Assembly: GCF_030684315.1 (NCBI RefSeq)
Contig: NC_081369.1
Span: 548,828-612,688 of the forward strand
DNA length: 63,861 bases
Direction of reading: 5' to 3'
DNA from: Stegostoma tigrinum
Lineage: Eukaryota
In this document: in pieces, positions 1 through 63,861 of the stretch
Layout of the letters: every line of letters begins with the position of its first letter
Numbering within the stretch: position 1 is the stretch's first letter
Made by a program: the position numbers and the translations under genes
Notes under the pieces: model-generated
Seen by the model: the letters and a program-made list of their open reading frames with translations, nothing else
What the model was told of the DNA's origin: nothing
Databases searched by the model: none

Positions 1-240
1 CTCTCACACACTCACACTCACATGCATATATATAGCTGTTTGGAAATGCAAGCCCCGTTGTTCCCACAATTTGTTGCTGCCTCCGGGTGACTGCTGAGCC
101 GTGTGCAGTGCCCATGCCGAGAAAGTAGTTGTGATTGTTCATACAGCTTTTGGGATGTCATGTGACACTGGTTCTTGCTGTATTTGTTGCTCTTGCTGCA
201 GTGCTGCACATGTTTCAGTGACTGTTCTGCCTGCTTCCAG

Positions 241-390
241 CTGCCCACGGGGAATCAACCTTCGACCTTGTGCTGTCAGGCACCGTGCGAAGCTCTGCTA
301 CTGTGCACAGTTTTGAAATCTTTGCTGAAGTCGCTCGAATCCTGAAGCCTGGAGGGAGATTTTACTTCACAGAGCCCATATGTATATCAG
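241..390 (+). CDS. CIAPIN1: Anamorsin (CIAPIN1) internal coding exon, methyltransferase-like domain; upstream exon(s) outside window
   Basis: ttccag| acceptor, |gtgatc donor; reads (S)AHGESTFDLVLSGTVRSSATVHSFEIFAEVARILKPGGRFYFTEPICIS, matching anamorsin SAHKESSFDIILSG...EIARILRPGG; phase 1-1. Confidence 0.93.
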
Positions 391-649
391 GTGATCATCC
401 TGTTTGACCTTGTGCTGGGTGATATCAGATCTGACATCTCTGTAGGTTATTGTGTGTATGCAGGAATTACAGAGGATCTGTGGACAGACTGATTGAGTTA
501 ATGTTTCAGAATGGTACTGGAGAATGTTAGCTGAAACCGAAACGAAGCTAAGAGACAGTAGCTATGTCTAGAGGCAGCAACAAACAATAAAAGATATTTT
601 ACAACCCACTGCTGTCCAGACAAAGTGGTGTTAATGATTATGATTTGAA

Positions 650-1135
650 ACTGTCATGCTTGAGGCTAAGTCCAGAAGACTGAGGTGTCTTACAAATAGG
701 GGGAATACAAACTACTTCTCAACTTGCAACATCCTGCAGCACAGTAATAGTTTGCTGTGAATCACGGAAACTCATGAATGGGCCCACTTTCATTCCTGAA
801 AAGTAACAGTGTCCCTCAAATTACCGCGGAATCTCACAGTATCTCCATTTGAACTGCTTAAACACACAGTTTCCATGTGCCTACAATACAGCTGCTGCAC
901 AAGTAGTATTTCTCACTAACAGGTACTTTAGTCAGTTCTAAAGACGCTGTGTCACATGGCGTGAGAATTTTAGTGGTAGTGCACTGCCAGGTTGTATATC
1001 CCAATGACTGGGATGTGCTATTCCTTTCGTCGTTCGTAATAGACAGTGTAATAGACATATTCAACAGCCAATGCTTGCATAGACCAAAACAAAATGTGAT
1101 TCTGCAATTGGCCAGTGTTTGCTGAATATTTTCAA
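650..1135 (+). mobile_element. Highly decayed Penelope-like fragment
   Basis: CDSAIGQCLLN near 1096 resembles the SAIGQHL motif following Penelope GIY-YIG. Confidence 0.4.
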
Positions 1136-1144
1136 GTTTGCTAA

Positions 1145-1650
1145 TGGTATTTAAAGTTTTCCTCCCTCACCTTAACCTGTGCGCTCTAATTTTGGACACC
1201 CCGACCCCAGGGAAAAGACCTTGGCTATACACCCAATCTGTGTCCTGTATGATTTTATAAACTTCAATGCTCTGTGGAAAATAACCCCAGCCTATTCAGC
1301 CTCTCGTGCTAACTCAAACTCTTCCGCCCCTAGGAACATCCTTGTAAATCTTTTCTGACCCATTCCAGTTTCACAACATCCATCCTGTAGCAGGGAGACC
1401 AGAATTGCATGCAGTATTCCAGATGTGGCGCATACAACATGACCTCCCAATTATTATACTCAATGCACTCACTAATAAACGCAAGCATATCAAACATCCT
1501 GCCTTTACTACCCATGACACCAACTTCAAGCAACCCGGAACCTGCATTCCGAGGTCTCTTTGTTCAGCAACACTCCCCAGGACCTTACCTTTAAGTGTGT
1601 ACCTCTTGCCCTGATTTGCCTTTCCAAAATGCAGCACCTCACATTTTTCT
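1145..1650 (-). mobile_element. CR1-type LINE 3' fragment
   Basis: ORFs LHFGKANQG...QRDLG and PHLEYCMQFWSP, typical CR1 ORF2 C-terminus. Confidence 0.85.
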
Positions 1651-1756
1651 AATATAGCTCTAGAATAGAGAGTCGTGTTTATAAGTGCATCAGAATAAAA
1701 GAGAAATTAACCAAGGCTAAATCAGGGTTACTGGGCACATACAGTATTGTACATTA

Positions 1757-2035
1757 GGCCGGCATGGTAGCTCAGTGGTTAGCACTGCTACTTCACAGTG
1801 CCAGGGTCCCGGTTCAATTCCAGCCTCGGGCAACTGTCTGTGTGGAACTTGCACATTCTCCCTGTGTCAGCTCCAGCTTCCACCCACAGTCTAAAGATGT
1901 GCAGGCTAGGTGGATTGGCCATGCCAGTGTTCAGGGATGTGTAGATTAGGTGGGTTAAGGGGGATGGGTCTGCATGGGATGCTCTGAGATTCAATATGGA
2001 TTTGTTGGCCCGAAGGGATGCTATTCAATGATCTA
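1757..2035 (+). mobile_element. HE1-like tRNA-derived SINE
   Basis: ggcatggtagctcagtggttagcactg (A box) ... ggttcaattcc (B box) plus tgtgtggaacttgcacattctcc core. Confidence 0.9.
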
Positions 2036-2089
2036 TGATCTACATAAGACTGGGGAGTCAGAAGCACAGATTGCCATGTGTAAAATTGC

Positions 2090-2900
2090 TATTGTGAAGA
2101 TAAGAAACCTAGCTCAAGGAAGATCTGAGCTGGGTGTTAAATTTCCTGAATACCGGGTGCTCGGGAAGGATAGGAAGTGAGTAGGCATGACTGTCATGTT
2201 TCAGAAGAGTACTGGACAAGGAGGATGCCTTAGCAAGACCATTGACAGAATTAATTTGGCCAGAGCTAATCAATAAAAAAGGTACAGTTACTTTGCTTGG
2301 TGTAGTTTGCAAGTCACCAACTATCAGAAAAGGCATAGGCGAACACGTTTTCAGACTTACTTTCTTGAATGTAGATGGAGGTAGCATTTGTGCAAAGGCA
2401 AAGAGGGCAAGAGTTTTTAGACACGATTCTTTCCAACGAAGTGGTCCATTTAGATCAAGCTTAAATGACAGTGCGTGAAAGTTTAGGGAATACTGATCAT
2501 TTAACAAAAAGTTCGGAGTAACTGGAAAAAAAACAAAGAACAATCCAGAGCAAGAATACTAACTGGGAACAGCTGACTTTAGTGGGGTAAGAATGAACCT
2601 TGAATAAATTAGAATCTTAGATTTGCAGGCAAAACAGTAAATGAGTAATGGACTCCCTCTGAAGAAGATGAGTTGGAACAGGGTCAGGGTCAAGGTCTAT
2701 TCCTAAATCCACAGCTACCATGATAAAGAAACAAACTAACTAAGATGAAGAAGAAAACAATTGCTTATGACACCAGACAAATACAATGAGGACCAGGATG
2801 ATTATGAAATGTTCAGACATGATGTGTAAAGGCAAATAAGAGAAACAAAAGAGAATATGTGAAGGGGCTTGCAGCTAACATAAAAGGTGACAGACACTTT
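2090..2900 (+). mobile_element. Decayed CR1 endonuclease region
   Basis: PEYRVLGKDR and IWPELINKKGTVTLLGV motifs. Confidence 0.65.
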
Positions 2901-4094
2901 CAGAGAGACCTTCAATCAGCCTGAAAACTCAGTCTCTATTTAGCCTCAGTGTAGGGACAATCACGTAGCAAGTATAGTACAAGAGACTGAAAGAAATACT
3001 TGTAAATCACTTTCTTCTGAGAGGTGAGTTTGGGGCCTTTGATAGTGAGGAAGGAGGAAGTGAAAGGGCAACTAGTAAAACACATGGGAAAGCACTGAGT
3101 CGAAAAAAGGACAGGATGCTTAAAGTAGCTGACAAGTGAGTTCATTCAGAATGATAACGGGCGGTGGGAGGGTGGGGACAAGATGTGTTTGGTGGTCACA
3201 TCCTACTGAGGATTGTGGAAACTATGAAACCTGATTCTTTGATATAAAGTCTTACATAGAGGAATTTAAGGACAAGGGAGGAGACCTGTCATGAGAGGAA
3301 GTGGGCTTAACCAGAGGTGTGGGAAATGGGATGAATATCGTTGAGGTCCCTGTCATTTGAGAAAAGAGGAAGATGTGTCAGCAGCACAAATATTTTGAGC
3401 TGAGGTTTGTTTGACTGATCCCCGATGCCTTGGTTGTCTCCTGAGTGTCTGTTGTCACTTGTGGTGCACCTCACAGAGTCTCTGATAGAAAGGAAAGTGA
3501 GGAACCTCTGATGCCATCCCTTCGTACTCACTCCTAATGTACCAACACATTGGTATCAGTGTGGGCCCCAGAACTCATTCACTGTGTGCTTGAAACCCAG
3601 TAAGGTGCAGTGAACTCAGCTCATACAGCTGGCATGTGCTCATTGTCTGAACTTGGTCGCATTGGTTACTTGGTCTGGTACTTCCTCATACCAGATGGTG
3701 AGGCAATGCCCATTGTCCGCTGTCATTGCCCAATCTGAGGCAATCAAAGGTCCAGTTGGAGAATTCACTGAGATTTGTCTCCAATGTGACTTTCAGTCCC
3801 TTCTCTCCTAAAGCTGGTGATATCCGAGCACATTGAAGGGCTGGTTGGCTGCAGGGGAAACTTCACAGTCTGCTCCTGTCTTTACTGAATCTCCAAATAT
3901 ATCCCAGTCTCTGGGTTCTGCTGGGTGGCAGATGGGCCTGAAGTGGACACATTGGGGCATTGAGCATGATACCCTTCGACAGGTAACAGTCATCCCCCTC
4001 GGCCTCTGTGTTTCACTGCCCAGTGTAACAAAATGGTCAATCTACCTTGGTTGGGTACTGGAGACAGTGATGTTAGCACAGAGCAGGGTCATGA

Positions 4095-4735
4095 GGGAAG
4101 GTGATGGCCTAATAGTATTATCACTAGATTTTTAACCCATAGACCCAGGTAATATTCTGGGGAACTGGGTTCAAATTTTACCATAATCCTTAAAGAATCT
4201 AATCATTCATAGAACCCCTACAGTGTGGAAACAGGCCTTTTGGCCCAACAGGTCCATACTGACCTTCAGAACATGGCACCCAGACCCTTCCCCCTATAAC
4301 CCACCTAATCTATGCATCACTGGACACCAAGGGCAATTTAGCTTGGCAATACACCTCGCCTGCACATCTTTGGACTGTGGCAGGAAACCGGAGCAAAGAT
4401 ATGCAGACACAGGGAGAATGTGCAGACTCCACATTGACAGTCCCTCGAGGGTGGAATCGAACCCAGGTCCCTGGCGCTGTGAGGCAGCATTGCTAACCAC
4501 TGAGCCACCGTACCACCCAAATCTAATGACGATGAAACTGTTGTCACTTGTCAGAAAAACCTATCTGTTTACTAATGTCCTTTAGGGAAGGATATCTACA
4601 ATTCTTACCCGGCCTGGCCTGCATGTGATTCCAGACCTCACAGTAATGTGGTTGAATCTCAACTGTTTTCTGGGCAAAATTAGGGATGTGTTATAAATAT
4701 TGGCCAGTGATGTCCATGTCCCATGAATGAATAGT
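4095..4735 (+). mobile_element. Second SINE family copy interrupted by an HE1-like SINE (4203-4520, - strand)
   Basis: Outer part matches 57770-58122; inner part is the reverse complement of the HE1-like consensus. Confidence 0.75.
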
Positions 4736-4782
4736 GGAAAAAAAAATGCTCTTGATCTACTGTTCCCTTGTGTCTGCCTTAG

Positions 4783-4856
4783 GTAACTCCAAATTGAAGA
4801 CTGGCTCACAGCTCACCTCCAGCCTAAAGCTTGCAGGCTTTACAGAGATCACTGAG
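4783..4856 (+). CDS. CIAPIN1: CIAPIN1 coding exon
   Basis: ccttag|...|gtaaat; GNSKLKTGSQLTSSLKLAGFTEITE (cf. [24 protein letters not shown]); phase 1-0 fits neighbours. Confidence 0.93.
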
Positions 4857-5129
4857 GTAAATAAGTCCACTTCATCTGCCACTACAAATCACCCCAGTCA
4901 GAGGGTGACAGCGACAGCGGAGAGAGCAAGCAGGCCATGTTTGCATTAGACGGATTGGGATTGTGGGGTCGAAAAGCACCCCTGAGGTGGGTGGGGGAAG
5001 AGGGCTGGAGCAGAGAGGGAGGGTGCCAGAAATGGATGAGGAGAAGCCCTGGGGTTATGGTGCTTGGTGGGGAGGTAGGGGAAGAGACGTGGAAAGCTGG
5101 GCTATCAGGGAAGGAAACCCTGACAAATG

Positions 5130-5335
5130 GAGAAACTGGGCAGGTCTGGCAGCATCTGTGGAGAGAGAAACAGAGTTAACATTTTTGGGTCCAATATGAC
5201 CTTTCTCCAGATCAAGGAAGAAGAGTCACTCAAAATATTAACTCCCTATCTGTTCCACAGATGTTGCCAGATTTGCTGAGTTTCTCTGGCATTCTGTGTT
5301 CGTTTCAGACTTCCAGCGTTCGCAGTATTTAGTTA
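5130..5335. mobile_element. Penelope-type inverted terminal remnant
   Basis: Imperfect palindrome ctggcagcatctgtgga...gagttaac / ttaactc...tccacagatgttgccag. Confidence 0.65.
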
Positions 5336-5815
5336 TTGGGGGAATCCCAACTCGGGACTGGCTGCAGACAACTTAGTTTCCAATAACACTAAAGGCTCAG
5401 GCTATTCCTGGTGTTGGACCCAGTGCCATTGGCATCTCAGGCCAGTACGGCCTCATGGCAGAATATGTGGAGAGATGGGGCCCAAGCCTGGGCACATTAC
5501 AGCCCCTGTATTCAACATTCAGCTGCAGGGTCTTCGAGACAAAGCTGCTTGACCTTTGAGATTATCCAAGTGTTCTTGTTCTTCTTTTCGCCTTCACCTG
5601 TAGCAGGGGCACATGTTGTGCAAGGCCACAGACTTGTTGCATTTCTTGGACACCCCCTTTTACCCTTGCAGCAACTCACACCTTACCCAGCTGGCCACTG
5701 TGTTGAGGGTGGATGAAGGCCACGTACGATACTGGGCTACCTCTGCTTCATGTCAGGTTTATTCATTTGGGTGGTAGTGGCAATAACAGAATCCTTGAAT
5801 TCTGCTTCTTCACAG

Positions 5816-5987
5816 ATACAGTCTGACCCGTTAACAGATGAAGAGCTGAATTCTATAAAACAATTTGTTGACTACAAGGGTAATGATTTGACTAAGGTGA
5901 TGTTGAGGGCGAAGAAGCCAGACTTTGAAATTGGGTCATCTGCTCGACTGAAACTGTCGTTTGTCTCGAAATCGAAAGCGGTGGATG
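5816..5987 (+). CDS. CIAPIN1: CIAPIN1 coding exon
   Basis: tcacag|...|gtaagc; IQSDPLTDEELNSIK...AKKPDFEIGSSARLKLSF (conserved KKPxFExGSS); phase 0-1. Confidence 0.95.
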
Positions 5988-6314
5988 GTAAGCATTGCTG
6001 TACTACCTGGGGACAACTTTCGCTAGAGTGTGGTTATTTGCTGTTCTGTGCTGTGGTGGAGGCAGTTAGATATAGCCTGGTCATTGATGCACATATCACT
6101 GGAATTAAATAAAAACACATTTTCTTTTTCTTGTCCGTCTAGCTGCTGACATGGACGGTCCAGCACCACTCCACCTTCCCCAGCAGGACCTGCTGCTGCA
6201 CTCAGTATCTCACCATACATTGTGCAGCACAGCAGAAAATATTACCAATGCTTTCAAAAACACAAAGAGCTCAACAGTTTTAAATGCAGACAACCACCAC
6301 CTAACACTCTCAGG

Positions 6315-6940
6315 ACTTGTACAGCATAGGGTTTGGATGTAGAGTAAAGCTGCCTTTGCACTGTACCCATCAAACACTTCCAGGGCAGAGATAGTACAGG
6401 CTTAGGTACAGAGTAAAGCTACCTTTGCTGTCTTAAACTGAAGGTAAACGAGCCAGTACACTGCCCCATCAAACACTCCAATGATCAGTACAATAGTTAG
6501 ATGCAGGATAAAATGTCCTGTACTACTTTAAACTGACAGGAAAGCTTCCAACACCTTTGGAACTGAAAATAATGCTCCTTTTACATTGTTCCTAGCAAAC
6601 GCAGGTATTGTATGGGATTAGATACCGAGTAAAGTTCCTCCTGCTGTTTTAAACTGAAAGAATAGAGCCGAGCTCCATCTTCTCTTTTAGCCTGAAAGTA
6701 AAAAGCTTTTACTTGTTTAAATTGAAAGTAAAGCTCAATCGACACTGTCCCCATCAAACATTCCCCAGACAGTATCAGCAAGGAGTTACATATTTCCTTT
6801 CTTTTATGCTTCTCTATTTTTTTAAGCTGAAAGTAAAGCTGCCTTTTACGCTATCCACCTCAAACACTCCCAGTACAGGGGCATTAGTGGTTTAGATACA
6901 GAATAAAGCTGCCTCTAGAGTGTCTTCATTAAGCACTCCA
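6315..6940 (+). repeat. Degenerate minisatellite-like repeat
   Basis: Recurring agagtaaagct...cactgtccccatcaaacactccc...ttagatac units; an inverted copy lies at ~13920-13970. Confidence 0.75.
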
Positions 6941-7301
6941 CTCTCTCACGTCTGTCTGAGATACCAAACACTCCTTCCGTGTTGCGCTGATTTACTTGTG
7001 TGTTGTTCAATCTAGATTCCCGTGTTCACAACATTCCTTCCACTACACCGGGGAGAATAATCGCAGACTGGGTGGCTGTTATCGGAGACCTCCACCCAGT
7101 CTGTGGATCACCCTGACCTTCCAGTCGCCTGTGAATGTAATTCTCCAGTTTGCTCCCACATATATGATTGTGGTCAGCTGCACAGTTCCTGGGAAGCACA
7201 ACGTCATCCCCAGGAACAACACCTGATTGCATCTCTTGAGCTCAACTTTGAGTTCAACAACTTCAGACAGTAATCTCTGCCCCACTGCAGGTTAGCTACC
7301 T

Positions 7302-7512
7302 TAGATAACAAAGTGTGGAGCTGGATGAACACAGCAGGCCAAGCAGCATCTTAGGAGCACAAAAGCTGACGTTTCAGGCCTAGACCCTTCATCAGCCCGA
7401 AACGTCAGCTTTTGTGCTCCTAAGATGCTGCTTGGCCTGCTGTGTTCATCCAGCTCCACACTTTGTTATCTCGGATTCTCCTGCATCTGCAGTTCCCATT
7501 ATCTCTGATACA
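7302..7512. mobile_element. Palindromic Penelope terminal-repeat insertion with 13-bp TSD
   Basis: Near-perfect ~75-bp inverted arms; TSD AGGTTAGCT(A/G)CCT at 7289-7301 and 7513-7525. Confidence 0.85.
7366..7395 (-). ncRNA. Minimal hammerhead ribozyme core (Penelope-associated)
   Basis: CUGAUGA-AGGGUCUAGGCCU-GAAAC-GUC on the - strand. Confidence 0.65.
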
Positions 7513-8020
7513 AGGTTAGCTGCCTGGTTGTGTTGCAGCTTTCAGTCTTAATCCTGTTTTCTCATTTTGCTGTTAGACTGTCATTCTGCCATTCACACTT
7601 CCTCTGGGTAGAAGCTTTTATTTCTTTAGTTGTTCCTTTTGCCACTCACTTGAGCTCAGTCCTATCAGCGCTTTAGTCGGCCAGTCTCTGCTATCTCCCT
7701 GCTACCTCAGAACCTCTCTTTTCCATGTTCCCTGTTTCACCAGCATTAAAGCTAAGACATCTCTAACTTAGTGTTGACGAAGGCTCCCAACCTGAAAGGT
7801 TAACTCTGTTTCTATCTTTATCGATGCTGTTAGATTTGCTGAGTATTTTCAGCATTTTACTGTATAGGGTTGGCTCTGTACTGGGTTTGTGCAGCTTGAA
7901 TGTGTAGAAGTTGGTACTGTGACTGTCTACTGCTGCTGGGTCACTGCAGTTGGCCACCAGCTGGCAATGGGTGAGCCATGACTGTGTGTTTAGGTTCATA
8001 CTGGAAATTTGATGTTACAG

Positions 8021-8094
8021 AGAAACCGCAGCTGGACCCCAACACGAAGAAAGCTTGGACCCTGTCAGCCATTGATATGAATGACGACGATGTG
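8021..8094 (+). CDS. CIAPIN1: CIAPIN1 coding exon
   Basis: ttacag|...|gtgaga; EKPQLDPNTKKAWTLSAIDMNDDDV (cf. KLWTLSANDMEDD); phase 1-0. Confidence 0.95.
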
Positions 8095-8341
8095 GTGAGA
8101 TTACCTCTTCTAAACCCCACCTGTTATCCTGTGCTTGAGCTTTTCCGGGGGAGCAGGAATGCCTGGTCCAAACTCCTATCCCTTGAGGCCAAAGTACAGG
8201 GGCCTAAAAATGGTGACGCCCCTCGCTAACCTTTATGGCAGCTATCAGTGCTGTGCCCTCCCCAGTGGCAGGCCACAGCTTGTTCTAAAGCATTCAGTTG
8301 AGCTTGTGGCAATCACCCTCCCCCTCAAGCTAGGAACAGTC

Positions 8342-8430
8342 AGGAATGCCCTGACGTCAGCACTGGCCCAGGAAAGCCCTGACGTCAGCACTCGCCCAGG
8401 AAGGCCCTGACGTCAGCACTGGCCCAGGAA
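8342..8430 (+). repeat. 28-bp tandem repeat x3, each unit with a perfect CRE palindrome
   Basis: aggaa(t/a/g)gccctgacgtcagcact(g/c)gccc; TGACGTCA at 8352, 8380, 8408. Confidence 0.9.
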
Positions 8431-9269
8431 CGCTCAATCTTCTGATTCAGAGGGAAGAGACTTCTGAGTCAATCCGAGCTCAATATCTTTCCTTAGAGAA
8501 GACGCCCAGAGCTGTCCACTGTATTCCAACTGTGATCAGATTTATGCTTTGTATAGTTTCAGCAAAACCTTCCTCCATTCCCTTTATAATAACTAGAGCT
8601 GTGTTTAAATAATTTGGAGTCTATTTGCATAGAGAGCATGGAGAAGCTGGAATTGTTCCTGGAGCAGAGGAAGTTTAATAATACTGCTTCCTGTGACCAC
8701 AGGTATTGATAGAGCAAATGAGAAGGTTGTTTGAACTGGCAGGAGGTTTGGGAACCAAATGAGAGATTTTTAGGATAAATGGCAGACAACCATGGGTGAG
8801 GGTGAGAACAGATTGAATTCCCTTTTGCAAGCTGTGATTCAATAAATAAGAAAATCTTCCATCCTATCCTGTCTGGCATACACCTGCATGGGTTTGAATC
8901 AACCAATTAGTTCTTCAGCATCAAAATGCATTGCAACAGCTCACAGCGGCTAAGAAATGCCCCTCCTACCAGTACTGCCCAAACCTTGATAAGAAAGAAA
9001 TAATCCCACAGTTACTTGCACAAAATGTGGTGTACACTAGGATCATGGCAGAGCTGCAGGGGAAGGAAGGGAGCTGTTTACCTGGGCTACCACCAGACCC
9101 AAAAAACTTGTCATGAAGAGTATCTTTCATAACCAAACAGTGAACATTTGAAGTATCAGAGGGGCTGGAAATACTGTTCTTGGTTCTAATTCATTGAGAA
9201 AGGAAGATTATACTTTGGGAGTATTGTCCACAGACTGTTACACGTACAGCTAGGAATATAGAATTGTAG

Positions 9270-10320
9270 CAATAATAGTAAAATGGACTATTATTTGAAT
9301 GGTGAAAAATTGCAGGCATGCTGCTGTTCAGAGAGACCTGAGTGTCAAAAGAACAAAGAAACTTAGAGCAGAGGAACAGCCCCTTCGGCCCTCCAAGCCT
9401 GCACTGATCCAGATCCTCTATCTAAATCTGTCACCTATTTTCCAAGGATCTGGATCCCTCTGCTCCCTGCCCATTCATGTATCTGTCTAGATACATCTTA
9501 AATGATGCTATTGTGCCTGCCCCTACCACCTCTGCTGGCAACGTGTTTGAGGCACCCACCACCCTCTGCGTAAAGAGCTTTCCATGCATTTCTCCCTTAA
9601 ACTTTTCTCCTCAAGTGTCCTCGTGCATGAATCACACAAAAGTCAGTTTGCGGGTGCAGCAAGTAATTAAGGCTGCAAATAGAGTATTGTCCTTCATTGC
9701 TAGACTGATGGAGGTTAAAAGCAGGGAGGTTATGCTGCAGCTGTGTAGTGTGCTAGTGAGGTCACACCTGGAGTACTGTGTACAGTTTTGGTCTCCTTAC
9801 TTGAGAAAGGATGAACTGGCACTGGAGGGGGTGCTGAGGTGGTTTACTAGGATGATTCCAGAATTGAGAGAGTTGGCCTATGAAGAGAGATTGAGTAGAC
9901 TGGGACTATACTCATTGAAATTTAGAAGAATAGGTGGGGTGGGGGAGTCTTATAGAAACACAAAATTTTGAAGGGAGTAGATGGGTAGAAGCAGGGAGGT
10001 TGTTTCCAACTGCGGGTGAAACTAGAACTAGGGGGCGTAGCCTCAAAATAAAGGGGTGCAGATTTCGCACTGATTTGAGGAGGAACTTCTTGACCCAAAA
10101 GGTTGCGAATCTGAAGAATTCCTTGCCCAGTGAAGCAGTTGAGGCTACCGCATTGAAAGTTTTTAAGGCAAAGATACGTTTTTGAACAGTAAAAGAATAA
10201 GGGTAACAGTGAGTAGGCAGGTAAGTAGAGTTGAGTACATGAAGAGATCAGCCCTGATCCTTATTGAATGGTGGAGCAGACTCAATGGGCCAGATGGCCT
10301 ATTCTTGCCCCTATTTCTTA
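9270..10320 (+). mobile_element. CR1 3' fragment with a nested inverted CR1 tail (~9346-9613)
   Basis: VRSHLEYCVQFWSPYLRKD ORF; nested piece flanked by agtgtc duplication. Confidence 0.85.
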
Positions 10321-10408
10321 TGTATAGGTAAACACTCTGCCTGTGGCACACATAGCCTGCACAATAGGCAGAGCCACAATTGAGCCATCTCTCCCTGCCT
10401 TTCCTTAG

Positions 10409-10527
10409 GATCTTATTGATTCTGATGAACTGCTGGATGAAGATGATTTGAAGAAACCGGATCCCGCCTCGCTGAGAGCTATGGACTGTGGAGACGGCAA
10501 GAAAAAGAAACGGGCCTGTAAGAACTG
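10409..10527 (+). CDS. CIAPIN1: CIAPIN1 coding exon, start of first Fe-S cysteine motif
   Basis: ccttag|...|gtcagt; [39 protein letters not shown](C); phase 0-2. Confidence 0.96.
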
Positions 10528-10648
10528 GTCAGTGTCTCTCACTCCATCAGGTTACAGTAAGAATTGGTCAGTGTCTCACACTGCGTCAGGTTACACTAAG
10601 AACTGCACAGTGTCTCACTTTGACCAGTTCTTCCCAGTGTAACCTGAC
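10519..10648 (+). repeat. 39-bp tandem repeat over the CIAPIN1 splice donor plus an inverted partial copy
   Basis: Units at 10519-10557, 10558-10596 and partial 10597-10618; antisense copy tgaccagttcttcccagtgtaacctgac at 10621-10648. Confidence 0.85.
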
Positions 10649-11083
10649 AATGTCACACACTCCGTCACATTTACACAAGGAAAAACAGTCAGAACTTTGC
10701 AACTTCTCAGGTTAAACTAATAAAAACGGATCCTTATCTCACAGCCCCATCGGAATGAGATCAGGGCATTTGAATGATTCTGCAGCTGTATAAAGGCATG
10801 TTGACTGTGATCATGGATGTATGTAAAGGCACGTTGCATGTAGTTACTGTAGTGTATACTGAAGACCATATTAGGCGTGGTCATAGTGTTGTATAATGTT
10901 GAGTGTGTTTCTGGAGGCATATCAGGGCATGTAGTGTGTTGTTTTCGAGGTATCTCTGTGCATGTTGACAGTGATTCTGGAGGCTTCTTAGGGCATGTTG
11001 AGTGAGGTTACTGATGTATGTTCGACATTTTAACTCTTTTGGTGAGCCTGTTTGAAATGTAGCTGACCATCCCTGTGTTTCAG

Positions 11084-11165
11084 TACATGTGGCCTGGCTG
11101 AAGAACTGGACGGGAAAGGATCCACAGATGTTAAGAAACTGCAGGTGAAATCATCGTGTGGAAGT
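11084..11165 (+). CDS. CIAPIN1: CIAPIN1 coding exon
   Basis: tttcag|...|gtaagt; (C)TCGLAEELDGKGSTDVKKLQVKSSCGS; phase 2-0. Confidence 0.96.
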
Positions 11166-11955
11166 GTAAGTATTAACATGTTGGCAGGAACCTGAACAGA
11201 GCAGCAGCCATCCTGTTAATGTGAAGAGGTTGCCTGAGATCTATTTAAAATGTTGCCAGTGCTTTTTCATCTAACACACTGTCTGAGTTTATCTGGGGAT
11301 CACTGATTCTGCCTCACAGTTGAAAGTATTCCCGAGATACTGCTTATCTATTTGGAACATGCTTGTGCTTCAGTTACCAAGGAAAAACTGCTGAAAGCCA
11401 CATTTGAACTAATAATCTTCACAGTGAGTGGGGCTATGTATTCATCAGCACAATTTTGGCAGTATAGTCACAGGCTTGTCTTTGGTTGGACTCAAAAGCT
11501 TCCTAGCGTTAAGCCCTCACTATGTCTATTTTATTGAGCTCTGCAGCCATGCTCTGTTTATATTCTGATAGTAAAAATAAGGCCCCAGGATGTGAACTGT
11601 GTGTTGACTACACGGTTTACCCCTGTATAGCTAATGAGGGAGTAGTCAACATTATTGATAATAAGACAAGTACATACAAAATAACATTGGAAGAAATATG
11701 TTCATGGAATGTGGGCATTGCTGGTTGGGCCAACATTTCTTGCCCTTCCCTAATTTCCCACAGATAAGGCTTGCTGATGTCTATTTCACATTCCCCTCTC
11801 GCTCTCGCTCCCTCATGTTCACTCTGTTGCGCTCAGGGCCTTCGTTCTCTCTCTCGTGTTCACTCTCATGCTGGCACTTTCGCACGCGCACTGTCTTGTG
11901 CACTCTCTTCCGCTGTCACACTCTTGTGTGTGCTCTCATTGTCACTCTCACTCTC

Positions 11956-12089
11956 NNNNNNNNNNNNNNNNNNNNNNNNNNNNNNNNNNNNNNNNNNNNN
12001 NNNNNNNNNNNNNNNNNNNNNNNNNNNNNNNNNNNNNNNNNNNNNNNNNNNNNNNNNNNNNNNNNNNNNNNNNNNNNNNNNNNNNNNNN
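11956..12089. other. Assembly gap (134 N) within CT-rich low-complexity intron sequence
   Basis: Run of N flanked by ctctc repeats. Confidence 0.99.
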
Positions 12090-12174
12090 CTCTCGCTCCC
12101 TCTTTCCCGTGCCCCCACTCCCAGTCAGTGTATTCCCTTGGTGCTGTTAAGTTTGTTGTTTGTCTTGCCTTTTG

Positions 12175-12445
12175 AACATAGAACATAGAACAGTACAGCA
12201 CAGAACAGGCCCTTCAGCCCACAATGTTGTGCCGACCATTGATCCTCATGTATGCACCCTCAAATTTCTGTGACCATATACATGTCCAGCAGTCTCTTAA
12301 ATGACCCCAATGACCTTGCTTCCACAACTGCTGCTGGCAACGCATTCCATGCTCTCTCAACTCTCTGCGTAAAGAACCTGCCTCTGACATCCCCTCTATA
12401 CTTTCCACCAACCAGCTTAAAACAATGACCCCTCGTGCTAGCCAT
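12175..12445 (-). mobile_element. Young CR1 3' end
   Basis: TRGHCFKL...RFFTQRV ORF, (ttctatg)n tail; similar to 34110-34400. Confidence 0.88.
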
Positions 12446-12490
12446 TTGGGTTCAAGACAACAATAACATTGCTTCCATTGTCTGTTGTAG

Positions 12491-12601
12491 TGCTACCTTG
12501 GTGATGCGTTTCGTTGTGCCAGCTGCCCTTACATGGGGATGCCTGCCTTCAAACCTGGTGAAAAGATCTTGTTAGCTGACCAGACTCTCACCGACGCCTG
12601 A
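12491..12601 (+). CDS. CIAPIN1: CIAPIN1 last coding exon, second Fe-S motif and stop
   Basis: ttgtag| [39 protein letters not shown], the diagnostic Dre2/anamorsin C-terminus. Confidence 0.97.
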
Positions 12602-12832
12602 CTTGCCTCGAGTGGGATTTGATGTGTTGTGATGCAATGTGTTTCACAGGCATTGCAATCTTGAGATAGATGTTCTGTCTGAACTGAACTCCAGGCTCTT
12701 TGTTCTTCTGTTTCCAGCAGAGTGATTGAACTCTGCCTTGAACTGGGTACATTCAGATGGATTTGGCAGTCCCATTCTGACCAACATGAGGTTTATTTGT
12801 AATCTGTGTGAAGTGTTTCCTGACATCAGAGG

Positions 12833-12929
12833 AATAAATGTGACATGTTTCACTGTTCTCTCACTGGAGCTGTGTAAATTGAATGATTTTGGTGCTGATT
12901 TATTTTTCTCTGTATACTCTGCTATTAAA
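12833..12929 (+). terminator. Candidate CIAPIN1 polyadenylation signals
   Basis: AATAAA 12833-12838 and ATTAAA 12924-12929, the latter followed by a GT/T-rich tract. Confidence 0.6.
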
Positions 12930-13416
12930 TGAGTGTCACCTTCTGTTGTTGTCCAATAATTTGATGGAGCTGACTCATATTTTTTTCAAATGTGCCTTTT
13001 ACTAGTCAGCTCCTAGCAATCGGTACTGAAAAGGCTGCCTTGTTTATTCATTCATGGGGTGTGGGTGTCACTGGCTGAGTGACACTCACATTATTTATTG
13101 CCATTATAATTGCACTGATGGTGAACTGCCTTGAACAACAGGAGGGAGACCTACAATGCTGTTAAGGATGAAGTTCAAGGAATTTGACCCAGTGACACTG
13201 AAGGGATGGTAATATATTCTGAGTCAGGTTGTAGACCGGCTCCTGACTTGTATTTTGTGGATGGGTTTTGGGAGGTCAGGAGGTGAGTTCCTCGCTGCAG
13301 GATTCCTAGCCTCTGACCTGATCCTTCAGTTGCAGTATTTATGTGACTGGGAGTTGTTTTGGAACAGTTTGCGTGATAATGAGTCATGATTGTCTGCAAA
13401 AGATTGTGCAGCTGCC

Positions 13417-13422
13417 TTTATT
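13417..13422 (-). terminator. Candidate poly(A) signal of chemokine-like locus C
   Basis: TTTATT on + (AATAAA on -), about 270 nt past the exon-3 stop. Confidence 0.45.
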
Positions 13423-13688
13423 GTTTGCTGATAGAGAAACATTCCAGATTATTAAAGTAGCTCAGTTATTGGATATTGAACAAGAAATGAGATAAATAAG
13501 ACAGAAAGGCCAACAGTGAACTAGTTTACCAAGACTGAATCTTGGTAAAGGGATTGTGGCCAGCTCATGTGAGTAGGCAGTGATTCATCGGTTCTCCAGT
13601 GTTATTGTTAACGTGTGAGCCATGACCTTCTGAGTCATGACAAAGTCCACATTTGCTGCTTTGAGCACTTTCTCCATGACTCCTGCAT

Positions 13689-13788
13689 CTAACGCTGCTG
13701 AAACTGTTTCTTCAGAATGTCCAGCGCTTTTTGCATCCACAGTTCCTTTGGGTCAACACAGATCTCCAAACCCCCTGTTGTCTTGAAG
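13689..13788 (-). CDS. Chemokine-like locus C, exon 3 (intact)
   Basis: Polypyrimidine tract ctctttgttctctgctcag|; phase 2; (L)FKTTGGLEICVDPKELWMQKALDILKKQFQQR-TAG, a classic chemokine F-x-T...ICVDP..W helix exon. Confidence 0.88.
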
Positions 13789-14660
13789 CTGAGCAGAGAA
13801 CAAAGAGGTTATAATGTGACGGGAGGTCAGTTTAACACATGGTAGAATCTCCACTGTGAACTGGAATTAGCTACTCTGGTGTCTCCACCATTGAACACCC
13901 ATTTCCTAAGCATTCCTGCAAAGTGTTTGATGGGGACAGTGTAGAAGAAACTTTACTCTGTATCTAATCCTGATCCCTTACAATTCTGCAGATTAGAACA
14001 GTAAACAGTGCAGTCTCACCACGGCCTAGTACTTGTTAGTTATTCTTTCACAGGACTTGGCTAGGCCAGCATTTGTTGCCCACCCCTAATTGCTGTGGGT
14101 CTGGAGTCATGTAGGCCAGACAAGGTAAGGATGGCAGTTTCCTTCCCTGAAGGACATTAGTGTTGCAGTTTTTGTACTCCAACTCACTTGCTATAAAAGC
14201 CAACATTCCATTCTCCTTTACAATTAATATAATTGTGACTGATCCAACTGTACCCTTATTCCACTTTCCTCCCTGAACCCTTGAAGCCGCCACTGATCAG
14301 TACTCTCTGACCTGTTTGTGAATGCTGAGCGATTTGTGTCATTTACATCATGCCTCAGGAGCCACCTAATCCTGTGCGCTGTGCTGACTGTGTACTGGTG
14401 CCCAATGCCTGGGCTATCACTTTTGGCACTTTGGCAAGCCCCATCACGGTTTCACATTCCTGAATGGTGTGTTCAGACCCTTGAAATCCTGAAGATCAGT
14501 ATCATTTTCACCTTAATGAATTGTTTGAGCAGCTTAATACCTGTGATTGAGAGTCTGTGTGAACAAATATGGTTTACTAGCTTGTTCAGTACATTTCCCA
14601 TTTGTTCAGGACCTACAATATGAGCCCAGTGTTCTTCATATCCTGCTACTAACAACTTAC

Positions 14661-14810
14661 AGGACACCAGGGGATGAGCAGTCTGGCATTGCCTTGGAGC
14701 TGTCAGTGTGTCCTTCTTCAGGTACAAGAATGCTCTGAATCGCTGTGGATAAAGAATATTTACAATATTAAAAGTGGTGGAGGATTGTTGAGAGCAATTG
14801 CTTTGGTTGA
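14661..14810 (-). pseudogene. Chemokine-like locus C, exon 2 (degenerate; alternative in-frame acceptor at 14742)
   Basis: Ends ...MPDCSSPGV-ct|gtaagt (C3, phase-2 donor as in chemokines). The acceptor at 14810 gives VNQSNCSQQSSTT (CC apparently mutated to CS) but is out of frame with the 3' end. The acceptor at 14742 gives an 82-nt in-frame exon lacking C1 and C2. Confidence 0.65.
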
Positions 14811-16526
14811 CTGTAAGCAAATGACCTCTGTAATGAAACAGCGCTGGCTTTGAATTTCCAAAATCCTTCACACTTCTGATATATCAGTCATTGCGTCATT
14901 CAGTGTTGGGCTGGGGCGAGGCCACTCAATGTGTCTGCCATTAGTTCAATTTGTCCTTGCAATCTGCAAGTCAGGAAATTCAAACAGATTACAGGATTTT
15001 TGACTATGAAGGAGAAAATGATCAGAGGTCTGGTCATGTAGTTGGAATAGTGTGAACTGAAGTCTTGTCTGGAAAAGTGAGGAATATATTTGGGATGCAT
15101 GAACCAGGTTACAATGCAGATCCATGAGACAATTACAAATTCACGTGAACATTTGCCCCTATTAGCAGAGGCCGCAAATATGACAGTCAGTTGCACTGGT
15201 CCAGGATAAAGCACCAGCTAGATCACAGATGGAGCTCTGACTGCAATTCTGGGTACTGCAACACAGTTTAGAGCTACATTGAACAATAGATCAGATTGGG
15301 GTCACAGGGAGCAACTGGACAGCAAGGGTTAAGGAGGAATGTCTGGATATGTTAGCTTTAAGAAAATGGCTGGACAGGATGGGAAATGTTTCCTTTGGGA
15401 TTAGTATTGTGAGAGGTGATCTGCGATCTCGAGTTGGAAACGTCAGCCTTGGTAATCCTGGATGTTGATTTCACCATCAAGAGGTAGGTTCTGGTCATTA
15501 GGGGTAACGTATAATAATTGAGGGGTGGAGAAGGAAGGAACTTTTTCCTCTTGGGGGCGGGATCAATGACTAGATTAGGGGTCTTAGATTTCAGAGAAGG
15601 GGCAGGAGGTTAAGAGGAGTCGCAAGGAGGAATGTTCTTCACCAGAGGGTGATGCGAATCTGGAACTCTCTGCCTATAAAGGCGGTAGAGACAGATACCC
15701 TCAGAACATTTAGAAAATATTTACAAGCTCACTTGCGATTCTCAGGCATACGAGACTGTGGCTAAAGTGCTGGAAAATGGGATTAGAATAGTTCGGAGGT
15801 TTTGACCGATGCAGACTTAATAGACTGACTGACCTTTTTCTGTGTCATAGACTTCTATGACTGATATCAGTGCTGATGGAAGCTGGAGACTGTACATCCC
15901 CTTAGTCTTCCTGGCACTGATTGTCAGTCTAAATGCTTTACAGATCCAAGTGACCTCGAGCATGGGGTGCCACCGTGGCATCACTGGCAAACCCAATTTC
16001 TGCACTGGGATATGGTCTTGGTGCAGAGACCTGTTAAGTTGTACAGCCTGCTATCAGGTCTGGCACAGCGATAGAAGCTGTTTGAGTGTCTGACTACATA
16101 CAATAGCAGCATTCAGCAAAATACAACAGTCAGCTCTGGGAGCCAATTCCCACCTGAAACTCAAAAATCTCTGTTGTTGCTCCTTTTTTGATGGAGCAGG
16201 CACCCAGAGTCCTGATAGTAAGGGTAACGTCAAAGACTTTGTGGAGACATCGTACATGTATCTTGTTAGATTGAAGGATTGAGAAAGAAATGGGAAAGAG
16301 AAAGACCTGAAATGAAACCAGGTACTGAAAGAGAAATATAGAGGAAAAGAAGACAGGAAAGAGAAGAATCAAAAATGAAACAGTTCTAAATCTGCCAACA
16401 ACTATCGTGCACACTCAGGAGAAAACTGCTGAAAGCACTGTAGTGTGAAAGTCCAATCACTCACATGTAACAATCCTATCTGTAATTCAAAAGGTGTTTA
16501 CATTCCTAATCATCAGATATCAGTAG

Positions 16527-16872
16527 GGCCGGCACGGTGGCTCAATGGTTAGCACTGCTCCTTCCCTGGGTTCAATTAGACCTTTGGGTAACTCCCTGTG
16601 TGGAGTTTGCACATTCTCACTGTGTCTTCATGGGTTTCCTCCAGGTGCTCCGGTTTTCTCCCACAGTCCAAAGATGTGCAGGTTAGGTGGATTGGCCGTG
16701 CTAAATTGCCCGTAGTGTTCAGGGATGCGTAGGTTAAATGGATTAACCATTGGAAATGCTAGGTAACAAGGATGGGGTGCGGTGGGTATCATGGGGGGCT
16801 GAGTCTGGGTGGGATAGTCTTCAGAGGGTCAGAGCAGACTTATTGGACTGAATGGCCTGTTTCCATACTGTA
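16527..16872 (+). mobile_element. HE1-like SINE
   Basis: tRNA head and conserved core as at 1757. Confidence 0.9.
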
Positions 16873-17074
16873 TCGATAGATATGTCGATGGATTTATATC
16901 TAAAATGATATTTGATATGTTAGATGCTAAATTGCCACAAATGAGCTAAATTGTTATACTTCCATTCACTTATAAACGAGGAACACAAGTAAGTCATTCA
17001 ACCCTTCAAGCCTGCTCGACCATTCAATAAGATCATGGCTGATGTGATTTTAACCTCAACTCTATATTCCCATG

Positions 17075-17285
17075 ATAGTAGGAACTGCGATGCTGGAGAA
17101 TCTGAGATAACAAGGTGTAAAGCTGGATGAACATAGCAGGCCCAGCAACATCAGAGGAGCAGGAAAGCTGACGTTTCGGCTCTGGACCCTTCTTCAGAAA
17201 TGGAAGAATCTTCTGAAGAAGGGTCCAGACCCAAAACGTCAGCTTTCCTGCTCCTCTGATGTTATCCAGCTCTACACCTTGTTAT
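17075..17285. mobile_element. Palindromic Penelope terminal-repeat insertion with 15-bp TSD
   Basis: Inverted arms; TSD CTCTATATTCCC(A/G)TG at 17060-17074 and 17286-17300. Confidence 0.85.
17168..17197 (-). ncRNA. Minimal hammerhead ribozyme core
   Basis: CUGAAGA-AGGGUCCAGAGCC-GAAAC-GUC on the - strand; the + arm (17213-17242) has GAAA mutated to AAAA. Confidence 0.6.
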
Positions 17286-18094
17286 CTCTATATTCCCGTG
17301 TATTCCCAATAATATTTCAGCCCATTTTTAAACAAAACTATACACCTCCACTTTAAAAATATTTAAATTGAATCATCACTGGCCACAAGACATCTTTACA
17401 CTGGACAGGAACAGGAACCCCAGCCGATCTCACCGCCTATCTCCACCTCCACCCTCACCCTCACCCTCAACCCAAATATCACTCGACAGTGATCAGAAGC
17501 TTCAGCCCTGGCTAATTTCCTCTGTCTAATGCAGGGATCACTGGACAGTGATCAGGAGCAGGAAACTGGCCAATGTCTTCTTTTTCTAATCCAGGACTCA
17601 CTGGCTCGGTATCTCATTTTGACCTCATCTCTACATTCCTGCATACCCCCCCAATCCTTCATTCCCTTAGTAATCAGGAATCCAGTTTTCTTGACAATGA
17701 TCAAGAATGGGGCTGATCTTAATCTACATCAAGCTCAATCTCTCACCAGGAAAGAAATTTGATCATTTGGAAGGGGCAAAAAAGTAGACTGGAAAAGAAA
17801 CACTGACACACATAGGAATGTTGAGATTGGCCTGAGCTGGAGTTGTGTGTTAAGTGCCCTTGTTTGCTATGATCGATCTGTACTACTCACAAAACAAAGC
17901 TTTTCACTGTACTTATGTACATGTGACTGCAATAAATCAAATTAAATCAAATCAAATCGAGATGGTGAAGACATTGTTCCAGTTCTGTCATTTCCCTTTT
18001 GACCTCAAAGTGCAGACTGGAGAAAAACTCCACAAAATCAAACTCATATAAAAAGCTAAACCATTCCCTGACGATCAAATCCTGTGACATTTAC

Positions 18095-18158
18095 CTGCAC
18101 CATGACTGATCCAGACTATGTCCAGGAGAAGGAGTCCAACAAGAAGGTAATCTTTCAT
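18095..18158 (-). CDS. Chemokine-like locus C, exon 1 (signal peptide)
   Basis: ATG...MKDYLLVGLLLLDIVWISHGA-g|gtaaat; 64 nt, phase 1, typical size and phase for chemokine exon 1; linkage to exons 2-3 is inferred. Confidence 0.7.
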
Positions 18159-18619
18159 AGCTCAGCCTGTGAATAGCAGCAGTGAGTGAGGCAGTGCAGA
18201 TCAGTGTTCTGGGGCTAGCTCCACTCAGCTGTGACTGGAACAGGAATGTGTGATCCTGCTCCTAATGACAACTGGAAAACTTTCAAATCAGGCAACAATG
18301 CAGGAGAGATTTACATTCCAGCAATGATTATACCGAGTACCAGTCTTACTAAAATCGCTGAATGAGAAGCAGTGAGATGTGGAGCTGCCAGATGGGGGTT
18401 TGAAGTACACTGTGACTATGCTGGAGTTTGTACTGAGCAGTTTATCCTTAGACCTGAGTGTATCTGGACGATGCAAATCTAAACTCCAAACACGTAGCTA
18501 GATTAGTCACCAAGGATAATACTGGCACCGGACTGTAGGGTAGAGAGAAACACTGAAACAACAATGCCCATGTCTTCAGAATATATAAGCAATACCAGCC
18601 ATACCTCATTAGCTAATTG

Positions 18620-18799
18620 GAACTAGTAGGAACTGCCGATACTGGAGAATCAGAGATAACGGGGGGTGTAGAGCTGGATGAACACAACAGGTCAGGCAGC
18701 ATCAGAGGAGGTTGAAGAGTCCAGACCCAAAACATCAGCTTTCCTGTTCCTCTGATGCTACCTGACGTTCTGTGTTCATCCACCTCTACGCCTTGTTAC
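18620..18799. mobile_element. Palindromic Penelope terminal-repeat insertion with 13-bp TSD
   Basis: TSD CATTAG(C/A)TAATTG at 18607-18619 and 18800-18812. Confidence 0.8.
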
Positions 18800-20036
18800 C
18801 ATTAGATAATTGCGTTCTGTGGCACAGAATTCAACAGGTGATGAAATTTCTCTTCATCTCAGTCTTAAGCGGCCTACCCCATATCCTTAAACTGTGATTC
18901 CCCCCCCCCCCCACCCTGCTTCTGTTGGGTGTCCCGTCACCTCTATGTTCCATTGCCTCTGCTGACTATACATCTGAGGAAGATCCCATGTAGGAATAGC
19001 CCCTTCTTTCAAATTTGGGTGCCCACTGTCCCAGCTCAATATATTTGTGAAATTTACTCATATCTCTAGAGGGTAAAGGTGTTGAGGGGATCAGGAGAGA
19101 ACAACATTAAGGTGTGGAGATAGAGCATCAGCCATGTTAATGATGAATGGTAGAGTGGGATTTGGTGGTCTGAATGGCCTTACTTGCTTCTGTCTCCTCT
19201 GTTTGTACAACCGCTGGTGGTGAGGTGGCAAGTGTCTGAGAACATCTCAAAAAGTCTACTGATGTTTCTGACTTGCTCTTCATACCACCAACGCCCATGA
19301 AATGGTGAAGCTGTGTTGTAATCCACATCAACACTGAGATTTCATCGTCTCGTGAGCTGATGTTTGCAGTGGGTAATTAGGGAGCATGTTAATGACAATG
19401 AGCCACTTGGCTGGGTTTCAGGTGCCATGTCACCATGCCTTGGGAAAACATGTCTGGAACTGGTCTCTGCTCAAAACATTATCGTCAACTAATCTCTCCC
19501 ACCAAAGGACTGCAGCATTTCAACAAAGCAATGTGCCACCACCTCTTCAAGGGTGTTCAGGAATGGGCAATCGAACAACCTATGTACCCCAAACCTAAAT
19601 CTAACTGTATAGATTTGTTTCTTGCCACTACTACCCTTTTCTGAAACCAGAGGGACTACAGTTTTTTTTCAACATTGTGCTGTCTTGGTAGGTGGTAGAA
19701 ACAAGTACAGTAGCAACATTTAAGAGGCATTTAGATAGACAGATGAACAGGAATACAAGGATACAGGCCTTATGCAGCCAGATGGGTTAGTTTAGAACAG
19801 CATCACGGTCAGCATAGACATGATGCTTGGAAGCGAAATAACTCCCCAGAGGCTGGTATCCTGTCATCGTGTCATCCTTTATTTACATGTGAATGTCCTT
19901 GACACTGATCCAGTTCCCCCGGAGCCAGCTCTGCGTGTGAACAGAATCTTTGAAACTCCCATTTATACTTTTTTAATATAAACCTCCACACTACTGCTAC
20001 TCAGCAGTAGTGCCTATTTTCCCCACAGCACCTGTG

Positions 20037-20038
<2 letters not shown>

Positions 20039-20068
<30 letters not shown>
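20039..20068. repeat. (GT)n microsatellite
   Basis: Uninterrupted gt run. Confidence 0.95.
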
Positions 20069-20070
<2 letters not shown>

Positions 20071-20664
20071 GTGAGTGCAGGGATTCAGTAAAAAAAATGT
20101 GAAAAATAATTTTGTTTAACATTTCCACCACCGGGAAAAGTAGGCATGTGGCCAAGGAACCAGTAACAAGCAAAGCCTGGTAAGGACAATGCTGACGTGA
20201 CAAGCAAAGTAAAGGGGCCAGGATAGCGATTTAAATCAATGTCGAGTTGAAGGGGGAAATAAAGCACTTAACCCACACAGTGCCCACCCCTCCCTAAAGG
20301 TAATATGGACCAGGGTAACAGCCCCAATCAGGGAACTCATATTTTATGAAACTATCTGGCTGACCTCATTACAATCACTAGACAAAGGTCCTATGCTTTA
20401 CTGTTCTGTGCCCTACGTAAAGGAATGATGTTTGTGGTTCTGCTCATACCTTCCCAGAGAGCTTCCTGAAACGCACGTACACTTTGTAACACAGTTTAAC
20501 TCCTATCTAATCCACCTTCCCAATTCTCAGCCAATCAGCTGACATTGGCTTACTCCATGAGTGGGCAGTGACCAATGGAAGGTGAAGATGAAAACTGGTG
20601 GGAAATTCAACCTGGTTTCTCTTGAATGGAAAACTGAAAGCTGAACAATTACACCCTTGTCCAA

Positions 20665-21212
20665 ATTAAGCAGCTGAACTCATCTTGAACCTTAACAACT
20701 TCTCCTTCAATTCCTCCCACTTCCTCCAAACAAAGTGGGTGGCCATGGGTACCTGCATGGGCCCAAGCTATGCCTGCCTCTTTGTAGGATACATGGAACA
20801 ATTCCTTCTCCGAAGCTACACTGGCCCTATCCCCCACCTCTTCCTCTGTTATATTGATGACTGCTTCGGTGCCGCCTCGTGCTTCCATGAGGAGCTCGAG
20901 CAGTTCATCCACTTCACTAACACCTACCACCCCAACCTCAAGTTGCCCTGGACTATTTCTGATAACTCTCTCTCCTTTCTGCATCTCTCTGTTTCCATCT
21001 CTGGCAACTGCCTGGAAACCGATATCTATTTCAAGCCTACCAACTCCCACAGCTAGCTAGAATACACCTCCTCCCACTGACCTTCCTGCAAAAATGCCAT
21101 CTCCTATTCCCAATTCCTTCACCTCCGCCGCATCTGCTCCCAAGATGAGGCATTCCACTCCTGGACATCTCAGATGTCCTCGTTTTTCAAGGGCAGCAAC
21201 TTCCCCTCCACG
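20665..21212 (+). mobile_element. Penelope (Neptune-like) reverse transcriptase fragment
   Basis: NNFSFNSSHFLQTKWVAMGTCMGPSYACLF...YIDDCF...TDIYFKPTNSHS. Confidence 0.9.
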
Positions 21213-21453
21213 ATAGTCTCTCCCATTGGTCTCCAACCACATTTGTCCCTGTACCGTAAACAGCTTCACTCAGTTTGATGATTGGAGTAGACATGTGGAA
21301 AGTTAGTTAATTACCATTCACAGTCTTTCATTTTAATGAGCACAAAAACAGGATTATTGCAAATGATCAGAGAATCAGTTTGTGGATCCAATCTTCAAAC
21401 AGATTCTTCATTCTGCCTGTCTCCCAGTGTAACATCAGTCAATTCAACACTCC

Positions 21454-21626
21454 AAGATAGCAAATTGTGGAGCCGGATGAACACAGCAGGCAAAGCAGCA
21501 TCCGCTTGGCAATCTGTGTTCATCCAGCTCCACATCTCGTAAGATGCTGCTTGGCCTGCTGTGTTCATCCAGCTTCACACTTTGTTATCTCGGATTCTCC
21601 AGCATCTGCAGTTCCCATTATCTCTG
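21454..21626. mobile_element. Palindromic Penelope-derived insertion in the chemokine A 3' UTR, 13-bp TSD
   Basis: TSD A(A/G)TTCAACACTCC at 21441-21453 and 21627-21639; empty site in copy B near 51786. Confidence 0.9.
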
Positions 21627-21681
21627 AGTTCAACACTCCGCATGTTTCCAGTGGATTGAAAGGTTGTACTTTAAGTAGGTT

Positions 21682-21784
21682 CTAGCTTTCAATCCCCAAT
21701 TTCTTCTCCAGATATGCCACTGCATTTTGAACCCACTTCTCACTGGCTCTCGTACAAATTCTCATCTTCCTCCTGTTTGTGAAG
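21682..21784 (-). CDS. CC chemokine copy A, exon 3
   Basis: ctctttcag|; (I)FTNRRKMRICTRASEKWVQNAVAYLEKKLGIES-TAG, with C4 and conserved WV. Confidence 0.93.
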
Positions 21785-21886
21785 CTGAAAGAGTGAGATG
21801 AGATTATGATTATCAGAGAATCACAGGTATGAGCTCCAAACCTTTCATTTCCACAGACAGTGATAAAAACACTGTAAAACACTCAC

Positions 21887-21995
21887 ATGATAGAGGGAGT
21901 GGAGCAGCCAACCGTCCTGGTGAAGCTTACGAGCCGTTTATGAGGAATGCGAGTGGTCTTAAAGTTCTCACAGCAATCGAAAGTGACAGAGCCGG
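21887..21995 (-). CDS. CC chemokine copy A, exon 2
   Basis: cctcattgcag|...|gtgagt; AGSVTFDCCENFKTTRIPHKRLVSFTRTVGCSTPSI; adjacent CC plus C3; phase 1-2. Confidence 0.94.
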
Positions 21996-22356
21996 CTGCA
22001 ATGAGGAAGAGTAGGAATGGAGATGGTGAATCCTTCAACACATTCACAGCACATTCTCACTGACAGCCTCCTTTTCCTCCATGTTTTCATCCAGAAGCAC
22101 TTTGAGTGTACACAACACAAACAGACCATTCAGCCCACCTGTTCCCTGCCGCAGTTTCAAACCCTCCTGGCACAGAACTCACTCAACCCATCCACATATC
22201 CAGCTATTTATCTCTCCCTCATATGTATATCCAGTCTCTCTTTAAAACATCTTAATATTATTCACTTTCACCACTCCTTCCAGCCTCAGGGTACACTTTC
22301 TAATCACTCTCTAGCTAAAGCATGTTCTACTCCATTCCTAATGGGATTGATTAGGA

Positions 22357-22671
22357 GTTTTTTCCCAGAGTGGGGGACTCAATTACTAGGGGTCATGAGT
22401 TCAAAGTGAGAGGAGGAAAGTTTAAGGGAGATATGCGTGGAAAGTTCTTTACGCAGAGGGTGGTGGGTGCCTGGAATGCATTACTGGCGGAGATGGTAGA
22501 CGCAGACACATTAGCGTCTTTTAAGATATATATGGACAGGTACATGAATGGGCGGGGAGCAAATGGACACAGACCCTTAGAAAATACATGACAGGTTAGG
22601 CAGAGGATCTCAAACGGCACAGGCTTGGAGGGCCGAAGGGCCTGTTCCTGTGCTGTAATTTTCTTTGTTCT
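22357..22671 (+). mobile_element. CR1 3' end insertion specific to copy A intron 1
   Basis: TRGHEFK...KFFTQRVV ORF; TSD TTGATTAGGA at 22347-22356 and 22672-22681; absent near 52510. Confidence 0.88.
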
Positions 22672-22829
22672 TTGATTAGGAATTGTCCTCAGTTCTGCTC
22701 TCTATCACAAGTGGAAACATCATTCCCACACCCACTCTATCAAACCCCTTGGACATATCCAAAACTGCCATCAGGCCTCTTTTCAGACTTCTGACTACTT
22801 GTGGAAAGTCTTGCAGCCATTTCCACACT

Positions 22830-23615
22830 ACAAACGTAAGATGTAGCATTTTGGTAAAGGAAGTCAGGCCAGGACACACAGTTAATAGTAAGTTCCTAGG
22901 GACTGTTATCGGACAAAGAGAACTTGGGTTGCAGTTTTATAGTTCCTTGAAAGTGGAGTTGCAGGCGGACAGGGTGGTGAAGAAGGCTTTTGGTAGACTT
23001 GCTTTTATTGGTCATTGTATTGAGTACAGGAGTTGGTAGGTTATGTTGTGGCTTACAGGACATTGGTTAAGCCAGTTTTGAAATACTGCATGCAATTCTG
23101 GTCTCCCTACTCTTAGAAAGACGTTGTTATTGTAAGGGATCAGAAAGATTTGCAAGGATGTTGCCAGTATTAGAGGCTTTGAGCGACAGGGAGAGGCTGA
23201 ATAGGCTAGGGGTATTTTCCCTGGAATGTCAGAGGCTGAGGGGTTACCTGGCAGAAGTTTAAAAACGAATAAGAGCATGGACAGAGTGATTATTCAAGTT
23301 CTTTTGCTCAAGATAGGCAAGCCCAAAACTGGAGGGCATAGGTTTAAAGTGAAAGGGTAAAGATTTAAAAGGGAAACCAATGGGCAATATTTTCACCTGG
23401 CAGGTGGTGTGTATGTGAAATGGGCTGTAAGAAGAGGTAGTGGAGGCTAGTATAATTACAATATTTAAGTTACATCTGAATAGGTATATGAATGGGAAGT
23501 GTTTAGAGGGACATGGGCCAAATGCTGACAAATGGGACAAGATTAATTTACAATATCTGGTTGGCGTGGACAATATGGACCAAAGTGTCTGTTTCCATAC
23601 TGTATGACTGTATAA
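22830..23615 (+). mobile_element. Older CR1 3' fragment in chemokine intron 1 (counterpart ~52675-53500)
   Basis: QRELG...DRVVKKAFG...EYRSW ORF. Confidence 0.8.
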
Positions 23616-23934
23616 CTAGACATTGAATATTGACAGGGATTGGAAAGACAGAGCAGGACAGATTAACCATCATTCTAGTAAAAACCTAGTACCAGCTTAA
23701 TGGGCTGAGTAGTCTCACATGCTCTCTCTCGCTCTCTGTCTCTCTGTTTTGATGTGATTTTATTTGGCATCATTGGCCCACAGTTTCTGAATGGAGTGAG
23801 GAGGGATCATTACATTAACCCTAATAAGTAACACAAACAGGCAAGGGAAAGCAGCAGGGGCACTGGAACCTGTTCCTGTTTTCCTCATTCTCAAGTTCTG
23901 AGCAAAGATTGGGAAGAAGGAAGGCTTCTCTTAC

Positions 23935-24019
23935 CTGGTGCAGCAGAAACACCATCTTGGATCGAGCAGGTTGCCAGTGCTCCCAGCACAACAGTAGCTA
24001 CACACAGTGCTGTCCTCAT
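23935..24019 (-). CDS. CC chemokine copy A, exon 1 (signal peptide); 98-aa precursor
   Basis: gccaggATG; MRTALCVATVVLGALATCSIQDGVSAAP-g|gtaaga; 85+109+103 nt gives an open 98-aa frame. Confidence 0.93.
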
Positions 24020-24094
24020 CCTGGCCTGGCCCAACTTGCAAGTGTTCAGTGTTGCAGGGCGAGTGTGGATGACGAGGGAGCTGTCACCTCCTGG

Positions 24095-24237
24095 TTTATA
24101 TCCTGGAGAGACTGTACCGAGTCAGCAATTCAGACCCTCCCTGAAACTTTCCCCATGCCCCAGCAATGACACTGTGCCTGGAATTGTTCCTCCATGGCTG
24201 TTCTCCCTGAAATGGGAAGTTCATGTTGTTCTCTGAA
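24095..24237 (-). promoter_or_regulatory. Chemokine A proximal promoter: TATA box with kB-like and GAS-like motifs
   Basis: TATAAA (- strand) 24095-24100; GAAACTTTCCCC 24143-24154; GGGAAGTTCA 24214-24223; TTCTCTGAA 24229-24237; all retained in copy B. Confidence 0.65.
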
Positions 24238-24574
24238 TGTGATTTTTGGAGACAGGAGCATGAGCAGCTGGAACTTCTGAGGTCAGTGTTTCTCAGCAAA
24301 TTGTCATCTCGATTCCCTCAGCCTGGCCCCAACTTCCCTCTCCAGGCTAGAGAGAGGCAATGGGAGCACTCGAGCTTCCTGAGTGACCCATTGCTCACTG
24401 AGTCTGCTGTCAGAGAGGCAGCTCAGAGCAGGAAGTGAGATTAACATCAAAATATCTCACTGCAGGAGAAAAAGGTTGCGTTTCCATAGCGCCCTTCCCC
24501 AACTCAGGAACTCTCAAAATATAAAATTGTCTGTCGGGTCTTTCTCAGCCATCGTCACTGTCAATATTGTAGGA

Positions 24575-24772
24575 CAAGAGAATTTATGTGACACCAGGTT
24601 ATAGTCCAACAGGTTTATTTAAAATCACAAGCTTTTGTAGCGCTGCTCCTTTATTAAGTGAAGGAGCACCTTCAGGATTTCACCTGACAATTTTGCAGTG
24701 CAAATCAACCTGTTGGGCGATTAGCTGGTGACTTCTGACCTTATCCACCCTAGTCCAACACCGGTCCCTCCA
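24575..24772. mobile_element. Penelope (Poseidon-like) terminal-repeat insertion with perfect 13-bp TSD
   Basis: caccaggttatagtccaacagg motif; TSD CAATATTGTAGGA at 24562-24574 and 24773-24785; absent in copy B near 54477. Confidence 0.8.
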
Positions 24773-24801
24773 CAATATTGTAGGAGGGACAGCAGAAACT
24801 G

Positions 24802-25120
24802 TGGCACGGTGGCTCAGTGGGTAGCACTGTGGCCTCACAGCACCAGGGACCCAGGTTCGATTCCAGCCTCAGGTGACTGTCGGTGTGGAGTTTGCACATT
24901 ATCCCCGTGTCTGCGTGGGTTTCCTCCGGGTGCTCCGGTTTCCTCCCACAGTCCAAAGATGTGCAGGCTAGATGGGTTGGCCGTGCTAAATTGCCTGTAG
25001 TGTTCAGGGGTGTGTGGGTTATGGGGGGGTGGGTCTCAGTGGGATGCTTCAAAGGGCGGTGTGGACTTGTTGGGCTGAAGGCCCTGTTTCCACACTGTAG
25101 CAAATCTAATCTAATCTAAT
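24802..25120 (+). mobile_element. HE1-like SINE specific to copy A
   Basis: Full head and core with (aatct)n tail; absent near 54505. Confidence 0.92.
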
Positions 25121-26349
25121 CCCACAAACTACAGTGTAATAGTCACCTAACAATCAACCATTGACAGTTGCTTTTATGAGTCAAGGCATAGAGTATAAAA
25201 GCAGGCATCTAATGCTGGAGCTGTACAGGACTTTGGTTTGGCCACAGCTGGAGTACTGTGTGTAGTTCAGGTCCCTGCACACTATTGGAATTATATGATA
25301 GCACTGAAGGGGATTGCAGGTCTGGGATGCAGTGCATGAGCTAGGAAGAGAGGTTGGATTAACTCGCGTTGTTTTCTTTGCAGAAGAGAAGGCTGGGGGA
25401 GGGGGACCTGATCTCGGTGTCTCAGAGTCAGAGGGGTATGGACAGGAGGATAGAAAGCTGCTGTTTCCCTTTATTCAAGTGTCATTACAAAGGGTCATCA
25501 TTTTCAAATGAGTGGAAGGAGGTTTAGAGAGAATTGGAGGAAACATTTCTCGCCCAGAGGGCAGTGGCAGGTCATTGAGACAGGAAGCCTCACAATCTTT
25601 AAAAAGTAGTTGCTGAGCACTTATAATGTCATAGCATTCAAGGCAATGGGCTTAATGTGGGAAAGTAGGACTAATGCAGGTGGTTGTGTATTTTTGGCAG
25701 TGCAGTACTGATGGGCTGAATGGCTTCTTCTGTACTGTATGATGCTCTGAATCAGTTTTAATGATGTGCATTAAGGGATATTGCCTAGGATATCAGGGAG
25801 AGCTGTCTTTCTCTCCTTCGTCATCAACCCAAGGGCTGTTTTCCATCCAGTCGAGAGGACAGATGAGACTCGCTGGGCTATCATTTATTGTCCATCCATA
25901 ACGGCCCCTGATGAAGGTGGCAGTGAGCTGCCTTCTTGAATCTACAATGCAATTAAGGAGGGAATTCCAAGATTTTGACCCAGAAACAGTGAAGGAACAT
26001 TGATATGTTTCCAAGTCAGGATGGTGGGTGGATTGGAGGGCACCTTGCAGGTCATGGTGTTCCCATGTACCTGCTGCCCTTGTCCTTCCAGATGGAGTTG
26101 ATTGCAGTTTTGGAAGGTGCTGTCTAAGGTGCTTGGGTGAATTTGTACAGTGTATCTTGTAGGTAGCACACAATGCTGCTACTGAGCATTGGGGAGAGAA
26201 GGCGTGGATGTATATGAATGTGGTGCCTGAAATAACTCCACACAGGCCAGTACCCTGTCGACATGTCACCCTTTAATTACACATGACCCATCCTTGACTT
26301 TAGTACTGCCTCTTCAGAATCAGCTGTCAGAATCTCTGACATTTTTCTT

Positions 26350-27943
26350 TTTTGGAGGATGTGTTTGCTGCCAGAAAGCACATTAATGTGGAGAAAACTC
26401 CTGGGCCTGATCAAGTCCATCTACAGAAGTTGTGGTAGGACAGGAAAGAAATTGCAGAGGCCCTTGCAGAGACTTTTGCTTCATCCTTTGCCACTGGTGA
26501 AGTTCTGGAAGACTTGAGGGTGGCTAATATTGTTCTACTGCTCAAGAAAGGTAGCAAAGAGAAGCCCGGGAACTACAGGCCAGTGAGCCTGACATCAGTG
26601 GTAGGCAAGTTATTGGAGAGGATACTGAGGGACAGGATCGACCATCATTTGGATAGTCAAGGTCTGATTAGGGATAGTCAGCATGGAGTTGTGCACAGGA
26701 AGTCATGTTGACAAATCTTCAAAACATTTTTGAAGAGGTAACCAAGTAACCAAGAGGATGGATGGGTGTGGGACTGTGGATGTTTTCTATATGGACTTTA
26801 GTAAGGCCCTTGATAGGGTCCCACATAGAAGGCAAGTCATGAAAGTTAGGTCACATTTGATCCAGAGAAAGCTAGCTATTTGGATTCAAAATTGGCTCAA
26901 TTGGAGGAAGCTGAGGGTGATGGTTGAAGGTTGATTCTCAGAGTGGAGGCCTGTGACTAGTGGTATGCCACAGAGGTCAATGCTGGGACCTTTGTTATTT
27001 GTTATTTACATAAATGATCTGGATGTGAATGTACAAGGCATGAGTAGTAAGTTTGTGAATGATACAAAATTAGGAGGTATCATTGATGATGAAGAAGGTT
27101 ATAAATAATTACAGAGGGGATTTGTTCAGATGAGGAAGTGGGCTGAGGATTGGCAAATGCAATTCAATATAGATACGTGTGGGCTGTTGCATTTTGGAAA
27201 GTCAAACCAGTAGGACTTATACAGTAAATGGTAAGGTCCTGAGGAGTGTTATGGAACAGATCTAGCAGTTCAAGTACATTGTTCATTGAAGTAGTGTCAC
27301 AGGTGGACAGAGTGGGAAAGAAGGCATTTAGCATGCTGACTTCCATCAGTCGAGGCATTAAGTATGGGAGCAGTGATGTTATGCTATAGTTGTCATAAGG
27401 AGTTGGTGAGACTACACTTGGAGTATTGTTTTGGTCACCCTGTTATAGGAAAGACATAGTTAAATTGGAAAGTAAGCAAAGAAGATTTACAAGGATGGTG
27501 CCAGGACTAAATTATAGGGAGAAGTTGGCCAGGATAGAACGTTATTCCTTGGAACATAGGAGATTGAGGGGTAGCCTTATTGAGGTGTTTAAAATCGTGA
27601 GGGGCATAGATAGGATGAATGCATATAGCCTTTTTTCCCAGGGATTGGAAATTGAAAACTGGATGGTATAGTTTAAGGTGAGAAGGGATAGATTTAAGAA
27701 GGACCTGAGGGGTAACAGAGAGTGGTGCATATATGGAATGGGCTGCCAAGGAAAGTAGTTGAGGCCTGTTCAATAGCAACATTTAAAAAGCATTTGGATA
27801 GGTTCCTGGATGGGAAGGGTTTAGAGGGATATGGACTAAATGTGGACAATTGGAACTAACTGAACGGGCACAATAGTCAGCCTGGAGCAGTTTGACCCAA
27901 AGGGCCTGTTTCCATGATGTATTAATCTATAACTCTATGACTC
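26350..27943 (+). mobile_element. CR1 RT plus 3' end, inserted into a solo LTR in copy A only
   Basis: PGNYRPVSLTSVVGKLLE, SQHG, FWSPCYRKD; the uninterrupted LTR is at 55628-55852. Confidence 0.88.
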
Positions 27944-30900
27944 TGTCAGCCAGGGCTCAGTGATTGGACCAGATTCACAGCCCCAGTCAGGGACCTCATA
28001 TTCTATGATGTGCACCTGGCTGATATCGTTGCAATTACTACAGTGTCAAACAAACCGACTGCTTTATCCTGAATGGTGTCAAGCTTCTTGTGTGTTGATG
28101 CAGCTGCACCCATCCAGGTAAGTGGGGAATATTCCATTGTACACTGATCTGTGGCTTGTAGATGATGAACAGGCTTCTGGGAATCAGGAACAAAATTCCC
28201 TCGAAGTTGCGTTGGTTCTGTGTGCAGCCACTCGAAGACCCTGTGCACCGTGATCAGCATCGGAACACTGATCATGGCATTGAGTGTCAGTTCTGGAAGT
28301 CACCGCCACACACCGGCCTCAGGGGGCCATTTGGCTGGAAAGAAGGTAGGAGAGATAGCTATTCAGGGGGTGAGTTACTCGCTGTAGTATTCGAAGCATC
28401 TGATCTGTTCTTGTAACCATTGTATTTACATGGCAAGTTCAGTTTCTAGTCAATGATAACCGCTAGGATGTTGACAAATGATATTCAATGATGATAACAC
28501 TGTTGAATGTCAAAGGGCATTAGTTACATTGTCTCCTAACGATGATGGTCATTGCCTGGTATTTGTGTGGCATGGAAGTCACTTGCTATTTGTCAGCCCT
28601 AGCCTGGATATTATCCAGATTTTGTTGCATTTGAAAATGGACGGTATCAATATATGAGGATTCATGATGGTGCTGAACATTGTAATCATCAGCAAATATC
28701 CCCATTTCTAACCTTTTGGAGGATGGAAGGTCACTGATGAAGCAGCTGAAGATGGTTGGGCCTCACACATTAACCTGAGGAACTCCTGCAGAGATGCCCT
28801 GGAGCTGAGATGACTGACCTCCAACAACAACAACAATCCTCCTGTGTGACAGGTATGACTCTAAACAGCGGAGAGTTTGACCCTTATACCCATTGATTCC
28901 AGCAATGCTAGGGACTCCTTGATGCCATGTTCAGTCAAATGTAGCCTTGATGTCAAGGACTATGATTCACACTTCACCTGTGAAATTCAGCTCTTTTATC
29001 CATGTTTGGATGGAGATTGCAATGACGTTAGTAGCACAGTGACCTTCACAGAGCCCAAACGGTCAGAGATACAAGATATAGTTTATTCCACTGTCATAAC
29101 TACATACAGTTAATATTGTACTGATGGGAATGTACTGTCTAATAATTTGTGTGAGGAGGTTCAGATTAGCTCTGATTAACCCTCCCTTGTCCATGTCCTT
29201 AGACAACAGATTATTTTACAATCGCATGCCCCACCAGCAGTCATGTAGTGACTGAACCTGATACTATGAACTCCCCCAGCTCGACAGTGGAAAAGGCCTG
29301 AACTTATTCCATTTCAGGGGAAAATCGAACTGAGTGTTGGATGTAATTATTCCCAATGTGGGCAGGTTAGCAATCTTCATTCCAGCAGCAGATTCTTTTG
29401 TATGATAACTTTGAAAGTCAAATGTGTTATTCCTGATTCTTCATTTTGGTTTATGGTTTTCACCATGTGACTAGTACACCACACCATTCAGTGGGTGAAG
29501 GAAAGAGGACAATGGAAACTCTGATTCCAGAAATCAGGACTCAGTAATAGCCTTAATGAACAAGGGAAAGGCATTGCTGAACGGTGGTCTGTTATCCACA
29601 ATCTTAATAAAATCTAAAAGCCCAGACCCATCACTGTAACAAATGCAGTAGAAGTCTGGCCATGGCTTAATTCATGACTGAATAAAGCTCCACAAATAGA
29701 GTGAAAGAAGTAAGTAATCAAAATGTGAGAACCACAGAGATTGAGCACAATCCACTCCACTTCCCCATAGCTGGGTTCGGGGGTGGGGGGGGGGGGAGGT
29801 GGTTGGTGGTGCGGTGAGGGTACGAACTAACAAACAGAAGATATGATTGGAGACCCATTGGAATCATTGTGGTCATATATTGTTACGCCAAGAGGTGAGA
29901 TTTTCAGGAGAATTGGGAGAGTTCGCATAGAGTACACATAGTTAGTAATTCACATGAACAGCTACATCAAATTCCCCAACCAGTGTCAATAGAATTCAAC
30001 ATCTGAGAGTGACCCATTGCCCTAGACCATCAGCATTACATGCAAGTTCAGGGAGAGAGGAGAGAAACCCCCAGACAGACTCAACCAGTGAAAAGAAGAC
30101 ATTGAGGGGAGACTGTGGAAATGTGGTTATTCAATCACTTTGGGAGTTACAAATAAATCAATGATGTAACTAATAATTTAATGATGTTCTAGGCTGTGCC
30201 AATAGGGAACCAGAGAAGTGTCTGCAAGAGGGAGTGAGTGAGAAACAGCAATTTGTACAAACTTTCCTCCTGCGTGCGGTGAGAGGAAGCATCAATCCTT
30301 AACTCCATTTTACTTCTGGAGTTACTGCAAACTAGATTTACCAATTGGATTAACACTTAAGGAGACTGGGACACACCAAGCCCCAGACTGAGAGTGGGAC
30401 AGACCATGGGGGAGTCTGTTTTTCTCTAGCCACCCACATACCATGCGATGGGTGTAGGGGCAGAGATTCCATGGTTCAGAGGATGTAAGGTTGAAGAAGA
30501 GTGGGGCTTAGGGAGTTCAGGGACAACCAAAGAAGACAGTCCACTCCCTGAGAGTTTCACTTTCCAAATGTCAAATCGCAGAGGGAATAACTTTTAGGTG
30601 AGAGGGGAAAAGGCGAAGGGAGATGTGGGAGGGAGATGTTTTCCACAGAGAGTGATAGGTGCTTGGAGGTGGTGGAAGCAGATAAGATGGCAACATTTAA
30701 GCAGCATTTAGACTGACATATGACAGGCAGAAAATAGCAGTTCAGATGGGATTAGTTTAGAATAGCATCATGGTCAGCACAGGCGTAGTGGACTGAGGGG
30801 CTTGGTTCTATGTTGCACTGTTTTATATTTTATGTTCTATGTGTCCACCATATCAGTCAGTGAGGGAGACCTGGGGTCAATGAGAGGGTAATGGCTGGAA

Positions 30901-31483
30901 ATATTGAATCACAGGAGCGTGTCCTCGAGCTGAACATATCCATGGAGACAGCAGAGTGCAGGGGCAGGAGACCTGGCCTGTGATATGCCAGCCACTGACC
31001 TGAGGCCAGTTTATACAGCACACCATCTCTTTGAGAGAGCCTGGACCCACTGCTCACAGCCAGCTGCTTCAACCCCTTGAAGCCTGTTTGTGTGTTTGAG
31101 CTGTTCAGAGGCACAGAGAGTGAGAGTTCCTGTGATTTCAGAGCTAATGGAGATCCCCCTAAAATCTATATTTAATGGTTGTCTCACTCATTGAGTCACA
31201 GACACAGCCCTTTGGAGAAACAGTCCCAGAGAAATACAGCAATGAACCAGAAAGAGGAAATCTGAATCAGACTCTCAGAATCCTCAAAGTCCCTTCCCAA
31301 CAGCTCAGTCTGTGCCATTGCACCCCAGAGACTGCTGAGGTTCACAAAGGAATTCACCACCAACATCTCCAACAAGGGATAATTTAACTATCGCCTCTTG
31401 CTGTTTATCACCATCACTGAATGCCTCACATTTAGCATTCTGGGGTTAGCATGGACCAGAAATTCAATTAGACTCACAAGAGT

Positions 31484-31695
31484 AACAGACTCCCCCATGG
31501 TCTGTCCCACTCTCAGTCTGGGGCTTGGTGTGTCTCAGCCTTCTGTAGTGTTAATCCAATTGGTAAATCTCGCTTGCAGTAACTCCAGAAGTAAAATGGA
31601 GTTAAGGATTGATCCTTCCTCTCACCGCACGCAGGAGGAAAGTTTGTACAAATTGCTGTTTCTCACTCACTCCCTCTCGCAGACACTTTTCTGGT
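31484..31695 (-). repeat. Inverted local duplication of 30209-30420
   Basis: 212-bp near-identical reverse complement; absent at the copy B site near 60865. Confidence 0.9.
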
Positions 31696-32840
31696 CAGAG
31701 GCCAGGAAAACTGTCATGAGTAATTCATTGATATAAGAAGGCATAGAGCTGGATGAACACAGCAAACCAAGCAGCATCAGAGGAGCAGGAAGGTTGACGT
31801 TTTGGGCTTAGACCTTCCTTCAGTAATTCACTTCCTGACTCACCAATGCTTTTCCATTATTTACAAGGCAGAATTAGGGAATGTGATGGAATACTTGCCA
31901 CTTGCCAAAATAAGTGCAGTTTCAATAACATTCAGAATTTTGACACCATCCTGGACAGTGGTTAATTGGCACCACGCCCACAATTAGTCCCTAATCAATC
32001 TCTTTCAGTTCAGCAACAACACTGGGATCAACCCTGCAATGTGCTCAGTTTGGGTTCCGCCAGGGCGCTCAGCTCCTGACCACAGCTTTGGACAAAACAG
32101 CTGAATTCCAGAGGTAAGGTGAGTGACAGCATTTGACATCAAGGATGCATTTGGCTGAGTGTGGCATCAAGGAGCCCCTCGCAAAACTGGAATCAATGAG
32201 AATCAGGGACAAACTCTCCAGTGGTTGCACTCATACATGGCACATAGGAAAGTGTTTGTTGTTGTTGGAGGTTAGTCATATCAACTGTAGGGTATCACAG
32301 CAGTTCCTCCAGGTAGTATCTTAGGCCCAACCGCCTGAACCAATTCTTCACCTGCTTCATTAATGACCTTGCCTCCATCATAATGTCAGAAGTCAGCACG
32401 TTTGCTGATGATTACACAATGTTCAGTGTCATTCACAACTCCTTAGGTACTGAGGCTGTCCATGTTCAAATGTAGCAAGATCTGGACAATATACAAGTGG
32501 CAAGTGACATTCATGCCATGCAGTGCTCAACAATGGCCACCTTCAACAGGACAGAATCTAACCGTCGCCCTTCAGTATTCATTACCATCACTGATTGCCC
32601 CATTATCAATGATCATAAACTCAACTGAGCTCACCACAGAAATGCAGCGGCTACAACAGCAGCCCAGAGCTGGGAATACTGCGGTGAGTAACTCACCTCC
32701 TGGCTCCCCAAAGCCTGCCCATCGTTTACAAGGCACAAGTCAGGAATGTAATGGAATACTCCCCACTTACCTGGTTTGTTGCAGCTCCAACAACACACAA
32801 GAAGCTTGACACCATCCAGAACAAAGCAGTCCACTTGATG

Positions 32841-34406
32841 AACTGTACGCAATACTCCAAGTGCGGCCGCACCAGAGTTTTGTACAGATTCACCATAACC
32901 TCTTGGTTCTGAACTCGATCCCTCTATTAATAAAAGCTAAAACACCGTATGCCTTCTTAACATAAGATAATAAAATGTGAGGCTGGATGAACACAGCAGG
33001 CCAAGCAGCATCTCAGGAGAACTGAGATGCTGCTTGGCCTGCTGTGTTCATCCAGCCTCACATTTTATTATCTTGGATTCTCCAGCATCTGCAGTTCACA
33101 TTATCTCATGCCTTCTTAACAGCCCTGTCAACCTGGGTGGCAACTTTCAAGGATCTGTGTACATGGACACCGAGATCTCTCTGCTCGTCTACACTACTAA
33201 GACTCTTACCATTAGCCCTGTACTTTGCCTTCCGGTTACTCCTACCAAAGTGCATTACCTCACACTTGTCTGCATTAAAATCCATTTGCCACCTCTCAGC
33301 CCAGCTCTGCAGCTTATCTATGTCTCTCTGCAACCTACAGCATCTTTCGTCACTATCCACAACTCCACCGACCTTAGTGTCGTCTGCAAATTTACTAACC
33401 CATCCTTCTACACCCTCATCCAGGTCATTTGTAAAAATGACAAACAGCAGTGGACCCAACACCAACCCTTGCGGTACACCACTAGTATCTGGTCTACAGG
33501 ATGAACATTTCCCATCAACTACCACCCTCTGTCTTCTTTCAGCAAGCCAATTTCCGATCCAAACTGCTATATCTCCCACAATTCCATTCCTCCGCATTTT
33601 GTACAGCAAATGTGGTTCCCCTGTTCAAGAAGGGGAGTAGAGACAACCCTGGTAATTATAGACCAGTGAGCCTTACCTCAGTTGTTGGTAAGGTGTTGGA
33701 AAAGGTTATAAGGGATAGGATTTGTAATCATCTAGAAAAGAATAAATTGATTAGGGATAGTCAGCACGGTTTTGCGAAGGGAAGGTCGTGCCTCACAAAC
33801 CTTATTGAGTTCTTTGAGAAGGTGACCAAACAGGTAGATGAGAGTTAACCGGTTGATGTGGTGTATATGGATTTCAGCAAGGCGTTCGATAAGGTTCCCC
33901 ACAATAGGCTATTGTAAGCTTTGGAAAGGGTGCAGAGGAAATTTACTAGGATGTTGCCTGGTATGGAGGGAAGGTCTTACAAGGAAAGGCTGAGAGACTT
34001 GAGGCTGTTTTCATTAGAGAGAAGAAGGTTGAGAGGTGACTTAATTGAAACATATAAAATAATCAGAGGGTTAGATAGGGTGGATAGGGAGAGCCTTTTT
34101 CCAAGGATGGTGACGGCGAGCACGAGGGGGCATAGCTTTAAATTGAGGGTTGAAAGATACAGGACAGATGTCAGAGGTAGTTTCTTTACTCAGAGAGTAG
34201 TAAGGGAATGGAATGCTTTGCCTGCAACGGTAGTAGATTCGCCAACTTTGGGTACATTTAAGTCGTCATTGGATAAGCATATGGACGTACATGGAACAGT
34301 GTAGGTTAGATGGGCTTGAGATCAGTCTGCCAGGTCGGCACAACATCGAGGGCCGAAGGGCCTGTACTGCGCTGTAATGTTCTATGTTCTATGTCCTATG
34401 TTCTAT
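32841..34406. mobile_element. Young CR1 with rearranged segments and a nested Penelope hairpin (32963-33107)
   Basis: GVPQGLVLGP...FADDTK on the - strand; PGNYRPVSL and 3' tail on +; hairpin TSD ATGCCTTCTTAACA at 32949-32962 and 33108-33121. Confidence 0.92.
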
Positions 34407-35859
34407 CTAAGACTTGTTGATCTGCACAATCATGCTGACTATGATCTGCCTGTACTAACGATAAACAAAGCTTTTCACTGTACTTCAGTAAACATGACAA
34501 TAAGTTAATCAATCAATATAATAAAGGAAATAAGTAAGCAATGTCGGGTAAAGGAAGTAAAATTAGCGTAACGCAAGTAATTTAACAGAAGACTTCGACA
34601 GGCTTTTTTTTAGAAAGTCACTCTGCTGCTTAGAAGAAGTTAAGGCATCAGAGCTCACACTCGTCATATACTCCTCCTGTGCTATCTGGCAACGTGGAAG
34701 CTTCAGGTGTCCCTGGGGAACACATTTACAGGAAGTGTGTCCAGCTGCAGCTCCTGGTGAACTACATTCCAGAGCTACGCTGTGGATGAATTCACTGTGG
34801 AGCATCTGGGCACATTCAGTGAGGTGATCACTTCATAAGTGAAGACTGAACAGGCAGAAAGGGCATGGTAACCACCAGGTAGAATAAAGGAAGGCAGGTA
34901 GAGCAAGAGTCCCCTTTCCAGCAGATTGGCCATTCTTGATACTGTTGAGAAAGACGACTGTGTAGGGGGGCAGCAGTGACAGCAAACTTCAAGGCATCAT
35001 GGGTGGGTCTGCTGCAAAAGACAGAAGAAAGAAGAATGGCACGGCTATAGTGGCAGGGGCTTCATGGGTCAGGGGGAGAGATGGGTGTTTCTGTAGCTGC
35101 AGAAATGACTCAAGGATGGGATGTGGCCTCCTAGTGCCAGGGTCAGGGATGTCTCAAAGCAGATGCAGGACATCCTGAATGGAGAGAGTTAACAGCCAGG
35201 AGCCACGGTATCATGTCAGTATTAATGGCATTGGTGAACAAAAGAAAGAGGGTCTGAAAGCCACATTTTAGGACCTGGGAAGTAGATTAATGAACAGGAC
35301 CCAAAAACTAGCAATCTGTGGATTATTTCTAGAGCTACTTGTGCCTAAGTATGGGAATAGAAAGTTTGTCCAGGTGAATGTGTTGCTAGAGAGATGGTGC
35401 AGGCGAGCTTGAGGTTTCTGGAAGATTGGGACCATATTTGGGAGTGGAGGGGACCTGTACAAGGTGGACAGTTTGCACCTGATCCGAATGGGACTAGCGT
35501 CTTTGCTGGGAGGTGTACTGGTGACATTGCGGAAGGCTTAAACTAACTTCACTGGGCTGTGGGATCCAGAGGGATTGTTCAGCAAGTTGGGGTTTGGGGG
35601 GAGGTGAATGGCCAAAATGAGAAGTGACAGCAAAAAGAGTCAGGAAAGCACAGAAAGATAGGCCAGTTGACACGCATGGGGTTTCAGCACAACCCAATGG
35701 TATTTATTTTAATGTTAGGAAAATGACAAACAATGCCGATGAGTTGCAAGCACAAACCTGGAGATGTGACATCATTGCTACCACTGAGGCATGGCTGACA
35801 GAGGTTAAGGACTGGGCATCCGCATTTTGGAAAGTCGAATCATAACACTGTGCTCCTTC

Positions 35860-37200
35860 TCCAAGCTTACAAGCAAGAATTGAAGTGTGAGAACCCGGTA
35901 CAGAAAGTAGAGCAGTGTTGAACTGAGGCAATGAAAGGGCACCTACGGGACTGTTCAGAGTCAGTGGTCTGGGCCATATTCAAGACCTCAGTGACCAACT
36001 TAAACAAGTACAACACTGTTGTCACAGACTTCATTAGTAAGTGTGTGCAAGACTGTGTGCTGAAGAGGTTAATCCAAATGTTCCCAAACAGAAACCATGG
36101 ATAAACTGGGAGATCCACTCCCTACTGAAGTCCAGGTCTGAGGCATACCAGTTGGTAACACTGATCTATGCAGGGAATCCAGGTACAACCTGCATGAGGC
36201 CATCGGAGATACCAAGAGGTAATACCAGACTAAGCTTGAGTTTCAGACCAAGCACACAGATCCCTGTCATTTGTGGCAAGACTTAAACAACATAATGGGC
36301 TAGTAAGCCAAGTCGAACAGAATCCCCAGCACTGTACATCCCCACCTTGGGAGCCGAAGACATTCTGTAGTTGCTTTGAACTGAAGGTCAGTGAAATGAT
36401 ATCACCTAACCCAACAACCTGCACCTGTACCTACGGTCATCGCCACTGACGTCAGATCGGCCTTCTTGAGAGTGAACCCATGGTAAGTGACCTGCAAGGA
36501 TGGACACCCCAGCTCTGCACTCAGTTCCTGTGTGGACCAGATGGCAGAAGTATTTGCAGATATCTTTACCCTCTCCTTCCGATGAACTGAAGTCCCAATC
36601 TACTTCAAGAAGCCCACCATCATCCCAGTGCCAAAGAGAAACCATGCAGCATGCATCAATGCCTAATGCCCATTCGCTCTGACCTCCAAAATCATAAAGT
36701 GCTTCAAGAGGTTAGCCATGGTTCACATCAACTCCAGCCTCCCAAATTGCCTTGATCCTTTGTAATTCACCTACCATGCAACCAGACAATAGCAGATACC
36801 ACCTCTCTGGTTCTACACTCATCCCTGGAACACCGAGATTGCAAGGATATCTATGGCATTCTCCTACTTATTGCCTACAGCTCTATCTTCAACACCATGT
36901 TTCTCAACAAACTCATCTCCAAACTCCCAAACACAGGTCTCAGCTCTGTGGATGTAACACTGTGTTCTGCACTCTGTTCCACTATCCTGATGCACTTTGT
37001 GTGGCACAATCTGACCTTGGAGAACACAAAACAACACTTTTCACTGTTCAAAAACAGAAGTTGCTGGAAAAGCTCAGCAGATCTTGCAGCATCGGCGAAT
37101 AAAATCAGAGTTAACATTTCAGGTCCAGTGACCCTTCCTCAGAACTTTTCACTGTATCTCAGTACATGTGACAATGACAAATCAATTAACCATTCAATAT
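35860..37200 (+). mobile_element. Rex1/Babar-type non-LTR retrotransposon, decayed
   Basis: PKQKPWINWEIHSLLK; RT start similar to 61690; ttttcactgta...gtgacaa tail. Confidence 0.7.
37113..37142 (-). ncRNA. Hammerhead-like core in a short Penelope insertion (37048-37143)
   Basis: CUGAGGA-A-GGGUC-ACUG-GACCU-GAAAU-GUU; TSD ACTTTTCACTGT at 37036-37047 and 37144-37155. Confidence 0.55.
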
Positions 37201-38029
37201 TTCAGGATACAGGGTCTTCAGGTGAGACATGGCAGGAGATAAAAGCAGGAGATTTCACAATATTGATCAGGGAATCTATTACAGCAGTAAGGAGGGATTA
37301 AATCTTCGAAGGTCCTCAAATGAAACTGTATGGGTAGAACTTAAATGCCAAGAAGAGGAACAATCACATTGCTGGGAGTGTGCTATAGGCTTTCTAATAT
37401 TCCGAGAGAAATAGAAGAGGAGATATATCAGCAAATTTCAGCAAGTGTTGAAAGTACTAAGGGAGTGGTATTAGGGGATTTCAACTTCCCCAACATTAAC
37501 TGGATTAGCCATTGTGTGAATGGTTTGGAGAGAGCGAAATTCTTAAAATGCATCCAGGACACGTTTTGAAACCAGAACATAGAACACCCTATAAGAGAGG
37601 AGGCAATCCTGGACTTAATTAACTTTAGGTAATGAAGCTGGGCAAGTGGTTGAATTACCAGTGAAGAAACATTTGCTGACAGCAATCATAACTCCTTTAA
37701 ACTCAAAATGGGAAAGGATATGGATAGCCCTGAATTAAAAATTCTTTACTAGGGAAAGAATGATTTTAATATAATTAAATATGATTTAGCCAGAATGAAG
37801 TGGGAGCTTTCAAGTAAATCTGTCTCAGGACAGTGGGATGCATTTAAGAAGGAAATGGAGAGTACAACATGTTCCAATAAAGAAAAATAGTGGGAATATC
37901 AAATACAGTGAACCCTGGATTTTGAGGAATAGACAACATTAGATTAAAAGAAAAACAAAGGCTTCTGGCTGGTCCCAAGGGCTCAAAGCAGAAGAAGCCC
38001 TAGAGGAGTATAGAATGTGTAAGAGGGAA

Positions 38030-38372
38030 TCATCATAGAATCCCTTCAGTGTGGAAAGACGCCACTCAGCCCAACAAGTCCACACCACCTCTTCAAACAG
38101 CATCCTATCCAGGCCCATTCCCCTATAACCCTACATTTCCCATGGCTAATCCAACCAATTTACAGAACTCAGACACTATGGGCAATTTAGCATGGCTGAT
38201 CCACCTCACCCACACATATTTGAACAATGTGAGGAAACCAGAGCACCTATAGGAAATCCACACAGACACAGGGAGAATGTGCCCACTCCACACAGTCAGT
38301 TACCTGAGGGCAGAATTGAACCTAGGTCCCTGGCCCAGCAGCAGTGCTACCCACTGAGCCACCATGCCACCT
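38030..38372 (-). mobile_element. HE1-like SINE
   Basis: Reverse complement of the SINE consensus. Confidence 0.85.
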
Positions 38373-41300
38373 TAAACTCAAAAGGGAACCCCAAAGGAAG
38401 ACTAGGAGAGCTAAAAAGGGACATTAAATGATACTGGCAGGTAAAATGAAGGAAAGTTGTGACCTGTTTTACAAGTACTGGCAGTCCCCAGATTGCTAGT
38501 TCCATTCTCAAATGAACAATTTGATTTGTACACAAGTCAGAACATATTGCAGGGCAGTGTAAGAGAGCAGGTTGAAAAGCTAAGGAGACATTTGTATGTT
38601 GGGTCTTTAAAATTATATTCCTGTACAGGATTGTGTTTGTAAGTACAATCATTTGTAAGTTGGATGTTTGTAAACCTCCGTTCATTAAGGTTAAACGATA
38701 ACGAGGGAAAGAGTATGGTCCTTGAAGGAGCACAGTGGTAATTTGTGCATGGACTCAGAGGATAGAGGTAGGATTCCAGATGAATATCTTATGCCAGTGT
38801 TCACTAGTGAGAGGGATGATATGAGGAAAGGAGGTCTGTGACACAATTAAAGAGATCAGCGTAGACAGAGAGGAAGTTCTGAGTAGTCTAACAAGCTGAA
38901 AAGTAGATAAACTGCCAGGGCTGGATGAAATGAATGAGGCAAATGGATGAGACCAAACCCCCTCAAAGTATATTGAAGAAATAGGCTACACCCTAACTTT
39001 TAATTTTATTTAAAGACCAGCGTAAGACTCTGTGTTCTGGATATAATTTGATTGGACTACTACGAGGCTTTAAGCAAAGCACACGTTATTCTTACAACGC
39101 AGTTAAAACACAAACAAAAAGAGAAGAATTGGTATAACTCAATTGAAATACTTAATAAAACAACATATTGTTCAACCACAAATCATCAACTGTTCCAAAA
39201 TAGCAGCATCCCATAAACACACATTGTTCGCAGATAAAGGGACGTCTGATAAGTGGGATACTTTCAAAAGTGTGATAACGAGAGTTCAGAGTTATTATGT
39301 TTCTGTTAGACTGAAAGGCAAGGCTAGTAGAAATCGAGAACACTGGATGAATAAAGATATTGTGGTTCTAGTCAAGAATAAAAAAGAACATATATCCACT
39401 GGGTTCTATTGAATCTCATGAATAGCATAAAGAATATAAGGCATTCTGAAGAGGGATATCAGGAAGGCAAGGAGAGGAAACGAGATAGCCTTGGCAAAAA
39501 TGTTTAAGGATAATCTAGTGATTCTCCAAGTGCATTCAGAGCAAGAGAGCAACTAGAAAGAGAGTAGGGCCCCCTAAAGATTGAAGATGTTGGCTTTGTG
39601 TTGAACCTCAGGAGATGGAAGAGCTATCAAATAAATATTTTGCATCATTTTTTGCTGTGGATAAAGAAATGGCGGCTAGAGAACGCAGGGAAATACATTT
39701 TGATGTTTTGAAAACAGTTCACATTACAGAAGAGGAAGTACTGGAGGTCTTGGAAACATTAGGGTCAATAAATCTCTGAGACCTAATGTAGTGTATCCCA
39801 GGATTTTGTCAGGAGTTAGGGATGAATTGTGGTGCCCCTTGCAGAAATAATTGTATCATCTGTAACTATGGGTGAGATGCCAGATAGTGGGTAATGTTGT
39901 GTCTTGTTTAAGAAGGAATGTAAGGAGAAGCCTGGGTACTATATACCTGCAAGCCTGACTTAAGTAGGCACTAAGTTGTTGGAAGTGATTCTGAAAGATA
40001 GAATTTATATGCGTGTGGAGAGGCAAGGAATGATCAGTGATAGTATGGTTTTGTGCGAGGAAAATCATGTCTCACAAACTTGATTATTTTGAGTAAGTGA
40101 CCAAGAAGATTGATGATGGCAGAATGATAGATATTGTTTATTTGGACTTTAATAAATGCTTTAACAAGGTTCTGCATGATAGACTAATTAATAAAGTTAG
40201 ATCACATGGGATTCAGGGTGAGTTTACCAATTGGCTTAGCGGCAGGAGACAGAGTGGTGGCAGAACATTGTTTTTCAGACTGCAGGCCTGTGACTAGTGA
40301 CGTTCCACAGGCATTTGTCCTGTTCCACTTTTGTTTGTCATTTATACTAATGATTTGGATGAGAATAAAGAAGGCATGATAAACAAGTTTGTGGACAGTG
40401 CTAAAATTGGTGGTATAGTGGACAGTGAACGAAGAAATCTTGATTAATTGGGTCAATGGGCAGAAGAGTGGCAGATGGAGTTTAATTCGGATAAATGCAT
40501 TTTGGTAAAACGAACAAATGTAAGATTTATATGCTTAAAAGTAGGGCCTTGGCTCATGTTATAGAACCAGTACTGATTGCTCTGTTATAGGAAGGATATT
40601 ATTAAGCTGGCAAGGTTTAAAAAATGATTCACCAGGATGTTGCTGGGAATGGAGGGTTTGAGTTACAAGGAGACACTGGATAGGCTGGGACATTTTTCAC
40701 TGGAGCATGGAAGATTGAGGGGTGACTTTATAGAGGTTTATAAAATCATGAGAAGTATAGCAGATGCCTTTTCCCTCGGATGGTGGGGGGGGGGGTGGTT
40801 TCAAGACTAGAAGACATACTTTTAAAGTGAGAGCAGAAAGATTTCAAAAAGTCATGAGGGGCAATTTTTTTTACACAGAGTGACTTGAGGAAGTGGTGGG
40901 TCAGCTACAGATACAACTACGGCATTAAAAAGACATTTGGATTAGTACATGAATAAGAAATGTTTGGAGGGATATAGGCTAAGTGCAGTTAGGTCATTCT
41001 ACTTTAGTTTGGGATTATGGTTGGCATGGACTGGTGAGACCAAAGGTCCTCTTTCTGTGCCGTATGACTAGACTTTATGACTGAATGAAGAGAGGCTGGA
41101 TAAGCTCGGGTTATTTCCTTTAGGGCAGAGAAGTTTGAGTGGGGAACAGATAGACGAGTGTTAGATTATAAGGGGCATGGACAAGCTGAATATAAAACAG
41201 CTGTTCTTCTTAGTTCAAAGGTCATTAACAAGGGGACATCATTGTTAAGTAAAAGGTTTCGAAGACCTTTGCGGAAAAGTCTTTTCACCCAGAGGGTGGT

Positions 41301-42361
41301 GGGGATCTGGAATCTGGAATGTACTGCCTGGGGCAGTTGTTAAGGAGGGTAACCACACTTGGATGAGTGCTTGCAATGTTGAAACATTTAAGGCCATGGA
41401 CCTACTGCAGGAATGTGGGACTGATGTAGATTTAGCGTACTTTTGACAGTACAGCTCAATGGCCAAAAGGGCCTCAACTGTCATGTATGATTCTATGATT
41501 CTATGAACTTCAAGATTGATCAGATATCAATTAATTTCCCACAATTCCACATCCAGCTCAACACTCCAATGGCTGATCTCTGACATCGACATCACTCTGG
41601 ACAATCAGAAGCATGGTGTGCCCTTCTTGGTAACTTTTTTTTGTATATTTTACCACAAAATGCAGTATTTCCCACTCCTTTGATTGTTCTGGGACATTTG
41701 GTAATTAGCTTAAAGCCAAGCAGTGGCATCGCTTTGGAATGGATCCCATTCTCACATTCAGGTGTTGCCTGTGAGAAAGCCAGTTTGGGTTAAAATGCGT
41801 ATCAAACACAAGTGCAGGCTGAATATCGGCAGTATTCCTTCCAGACCTTATTTGTGGACAACCTTAGCATCACAAAGGCCCACCATATTTAAGAAGACAT
41901 TGACTTGGAAGCTGTGTTACTTTGAATTGAGGCTTGAGTCTGTTCTGTACTTGGGGAACTGCCTATGCCAACAGTTCGAACCAATCCTCCAAAAGCAGCA
42001 GGGGTTTACAAAACAATCAGAAACTGGCCTGCTGTTTCTCCTGGGCATGGGTCACTGTCTCAGTTTGTAAAAGTCACACCCACATGGTCGTCCCAAGTCA
42101 TCTTCAGAAAACACTCTTGATGCTAGAAGTGTGTCTGTTAGAGAGCAGGCGGAATTGCTCACACGTGGCATCATAGTGAGTTTCATTAATTATTGTTACT
42201 TACACTGAGGGATACAACAGTGAACATTGTGGCCTAGAACTAGCCTAAATACACAGTTAACTATACTGTGTGTCTACAAAGCTCAAGAATACAACAAGGA
42301 CTATTTGCATATAACCACCCTGTCACTGTAACCTTGGCCGCAGGATTTCAATAGAACAGTG

Positions 42362-42650
42362 TGGCAGGGTGGCACAGTGGCTAGCACCTCTACCTCCCAG
42401 CAGCAGGGACCTGGGTTCAATTCCACCCTCAGTCTGTGTGGAGTTTGTACATTTTTCCTCTGCCTGTGTGGGTTTCCACTCAGTGCTCTGGTTTCCAGTC
42501 CAAAGATGTGCAAGTTAGGTGGATTGGCCAGGGCAACATAAGGTCACAGAGGAAGGGTAGGTGGATGAGTCTGGGTGGAATGCTGTTTGGAAGGTCAGTA
42601 TGGGCTTGTTGGACTGAATGGCCTGTTTTCATACTGTAGGGATACTATGG
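42362..42650 (+). mobile_element. HE1-like SINE
   Basis: tRNA head and core. Confidence 0.82.
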
Positions 42651-44229
42651 CATCAAGCAGCGAAAATCTGATGCTGGCCTTTGGCTACACAGACACATAA
42701 GCTCCTCTGTACTGTGATTTGGCCATACACATACTGCCAAACAAATCTTCGTTTCAATCCTCACCCTATCTCCTGATTTTGGTTCTGCATTCAGCTGTGG
42801 CTGAGACTCCATGTTGCATGGGTGAAGGGAGGGTCTGGCTCAATCCTGAGCTGGTGAAACCTGTGAAAGAATGAGTGAGATCATCAGCAAAGGAACAGAA
42901 TCACTGTTCTTGTAATGGAAGTAAGGCAGCAGCAAGATAGGCAGCAACTCCCAAAGACAGCAAGGGGAGAAATGACCAATCGGATAATATAAAAATAAAA
43001 TATATCATCAGACAATATGTGTGCACAGATCATTGAAGGTGGCAGGAGAGGTGGAGAGAACAGTTAATAAAGTGAACACTGTTCTCCACTTTATTACAAT
43101 GGGCATGGAGTGCAAGAGCAAGGGGATAATGTTGAAATTGTACAAGACACTGGTTAGACTGCAATTGTAGTCGTGTGAAAAGTTGTCAAATCTTGACTCT
43201 CTGCAGTGCAAATAGGGGCCATACAACCCATCGAGTCTGCACCACGGGATCACAGATGTATCAATTTCCATTGCCTTAGCCTGCAGGGATACAACTTGTA
43301 TTGATTTATTGTTGTCTCATATACTGAAATTCAGTGAAAAGTGTTGTTTTGCATGCAATATAGGCAGACCACATCATGCACAGTGCATCACAATAGCAGA
43401 ACAGAGTGCAGAATATAGTGTCACAGCCTCAGAGAAGGTGCAGAGAGAGAGATCATGAACATTTGAGAGGCCCATTCAAGAGTCTGATAACCAAAGGGAA
43501 TAAAGGCATTCTTGGCTCTGTTCATACATATATACAAACATTTACATCTTCTGCCTGCTGGAAGAAGGTGGAAGAAAGTATAACTGGGATGGGAGGGGTC
43601 TTTGTTACGTTGATTTGCTTTCCCAAGGCAGTGGGAACAGTAGATGGAGTCAATGGTTGAAAAGCTGGTTTGTGTGATGTTTGACTGGGATGTGTTCATG
43701 ACCCAGGGCGACAAGCAGGAAAGTGAGATTAGTGTAGGCAACCATTTGTTGATATGATGGACTGAAAGGCCTCCTTCTGTGCTGTAAATGACTTGGTCTA
43801 TGAGTCTATCCCACAGGGTCACTGTGCGATATCTAACCCAGTCATAGAACTCACAGTCCCAATACCCTCCAACCAAACCAAGAATATCCTGCTTTTATAC
43901 AATACCTTATTGAAGGAAAATGTCTGAAGCCCTTCCCAGAGGTTAATAAAACAAAATATGCCACTGAGCCACATCAGATGGTACTGGGATATTTGCTCAG
44001 AGCTGGGTCAGATATTCATGTTCAAAACAGTCCTTAAAGGGGCTCCAGGGAAGGGCCGCAGTGATTTGGGAGTCACCCAGGATCACAAGGTGGTGTTAGT
44101 AGCAGCCTCTGAGCTAGGGCTTTAGACAGAACAAGAAAATGGCCCAGAGATGGCACCAAAACTTGATCAGAATCATCTTGTGAGACCAAGGCCACAGGAG
44201 TTCCAGTTCAACCTCGGAGGGTCATGAAG

Positions 44230-46140
44230 TGGAAGAATGAAGTCAGTGCCTGGGGATCAGATGGAAACTATAAACAAAGGCTTCAGTTTTCTGGTTATTG
44301 AATTGAAGAATGTTTCTGCTTATCTGGGACTGGATACCAGATAAGCCTCTGCCCAACAGCCTTGAAAATGGAATGGAGAGTGTGACAGTAAGGATGAGCT
44401 GGGGTTATCATTGAACATGTGAAGCTAAGACTGCCATTGGAAGATATCATTGTGAGAGAGTGTCAGAGAGAAACAGGAGGGTCCAGGGATACCAGAGGGA
44501 CAGTACAGGAGCCATTGCCAGTGATTGTCTGCAATGAGACAGACAGGAATGAAAGCAGGAGGCAGCAGTCCCATCCAGCTGGGCAACTTTGAACAGGGAT
44601 TGGAGGAGAATGGGATGGCCACTGCATGTGGCTGCAGACAAGTCAAGAAGGTCATAGACAGAAAATCATGGAATGGTGGAGCACACTTCAGACTCATAGA
44701 ATCCCTACAGCCTGGAAGCAAGCCATTCGGCCCATAACGTTCATTGCAACCCTCTGAAGAGCATCCACCCCAGATCCACACCCCTCACCCTATCCTTGTA
44801 ACCTTGCAATTCTGATGACTAAACCAACTACCCTGCACATCCCTGGACACTACAGGGCAATTTATCATTGCCAGTGCCCCTAACTTGCATACTTGGAGTT
44901 TGAGAGGAAACTAGAACACCTGGAGAAAATCCATGCAGACATGGGGGAGAATGTGCAGGCACCGCACAGAGAGTCGCTTGAGGTTCAAATTGAATGCTTG
45001 TCACTGATGCTGTGAGGCAGCAGTGCTGAACATTGAGCCACTGTGCTGCAGTAGTAACTTGATTGAATGGTCTCTTCCTGCTTCTGAATCATACTCACAG
45101 TCAGCAAGCATGTGAGTTGTAACTTTCATAAATTTGTGACTTGTCCCATGACAGAGGTGGAAATCTGTTTGGAGGGGTTCTTCCATGGAATTCTGAGAAA
45201 TATGAGAACAGTCTTGAGAGGAGACCACATTCTAAGACCAAGAACAGGACTGAGAAGATAGGACAGGAGATCGTAAGTGTGAAGTCAAAGCTTAATTTTT
45301 GAGAAGGGGGTCATGACAGCAATTTTAAAGGGGAGAGTGACAATACCTTAAGACAGAGTCACAAACAATTTATGGGCATCAAGGGGGGAAGTTAATTGGG
45401 AATATAATTGAAGATCATAAGCAAAGGTTAAGATTGTAGAGGGGCGATGAAGGAGAAACATGAGGAAGAAACAAATTGGGATCAAGCACTGGGCTGATTT
45501 TATGTCGATCTGGTCAGATAGTGGAAGAGAGAGACATGGTAAAGGCAGTTTATTGGATTGTCTCTATCTTATTGATAAATCCATGAGTCCTTCCCAATTT
45601 GGACGGCACTGTGGCTCAGTGGTTAGCACTGCAGCCTCACAGCGCCGGGGACCTGGGTTCGATTCCAGCCTTGGGCGACTGTCTGTGCGGAGTTTGCACA
45701 TTCTCCCCGTGTCTGCATGGGTTTCCTCCCACAGTCCAAAGATATGTAGGCGAGGTGTACCGGCCATGCTAAATTGCCTGTAGTGTTCAGGGGTGTGTGG
45801 TTTATAGGGGGATGGGTCTGGGTGTGATGCTGAAAGGGGTGGAGTGGACCTATTGGGCCAAAGGACCTGTTTCCACACTGTAGGGAATCTAATCGTTGTT
45901 AGAGATGTGGTGGTAGAAGATGGGAGAGTTTTAATGGAGACAATTTCAAGATTTTTTTAAAGAGATAGTCATACTCATGGTATTGTACCTGACAAACAAT
46001 AACCCAGACACCACCATTGCCAATCCTGGACATGTCCAGGCCGACTAGCGGGGCAGCACAGTTATATATAATCAGGAGGAAGTTGCTCTGGGAGTCCTCC
46101 ATATTGAGGCCCCATGAGATTTCCTGTCTTCAGGTTAAAT
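44230..46140 (-). mobile_element. Ancient L2-like remnant with two HE1-like SINEs (44692-45048 -, 45600-45895 +)
   Basis: Decayed RT-like sequence (e.g. ggagggtccagggatacc, SGIPGPS); SINEs match the consensus. Confidence 0.5.
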
Positions 46141-46171
46141 GTAGGAAGGAAACCATATGCTGATTACCAAA

Positions 46172-47309
46172 CCCTAACCCACATCTGCTCCCAGGATGAG
46201 GCATTCTACTCCCGCACATCCCAGATGTCCGCATTCTTCAAGGACCGCAACTTCCGCCCCCGCAGTGGTGGAGAACCCCCTCGACCTTGTCTCCCGCATT
46301 TCCTGCAACACATCCCTCACACCCCGCTCCTGCCACAACCGCGCAAAGAAAATCTCCCTAGTCTTCACATACCACCCCACCAACTTCCGGACACAACACA
46401 TCAACCTCTGACACTTCCGCCATCTACAATCCGACCCCACCACCCAAGATATTTTTCCTTCCCCACCCTTGTCTGCCTTCCAGAGAGACCACTCTCTCTA
46501 TGACTCCCTTGTTGGCTCCACACTCCCCTCCAACCCCACCACACTCGGCACCTTCCCCTGCAACCACAGGAAGTGCTACATTTGCCCCTACACCTCCTCC
46601 CTCACCCCTATCCCAGGCCCCAAGATGACTTTCCATATCAAGCAGATGTTCACCTGCACATCTGCCAATGTGGTATACTGTATCCACTGTACCTGTTGTG
46701 GCTTCCTCTACATTGGGGAAACCAAGCAGAGGCTTGGGGACCGCTTTGCAGAACACCTCCGCTCGGTTCGCAATAAACAACTGCACCTCCCAGTCGCGAA
46801 CCATTTTAACTCTCCCTCCCATTCCATAGACGACATGTCCTTCCTGGGCCTCCTGCGGTGCCACAGTGATGGCACCCGAAGGTTGCAGGAACAGCAACTC
46901 ATATTCTGCTTGGGAACCCTGCAGCCCTATGGACTTCATAAGCTTCAAAATCTCCCTCCCCCCACTGCATCCCAAAACCAGCCGAGCCTGTCCCCACCTC
47001 CCTAACCTGTTCTTCCTCTCATCTATCCCCTCTACCCACCTCAAGCTGCACCTCCATTACCCACCTACTAACCTCATCCTGCCTCCTTGACCTGTCTGTC
47101 CTCCCCGGATTGAGCGATCCCCTTCCTACCTCCCCACCTATACTCTCCTCTATCCATCTTCGGTCCGACTCCCCCCTTTCCCTATTTATTTCAGAACCCT
47201 CTCCCCACCCCCCTTTTCTGATGAAGGGTCTAGGTCCGAAACGTCAGCTTTTGTGCTCCTGAGATGCTGCTGGGCCTGCTGTGTTCATCCAGCTTCGCAC
47301 TTTGTTATC
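46172..47309 (+). mobile_element. 5'-truncated Penelope element: GIY-YIG endonuclease and terminal repeat, perfect 13-bp TSD
   Basis: FTCTSANVVYCIHCTCCGFLYIGETKQRLGDRFAEH; TSD GCTGATTACCAAA at 46159-46171 and 47310-47322. Confidence 0.93.
47218..47247 (+). ncRNA. Minimal hammerhead ribozyme in the Penelope terminal repeat
   Basis: CUGAUGA-AGGGUCUAGGUCC-GAAAC-GUC, sense to the element ORF. Confidence 0.7.
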
Positions 47310-47374
47310 GCTGATTACCAAATGTTGCCCTCCCTCACCTGATGGATCAGCCCTCCTCCATGTTAAACAGTATT

Positions 47375-48765
47375 GGTGGTCGGTAAGTTATTGGAGGTGA
47401 TTCTGAAAGATAGGTTTTACATGCATTCGGAGATGCGAAGAATGATTAAGTACAGTCAATATGGTTTTGTGCGAGGGAACCTGGGTCTCCCTGTTGGCGT
47501 TTTTTGAGAAAGTAACCAAAAAAGATTAATGAGGCCAGAGCAGTAGATGTTGTTTACTTGGACTTTAGTAAAACCTTTGACAAGTTTCCACGTGGTTGAC
47601 TAATGAGTAAAGTTAGATCAGTTGGAATTCAGCATCATCTTGCTGATTGGAGGCAAACTGTTTTATGGTTGGAAGCAATGTGTGGTGGAGAAAGAGCGAT
47701 AAAAAGCTGTAGAGCTGGATGAACACAGCAGACCAAGCAGCATCAGAGGAACAGGAAGGCTGACGTTTTGGGCCTAGACCCTTTTTCAGAAATGGAAGAA
47801 GGTTGTTTTTTGGCCTGGAGGCCTTTGACCAGCAGTTTTCCAAGGATCGGTACTAGATCCAAATTTGTTTGTCATCGATAGAAATGATTTGGATGAGAAT
47901 AAAGGAGGCATGGTTAATGCATACTGTTATCTAAGATTACAGAGATTTGAAGTTATTGGGTCAACAGGCTGAGGAGTGACATTTGGAGTTTAATTTGGAT
48001 AAATGCAAGGTATTGTATTTTGGTAAAACGAACAAGGGCAGGATCTATACAATTAATGATCATGGCCCTGGGTAGTGTTTTGGAAAAGAGAGACCTGGAG
48101 GTTCAGGTACATAATTTTTTGAAATTTGTGACACAAGTAGACAGGTTGGTTGAGAAGGTGTTTATTGCTCAGACCTTTGAGTATAGAGTTAGGACAAGTT
48201 GCATGGAACACTCACAAAACCTCTTCTGGAGTACTGTGTGCACTTCTGGTCACCCTGTTATAGGAAGGGTAACATTAAAACGGGGGGCGTTCAGGAAAGA
48301 TTTACCAGATTGTTGCTGGGAATGGAAGGCTGGAGTTACGAGGAGAGGCTTGATAAGCTTGAAAGCTTTTCACTGGAGCATTGGAGATTGAGGAGTGACT
48401 TTATAGAGGTTTTTAAAATCATGAGTGGCATACATAAGGTGAATAGCAAAGGTCTTTTCCCTAAAGTGGGGGAGTTCAAAACTAACAGGCACATTTTTCA
48501 GGAGAGAGGAGAAAGATTTATAAAGGAAATGATGTGCAACATTTTTATGCCGAGAGTGGTTAGTGTGTGGAATGAACTGTCAGAGGAAGTGGTGGATGCA
48601 GATACAGTTACAACGTTTAAAAGGCATTTGGATTAGGACATTATTAGGAAATTTTTGGAGGGATATGGACCAAGAACAGGCAGGTGGGATTGGTTTAGTT
48701 TGGGAATATGGTCAGCATGGACTGGCTGGATTGAAGGCCCTGTTTCCATGCTGTATGACGCTATG
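47375..48765 (+). mobile_element. CR1 RT/3' fragment with a Penelope terminal piece (~47697-47793)
   Basis: KPLLEYCVHFWSPCYRK ORF. Confidence 0.85.
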
Positions 48766-49155
48766 ACATAATAACAGTTGGAGGAAGCCCTGAAAGTGGC
48801 AATGGCACAAGATGTACTCTGGGTAGAGCATTTCAATATCCACTACCAACAATGGTTCGAATTGGCCAAGTCCTAAAGGACATATCTGCAATACTGAGTC
48901 TGCAGCACAAGAGGGAAAATCATACTTGACTTCATCCCTACCAGTCTGCTGACTGCAAATTCGTATCGATCCTTGGCAGTATCGGTAAAAGTGAACACTG
49001 CACAACTTTTGTGGAGATAAAGTCCTGCCTTCACATTCAGAATAACCCACATTGTGTTGTGTGGCACTAGCTTTGTGCTAAGTGGGACAGACTTTGAACA
49101 GATGTGAACTCAAGAGGAGGCTTTAGTCCTTAGTTCTCAGTCCTCAGTCCTTTTT

Positions 49156-49633
49156 CAGGTGTTAGTGAGAGAGGTGGTATCAGGCACAGAGTTTAAGTAA
49201 AAGATCAAAGGGTCACACCACTGATCAGGATGTATCAGAAAAGCCTGAGATGCTGTTAAATATTTAATCAGTTAGAAGGTTTAATTGATTGGTATGTTTC
49301 TGTGAATCCCCGGAGTCACTGTCCTGAGAGAACTAGAGGTTTTATCAATGTAATTTTAATATGTAAATTTACATATTAATCAATTAAAACCTTCTAACTG
49401 ATTAAAGATTTGACAGCATCTGGGGTTTGTTTAATACATCCTGATCAGTGGTGGGACCCTTTGATATTTTACTTATAAATTCTGTGTCTGATACCACCTC
49501 TCTCAGTAACACCTCAAGAAGGACTGACACTGCGAAAGCTTGTGTTTTCAAACTGACTTGTTGGACTATAACCTGGAGTTGTGTGATTTCTGACCTTATC
49601 CAACCCAGTCAACGTCGGCACCTTCACATCATG
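49156..49633. mobile_element. Poseidon-like Penelope inverted terminal repeat
   Basis: Inverted arms at ~49156-49296 and ~49372-49515, followed by ttggactataacctgg terminal motif. Confidence 0.7.
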
Positions 49634-49859
49634 TAAGGAAATCTCACAGTTCACGCAGCAGATCCGAGTACGATCAGCTGTGTCAATCTTCGTGATTTAA
49701 CATGGAGTTGTAATTTCTCTGGATTAGGATTGCTGCAAATTGTTGGGGAATAATTTGAAATTTTGTCTTGTTTGATATTTTATGTTCTTTTTACTGGAGC
49801 TCTCTATCTAAAATACCTAATTTTTTTGTATTTTGTGCAATAAATTTCTGTTGTTGAAG

Positions 49860-50117
49860 AACAACAAGTCCACACCGCCCCTTGGAGCATCCCACCCAGA
49901 CCCATCCCACTATAACCCACACACCCCTGAACACTACAGGCAATTTAGCATGGCCGGTACACCTCGCCTACACATCTTTGGACTGTGGGAGGAAACCCAC
50001 GCAGACACGGGGAGAATGTGCAAACTACGCACAGACAATTACCTGAGGCTGGAATCAAGCCCGGGTCCCTGGCGCTGTGAGGCTGCAGTGCTAGCCACTG
50101 AGCCACCATGCCGCCCG
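49860..50117 (-). mobile_element. HE1-like SINE
   Basis: Reverse complement of consensus; same internal deletion subtype as 45600. Confidence 0.88.
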
Positions 50118-50951
50118 TTAGGATGGCATAGGAGCAGGAATAGACCATTCAGCCCCTCAACCTGTTCCAACATTCAATTACATCATGGTTGATCAAAAGC
50201 CTAACTCCATTTATCTTCCTTTGGCTCATGAGACTTAGCACTTTTGCCTAACAAAAAGATTTTTCTACCTCAGATTTAAAATTAACAACTGATCCAGCAT
50301 CCACTGCTGTTTATTGAAGAGAGTTCAAAACATCTATCAGTCTTTGTGTGTAGAAGTGCTTTCTAACAGCTCTCATGAATGACCTGGCCCTAATTCTCAG
50401 ACTATGGCTCCTAGTTCTAGAATCCCCAACCAGCGTAAATAGTTGATATTTATCTATCCTGTCTTTTCCTGTTAATATCTTAAAAACCTCTATCAGATAA
50501 TCCTTTGACCTCCTCAGTTGTGGATGAAATTGCTTAATTTGTATGACATTTCCACATAAATTCACCCCTGAAGTCAAGGTATCATTCTTATGAGCCTCCG
50601 CTGTCGTCTCTCCAAGGCCACTGTATTCTGCCGAAAGAGTGGTGCCCAGACCTGCCCAAGTCTGGCAAAACCAGGGTATTCCCACAACTTGGGCCAAATT
50701 GTCTGATTCCATGCACTAAATACGATGTAAATGTGATGTAAATATATTGAAATAATATCAGAAAATGTGTAAATGCGCACATGCCATTCTGACGTTGTCT
50801 TAATCTCTGAATGGACAGTGACCAATGGAAGGTGAAGGTGAAAACTGGTGGGAAATTCTAACCAGTTTCTCTTGTACAGAAAACTGAAAGCCAAAAAATG
50901 AAGATGTTTAGAAACAGGAAAACCAGAGGGAAGCTATCTTTGGAAGCACCC

Positions 50952-50957
50952 TTTATT
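50952..50957 (-). terminator. Candidate poly(A) signal of chemokine B
   Basis: First AATAAA (- strand) I found after the stop, about 790 nt downstream. Confidence 0.4.
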
Positions 50958-51739
50958 TCATTGTGACAGTTTCAATGGATGAAAGCCAGGAGCTGGGAAT
51001 TCGGTGAGGCAATAAGGGAGCGGAAAGGGAAAAATCACAACCACTCCCAGATTTCCAATGGAATTAGAATGGGCTCTTGAGACAGTCTGACAGAGACCAC
51101 ATCCACAAAGACTGACCACCCCCAAATCCAGACACAAACCCACACATCACCCTCAGAGACCACCAAGGCCCCACCCACAAAGGCCAACCTACCCCAGCCC
51201 CAGAGACTGACCCTCATGAACATACCCAGAGTATACTCACATCAACACCCTAAGTGTCTGGCCTACCCCCACCCCCAAGCATCTGATCCAACTCTCAAGC
51301 CCACAGACTGACCGACACACCCCAGCCTCAGAGATGGAACCCCACCCCACTGTGATCCCTCACAAACCTCATTTGAGAGAGTTGGAGTTGAAATTGTGCA
51401 AACTACACCTTGCCCAGTGTGGTTGAAGGGGATGGCCAAACAAACCACAGCAAGGGCACAGACTGACTGTCTCTGCTGAGCTCCAGCCTCTGGGATGATC
51501 CTGGGATTAGCTGGACATTTGCTGGAATGTTGTCCTACACCAGACTGACTGTTCCCTCAGTCTCTCCCATTGGCATCCAACCACATTTCCCTCTGTACCA
51601 TGAACAGCTGTCACTCAGCTTGATGATTGGAGTAGACATGGGGAAAATTAGTTTGTTACAGTCTACAATCTTTCAGTTTAGTGAGCACAGAAATAGGAAT
51701 ATCGCAAGTGATCAGAGAAGCAGTTTGTGGATCCAATCT

Positions 51740-51944
51740 TCAAGCAGATTCTCCATTCTGCCTGTCTCCCAGTGTAACATCAGTCAGTTCAACACTCTGC
51801 ATGTTTCCTGTGGATTGAAAGGTTGTACTTTCAGTGGGTTCTTCTCTTTCAATCCCCAATTTCTTCTCCAGATATGCCACTGCATTTTGAACCCACTTCT
51901 CACTGGCTCTTGTACAAATTCTCATCTTCCTCCTGTTTGTGAAG
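51740..51944 (-). CDS. CC chemokine copy B, exon 3 with acidic Ser/Thr-rich C-terminal extension
   Basis: Same acceptor as copy A; FTNRRKMRICTRASEKWVQNAVAYLEKKLGIE then REEPTESTTFQSTGNMQSVELTDVTLGDRQNGESA-TGA. Confidence 0.92.
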
Positions 51945-52046
51945 CTGAAAGAGTGAGATGAGATTATTATTATCAGCAAATCACAGGTACAAGCTCCAAA
52001 CCTTTCATTTCCACAGACGATGATAAAAACACCTTGAAACACTCAC

Positions 52047-52155
52047 ATGATGGAGGGAGTGGAGCAGCCAACTGTCCTGGTGAAGCTTACGAGCCGTTTA
52101 TGAGGAATGCGAGTGGTCTTAAAGTTCTCACAGCAATCGATAGTCACAGAGCTGG
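52047..52155 (-). CDS. CC chemokine copy B, exon 2
   Basis: cattgcag|...|gtgagt; ASSVTIDCCENFKTTRIPHKRLVSFTRTVGCSTPSI; 109 nt. Confidence 0.94.
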
Positions 52156-53614
52156 CTGCAATGATGAAGAGTAGGAATGGAGATGGTGAATCCTTGAACA
52201 CATTCACAGCACATTCTCACTGACAGCCTCCTTATCCTCCATGTTTTCCTCCAGAAGCACTTTGAGTGCATACAACGCAAACAGGTCATTCAGCCCGTCT
52301 GATCCCTGCTGAAGCTTCAAACCCCTCTTGCACATGACAGTCACCCCATTCACATATCCTGCTATTACTCACTCCCTCATGTGTATATCCAATTTCTCTT
52401 TCAGACATCTCAATGTTATTCACTTTGACCACTCCTTCCAGTCTCAGGATCTACTTTCTAATCACCTTCTGGGTAAAGGGTGTTTTCCTCAATTCCTACT
52501 GGGATCTTTTAGGAATTGTTTAAATGGATCATTTTGAGTTCTGCTCTCTATCACAAGTAGAAACATCTTTCCTGTACCCACCTTAACAAACCCCTTAGAC
52601 ACCTCCAAAACCTCCATGAATTCTCCTCTCAGACGTTTGTGTACTTCAGGAACATCTCACAGCCATTTCCATAATATAAGTGTGAGGTGGTACATTGTGG
52701 AAAGGCAAATCAGTGCAGGACTTATACAGTTAATGGCACGGTCCTGGGGAGTGTTTCCAAACAAAGAGACCTTGGGGTGCAGTTTCATAGTTCCATGAAA
52801 AAGGAGTCGCAGGTAGACAGGGTAGCGAGGAAGGCATTTGGTATACTGGAAAATTGCCTTTATTGGTCAGTGCATTGAGTATAGGATTTGGGAAGTTATG
52901 TTGCGGCTATACAGGACATTGGTTTTTGGTTTGGCTTCTTCTGGAATACTGCATTCAAGTCTGGTGTCCCAGCTATGGGAAAGATGCTGTTAAACTTGAA
53001 ACAGTTCGGAAAAAATTTGGAACAAATGTGCTAACATGATTGGAGGGTTTGAGCCAGAGGGAGAGGCTTAATAAGCTGGGGCTATTTTTCCCATAATATC
53101 AGAGGCTGAGGGGTGACCTTACACAGGTTTATAAAATCATTAGGGGCATGGATAGGGTGAATAATCAAGTTCTTTTCCCCAGGGTAAGGGGATTCAAAGC
53201 AAGAGGGCATAGGTTTAAACTGAGAGGGAAAGGTTGAAAAGGGAGCTAAAGGGAAAAATTTTCACGCAAAAGTGGTGGCATGCATGGAATGATCTGCCAG
53301 AGGAGGTTATTGAGGCTGATGAAATTACAATGTTTAAAATGATTCTGCATGGATCTATGATTGGAAGGGTTTAGAGGGATATGGGAAATGCTGGCAGTAA
53401 TTTAGTACTAGAGTAATTTAGAATACCTGGTCAGCATGGACAAATTGGATGGAAGGGTCTGCTTCCATGCTAAACATCTCTGTTACTCTCTGACTCCATG
53501 ACATGAAGGTCAAAATTGACAGGGATTGGACAGATAGAGCAAGACAGATGAACCAATTGAATCACTCTGGTAAAGTGCTTGTACCAACTTGATGGGCTGA
53601 GTGGTCTCACACTT

Positions 53615-53645
<31 letters not shown>

Positions 53646-53842
53646 GTTGTGTTTCTATTTGGAATCATTGGCCTACAGTTTCTGAATGGAGTGAGGAGCA
53701 ATCTTTACATTAACGCTAAGTAACACAACATTAAGTTACACAAACAGGCGAGGGCAACCAGCAGGGGCACTGGAACCTGTTCCTGTTTTCCTCACTCTCA
53801 AGTTCTGAGCAAAGATTGGGAAGAAGGAAGCCTCTCTCTTAC

Positions 53843-53927
53843 CTGGTGCAGCAGCAACACCATCCTGGATCGAGCAGATTGCCAGTGCTCCCAGCACAAC
53901 AGTAGCTACACACAGTGCTGTCCTCAT
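53843..53927 (-). CDS. CC chemokine copy B, exon 1 (signal peptide); 132-aa precursor
   Basis: MRTALCVATVVLGALAICSIQDGVAAAP-g|gtaaga; 85+109+205 nt open frame. Confidence 0.93.
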
Positions 53928-54002
53928 CCTGGCTTGGCCCAACTTACAAGTGTTCGGTGTTGAAGGGAGAGTGTGGATGAGGAGGGAGCTGTCACCTCCT
54001 GG

Positions 54003-54145
54003 TTTATATCCTGGAGAGACTGCACCGAGTCAGCAATACAGACCCTCCCTGAAACTTTCCCCGTGCCCCAGCATTGACGCTGTGCCTGGAATTGTTCCTC
54101 CATGGCTTTTCTCCCTGAAATGGGAAGTTCATGTTGTTCTTTGAA
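54003..54145 (-). promoter_or_regulatory. Chemokine B proximal promoter: TATA box with kB-like and GAS-like motifs
   Basis: TATAAA (-) 54003-54008; GAAACTTTCCCC 54051-54062; GGGAAGTTCA 54122-54131; TTCTTTGAA 54137-54145. Confidence 0.65.
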
Positions 54146-55627
54146 TGTGGTTCTTAGAGACAGGAGCATGAGCAGCTGGAACCTCTGAGGTCAGTGTTTC
54201 TCAGCAAATTGTCATCTTGAATCCCTCAGCCCGGTCCCAACTTCCCTCTCCATGCTAGAGAGAGGCAATCGGAGCACTTGAGCTTCCTGATTGACCCATT
54301 GCACACCGAGTCCGCTGTCAGAGAAGCAGCTCAGAGCAGAAAGTGAGATTATCATCAAAATATCTCACTGCAGGAGGAAAAGGCAGAGGCAGCTGCATTT
54401 CTATAGCGCCCTTCCCCAACTTGGGGCTTCTGAAATCCTTCATGGGCAAGAACACATTCTTTTCTGTAATCATTGTCAATATTGTCGTAGAGACAGCAAG
54501 AACTGCATGCTCAGCAAGATCCCACAAACTGCACTGTAGAAATGACCTGAGTTTCAACCATCGACAATTGCCTTTATGAGTCAAGGGATTGATTATAAGA
54601 GCAAGGAGGTCTGTACAGGAACTTGATCAGGCTGCAGCTGGTCTAGTGTAAGCAATTCCGGTCTTAACCCTATCAGAAGGATGTGATAACTCTGGAGCAG
54701 AGTGCAGGATATGGCCTGGGATGCAGTGTTTTAGGTCTGAACGGAGTTTGGATTAGCTCAGATTGTTTTCTTTATAAAAGAGAAGGTTGATTGGGGGAAC
54801 CTAATTGAGGTGTATCAGATTTTGAGGGGTATGGACAGGATGGATAGAAAGCAGCTGTTTCCATTTAGTCAATGAGTCATCAGAAAGAGACATCATTTTC
54901 AAGGAAATGGAAAGAAGTTCAGAGGGAAATGAAGGAAACATTTCTCACTCAGAGGTCAGTGGGTGTCTTCAATGCCCTGCCTGGAGGGGTAGTTGAGGCA
55001 GGAAACTTCACAATCTATAAAATGCACTTGGATCAGCTCTTGCAATGTCATAACATTCAAGTCTATGGGCCAAGTGCATGAAAGTGGGACTAATGTAATA
55101 CAGACCTGATGGGCTGTGGGGCTTCTTCTGGACAGAATGATTCTCTGAATCCGTTTTAATGATGTGCATTAGGGATAAATATTGCCCAGGGCATCAGGGA
55201 GAGCTGCCTTACTCTCCTTCATCACCAAGACAAGGGCAGTTTTCCATCCAGTTGAGAGGACAGACAAAGATTTGCTGGGTTACTATTTATTGTCCATCCG
55301 CAGTTGCCCCTGATGAAGGTGGCAATAATCTGCCTTCTTGAACCTGAAATTTCCTTCAGGTGGGAATTCCATGATTTTGACCTAGTAAGTGTGAAGGAAC
55401 GGCGATATGTTTCCAAGTCAGGATGGTGAGTGGCTTGGAGGGAACTTGCAACTGGTGGTGTTCCCATATATCTGCTGCTGTTGTCCTTTGAGATAGAACT
55501 GGCCATGGGTTTGCAAAATGCTGTCTAAGGATCTTTGGTGAATTTCTGCAGTGCATCTTGTTTTAGTATGCATTGCTGCCAATGAGAATTGAAGGCAAAT
55601 GGAGTGGATATTTGTAAATGAAGTGCC

Positions 55628-55852
55628 TGAAATAACTTCACAAGGGCCAATATCCCATTTCCAAGTCACCCTTTCTTACACATGACCCATCCATGACTTT
55701 AGTACTGCATCTTCAGAGTCAGCTGTCAGAACCGCTGACATTCCTCTTTGATCTGTCTGCGGGATCTCAGTGATTGGGCCGGATTCACAGCTCCAGTCAG
55801 GGAGCTCATATTCTATGATGTCCACCTCGCTGATATCGTTGCAATTACTGCA
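55628..55852. mobile_element. Probable solo LTR
   Basis: TG...CA ends with gtgcc/gtgtc 5-bp flanks, interrupting an older LINE; related sequence at ~19835-19995 and 26228-28042. Confidence 0.55.
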
Positions 55853-56405
55853 GTGTCAAACAAACTGACTGCTTTATCCTGAATGGTGCCAAGCTTCTTG
55901 AGCATTGATGGAATATTCCGTTGTACGCTGACTTGTGGCAAGTAGGTGGTGAACATGCTTCGGGGAATCAATGCGTGTTGGCGTGTGCAGCCACTCTAAT
56001 GCGTTGTGTATGGTGATCAGCATTGGAAAACTGATCATGGCACTGAGTGTCAGTTCTAGATGTCACCGTCACCCATCGGCGTCAGAGGGCCATGTAGCTG
56101 GAAAGAAAGTAGGAGAGATCACTACTCAGGAGGTGAGTTACTCGTTGCAGTATTCCAAGTCTCTGATCTGTTCTTGTAACCACTGTATTGAAATGGCAAG
56201 TTCAGTTTCTAGTCAATGATAACCACCAGGATGTTGATCGTGAAGGTTCAGTGATGGTACCATTGAATGTCAAGGGGCGGTGGTTAGATTGTCTCTTGTT
56301 GGGGATGGACATTGCCGGGCAATTGTGTGACATGAAAGTTACTTTCCACTTTTCACTGTCAGCCCAAGCCTGGATATTATCCAGATTTTCTTGCATATGA
56401 ACAAG

Positions 56406-57103
56406 AGATAGCAAGAACTGCAGATGGTGGAGTCAGAGATAACACAGTATGGAGCTGGAGGAACACAGTAGGTCAGGCACATCAAAGTAGTAGGAAAGCT
56501 GACAGTTCAGGTCAGGACCCATCTTCAGAAATGGACAGGGGGATGGTAGCTCAGAAATAAATGTGCAGAGGAGGAGTGGGACTGGGTAAGACAGGTGGGA
56601 TGGTGATAAGTGAGTACAGATAGGCAGTCCTTGAAATAGAAGGACATCTGGGATGTTCGAGATTGGCATGTCCCATCTTGGGAGCAGACACAGCAGAGGT
56701 GAAAGAATTGGGGGTAGGGGATCACATTCTTGCAGAAAAATGGGTAAGAGGAGGAAAAGTCTAGGTGGTTGTGGGAATCTGTGGGCTTGAAACAGATGTC
56801 AGTTTCAAGGCAGCCACCAGAGATGGAGACAGAGAGGTCCAGGAAGGAGAGGGAGGTATTGAAGATGGTCCAGGTGAATTTGAGGTTGGGTGAAAGGTGT
56901 TAGTAAAGTTGATAAACTGTTCAAGTTCCTTGTGGGAGCATGAGGCAGCACCAATACAGGTGTCAATGTAATGGAGGAAGAGCTGGGATATAGTGCCAGT
57001 GTAACAGTGGAAGAGGGACTGCTCCATGTATCCAATGAAGAGCCAGGCATAGCTTAGGCCCTTGTGGGTGCCCATGGCCACACCCTTAGTCTGTAGGAGG
57101 TAG
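56406..57103 (-). mobile_element. Penelope RT fragment with terminal repeat, copy B specific
   Basis: AMGTHKGLSYAWLF...HYIDTC ORF; flanking GAACAAG duplication; absent near 28635. Confidence 0.85.
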
Positions 57104-57769
57104 GAACAAGGACTGCCTCAGTATCTGAGGAGCCATCATGGTGCTGAAAATTATGCAATCATCAGCAAACATCAGCATTTCTAACCTTATGGTGGGGGTC
57201 ATTGATGAAGCAGCCACAGATCGTTGGGCCTCACACACTACACTGAGGAACATCTGCAGAGACATCTGTTGATGATGTGTAACCTCTAACCACCACAGCC
57301 ACCTTCCTATGTGCCAGCTATGACTGTAAACAGCAGAGAGTCTGCCCTGTTTTACCCATTGATACCAGGCTTGCAAGGGGAACATTGATGCCACATTTGG
57401 TTGAATGCAGCCTTTATTTCAAGGGCTGTCAACTCACCTGTGAAATTCAGCTCTCTTATCCATGTTTGAGCAAAGATTGCAATGAGGTTAGGAGCACAGT
57501 GAACTTCACAGAGCCCAAATGGTCAGAGACAACAAGATACGGGTTATTCCTCCGTCATAACTACATACAGTTAATATTGTACTGATGGGAAAGTACTGTC
57601 TTATACCTACAACTGCCCAGAAATTTTCAAAAATCCCAAGACTAGCTGATGCTCCATATATTGGCTATTATATATCAGAGTGTGAGGAGGTTCAGCTTAA
57701 CTCTGATTAACCCTCCCCTGTCCATCACCTTAAACAACAGATTATTTTACGATCGTATGCCCCACCGGC

Positions 57770-58122
57770 AGGGGAGCAATGGCCGAGTGGTATTACGCTG
57801 GACTGTTAATCCAGAGACTCAGATCAAATTCTGTGGGCGTGCATTTGAATCCTGCCATGGCAGATGGTGGAATTTCAGTTCAATAAATATCTGAAATTAA
57901 GAGTTTAATGTTGACCATGAATTCATTGCTGATTTTTGGGGAAAAACCCATCTGGTTCACTCATGCCCGTCAGGGAAAGAAACTTCCGTCCTTATCTGGT
58001 CTGGCCTAAATGTGACTCCAGACCCACAGCAATGTGGTTGACTCCTAACTGCCCATGGGGCAATTAGGGATGGATAATAAATGCTGCCTAGCCAGTGATA
58101 CCCTCATCCCATGAATGAAAAA
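57770..58122 (+). mobile_element. Second tRNA-headed SINE family, copy B specific
   Basis: atggccgagtggta head, A-rich end; absent near 29240. Confidence 0.75.
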
Positions 58123-59635
58123 AGGTGCCACATAGTGACTGAGCCTGATACAATGAACTCCCACAGCTCAACAATGGAAAAGGCCTGAATTTATTCTATT
58201 TCAGAGAGAAAATCCAACTGAGTGTTGGAGGTGATTATTCCCAATGTGGGCAGGTTTGCAATCTTCATTCCAACAGCAGAACCTTTTGAATAATAACTTT
58301 TTTAAAGTCAAGTGTGGTATTCCTGATTCCCCATTTTACAGAAGAGCATGGTTTTCACCATGCGACGAGTACACCACACCATTCACAGGCTAACTGTGAA
58401 GGAAAGAGGACAATGGAAACTCTGATTCCAGAAATCAGGACTGAGTAATAGCCTTAATGAACAAGGGAACAGCATTGCTGAACGGTGATCTGTTATCCAC
58501 AATCTTACTAAAATCTAAAATCTGAGACCCATCACTGTAACAAATATAGTAGCAGACAGACCAATTATTTTCATTCATGACTGAATAAAACTCCACAAAG
58601 AGAGCGAAACAAGTGAGCAAAGTGTGAGAAACACAGCACGTGAGCACAATCCACTCCACCTCCTTTTAACCAGGGGGCGAGGGTATGAAACTAACAAGCA
58701 GAAGATATGTTTGGGGAACCATTGGAATCATTGTGGTCATCTTTGTTACACCAAGAGATGAGGAGAAGTGGGAGAGCTCTGATCATCTTAGTACAGTACA
58801 CACAGTTAGGAATTCATGCAAATAGCTTTGAGATGAGGAAAATCTGCATCAAATTCCACAACCAGTCTGACATCTGAGAGTGAACTTGAGACAGCAAGAG
58901 CTGCAGATGCTGGAGTCAGAGTCAATACAGTGTGGAGCTGGAGGAACACAGCAGGCCCGGCATCAGAGGAGCAGGAAAGATGACGGTTTGATGCTGCCTT
59001 ACCTCCTGTGTTCCTCCAGCTCCACACTGTATTAAATCTGACATTGTCCCATTGCCCTAGACTGACAACATTGCAAACAAGGTCAGGACAGAGGGAGAAA
59101 CCCGCCAGACAGACTCAACCTGTGAAGAGAAGACCCTGAGGGGTGGCCATGGATCTGTGTTCAGTTTAATCCCTCCGGGAGTTAAAAATAAGTCAGAGTT
59201 GTGATGAATAATTTAATCATGACATAGGCCAGGTCGACAGAGAACCAGACAACAGTAGCTGCAAGAGGGAGTGAGTGAGAAATGGCGATTTGTACAGACT
59301 GTCCTCCTGTGTTCATTGAAAGGAGGTAACAAGAATGATTGCACCATGCTTAACTCCGTTTTACTTCTGGAATTACTGCAAACCAGATTTACCAACTGGG
59401 TTAACGCTAAAGGAGACTGAGACACACCAAGCCCCAGACTGAGAGCAGAATGGACCATGGAGGGGATTGCTCTTCTGTGGTCACCCCCGCCCCATGCGAT
59501 GGGTGTAGGAGGAGAGAGATTCCATGATTCAGGGGATGTAGGGTTGAAGAGCCGTGGGATTTAGGGAGGGCCAAAGATAGTCCACTCTATGAGAGATTCT
59601 CTTTCTAAATGTCAAATAGCAGAGGGAATATCTTT

Positions 59636-59952
59636 TAGATTAGATTAGACTCCTTACAGTGAGGAAACAGGCCCTTCGGCCCAACAAAGTCCACACCGCC
59701 CCTTGCAGTATCCCACCCAGGCCCATTCGCCCTATAACCCACACACACCCCTGAACACTACGGGCAATTTAGCATGGCCAATCCACCTAGCCTGCACGAC
59801 ATTGGACTGTGAGAGGAAACGGGAGCACCCAGAGGAAACCCACGCAGATATGGGGAGAATGTGAAAACTCCACACAAACAGTTTCCTGAGGGTGGAATCG
59901 AACGCGGGTCCCTGGCGCTGTGAGGCTGCAGTGCTAACCACTGAGCCACCAT
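59636..59952 (-). mobile_element. HE1-like SINE, copy B specific
   Basis: Reverse-complement consensus with (agatt)n tail; absent near 30597. Confidence 0.9.
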
Positions 59953-61679
59953 GTGAGGGAGGAAAAGGGAGATGCAGGAGGGAGGTGTTTTATACAGAGG
60001 GAGGTAGGTGCCTGGAATGTGCTGCCAGGGGAAGTGGTGGAAGCAGATACAACAGCAACAATTTAGCAGTATTTAGACTGATACATGACAGGCAGAAAAT
60101 AGAGTGATGTGGGCCAGGTGCAGTTCAGATGGTGGTGGTCTGAAAGGCTTGGTGCTGTGCTGTACTATGTTCTATGTCTCCATCCTACCTCCCCTTGAGG
60201 GTGACCTGGGTTCCAAAAGAGTAAGGGCTAGAAAGACTGTGGGAGCTATCAGCGGCCTGTCCTCGAGCTGAACATGTCCATGGAGACAGCAGAGTGTAGG
60301 GGCAGGAGATCTGGCGTGTGATGTCCCAGCCACGGACCTGAGGTCAGTTTCTACAGCACACCATCTCTCTGAGGGACCCTGGGCTCACTGCTCACAACCA
60401 GCTGCTTCAAACTCTTGAAGCCTGTTTGTGTGTATGAGCTGTTTAGAGACAGAGAGTGAAAGTTCCTGTAATTTTAGAGCTAATGGAGATTCCCTTAAAA
60501 TCTATATTTAATGTCCATTTCACTCACTGAGTTACAGACACCACCTTTCAGAGAAACTGTCCGAGAGAAATACAACAATGAGCCAGAAAGAGGAAAGGGA
60601 GTCAGTTCAAACTGTGCCTGAAGATCACAAGCTGCAGCTTTCACTTCCCCACCTGAAGCAGTGAGAGTTTCTGAACCAGGAATTCCGAGAGTTTTGGAGC
60701 AGAGCAGCTCCATGCTAAGAGGTTCAAGAAGGAACTCACCACCAATGTCTCCAAAAAGGGAGAATCTAACTGTTGCCCCTTTCTCTTTGTTACCACCACT
60801 GAATTCTTCACTATCAGCATCCTGGGGTTAGCATTGACCAGAAACTCAACTGGACTCACAATAGAAACACAGTAGCTACAAGAGGAGGTCAGACACCAGG
60901 AAATCTGTGATGAGTAATTCACTTCCTGACTCATGAATGCTTTTCTATCATGTACAAGGCAGAGGTCTTGGTTGTGATGGAATAGTCGCCACTTGCCAAA
61001 ATAAGTGCAGTTCCTATAACACTCAAAAAGAATCACACCATCCTGGACAATGGTCGATTGGCACCGCATCCACAATTAGTCCCTAATATGGTCTGGTGGA
61101 ATGCCTGGGACCTAATGCAGAACGGAACCCGTGATGAAGAGTTAACTGGGCATAAATTAGCTGTATAAATATAGTGAGTTAGTCATCAGTGGGTGTGTGT
61201 TTTATGGATTGTGGCCAACTGAAATCTGGCTCTTACATTAAAGTGTTGATTTGAATTCTGTTCAAAACAATTATCTTTCAGTGTGTAACTCTAGAAAATT
61301 CCAAGGTACTCCCTTGTTAATCCGACCAAAATTCATTTCCTCAGACATTACAGGATTAACTCTATTAGCCTCTGTTCAGCCCTTGTGACCAGCCTGTCGA
61401 TATCATCCTATAGATTAAGGCTTTCCTCCTCATTATTAATTAATTACTACTCTGTCGTAAATGGCTTGTGGTACCTCAGGTCACATGGTTATGCAGCACA
61501 GAAAAAAGTCCTTGGAAGCATCAAATCTTTGCCAATCAAAAACAAACATGTAACTCTTCTAATCTCACTTTTGGAGTTCAGGATATTGGTACATGTTGAT
61601 CTGGAAATGGATTGTGGTAGGCCATGGAGCTGGTAATTTGACATCACGTTTATGTACAGACTTGAACTTGCACTGGTCA

Positions 61680-63030
61680 TTAATGTGCCTTTGTGATTAC
61701 CGCCCAGTTGCTCTGACCTCAATAATCATGAAGTGCTTCAAGTGGCTGGTCATGGCCCACATCAACTCCAGTCTCCCAGACCACCTCGATCTCCCACAAT
61801 TTGCCTATCAACATAACAGGTCGACAACAGATACCACAACCCTAGCCCTGCACTCATCCCTGGAACATCAGGACAACAAAGACACCTACATCATTGACCA
61901 CTGCTTTGCCTTCAACACTATTATCCCCTCCAGACTGATCTCAAATCTCTGTGACCTTAGTCTTGGCTCCACCCTCTGCTTTTTCTGCCTGCTGGCAACT
62001 TCATTTCCAGTCTGCTGATCCTCAGCTTTCTGATCCACAGATGGCAATCAGTGAGCATAGGTAACTGCGCTTCCTCCACAATAACACTCAACACTGGAGA
62101 CCCTCAAGGGACTTTACCCCCTTACTATACTCCATGTACACCCATAACTGTGTGGCCAAATTCAGAGAGAACACCATCCAGAAGTTCACTGACAGCACCA
62201 TCATAATGGGACGGACATTGAACAAAGACAAGTGAAAATACAGAAGGGAGATAGAAGGCTTGGTGACCTGGTGCAATGAAAACAAACTCTCTCTCAACAT
62301 TGGCAAAACTGAACAACTGATCATTGATTTCAGAAAGAAAGGAGAACACAGCCACTTCTACATCAACAGAACTCAGATTGAGAGGGTGAAGAGTGTCAAG
62401 TTCCTCAGAGTTACAATAACCGACAACCTGTCCTGGACTTCCCATGTAGATGCAACAGTCAAGAAGGCACAACAATGTCACTTATTCCTCAGGCAGCTCA
62501 GGAAATTTGGCATGTCAATAAAGGCCCTCACCAACTTTTACAGATGCACGATTGAAAGCGTACTGTCTGGGTCCACAATGGCTTGGTATGGCAACTGCTG
62601 TGCCCAGGGCCATAGGAAGCTACAGAAGTTGATGTGCACAGCCCAGACTATCACAAAAGTCAACCTTCCATCCATGGACTCTATTTACATTGCTCACTGC
62701 TGCAAAAAGGCTTCCAATGTCATCAAAAGCCCATTGCAATGACCTCCTGCAAGATCTTCAGTCAGGCAGAAGATACAGAAACCTAAACACATGCTCCATC
62801 AGGTTCAGGAACAGCTTCTTCCTGGCCATTACCAGACTGATGAATGGATTCTCCAGCTTCAAATAACGTTGATCTTGCTAACGTTGATCTCACCAAGCAC
62901 ATGCCCTGTGCAATGTAACTTATCTGCTGCTCTCTTAAGTCTTTTTGAGTTCTACATCCTTGCTTAATTGTGATCTGCCAAAATTGCTCATAACAAAGCT
63001 TTTTTAGGGTACTTCTGTACACATGACATT
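61680..63030 (+). mobile_element. Rex1/Babar-type retrotransposon RT plus 3' end
   Basis: [15 protein letters not shown]...QFAY and WCNENKLSLNIGKT...FYRCTIES motifs. Confidence 0.88.
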
Positions 63031-63199
63031 GTTAAAGATTTTTAAAAATGTGAGAAATTTTCCTGGTAATTTTGTGCATCATGCCAAAAGCTAAAATGAA
63101 AGAGTTAGCCAGCAGACTGGAAATGAAGTTGCCAGCGGGGTTAAAAAGGCCGACTATAGATTACATTTTGAAGCATTTGTGTATAATGGAAATACCAGA

Positions 63200-63861
63200 G
63201 ATCAGCAAGGCGTTCGATAAGGTTCCCCACAGTAGGCTATTATACAAACTGCAGAGGAATGCAATTGTGGGAGATGTAGCAGTTTGGATCGGAAATTGGC
63301 TTGCTGAAAGAAGACAGACGGTGGTAGTTGATGGGAAATGTTCATCCTGGAGACCAGTTACTAGTGGTGTACCGCAAGGGTCGGTGTTGGGTCCACTGCT
63401 GTTTGTCATTTTTTAAATGACCTGGATGAGGGCGTAGAACGATGGGTTAGTAAATTTGCAGACAACACTAAGGTTGGTGGAGTTGTGGACAGTGACGAAA
63501 GATGCTGTAGGTTGCAGAGAGACATCGGTAAGCTGCAGAGCTGGGCTGAGAGGTGGCAAATGGAGTTTAATGCGGACAGGAGTAACCGGAAGGCAAAATA
63601 CTGGGCTAATGGTAAGATTCTTGGTAGTATAGATGAGCAGAGAGATCTCGGTATCTGTGTACACAGATCCTTGAAAGTTGCCACCCAGGTTGACAGGGTT
63701 GTTAAGAAGGCATACAGTGTTTTAGCTTTTATTAATAGAGGGATTGAGTTCCGGAACCAAGAGGTTATGGTGAAGCTGTACAAAACTCTGGTGCGGCCGC
63801 ACTTGGAGTATTGTGTACAGTTCTGGTCACCGCATTATAAGAAGGATGTGGAAGCTTTGGA
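63200..63861 (+). mobile_element. Young CR1 RT fragment running off the window
   Basis: SKAFDKVPH...[13 protein letters not shown]; same subfamily as 32841-34406; frameshifted. Confidence 0.92.

What the first reader, a model, noticed from the sequence alone, without database searches (positions are those of the whole stretch)
13689..53927. Three-locus chemokine cluster tail-to-tail with CIAPIN1, the probable elasmobranch counterpart of the CCL17/CX3CL1/CCL22 locus
Seen: three 3-exon, phase 1/2 chemokine-type loci, all on the - strand and convergent with CIAPIN1. Known: human CCL22, CX3CL1 and CCL17 are co-oriented and convergent with CIAPIN1. Inference: this linkage predates the shark/bony-fish split, but here the trio is one divergent locus plus a recent duplicate pair, so 1:1 orthology is unlikely. 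No CX3C spacing or transmembrane exon is visible, so the locus could inform how fractalkine arose.
Basis: partly seen in the sequence, partly recalled or inferred. Interest (0 to 1): 0.8.

Follow-up and report, generated by a model that had tools for sequence, protein, structure and literature searches.

The report
Shark chemokine missing its CC motif
Beside the CIAPIN1 gene, where mammals keep the immune signals CCL17, CCL22 and fractalkine, sharks carry a run of ordinary chemokine genes plus one well-conserved chemokine gene, also present in skates, that has lost the cysteine pair defining the family, so it probably folds and signals in a way not yet described.

Summary
Three 3-exon chemokine genes lie on the minus strand, tail-to-tail with CIAPIN1. 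Spliced, they equal zebra shark (Stegostoma tigrinum) RefSeq proteins letter for letter. Locus A (13689-18158) encodes an 81-aa signal-peptide protein with only the third and fourth canonical cysteines; the CC motif is gone from a shortened exon 2. This form appears in 14 shark and skate species, gives a species-like tree, and its third exon is better conserved than that of its CC neighbours. It fits none of the CC, CXC, CX3C, XC or CX patterns; ten paper searches found no description. B and C are ordinary CC chemokines of a family with at least five copies in this species, so 'trio' reflects the window's edge. Linkage to CIAPIN1 also holds in four other carpet sharks. Orthology to CCL17, CCL22 or CX3CL1 is positional only: profiles rank other CC chemokines higher, and the tree could not be run. 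Fractalkine hints are weak. A's mechanism (new Cys3-Cys4 bond, non-canonical ligand or modulator) is inferred.

The parts
18095..18158 (-). Locus A exon 1 (64 nt coding): signal-peptide-like segment, phase 1 donor
   Evidence: equals the start of XP_048402991
14661..14742 (-). Locus A exon 2 (82 nt, 27 nt shorter than in B/C): no CC motif; acidic/polar segment, then canonical Cys3
   Evidence: aligns without gap to CCL18 residues 18 onward; profile-profile gap spans the CC motif
13689..13788 (-). Locus A exon 3 (100 nt): Cys4, conserved Trp, C-terminal helix, stop
   Evidence: Pfam IL8 23.3 bits on its own; 24-30 of 32 residues identical in the 9 other species compared
23935..24019 (-). Locus B exon 1 (signal peptide); TATA box 81 nt upstream of the ATG
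21887..21995 (-). Locus B exon 2 (109 nt): CC-X21-C
21682..21784 (-). Locus B exon 3; protein 98 aa = XP_048402197
53843..53927 (-). Locus C exon 1 (signal peptide); TATA box 81 nt upstream of the ATG
52047..52155 (-). Locus C exon 2 (109 nt): CC-X21-C
51740..51944 (-). Locus C exon 3 with a 34-residue longer S/T/E-rich, non-hydrophobic tail; protein 132 aa = XP_059507521
241..12601 (+). CIAPIN1 (anamorsin), 3' seven coding exons (about 241-390, 4783-4856, 5816-5987, 8021-8094, 10409-10527, 11084-11165, 12491-12601); 5' part outside the window
   Evidence: tblastn with named shark anamorsins; splice sites; Pfam Anamorsin_N and CIAPIN1 on the S. tigrinum protein
20539..32000 (.). First copy of the duplicated unit carrying B (approximate ends)
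   Evidence: collinear self-matches at offsets of 27.8-30.3 kb
50789..61087 (.). Second copy of the duplicated unit carrying C (approximate ends)

Best explanation
This is the CIAPIN1-linked chemokine cluster of the zebra shark, most likely the elasmobranch positional counterpart of the amniote CCL22/CX3CL1/CCL17 cluster (probability about 0.8). It holds two kinds of gene. B and C are conventional, cationic, secreted CC chemokines of a multicopy family whose copies group by species; they probably attract leukocytes through a CC receptor, with shark CCR4 the first candidate (inferred). A is a single-copy functional gene (probability about 0.85) derived from a CC chemokine by loss of the first nine or so codons of exon 2, which removed both N-terminal cysteines before sharks and skates split. 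Shown: exon structure, cysteine pattern, distribution in named records, conservation. Inferred mechanism (probability about 0.45 if the gene model is right): the two orphaned cysteines pair with each other and staple the beta2-beta3 hairpin; the protein is a secreted mini-chemokine of hairpin plus amphipathic helix with a loose acidic N-terminal segment; it is not a conventional agonist of chemokine receptors, but binds one conserved partner through its exon-3 surface, acting as a constitutive non-canonical ligand or as a modulator of its CC neighbours.
For: 15 of 17 named A-type records (14 species: 12 sharks of six orders, 2 skates) have no adjacent cysteine pair; all 17 keep C-X15-C. The A tree of 14 rows has skates apart (100/100) and carpet sharks together (100/98), like a species tree. 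Exon-3 identity to Stegostoma, A versus B: Cetorhinus 29/32 vs 21/33, Mustelus 27/32 vs 21/33, Heterodontus 27/32 vs 18/33, Heptranchias 26/32 vs 20/33; skate A 24/32. Pfam IL8 covers only profile positions 26-59 in Stegostoma A (26 or 28 onward in all 4 A types scanned) against 2-60 in B and C. The P-x5-D-x7-C spacing of exon 2 matches CCL18 without a gap, and the profile-profile gap against B spans the CC motif. No CC-bearing micro-exon passed my splice thresholds in intron 1 (0 of 16 open candidates), and both in-frame upstream acceptors within 150 nt read through a stop. A non-RefSeq GenBank model (GCC16408) has the same CC-less junction. The low-confidence AlphaFold2 model has strands 48-51 and 57-60, helix 62-80 and pLDDT under 50 at 24-39. 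Mature net charge -3 to +1 in 4 A types versus +8 in B. Disulfide-adjacent residues form the general chemokine-receptor recognition contacts (PMC12435897, passages). Elephant shark has CCR4 but no listed CCL17 or CCL22 (PMC3568907).
Against: No RNA reads or genomic DNA of other species were available; the cross-species evidence is predicted proteins, most from one pipeline that can borrow models between species. Two Heterodontus isoforms carry cysteines, including an adjacent pair, in an alternative 5' segment, though without a signal peptide and 40 residues from Cys3. The Cys3-Cys4 bond, secretion and any partner are untested; the model has pTM 0.31 and gave no Foldseek match at E<=0.001. Exon 2 is much less conserved (9/28 in skate). 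Similarity searches favour CCL18, CCL2, CCL14, CCL7 and a reconstructed XCL1 ancestor over CCL17, CCL22 and CX3CL1. CIAPIN1 linkage was tested in carpet sharks only.
Confidence: 0.6

Rival explanations
1. A is a normal CC (or CXC/CX3C) chemokine whose cysteine-bearing micro-exon or longer acceptor was missed by annotation in every species.
For: Most models come from one pipeline; no reads were seen. Two Heterodontus isoforms have upstream cysteines. A lone in-frame Cys codon lies just upstream of the exon 2 acceptor in the window.
Against: That upstream frame is closed by a stop, and 0 of 16 candidate micro-exons passed the splice thresholds. 14 species agree; a non-RefSeq model has the same junction. 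The segment before Cys3 varies in length (6 residues shorter in Scyliorhinus).
Confidence: 0.1
2. A is expressed as modelled but works as a disulfide-linked homo- or heterodimer (for example with B-type chemokines), or as a fold-switching protein like XCL1, rather than as a monomer with an internal Cys3-Cys4 bond.
For: Loss of one disulfide contributes to fold switching in XCL1 (PMC11751857, passages). A sits next to the B genes in at least five shark species by accession order. The predicted N-terminal half has low confidence.
Against: Two invariant cysteines are most simply explained by pairing with each other (inference). No co-folding result was available.
Confidence: 0.2
3. A is an antimicrobial peptide precursor that uses only its amphipathic C-terminal helix.
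For: The conserved part is the hairpin and helix; chemokines can have membrane-disrupting activity (XCL1).
Against: The mature protein is near neutral. Single copy and slow change are unlike most antimicrobial peptides (own knowledge).
Confidence: 0.07
4. The cluster is unrelated by descent to CCL17/CCL22/CX3CL1; it belongs with the MIP/MCP/XCL-like chemokines and sits next to CIAPIN1 independently.
For: Best PDB matches are CCL14, CCL7, CCL3, CCL18, CCL2 and the XCL1 ancestor; CCL17 ranks 52 and 60 of 60 shown for the B profile. The Atlas names CCL4- and CCL3-like clusters for B.
Against: Immediate tail-to-tail adjacency to the same housekeeping gene in sharks and mammals is unlikely twice. 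Bit scores of these short domains span only 34-48 across the 60 rows and do not show orthology. Teleost chemokines also lie near CIAPIN1.
Confidence: 0.15
5. A is a decaying pseudogene.
For: Loss of family-defining cysteines; no TATA, NF-kB-like or GAS motif close to the start within the 600 nt scanned.
Against: Intact frame and splice sites here; intact proteins in 14 species; exon 3 better conserved than in the CC neighbours.
Confidence: 0.02

Closest known systems
Amniote CCL22-CX3CL1-CCL17 mini-cluster (human chr16, 57.4 Mb)
   Same: Chemokine genes next to CIAPIN1 (PMC3568907 supplement); three-exon CC-type structure.
   Different: One CC-less gene plus at least five near-identical CC genes, not three distinct genes; no CX3C motif, no transmembrane segment; no preferential similarity to CCL17, CCL22 or CX3CL1.
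XC chemokines (XCL1/lymphotactin)
   Same: Two cysteines; at most one internal disulfide; derived from the CC side of the family (PMC10792014).
   Different: XC keeps the second and fourth cysteines (C-X36-C, PMC1082905), a canonical pair. A keeps the third and fourth (C-X15-C), which are not partners in the canonical fold (PMC2416438).
Zebrafish CX subfamily (PMC2416438)
   Same: Keeps the third and fourth cysteines; arose from CC genes in a cluster.
   Different: CX keeps one N-terminal cysteine, has three extra cysteines and was reported in zebrafish only. A has neither N-terminal cysteine, no extra ones in the mature part, and spans sharks and skates.
CX3CL1 (fractalkine)
   Same: B/C have 21 residues between the second and third cysteine, as CX3CL1 does (CX3C-X21-C-X15-C; CCL17 has 22). 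C extends its last exon into an S/T-rich tail.
   Different: CC not CX3C; tail only 34 residues longer, no membrane anchor; X21 also occurs in human CCL16.
Teleost CCL33/CCL35/CCL39 groups
   Same: CC chemokine genes drawn on CIAPIN1-bearing chromosomes against human chr16.
   Different: Mostly 0.1-1.7 Mb from CIAPIN1 as read from a PDF table whose columns may be off; sequence relationship to the shark genes not tested.

Membership tests
Chemokine (IL8-like) superfamily, loci A, B, C | Pfam IL8 domain above curated cut-off | tested here: met
   33.2, 46.3 and 44.6 bits against 21.3; for A only profile positions 26-59 are covered
Chemokine superfamily, loci A, B, C | Signal-peptide exon and three exons with phase 1 / phase 2 introns | tested here: met
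   exon structure and splice sites; signal peptide judged by eye from hydrophobicity, no predictor run
Chemokine superfamily, locus A | Canonical fold (N-loop, three strands, helix) | tested here: inconclusive
   model pLDDT 67, pTM 0.31, two strands and a helix; best Foldseek rows are chemokines but E>=0.18
CC chemokines, loci B and C | Adjacent Cys1-Cys2, then Cys3 and Cys4 | tested here: met
   Cys 36, 37, 59, 75: CC-X21-C-X15-C
CC chemokines, locus A | Adjacent Cys1-Cys2 | tested here: not met
   only Cys 43 and 59; absent in 15 of 17 named records, non-canonical in the other 2
XC chemokines, locus A | Second and fourth cysteines kept (C-X36-C) | tested here: not met
   spacing is C-X15-C (pattern table)
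CX chemokines (zebrafish), locus A | One N-terminal cysteine plus third and fourth | tested here: not met
   no N-terminal cysteine in the mature protein
CX3C (fractalkine) | C-X3-C motif | tested here: not met
   none in A, B or C
CX3C (fractalkine) | Long mucin stalk and transmembrane helix | tested here: not met
   C tail 38 residues from position 95 with 10 S/T, maximum hydropathy -0.1; A and B stop after the helix
CCL17/CCL22/CX3CL1 orthology group | Position next to CIAPIN1 | tested here: met
CCL17/CCL22/CX3CL1 orthology group | Supported clade with amniote members | not testable with these tools
   no named amniote sequences were returned for a tree; similarity ranks do not favour them
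CCL17/CCL22 group | Agonist of CCR4 | not testable with these tools
   needs a receptor assay

The most novel reading that the evidence does not exclude
Locus A defines a sixth chemokine cysteine class (third and fourth cysteines only), kept as a single-copy gene throughout elasmobranchs, with a rewired Cys3-Cys4 disulfide and its own receptor or modulator role; and the CIAPIN1-linked locus is an old site of chemokine re-engineering that gave this class in sharks and skates and CX3C in amniotes, with the shark B/C type (X21 spacing, extensible last exon) close to the pre-fractalkine state.
Probability: 0.35. Interest if true: 0.8.

Novelty: new variant of a known kind. Interest (0 to 1): 0.63.

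Why it matters
Chemokines are classified by their N-terminal cysteines, and the disulfide region carries the general receptor contacts (PMC12435897, passages). A gene that lost this motif yet stayed single-copy and conserved from skates to sharks (a split of roughly 250-300 million years, recalled) is a natural test of what a chemokine can do without it. Databases hide it under 'C-C motif chemokine 18-like', '8-like' or '4-like'. The cluster also extends the chemokine-CIAPIN1 linkage to cartilaginous fishes and supplies candidate ligands for the cartilaginous-fish CCR4, which had none listed in the 2013 survey. It says little so far about how fractalkine arose.

Tried and rejected
A signal-peptide-like stretch near 16250-16150 was first considered as exon 1 of A and dropped: no in-frame ATG or donor (read by eye); the true exon is at 18158. 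A frameshifted, pseudogene reading of exon 2 of A was dropped once intact orthologues appeared. A DNA scan with four exon queries found no further chemokine copy in the window above background; the 49 long frames listed for 18500-63861 were read by eye as repeat-derived or chance, and were not scanned against Pfam. Hydrophobic 19-residue stretches downstream of B and C (up to 2.37) lie in frames closed off by stops, so are not membrane anchors. The AlphaFold2 model was low-confidence and its Foldseek search gave 0 matches at E<=0.001. The Atlas top hit for A was a 'C-C motif chemokine 17' cluster at 0.89, tied with two CXC clusters and under the tool's 0.9 mark, so a lead only. The profile search of 1.84 billion representatives gave 59 hits; 4 are named elasmobranch A types, and the other 55 unnamed hits (92 bits or less, mostly matching part of the profile) were not examined, so chimaera or bony-fish members are neither shown nor excluded. 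No search for long, membrane-anchored relatives of B/C was run; the last protein search went to CIAPIN1. The contig collection on offer is bacterial and archaeal, so no shark genomic DNA could be compared. Ten paper searches listed no paper describing a shark chemokine without the CC motif or this shark cluster; most subscription papers and all bioRxiv supplements are outside that library, and genome-paper supplements could mention it.
Full report
Setting. The window is repeat-rich vertebrate DNA with one gap (11956-12089) and a duplication at an offset of about 30 kb. Its spliced genes equal Stegostoma tigrinum RefSeq proteins, so it is zebra shark or indistinguishable from it. Seven CIAPIN1 exons run on the plus strand to a stop at 12601.

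Observation. Three minus-strand genes have three exons, phase 1 and phase 2 GT-AG introns and open frames: A 18158-13689 (81 aa), B 24019-21682 (98 aa), C 53927-51740 (132 aa). Identity to named proteins is 81/81, 98/98 and 132/132. All pass the Pfam IL8 cut-off. A's stop lies about 1.1 kb from the CIAPIN1 stop, so the tail-to-tail layout is real. A DNA scan with four exon queries found no further copy in the window.

B and C. Both are CC-X21-C-X15-C chemokines with a cationic mature domain (B +8), a TATA box at -81 and one NF-kB-like and one GAS-like motif in common (motifs recalled, no chance control). In a tree of 33 named B-type proteins the copies group by species or family, and accession runs show at least six records in Hemiscyllium and Heterodontus. 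B and C differ at 5 synonymous and 4 non-synonymous sites in 97 codons (pS 0.071), while six collinear flank blocks differ at 17.8% (binomial P about 0.01). C's long tail is shared with 135-aa Chiloscyllium and, in part, 107-aa Hemiscyllium proteins. An older duplication kept alike by gene conversion or constraint fits this better than a simply recent pair (inference).

Locus A, the main result. Exon 2 is 82 nt instead of 109 and holds one cysteine; the protein has cysteines only at 43 and 59. It aligns to CCL18 without a gap from residue 26 on, Pfam IL8 matches only from profile position 26, and a profile-profile alignment with the B family places its gap across the CC motif. So the first nine or so codons of exon 2, with both N-terminal cysteines, are gone. 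Seventeen named records from 14 species show the same form: Stegostoma, Rhincodon, Hemiscyllium, two Chiloscyllium, Cetorhinus, Mustelus, two Scyliorhinus, Heterodontus, Pristiophorus, Heptranchias and the skates Amblyraja and Leucoraja. Fifteen have no cysteine pair; two Heterodontus isoforms have one in an alternative 5' segment without a signal peptide, 40 residues from Cys3. One record per species (14 rows; the two odd isoforms and one partial model left out) gives a species-like tree. Exon 3 is better conserved than B's in 6 of 6 species pairs compared, clearly so in the four distant ones, and is 24/32 identical in skate. In the window, 0 of 16 open micro-exon candidates with a cysteine pair passed my splice thresholds, and both in-frame upstream acceptors within 150 nt hit a stop. 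The weak point is that all cross-species data are predicted proteins; no reads were seen.

Mechanism. In the canonical fold Cys1 pairs with Cys3 and Cys2 with Cys4 (PMC2416438, passages), so A cannot form either bond. Both remaining cysteines are invariant in the 14-row alignment, which suggests that they pair with each other across the beta2-beta3 hairpin (inference; geometry not measured). The low-confidence model shows that hairpin and the helix, with residues 24-39 poorly predicted. Contacts next to the disulfides are the general receptor-recognition hotspot (PMC12435897, passages), and A's N-terminal segment varies in length and sequence, so ordinary agonism is doubtful. Near-neutral charge argues against strong glycosaminoglycan binding or antimicrobial action. 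The conserved exon-3 surface suggests one conserved partner. I commit to a secreted, internally stapled mini-chemokine acting as a non-canonical ligand or modulator (about 0.45 given the gene model); dimer or fold-switching behaviour like XCL1 (PMC11751857, passages) is the main rival.

Synteny and orthology. Human, mouse, elephant and opossum have CCL22, CX3CL1 and CCL17 before CIAPIN1 (PMC3568907: passages, one of six parts of the main text, supplement searches, part 3 of 5 of file 6 and all of file 12). That survey lists the three genes in amniotes only, lists CCR4 but no CX3CR1 in elephant shark, and draws teleost CCL33/35/39 on CIAPIN1-bearing chromosomes. Named anamorsins of Chiloscyllium punctatum, C. 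plagiosum, Rhincodon and Hemiscyllium share contig length and neighbouring accessions or locus tags with A- or B-type genes (against 48, 51); accession order is indirect evidence. A and B are also neighbours by accession in Heterodontus, Cetorhinus and Heptranchias, where CIAPIN1 was not retrieved. Sequence gives no specific tie: CCL17 ranks 52 and 60 of 60 rows shown for the B profile, CCL22 and CX3CL1 do not appear, and none of the three appears for the A profile. The Atlas lead to a CCL17 cluster is below its threshold.

Fractalkine. No CX3C motif or membrane anchor is present. Two weak hints remain: the X21 spacing of B/C equals that of CX3CL1, though also of CCL16 (PMC1082905, passages), and C shows that the last exon can extend into an S/T-rich tail. 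A review of teleost chemokines states that no CX3C chemokine has been reported in fish (PMC4690017, passages). XC and CX3C types fall within the CC group in a recent tree (PMC10792014, passages and two of ten parts).

Novelty. The genes are in RefSeq under automatic CC names. The Cys3/Cys4-only pattern matches none of CC, CXC, CX3C, XC or zebrafish CX. Ten searches found no description, within a library that lacks most subscription papers. Verdict: new variant of a known kind; interest 0.63, resting on locus A rather than on the synteny.

Noticed in passing
P0014 (Mustelus asterias XP_078066436/439): A named 'eotaxin-like isoform X2' joins an A-type signal-peptide exon (one residue different from Mustelus A) to B-type CC exons: a chimeric gene or a mis-joined model.
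   Followed up: no
P0017, P0022 (Heterodontus A isoforms X2, X1): Alternative 5' segment without signal peptide holds a C-X3-C-C pattern 40 residues before Cys3; probably chance or a modelling artefact, but worth checking against reads.
   Followed up: partly
window 21700-21630 versus 51860-51740: A 1-nt gap near B's stop separates the short and long forms; a Chiloscyllium plagiosum protein (P0002, 117 aa) reads another frame of the same tail region.
   Followed up: partly
window 12797-13451: PolyA hexamers of A (minus strand, 13422 to 12797) and CIAPIN1 (plus strand, 12833 to 13451) interleave, so the convergent 3' UTRs may overlap.
   Followed up: no
window 14770-14743, minus strand: Just upstream of A's exon 2 acceptor the reading frame holds a Tyr-Cys pair after a stop; it could be a relic of the lost CC region turned intron, or chance. 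Needs other genomes.
   Followed up: partly
window 11956-12089: 134-nt assembly gap in the last CIAPIN1 intron; no coding exon appears missing there.
   Followed up: yes
window 10518-10618: 39-nt tandem repeat (2.6 copies) overlapping a CIAPIN1 exon end repeats the donor-site region.
   Followed up: no
window 20649-21197, 33106-34304, 46412-47056, 62236-62742: Retrotransposon-like fragments (reverse-transcriptase- and endonuclease-like frames, judged by eye and from recall) and many short interspersed repeats.
   Followed up: no

Follow-up and report, generated by a model that had tools for sequence, protein, structure and literature searches.

A chemokine-like gene of sharks and batoids that keeps only the third and fourth cysteines, likely a working and unrecognised chemokine class

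Chemokines are sorted into classes according to their front cysteines, at least one of which is retained in every one of the five classes described. The DNA analysed here, a 63,861-nt stretch of the Stegostoma tigrinum genome (the window), contains a chemokine-like gene with no front cysteine, and the question is whether this is a dead gene or a working chemokine of an unusual kind. An earlier sequence-only reading had noticed the gene and preferred decay. The evidence given below makes a working, unrecognised chemokine class the likely answer (feature coordinates in Table 1).

Table 1. Features of the chemokine-like gene and of its locus (positions in the window)
Feature	Position	Strand	Description
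Coding exon 1	18095..18158	-	64 nt, 21 codons + 1 nt, phase-1 GT donor; predicted signal peptide; covered by spliced contigs X14, X16 and X20
Exon 2 as used	14661..14742	-	82 nt; acidic tail and Cys3 (codon 14680-14678); without CC motif; donor after 14661
Exon 3, coding part	13689..13788	-	End of beta2, beta3 with Cys4 (codon 13760-13758), Trp at Cys4+7, C-terminal helix, stop
3' UTR	13417..13688	-	Ends near AATAAA 13422-13417 (from a motif scan; presumed in use); parts covered by contigs X14, X16 and X20
End of intron 1	14743..14810	-	Unused out-of-frame acceptor 14810; possible eroded CC-segment remnant 14799-14773
CC chemokine A, canonical neighbour	21682..24019	-	Exons 24019-23935, 21995-21887, 21784-21682
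CC chemokine B, canonical neighbour	51846..53927	-	Exons 53927-53843, 52155-52047, third from 51944
CIAPIN1 (anamorsin) exons	4785..12598	+	Pfam Anamorsin_N 4785-4895, 5759-5986; Pfam CIAPIN1 12491-12598, 55.9 bits

The signal-peptide exon, the exon-2 donor and exon 3 proposed earlier were all found to be real, and their coordinates were confirmed. The gene has three coding exons separated by introns of phase 1 and 2, and these exons are far beyond what chance would produce. Exon 1 is hydrophobic and predicted to encode a signal peptide, with a putative cleavage site. Exon 3 scored 23.3 bits against the Pfam IL8 profile (cut-off 21.3), and its top sequence matches in the PDB were CCL2 and CCL8. 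Two acceptors are available for exon 2. Acceptor 14810 generates an exon of 150 nt, versus 109 nt in the neighbouring paralogues (both lengths as first noted), and leaves exon 3 frameshifted. Acceptor 14742 generates the 82-nt exon, with only 21 codons ahead of Cys3, and an open frame of 81 aa whose only cysteines are residues 43 and 59. The resulting product was letter for letter that of the RefSeq model (row P0015). A search of the same genome identified no second copy of the gene: the exon 2 DNA matched once, and exon 3 had a single strong match. Scanning for promoter motifs with regular expressions yielded nothing usable.

The transcript evidence comes from spliced contigs of three organisms other than S. 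tigrinum (X14, X16 and X20), which are presumed to be RNA, as their spliced joints argue. The joint 13788|14661, anticipated by the sequence-only reading, was present in all three. Exon 2 was exactly 82 nt in each, as indicated by joints, depths and record offsets (217 = 117+17+82+1 for X14; 154 = 54+17+82+1 for X16; 127 = 44+82+1 for X20). The depths of the contigs stop at 14742-14745. Acceptor 14742 is used in these contigs, with no additional exon. These contigs, plus the orthologues found in 15 species, bear out the proposal of an 81-aa chemokine with Cys3 and Cys4 only, spliced via 14742. Expression in S. tigrinum itself is suggested by these relatives and by the predicted RefSeq model.

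The orthologues belong to 15 named species of sharks, skates and sawfish, the family rows being mostly predicted gene models; 12 of the 13 matches in a profile search were family members. The automatic RefSeq names of the elasmobranch sequences ('C-C motif chemokine 18-like', '4-like' or '8-like', e.g. XP_048402991.1) imply a CC motif that is absent from them, and the sequences are thus mislabelled. The arrangement Cys3-X15-Cys4 was found in 16 of 16 rows, none of which had a cysteine within the 22 residues ahead of Cys3 (0/16), and the mature part contained two cysteines in the 11 rows counted (11/11). This census omits two Heterodontus isoforms (P0003 and P0016), whose 5' end differs and contains a CC pair some 40 residues ahead of Cys3, and which show no clear signal peptide. 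Three rows have a cysteine within the predicted signal peptide, at its position 16. Both cysteines, W66, Q68-L71, L74-K76 and F78 were invariant in 15/15 rows. The match to Pfam IL8 scored 33.2 bits and spanned positions 26-59 of the 60 in the profile; all 15 rows matched it. Identity to the batoid sequences was 0.70-0.75 in the hairpin and helix and 0.26 in the tail, the least conserved part, which is six residues shorter in catsharks. Tail length varies, the mature chain having 55-61 residues across the family (60 in the S. tigrinum product), with a hydrophobic start in all rows. Its net charge ranges from -3 to +1, versus -1 to +12 (median 6) in 26 rows of canonical shark chemokines when the count starts at their first Cys. 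No holocephalan or bony-fish member appeared among the matches of a homology search of limited sensitivity. In this family, common to sharks and batoids, the short exon 2 is ancestral.

The preference for decay is not supported by this comparison. A decaying pseudogene, its exon 2 broken by an insertion, would account for the out-of-frame acceptor 14810 and for a CC look-alike found upstream, but it is very improbable: the frame of the spliced form is open, the core is invariant in 15 species, the short exon is used in three organisms, and the exon-2 differences among those listed were two, both silent. The Asp in the signal peptide, read earlier as a sign of decay, is a family trait, since an acidic residue (D/E) occupies that column in 7 of 15 rows. 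It is just as hard to credit an annotation or assembly artefact in which a CC-bearing exon was missed. The abundance of predicted models among the family rows would be in line with such an error, but an extra exon does not fit into the three independent spliced contigs, and the independent assemblies of 15 species agree. That this is a functional gene without CC can be regarded as close to certain.

The insertion of about 41 nt suggested earlier corresponds to the length gap to the 109-nt exon, but cannot be an event recent or private to this genome; an ancient insertion may lie at the origin of the gene. The CC look-alike is indeed present as a nine-residue segment, but its standing as a remnant of the CC segment is borderline. 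Among the 3326 nine-mers of intron 1 it ranks first (score 19), but it was chosen after the fact, shares 16/27 nt with the CC segment of the paralogue (3 of 3326 positions reach 16) and is outscored by 267 of 289 intron windows in local DNA alignment. The CC segment of an unrelated chemokine also finds its top match there. No homologue of the long exon-2 frame (14811-14662) was found among longer proteins, which is weak evidence.

The product is likely a secreted 'half chemokine', in which an acidic and presumably disordered tail precedes a predicted beta-hairpin and helix. Two AlphaFold models agreed on a confident beta2-beta3-helix core with no beta1; in the mature form, residues 1-17 showed pLDDT <50, and two strands and one helix were at 87-89. 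The beta1 strand and the N-loop are therefore predicted by the models to be lost and the core kept, although beta1 could form in reality because pTM was low (0.35 and 0.41) with 12-13 sequences. The top Foldseek rows were chemokines aligned along some 30-35 columns, with no row reaching E ≤ 0.001, and an Atlas search returned chemokine clusters only, all under 0.9. A broad search of structures with the mature model returned a single unrelated row (Z 2.2) and is uninformative on the fold.

A pattern of Cys3 and Cys4 only does not match any of the five classes described, and a literature search found no published description of such a family. With the CC chemokines of the CIAPIN1 locus the half chemokine shares its three exons (the number given for CC chemokine genes in PMC1082905), the phases of its introns, the Cys3-X15-Cys4 spacing, the Trp seven residues past Cys4 and the Pfam IL8 match. 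It differs from them in lacking the adjacent Cys1-Cys2 pair 21-25 residues before Cys3, and in having about nine fewer exon-2 codons, no predicted beta1 and a near-neutral charge. The XC chemokines (XCL1/XCL2, lymphotactin) are secreted chemokine-domain proteins, as the half chemokine is predicted to be, and likewise have only two cysteines in the mature chain. However, XCL1 keeps Cys2 and Cys4, and therefore one canonical disulfide, whereas no canonical chemokine has Cys3 paired with Cys4. Table 1 of PMC1082905 gives X15 as the Cys3-Cys4 spacing and CX36C for XCL1; with X15 in 16/16 rows, the departure from XC chemokines foreseen by the sequence-only reading is clear. The zebrafish CX chemokines (CXL-chr12a, 19a, 24a and 24b) likewise keep Cys3 and Cys4, and arose through tandem duplication of neighbouring CC genes (PMC2416438), but they have one front cysteine, three extra cysteines and, in the chr24 cluster, five exons, and are reported for zebrafish only. 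The half chemokine, encoded by three exons, has neither a front nor an extra cysteine and occurs in both sharks and batoids.

How such a protein might work can be proposed as follows. Cys3 and Cys4 are likely bonded to each other, replacing the two lost canonical disulfides; this intrachain bond is slightly favoured over its absence. Through its conserved helix and acidic tail the protein would bind to other chemokines as partners, or to a CCR-type receptor on its outer face, and would thereby modulate the chemokine network rather than act as a standard disulfide-anchored agonist; for a modulator as opposed to a plain agonist, the balance is even. As a whole, an intact three-exon shark-batoid gene for a half chemokine with this bond and this role is considered reasonably probable.

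The same functional gene might instead encode a direct GPCR agonist. Because the backbone connects the tail to Cys3, the tail would occupy the place that a canonical N terminus takes through its Cys1-Cys3 bond, and might still reach into a receptor of the CCR4 or CX3CR1 type. A hydrophobic mature start in all rows, the CIAPIN1-adjacent position matching CCL22-CX3CL1-CCL17 (PMC3568907), the CCR4-group receptor listed for elephant shark and the attraction of leukocytes by zebrafish CXL-chr24a, in which one front cysteine is missing (PMC2416438), are all consistent with this. Direct agonism is nevertheless unlikely, given that the tail is so poorly conserved and shortened in catsharks, and that the disulfide hotspot for receptor recognition is gone. 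PMC12435897 describes the conserved contacts between chemokine and receptor as centred on the disulfide region, the part lost in the half chemokine. Alternatively, the cysteines might link chains, forming a covalent dimer or joining the protein to a neighbouring chemokine as a heterodimer, the partner completing the beta1-less sheet in the manner of the XCL1 alternative fold. A two-stranded hairpin plus helix would, according to the model, leave a hydrophobic face open, XCL1 switches folds through loss of one disulfide (PMC11751857), and the helix surface residues are invariant. Yet the models place the Cys3 segment confidently within one chain (block 21-30, pLDDT 87), and an interchain link seems rather improbable. 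A homodimer prediction made without an alignment (score 0.01) gave no verdict either way.

At its boldest, the preferred reading of a half chemokine with an intrachain bond would make it a sixth structural chemokine class, as old as the shark-ray split, in which the front cysteines and beta1 were dropped and Cys3 was rewired to Cys4, leaving a minimal hairpin-helix with neither canonical disulfide as a natural decoy or modulator; this is tentative, falling a little short of even. A family kept for roughly 250-300 million years after the loss of both front cysteines would offer, beside metamorphic XCL1, a natural experiment on what the chemokine fold requires, and on whether the chemokine core works without the disulfide hotspot read by receptors. 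At 60 residues the protein can be synthesised, so that the pairing of its cysteines, its fold and its activity can all be tested directly.

The gene lies tail to tail with CIAPIN1, a synteny marker, and septin exons lie on the far side of the locus. The same arrangement is shared by the CC chemokines of the CCL22-CX3CL1-CCL17 locus and of the teleost CCL33 locus; supplement file 6 of PMC3568907 gives CCL22-CX3CL1-CCL17 as the CIAPIN1-adjacent genes in mammals. The likeness to CCL17 is one of position and does not by itself imply one-to-one orthology. There are five neighbour copies. The gene, noted earlier as a third chemokine, is no close copy of either CC paralogue: blastn and tblastn gave no cross-match between them. 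An origin from the neighbouring CC genes is probable all the same: the alignment of its exon 2 with a neighbour's exon 2 beats 998 of 1000 codon shuffles, and the neighbours are top-scoring on the family profile (31.0-28.2 bits, a range that includes another chemokine, L007, at 28.4 bits). Exon 3 on its own is closer to other chemokines than to the neighbours, and a tree excluding seven false rows that began at intronic cysteine pairs gave weak support to a sister relation with them (85/67). The adjacent CC genes would have been duplicated before the shark-batoid split, the start of exon 2 would have shifted past the CC codons, and the orphaned Cys3 and Cys4 would have been retained because they pair with each other. 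The same CIAPIN1-linked locus gave CX3CL1, also altered in its cysteine pattern, which suggests that new cysteine arrangements were tried there repeatedly. In Mustelus, a canonical CC neighbour has a leader almost identical to that of the family member (P0024 versus P0010).

Re-examination of the minus-strand chemokine-like gene at 18158–13689, which has Cys3 and Cys4 only (the two-cysteine gene), bore out the exon limits proposed in the sequence-only reading. As that reading had stated, the acceptor at 14810 makes exon 2 150 nt long and shifts the frame. With the acceptor at 14742, exon 2 is 82 nt long, and the only cysteines of the resulting 81-aa frame are at positions 43 and 59. Splicing was checked in four sequencing runs of other organisms aligned to 13300–18400; the RNA nature of these runs is a guessed label, and their contigs are no measure of expression. 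The joint 13788|14661 was found in spliced contigs of three of the four runs (X14, X16 and X20, from three organisms). For X14 and X16 a junction with exon 1 is listed too; the exon-1 end is 6 nt longer there and stays in frame. Contig depths and record offsets set exon 2 at exactly 82 nt in all three, indicating that the 14742 acceptor is indeed used in these organisms. The letters ahead of exon 3 in the three contigs (117+17+82, 54+17+82 and 44+82) are fully accounted for, leaving no room for a further exon. In run X19, coverage was limited to a low-depth piece at exon 3 that is unspliced. Among the exon-2 differences listed from the aligned runs, at least two were present, both silent. The best solved relatives of exon 3 by sequence are CCL2 and CCL8. 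As far as genome searches see, the gene is single-copy.

Features of the two-cysteine gene and its surroundings (bare positions, window; G000, the window's own genome; C19, one of its contigs; L049 and L050, loci found in searches)
Feature	Position	Strand	Remarks
Exon 1, two-cysteine gene	18158-18095	-	phase-1 donor at its end
Exon 2, two-cysteine gene	14742-14661	-	82 nt from 14742 acceptor; ends at 14661
Exon 3, two-cysteine gene	13788-13689	-	Pfam IL8 score over cut-off
CIAPIN1 exons	4785-12598	+	tail to tail with two-cysteine gene
Five near-identical copies of one CC chemokine	G000:C19:570509-682203 (window 21682-24019, 51846-53927, and beyond)	three -, two +	94-100% nt
Two further CC chemokine genes, another subfamily	G000:C19:712347-712466 and 740204-740595		same cluster
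Septin exons	L049:2062-2193 and L050:1696-1863 (-)		beyond cluster, side away from CIAPIN1

A search with exon 3 returned nine matches, four family members and five multi-domain chemokine models (eight of the nine were examined). Two further homologue searches gave 7 and 13 matches, 12 of the latter 13 belonging to the family. According to the source records, the family is present in 15 named species, ranging over carpet sharks, basking shark, houndshark, catsharks, horn shark, sawshark, sevengill shark, sawfish and two skates, under automatic names (C-C motif chemokine 18-, 4- or 8-like, or hypothetical). One database protein, P0015, has exactly the sequence of the window's spliced product. 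Compared with batoids, identity reaches 0.70–0.75 in the hairpin and helix but only 0.26 in the tail. The spacing between Cys3 and Cys4 is 15 residues in all 16 rows of the cysteine census, none of which has a cysteine within the 22 residues ahead of Cys3; three family rows have a cysteine at leader position 16. The census excludes two Heterodontus isoforms, P0003 (X2) and P0016 (X1), which lack a clear signal peptide and have an alternative 5′ end with a CC pair some 40 residues upstream; these are possibly intracellular forms or annotation noise. Isoform X3 of the same gene has a normal leader.

The pseudogene reading, earlier taken as the more conservative, is rejected given conservation across 15 species and splicing of the short exon 2 in three organisms. 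The Asp in the signal peptide, offered as a sign of decay, does not serve as one, since D or E occupies that column in 7 of 15 rows. The two-cysteine gene is a real, conserved elasmobranch gene.

The chemokine classes described in the relevant parts of PMC3568907, PMC4690017, PMC2416438, PMC1082905 (Table 1) and PMC11751857 are CXC, CC, CX3C, XC and zebrafish CX, the last having one front cysteine, Cys3, Cys4 and three extra ones. By the cysteine arrangement that defines each, the family belongs to none of the five. XC proteins keep Cys2 and Cys4, whereas the two-cysteine family keeps Cys3 and Cys4, a difference correctly anticipated from the sequence. Judged by sequence, the cysteine pattern is therefore outside the known classes. 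No description of the family was found in literature outside subscription journals; work on the cloning of shark chemokines has been published in such journals, and an earlier description is possible. In the text available, PMC10792014 has no occurrence of 'shark' and PMC10529500 mentions only Ccl20. Three family or neighbour motifs were absent from the available content of 12 supplements of PMC3568907 (SD1.doc and figure images aside).

AlphaFold models of the whole protein and of its mature part agree. The first 17 mature residues have pLDDT <50, and this start, predicted to be disordered, is followed by two strands and then a helix of 16 residues, all at pLDDT 87–89; the models have no beta1, with low pTM and shallow alignments. 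Foldseek top rows were chemokines over ∼30–35 columns, none at E ≤ 0.001. Aromatic residues are usual in chemokine beta1; the tail is 20% acidic and only 1% aromatic, and these residues are thus missing. The family's net charge lies between −3 and +1, whereas 26 canonical rows, taken from the first cysteine onwards, have a median of +6.

Canonical chemokines bond Cys1 to Cys3 and Cys2 to Cys4 (PMC2416438). In the two-cysteine family Cys3 and Cys4 are invariant and both canonical partners are gone. Since secreted proteins rarely keep unpaired cysteines, the two would most likely, if with limited confidence, bond to each other and staple the hairpin; that they link chains instead is conceivable but rather doubtful. 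The chemokine N-terminal tail activates receptors, and conservation here is centred on the hairpin and the helix rather than on that tail. Receptors recognise a disulfide hotspot of chemokines (the relevant part of PMC12435897), and this is absent from the two-cysteine protein. Both observations speak against a plain agonist, which appears unlikely, and lead us to favour a modulator that would bind partner chemokines or the outer face of a receptor; we infer this function as an even call.

In a tree of 37 rows and 65 columns, the family formed one clade (100/99) on the CC side, grouping with the C19 neighbours (86/87) and, at weak support (85/67) and on a long branch, sister to the five-copy family. 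The family profile scored the neighbours highest, though another locus, L007, fell among them. In alignment to the neighbour's exon 2, exon 2 of the two-cysteine gene outscored 998 of 1000 codon shuffles. The window's two CC genes gave no cross-match to the two-cysteine gene with blastn or tblastn and, at sequence level, are no close copies of it. P0024, a canonical CC neighbour from Mustelus, and family member P0010 have 22 identical residues among the first 23 of their leaders; the first exon would have been duplicated, converted or shared between them. P0024 is orthologous to the two window CC genes, whose own exon 1 differs. The simplest account of origin would be a duplication, after which the exon-2 start moved past the CC codons. 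An insertion, as suggested in the sequence-only reading, may have caused this shift. The CC look-alike at 14799 ranked first among 3326 nine-mers, but it was picked post hoc and has borderline support at the DNA level.

Besides the five-copy CC neighbour, the cluster contains the two CC genes of another subfamily; towards CIAPIN1, ∼124 kb is N. The septin exons come from a scan in which 4 of 121 candidate exons matched Pfam. In the parts of PMC3568907 supplement file 6 concerned, human CCL22, CX3CL1 and CCL17 adjoin CIAPIN1, and zebrafish SEPT7B and CCL33ab lie on the CIAPIN1 chromosome. The 3′ ends of CIAPIN1 and the two-cysteine gene lie within ∼1 kb. Near 10500–10620, CIAPIN1 has a short repeated unit after an exon donor, echoing the exon's last codons. 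The five-copy chemokine lacks the usual proline of the Cys4 region. On a second contig, three loci (L004, L008 and L010; G000:C17:16.16–16.21 Mb) matched CC chemokine exon 2, their exon 3 not being found by the script; L010, with a stop inside exon 2, may be a pseudogene.

Follow-up and report, generated by a model that had tools for sequence, protein, structure and literature searches.

An acidic C-terminal tail on one of two near-isogenic shark CC chemokines, most simply read as a lineage-specific gain by read-through followed by losses

One of two CC chemokine paralogues in a 63,861-nucleotide stretch of Stegostoma tigrinum DNA (contig NC_081369.1, positions 548,828 to 612,688; hereafter the window) ends in a 35-residue acidic, Ser/Thr-rich tail. 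The feature is real and its kind is known: a lineage-specific chemokine tail born by read-through. On the simplest reading of the proteins compared below, the long tail would be a gain of the carpet-shark lineage that was followed by losses. We consider it probable that the tail arose by such a read-through, was lost repeatedly and is tolerated or weakly selected.

Copy B lies on the minus strand and has two GT-AG introns and a third exon running in whole from 51944 to 51740 (Table 1); its spliced product is identical to the 132-residue RefSeq Stegostoma tigrinum model XP_059507521.1 (P0015). Copy A, whose introns are also GT-AG, yields the 98 residues of a second RefSeq model for the species, XP_048402197.1 (P0017). 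Both are CC chemokines, with the three exons, phase 1 and 2 introns and exon 1 leader of the CC chemokine layout. C36-C37, C59 and C75 are invariant in 18 of 18 aligned sequences, the copy B product scores 44.6 bits against Pfam PF00048 (IL8; cut-off 21.3), and its sequence matches in the PDB are chemokines. The ESM Atlas returned generic IL8 clusters only.

Table 1. Features of the two chemokine genes and their surroundings (positions in the window)
Feature	Position	Strand	Remarks
CIAPIN1 (anamorsin)	5816..12600	+	exons 5816-5986, 10409-10517, ~11085, ~12491-12590 (end approximate); convergent with the chemokines
Duplicated block around copy A	20539..31995	.	matches 50789-61087 at an offset of ~28-30 kb; self-comparison
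Copy A exon 1	23935..24019	-	spliced gene reconstruction
Copy A exon 2	21887..21995	-	spliced gene reconstruction
Copy A exon 3, coding	21682..21784	-	ends at TAG 21684-21682, created at a 1-nt deletion
Copy A dead tail, now UTR	21395..21681	-	TAA 21673-21671 in tail frame; insert; homologue of the copy B TGA at 21397-21395
Repeat insert in copy A dead tail	21454..21626	.	173 bp, internal inverted repeat, 13-nt target-site duplication
Copy B exon 1	53843..53927	-	start codon, hydrophobic leader, phase-1 donor; joined to exon 2 in contigs of runs X1 and X2
Copy B exon 2	52047..52155	-	CC motif C36-C37, C59; Pfam IL8 on product
Copy B exon 3, core part	51851..51944	-	BBxB-type basic loop R70-K71-M72-R73, C75, C-terminal helix to I96
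Codon 97 (GAA, Glu) of copy B	51848..51850	-	aligned stop site of most outgroup proteins and short hemiscylliid copies
Copy B tail and TGA stop	51740..51847	-	35-aa acidic Ser/Thr-rich; TGA at 51742-51740
Out-of-frame TGA in copy B tail	51831..51833	-	one base shifted; stop of the 6-aa C-terminal end of catshark orthologues
Inferred copy B 3′ UTR	50952..51739	-	to the sole AATAAA in 51740-50600; contigs pass from tail into UTR

The preliminary description of this DNA had placed the tail on an otherwise identical core and had counted 10 Ser/Thr and 7 Asp/Glu in it. These counts are reproduced from the spliced product, where the tail (R98 to A132, nucleotides 51847 to 51743) also contains 2 Lys/Arg and 1 Pro. 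The cores, by contrast, differ at four positions between A and B (I17T, A25S, S30G and I34F), and full identity is limited to the stretch D35 to E97. Since S30G and I34F lie shortly before the CC motif, A and B may differ in receptor activation whatever the tail, and for this activity the variation at residues 30 and 34 is possibly weightier than the tail. The two residues (S/G and I/F) are encoded at the start of exon 2 (52141-52155 and 21981-21995), and position 34 is I, V or F in the other copies. Pfam found no match to the tail alone. In an AlphaFold2 model of copy B the tail has a pLDDT of 33-54 and the core, with its C-terminal helix, 67-79; at an overall pTM of 0.49 the model is too weak to judge packing of the tail onto the core.

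The early stop of copy A through a 1-nt indel, the TAA in its tail frame and an inserted repeat, also part of that description, are all present in the DNA. Relative to B, a 1-nt gap and two substitutions at codons 98-99 produce the TAG. The target-site duplication of the insert has one mismatch. A further copy of the repeat, at 7417-7507 in the window, matches the insert at 96.7% over 91 nt, suggesting that the insert is fairly young. It is built from a common shark repeat end present twice in inverted orientation, which we take to resemble a Penelope-type end (a candidate label), and it has many relatives in the window, e.g. at 7303-7507, 32964-33107 and 47256-47316. A second repeat insertion, at 20650-21214, interrupts the copy A 3′ UTR, with matches to B on either side of it (21215-21452 and 20539-20649).

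To place the tail among relatives, 17 orectolobiform proteins were collected by cluster look-ups (5 Stegostoma, 3 Chiloscyllium plagiosum, 3 C. punctatum and 6 Hemiscyllium); all are predicted models, and the comparison with relatives and with the three remaining Stegostoma copies was made at protein level. Four have the full tail in the B frame, three an 11-aa stub of it, one a 21-aa end in a shifted frame, and nine stop after 0-2 aa. The B frame is thus found in bamboo sharks and, as the stub, in epaulette shark proteins. Residue 98 is also the last one in the three remaining Stegostoma proteins, making the early stop common to four of the five copies. One of the five Stegostoma copies and one of the three in C. 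punctatum are thus long, beside short ones; C. plagiosum and Hemiscyllium each have two end types, and the six Hemiscyllium proteins include 11-aa stubs, cut at codon 108, and no full tail. A third C-terminal type is seen in P0001 (C. plagiosum), where the same tail DNA, one base shifted, encodes the neutral 21-aa end. As the spacing of B is common to two families, the deletion in A is derived, i.e. A lost its tail.

Among 23 outgroup proteins from nine species (Carcharodon, Cetorhinus, Heterodontus, Heptranchias, Narcine, Scyliorhinus, Mustelus, Pristiophorus and Hemitrygon; eight further Scyliorhinus/Mustelus cluster members are left out of the count), none has a tail of more than 7 aa past position 96. 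The long tail is therefore most simply explained as gained by read-through in carpet sharks; an older tail that was truncated repeatedly would be less parsimonious, judged against outgroup proteins rather than outgroup DNA. The stop falls exactly at position 97 in Heterodontus, Lamniformes, Mustelus and Pristiophorus, and outgroup stops are spread over positions 97, 100, 101, 103 and 104. The catshark end corresponds to the DNA at the start of the B tail read one base shifted, stop included (distance 3 vs. a null mean of 10.5, P 1.5e-4; 5 ends × 5 shifts tried). For the ends of Heptranchias, Narcine and Hemitrygon, the same test favoured no frame of this DNA. An origin of the orectolobiform end by a 7-nt insertion was dropped, since in-frame alignment sets outgroup stops exactly at 97. 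The matches included no family protein from whale shark, nurse shark, skate or chimaera. Polarising with other elasmobranchs, the course first suggested, thus finds the frame in bamboo and epaulette sharks and a long tail in 0 of 23 outgroup proteins. Loss by A and gain by B had been offered as alternatives; both hold, at different depths: A lost a tail ancestral to Stegostoma and the hemiscylliids, and that tail is itself most simply a read-through gain.

The two genes also record the history of the array. Within the duplicated block, flanks are 73-90% identical and exons 95-99%. The DNA distance between A and B is 1.0% in the core part of exon 3, 3.5-4.6% in exons 1-2, 8.4% in the tail, 9.8% in intron 2, 14% in the 3′ UTR and 12-23% in distal intron 1 and the far upstream blocks, i.e. 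it grows with distance from the exons. Set beside the dS of 0.061-0.111 between zebra and whale sharks given in the available part of PMC13100897, the duplication looks old and the exons young. A tree built on the sequence up to residue 95 clusters copies by lineage, and long and short copies within one species can be identical. Gene conversion would fit this alikeness of exons in the array, with purifying selection probably contributing. A near-identical multi-copy family occurs in most sharks examined (6 Heterodontus, 4 Cetorhinus and 4 Heptranchias sequences), which suggests array homogenisation.

We propose that, in a tandem CC chemokine array beside CIAPIN1, gene conversion would keep exons alike and 3′ ends would drift. 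In the ancestor of Stegostoma and Hemiscylliidae, one copy lineage would have lost its stop at or just after codon 97 and read into some 35 codons of former 3′ UTR. Comparison of the copies shows that the frame was inherited by B and the bamboo-shark copies and was cut back more than once, at codon 99 in A and three other Stegostoma copies and at codon 108 in Hemiscyllium, the dead tail of A later gathering its TAA and insert. De novo C-terminal extensions by stop loss likewise co-opt non-coding 3′ sequence into a C-terminus; in the part of PMC4494051 available these are young yeast and fly polymorphisms, whereas the shark extension is common to two families and sits in a converted tandem array. 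The B product would be a secreted, soluble chemokine with a disordered acidic tail partly screening the basic GAG-binding loop (computed net charge +9 for the core, +3 for mature B and +8 for mature A, with cleavage assumed 9 residues before the CC motif), and B would be somewhat more diffusible as a result, as in the case of CCL16. Such an effect would be tolerated or weakly selected, and not tightly conserved.

Human CCL16 likewise is soluble and combines the BBxB loop of a CC chemokine with a flexible extension at its C-terminus; its truncated form binds heparin more tightly, and an auto-inhibitory tail has been proposed (PMC9687583, available text). The shark tail differs in being net acidic and in having short-ended paralogues instead of proteolytic removal. 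By analogy with CCL16, it probably weakens GAG binding, and two forms of one ligand with different GAG binding, as the preliminary description envisaged, are physically plausible. In murine CCL2 (JE), too, a lineage-restricted Ser/Thr-rich tail is carried by an ordinary CC chemokine, and mice also have the short CCL12; there the tail is of about 50 aa, and its glycosylation and its removal by plasmin, which gives a more potent form, have been shown (PMC6923224, available text). The tail of the rodent CCL2 protein P0149 is 46% Ser/Thr and 2% Asp/Glu, compared with 29% and 20% in the shark. By our own rule, 27 of 137 distant chemokine matches carry a C-terminal extension of at least 20 aa. These distant matches also include fish proteins with 4-5 tandem chemokine domains (P0034-P0036; P0034 from Ameiurus melas), which are either real or fused models.

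The extent to which the tail is constrained was estimated in several ways. From B to the three full bamboo-shark tails (C. punctatum, C. plagiosum), the minimum nonsynonymous distance is 0.093-0.119 in the tail and 0.026-0.033 in the core, i.e. the tail changes about 3-4 times faster; the corresponding amino-acid counts (4/68 in the core vs. 6/34 in the tail, P 0.08) are not significant alone. The bamboo-shark tail ends at another stop, in a different frame of the B UTR, and has 5 acidic residues from position 97 vs. 8 in B, the remainder lost or never gained. The Ser/Thr count of full tails stays at 10-11. At codon 114, B reads CAG and A reads CGG, and bamboo sharks have Trp, the pattern of CpG decay with both products present. 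In simulations, a neutral 35-codon frame was still open with a probability of 0.19-0.60 over the divergences used, making an open frame alone unremarkable. With an assumed indel rate, 6.3-8.9 changes are expected at a neutral divergence of 0.10-0.15, compared to 6-7 observed, and the frame is open in 28-42% of runs. If the neutral Stegostoma-hemiscylliid divergence were 0.2, 6 or fewer changes would have a P of 0.03, i.e. real constraint.

A and B differ at 9/107 tail and 25/179 UTR positions, which is not significant (P 0.19) and is confounded by conversion. When polarised, the B branch has 1 nonsynonymous change and the A branch at least 2 plus the indel and insert, a slight hint of constraint on B. 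Between B and the contigs of runs X1 and X2 (organism A, a relative; presumed RNA) there are at most 22/233 (9.4%) differences in the tail and at most 81/806 (10.0%) in the UTR; only core differences among those listed were subtracted here, the UTR figure is from records 1, 9 and 11, record 10 with its 17 gap letters was dropped, and paralogues, including short ones, may be mixed. Three of the differences listed change the tail protein: T110S, present in some of the contigs, Q114R and V121I. On balance the tail is under weak or no constraint, with real uncertainty. An unconstrained frame in relatives had been named beforehand as the mark of neutral read-through, and faster change, a shifted end and repeated truncation are largely what we see.

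The composition of the tail points the other way. Joint richness in Ser/Thr and Asp/Glu as in B is reached by 1e-4 of 26,706 overlapping window frames and 8e-4 of shuffles (stop-free; residue classes chosen post hoc). On a composition score trained on 27 unrelated chemokine tails, B is in the top 0.46% of random frames, a tail-likeness exceeding what random UTR should give and thus an argument against a neutral reading. It is possible, if rather doubtful, that the read-through tail was subsequently co-opted, giving a long, GAG-shielded and perhaps O-glycosylated or protease-cleavable form beside short, matrix-bound forms, with conversion keeping the receptor-binding cores alike. The coexistence of end types in all four carpet sharks compared, the steady Ser/Thr count, the three changes listed for organism A and the CCL16 and CCL2 precedents agree with this, but the bamboo-shark tails rank at 8-17% among random frames, the point at which the tail ends is not conserved, the Hemiscyllium proteins retain only stubs, and the frame can survive by chance as simulated above. 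Mucin-type features are likewise mixed: Ser/Thr are 10/35 and pLDDT is low, but one proline in 35 is, as a rule of thumb, low for a mucin segment.

The surroundings of the array bear on a second alternative. CIAPIN1 was identified by Pfam (Anamorsin_N, 6e-8); its later exons in the window are presumed ones, placed by motifs of the protein, and a 134-N assembly gap (11956-12089) lies inside its region. Human CCL17, like the shark pair, is oriented tail-to-tail with CIAPIN1. In mammals the gene order is CCL22-CX3CL1-CCL17-CIAPIN1 (PMC3568907 supplement; PMC13255800 table), and the CIAPIN1 exons within the window bear out the proposal of a CX3CL1-syntenic locus. As far as the available text of the 2012 survey goes (PMC3568907), CCR4G is listed for the elephant shark and CCL22, CX3CL1 and CCL17 are not, and CX3CL1G and CX3CR1G are confined to amniotes, with no elephant shark or teleost entries; the authors describe the elephant shark genome as fragmented. 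An array at this position, together with an elephant shark CCR4 lacking these ligands, makes the family a candidate CCR4 ligand group of cartilaginous fish. It resembles CCL17 and CCL22 in being CC chemokines that adjoin CIAPIN1 in mammals (PMC3568907, available text), but sequence does not single these two out: in the PDB search CCL17 reached 7e-6 compared with 1.6e-9 for CCL14, and was among the weakest of the best 60 matches listed. Position is the sole basis for orthology with CCL17/CCL22.

CX3CL1 has a stalk and a membrane anchor. The shark gene shares with it the CIAPIN1 neighbourhood and Ser/Thr-rich sequence after the chemokine domain (PMC5104965, available text), but has adjacent cysteines in place of CX3C spacing, a tail of only 35 aa and neither membrane segment nor cytoplasmic part. 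In principle the tail could be old coding sequence, perhaps what is left of a CX3CL1-like mucin stalk, that survived in carpet sharks alone and was shortened independently in all other sharks and rays; the locus, the varied positions of outgroup ends, the chemokine-tail-like composition and the independent losses seen within Orectolobiformes are all compatible with this. We nevertheless judge it quite unlikely, since several independent truncations across nine species would be required. None of the 4 GT sites in the tail is a GTRAG donor, none of the 8 stop-free hydrophobic 19-mers in 34500-51740 is joined in frame to the tail among the joints listed, and contigs run on into the UTR; the mucin-stalk origin first suggested thus lacks the CX3C motif, the in-frame membrane segment and the consensus donor. 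A 50%-cluster HMMER search over all lengths found no longer high-scoring relative (near-length protein searches reached 237 aa), and the absence of CX3CL1G and CX3CR1G from the elephant shark and teleost entries above, given the fragmented genome, points in the same direction.

Transcript-like contigs cover the tail. In organism A, contigs of X1 and X2 join exons 1 and 2 of the copy B region across intron 1, and those of X2 also cross intron 2; some contigs span the tail region free of gaps and others continue through the UTR. An exon 2 contig of organism A is identical to B over 106 nt (region 52152-52155), closer than any hemiscylliid protein allows, so that organism A is likely a further carpet-shark lineage. 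In run X3 (organism B, 0.89 of words), record 17 covers 51570-51948 with 2 differences and no gap, where an A-type molecule would give 35; contig 24 of run X4 shows 0 differences and no gap to the B tail or UTR. Record 17 matches from its second letter, four bases beyond the acceptor, as a spliced exon 2-3 junction would. These five letters, at low depth, are a hint and not proof that B is transcribed and spliced with its tail. X3 is without cover over unique intron bins that X4 covers, which we did not count as evidence. That the tail stems from an error of assembly or annotation, or that B is silent, is hardly credible: all long proteins are predicted RefSeq models, but the same frame is predicted in three other species, the X3 and X4 contigs match as described, and both introns are joined in contigs of a relative.

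A literature search, with most subscription journals and bioRxiv supplements outside it, found no description of this shark chemokine family or its tail, and the available parts of PMC12228884, PMC8811506, PMC5343877 and the zebra-shark preprint 10.1101/2022.10.17.512540 contain nothing specific on either. A bolder conjecture, which we regard as unlikely, would be that an auto-inhibitory acidic tail originated de novo in carpet sharks out of 3′ UTR sequence and that long and short forms have persisted together since before the split of Stegostoma and Hemiscylliidae, conversion holding the cores; the result would be a soluble and matrix-bound pair, perhaps the missing CCR4 ligand of cartilaginous fish. 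Lineage-specific C-terminal tails are common on chemokines; the present case adds a dated history of birth and loss in which the long and the short paralogue are near-isogenic. As a by-product, the analysis points to an array of shark chemokines at the CCL22/CX3CL1/CCL17 position. If the tail is neutral, it would be an unremarkable case of drift at the terminus of an immune gene that evolves fast; A and B nonetheless form a ready pair with which to probe the effect of a young acidic tail on GAG binding and gradient shape.
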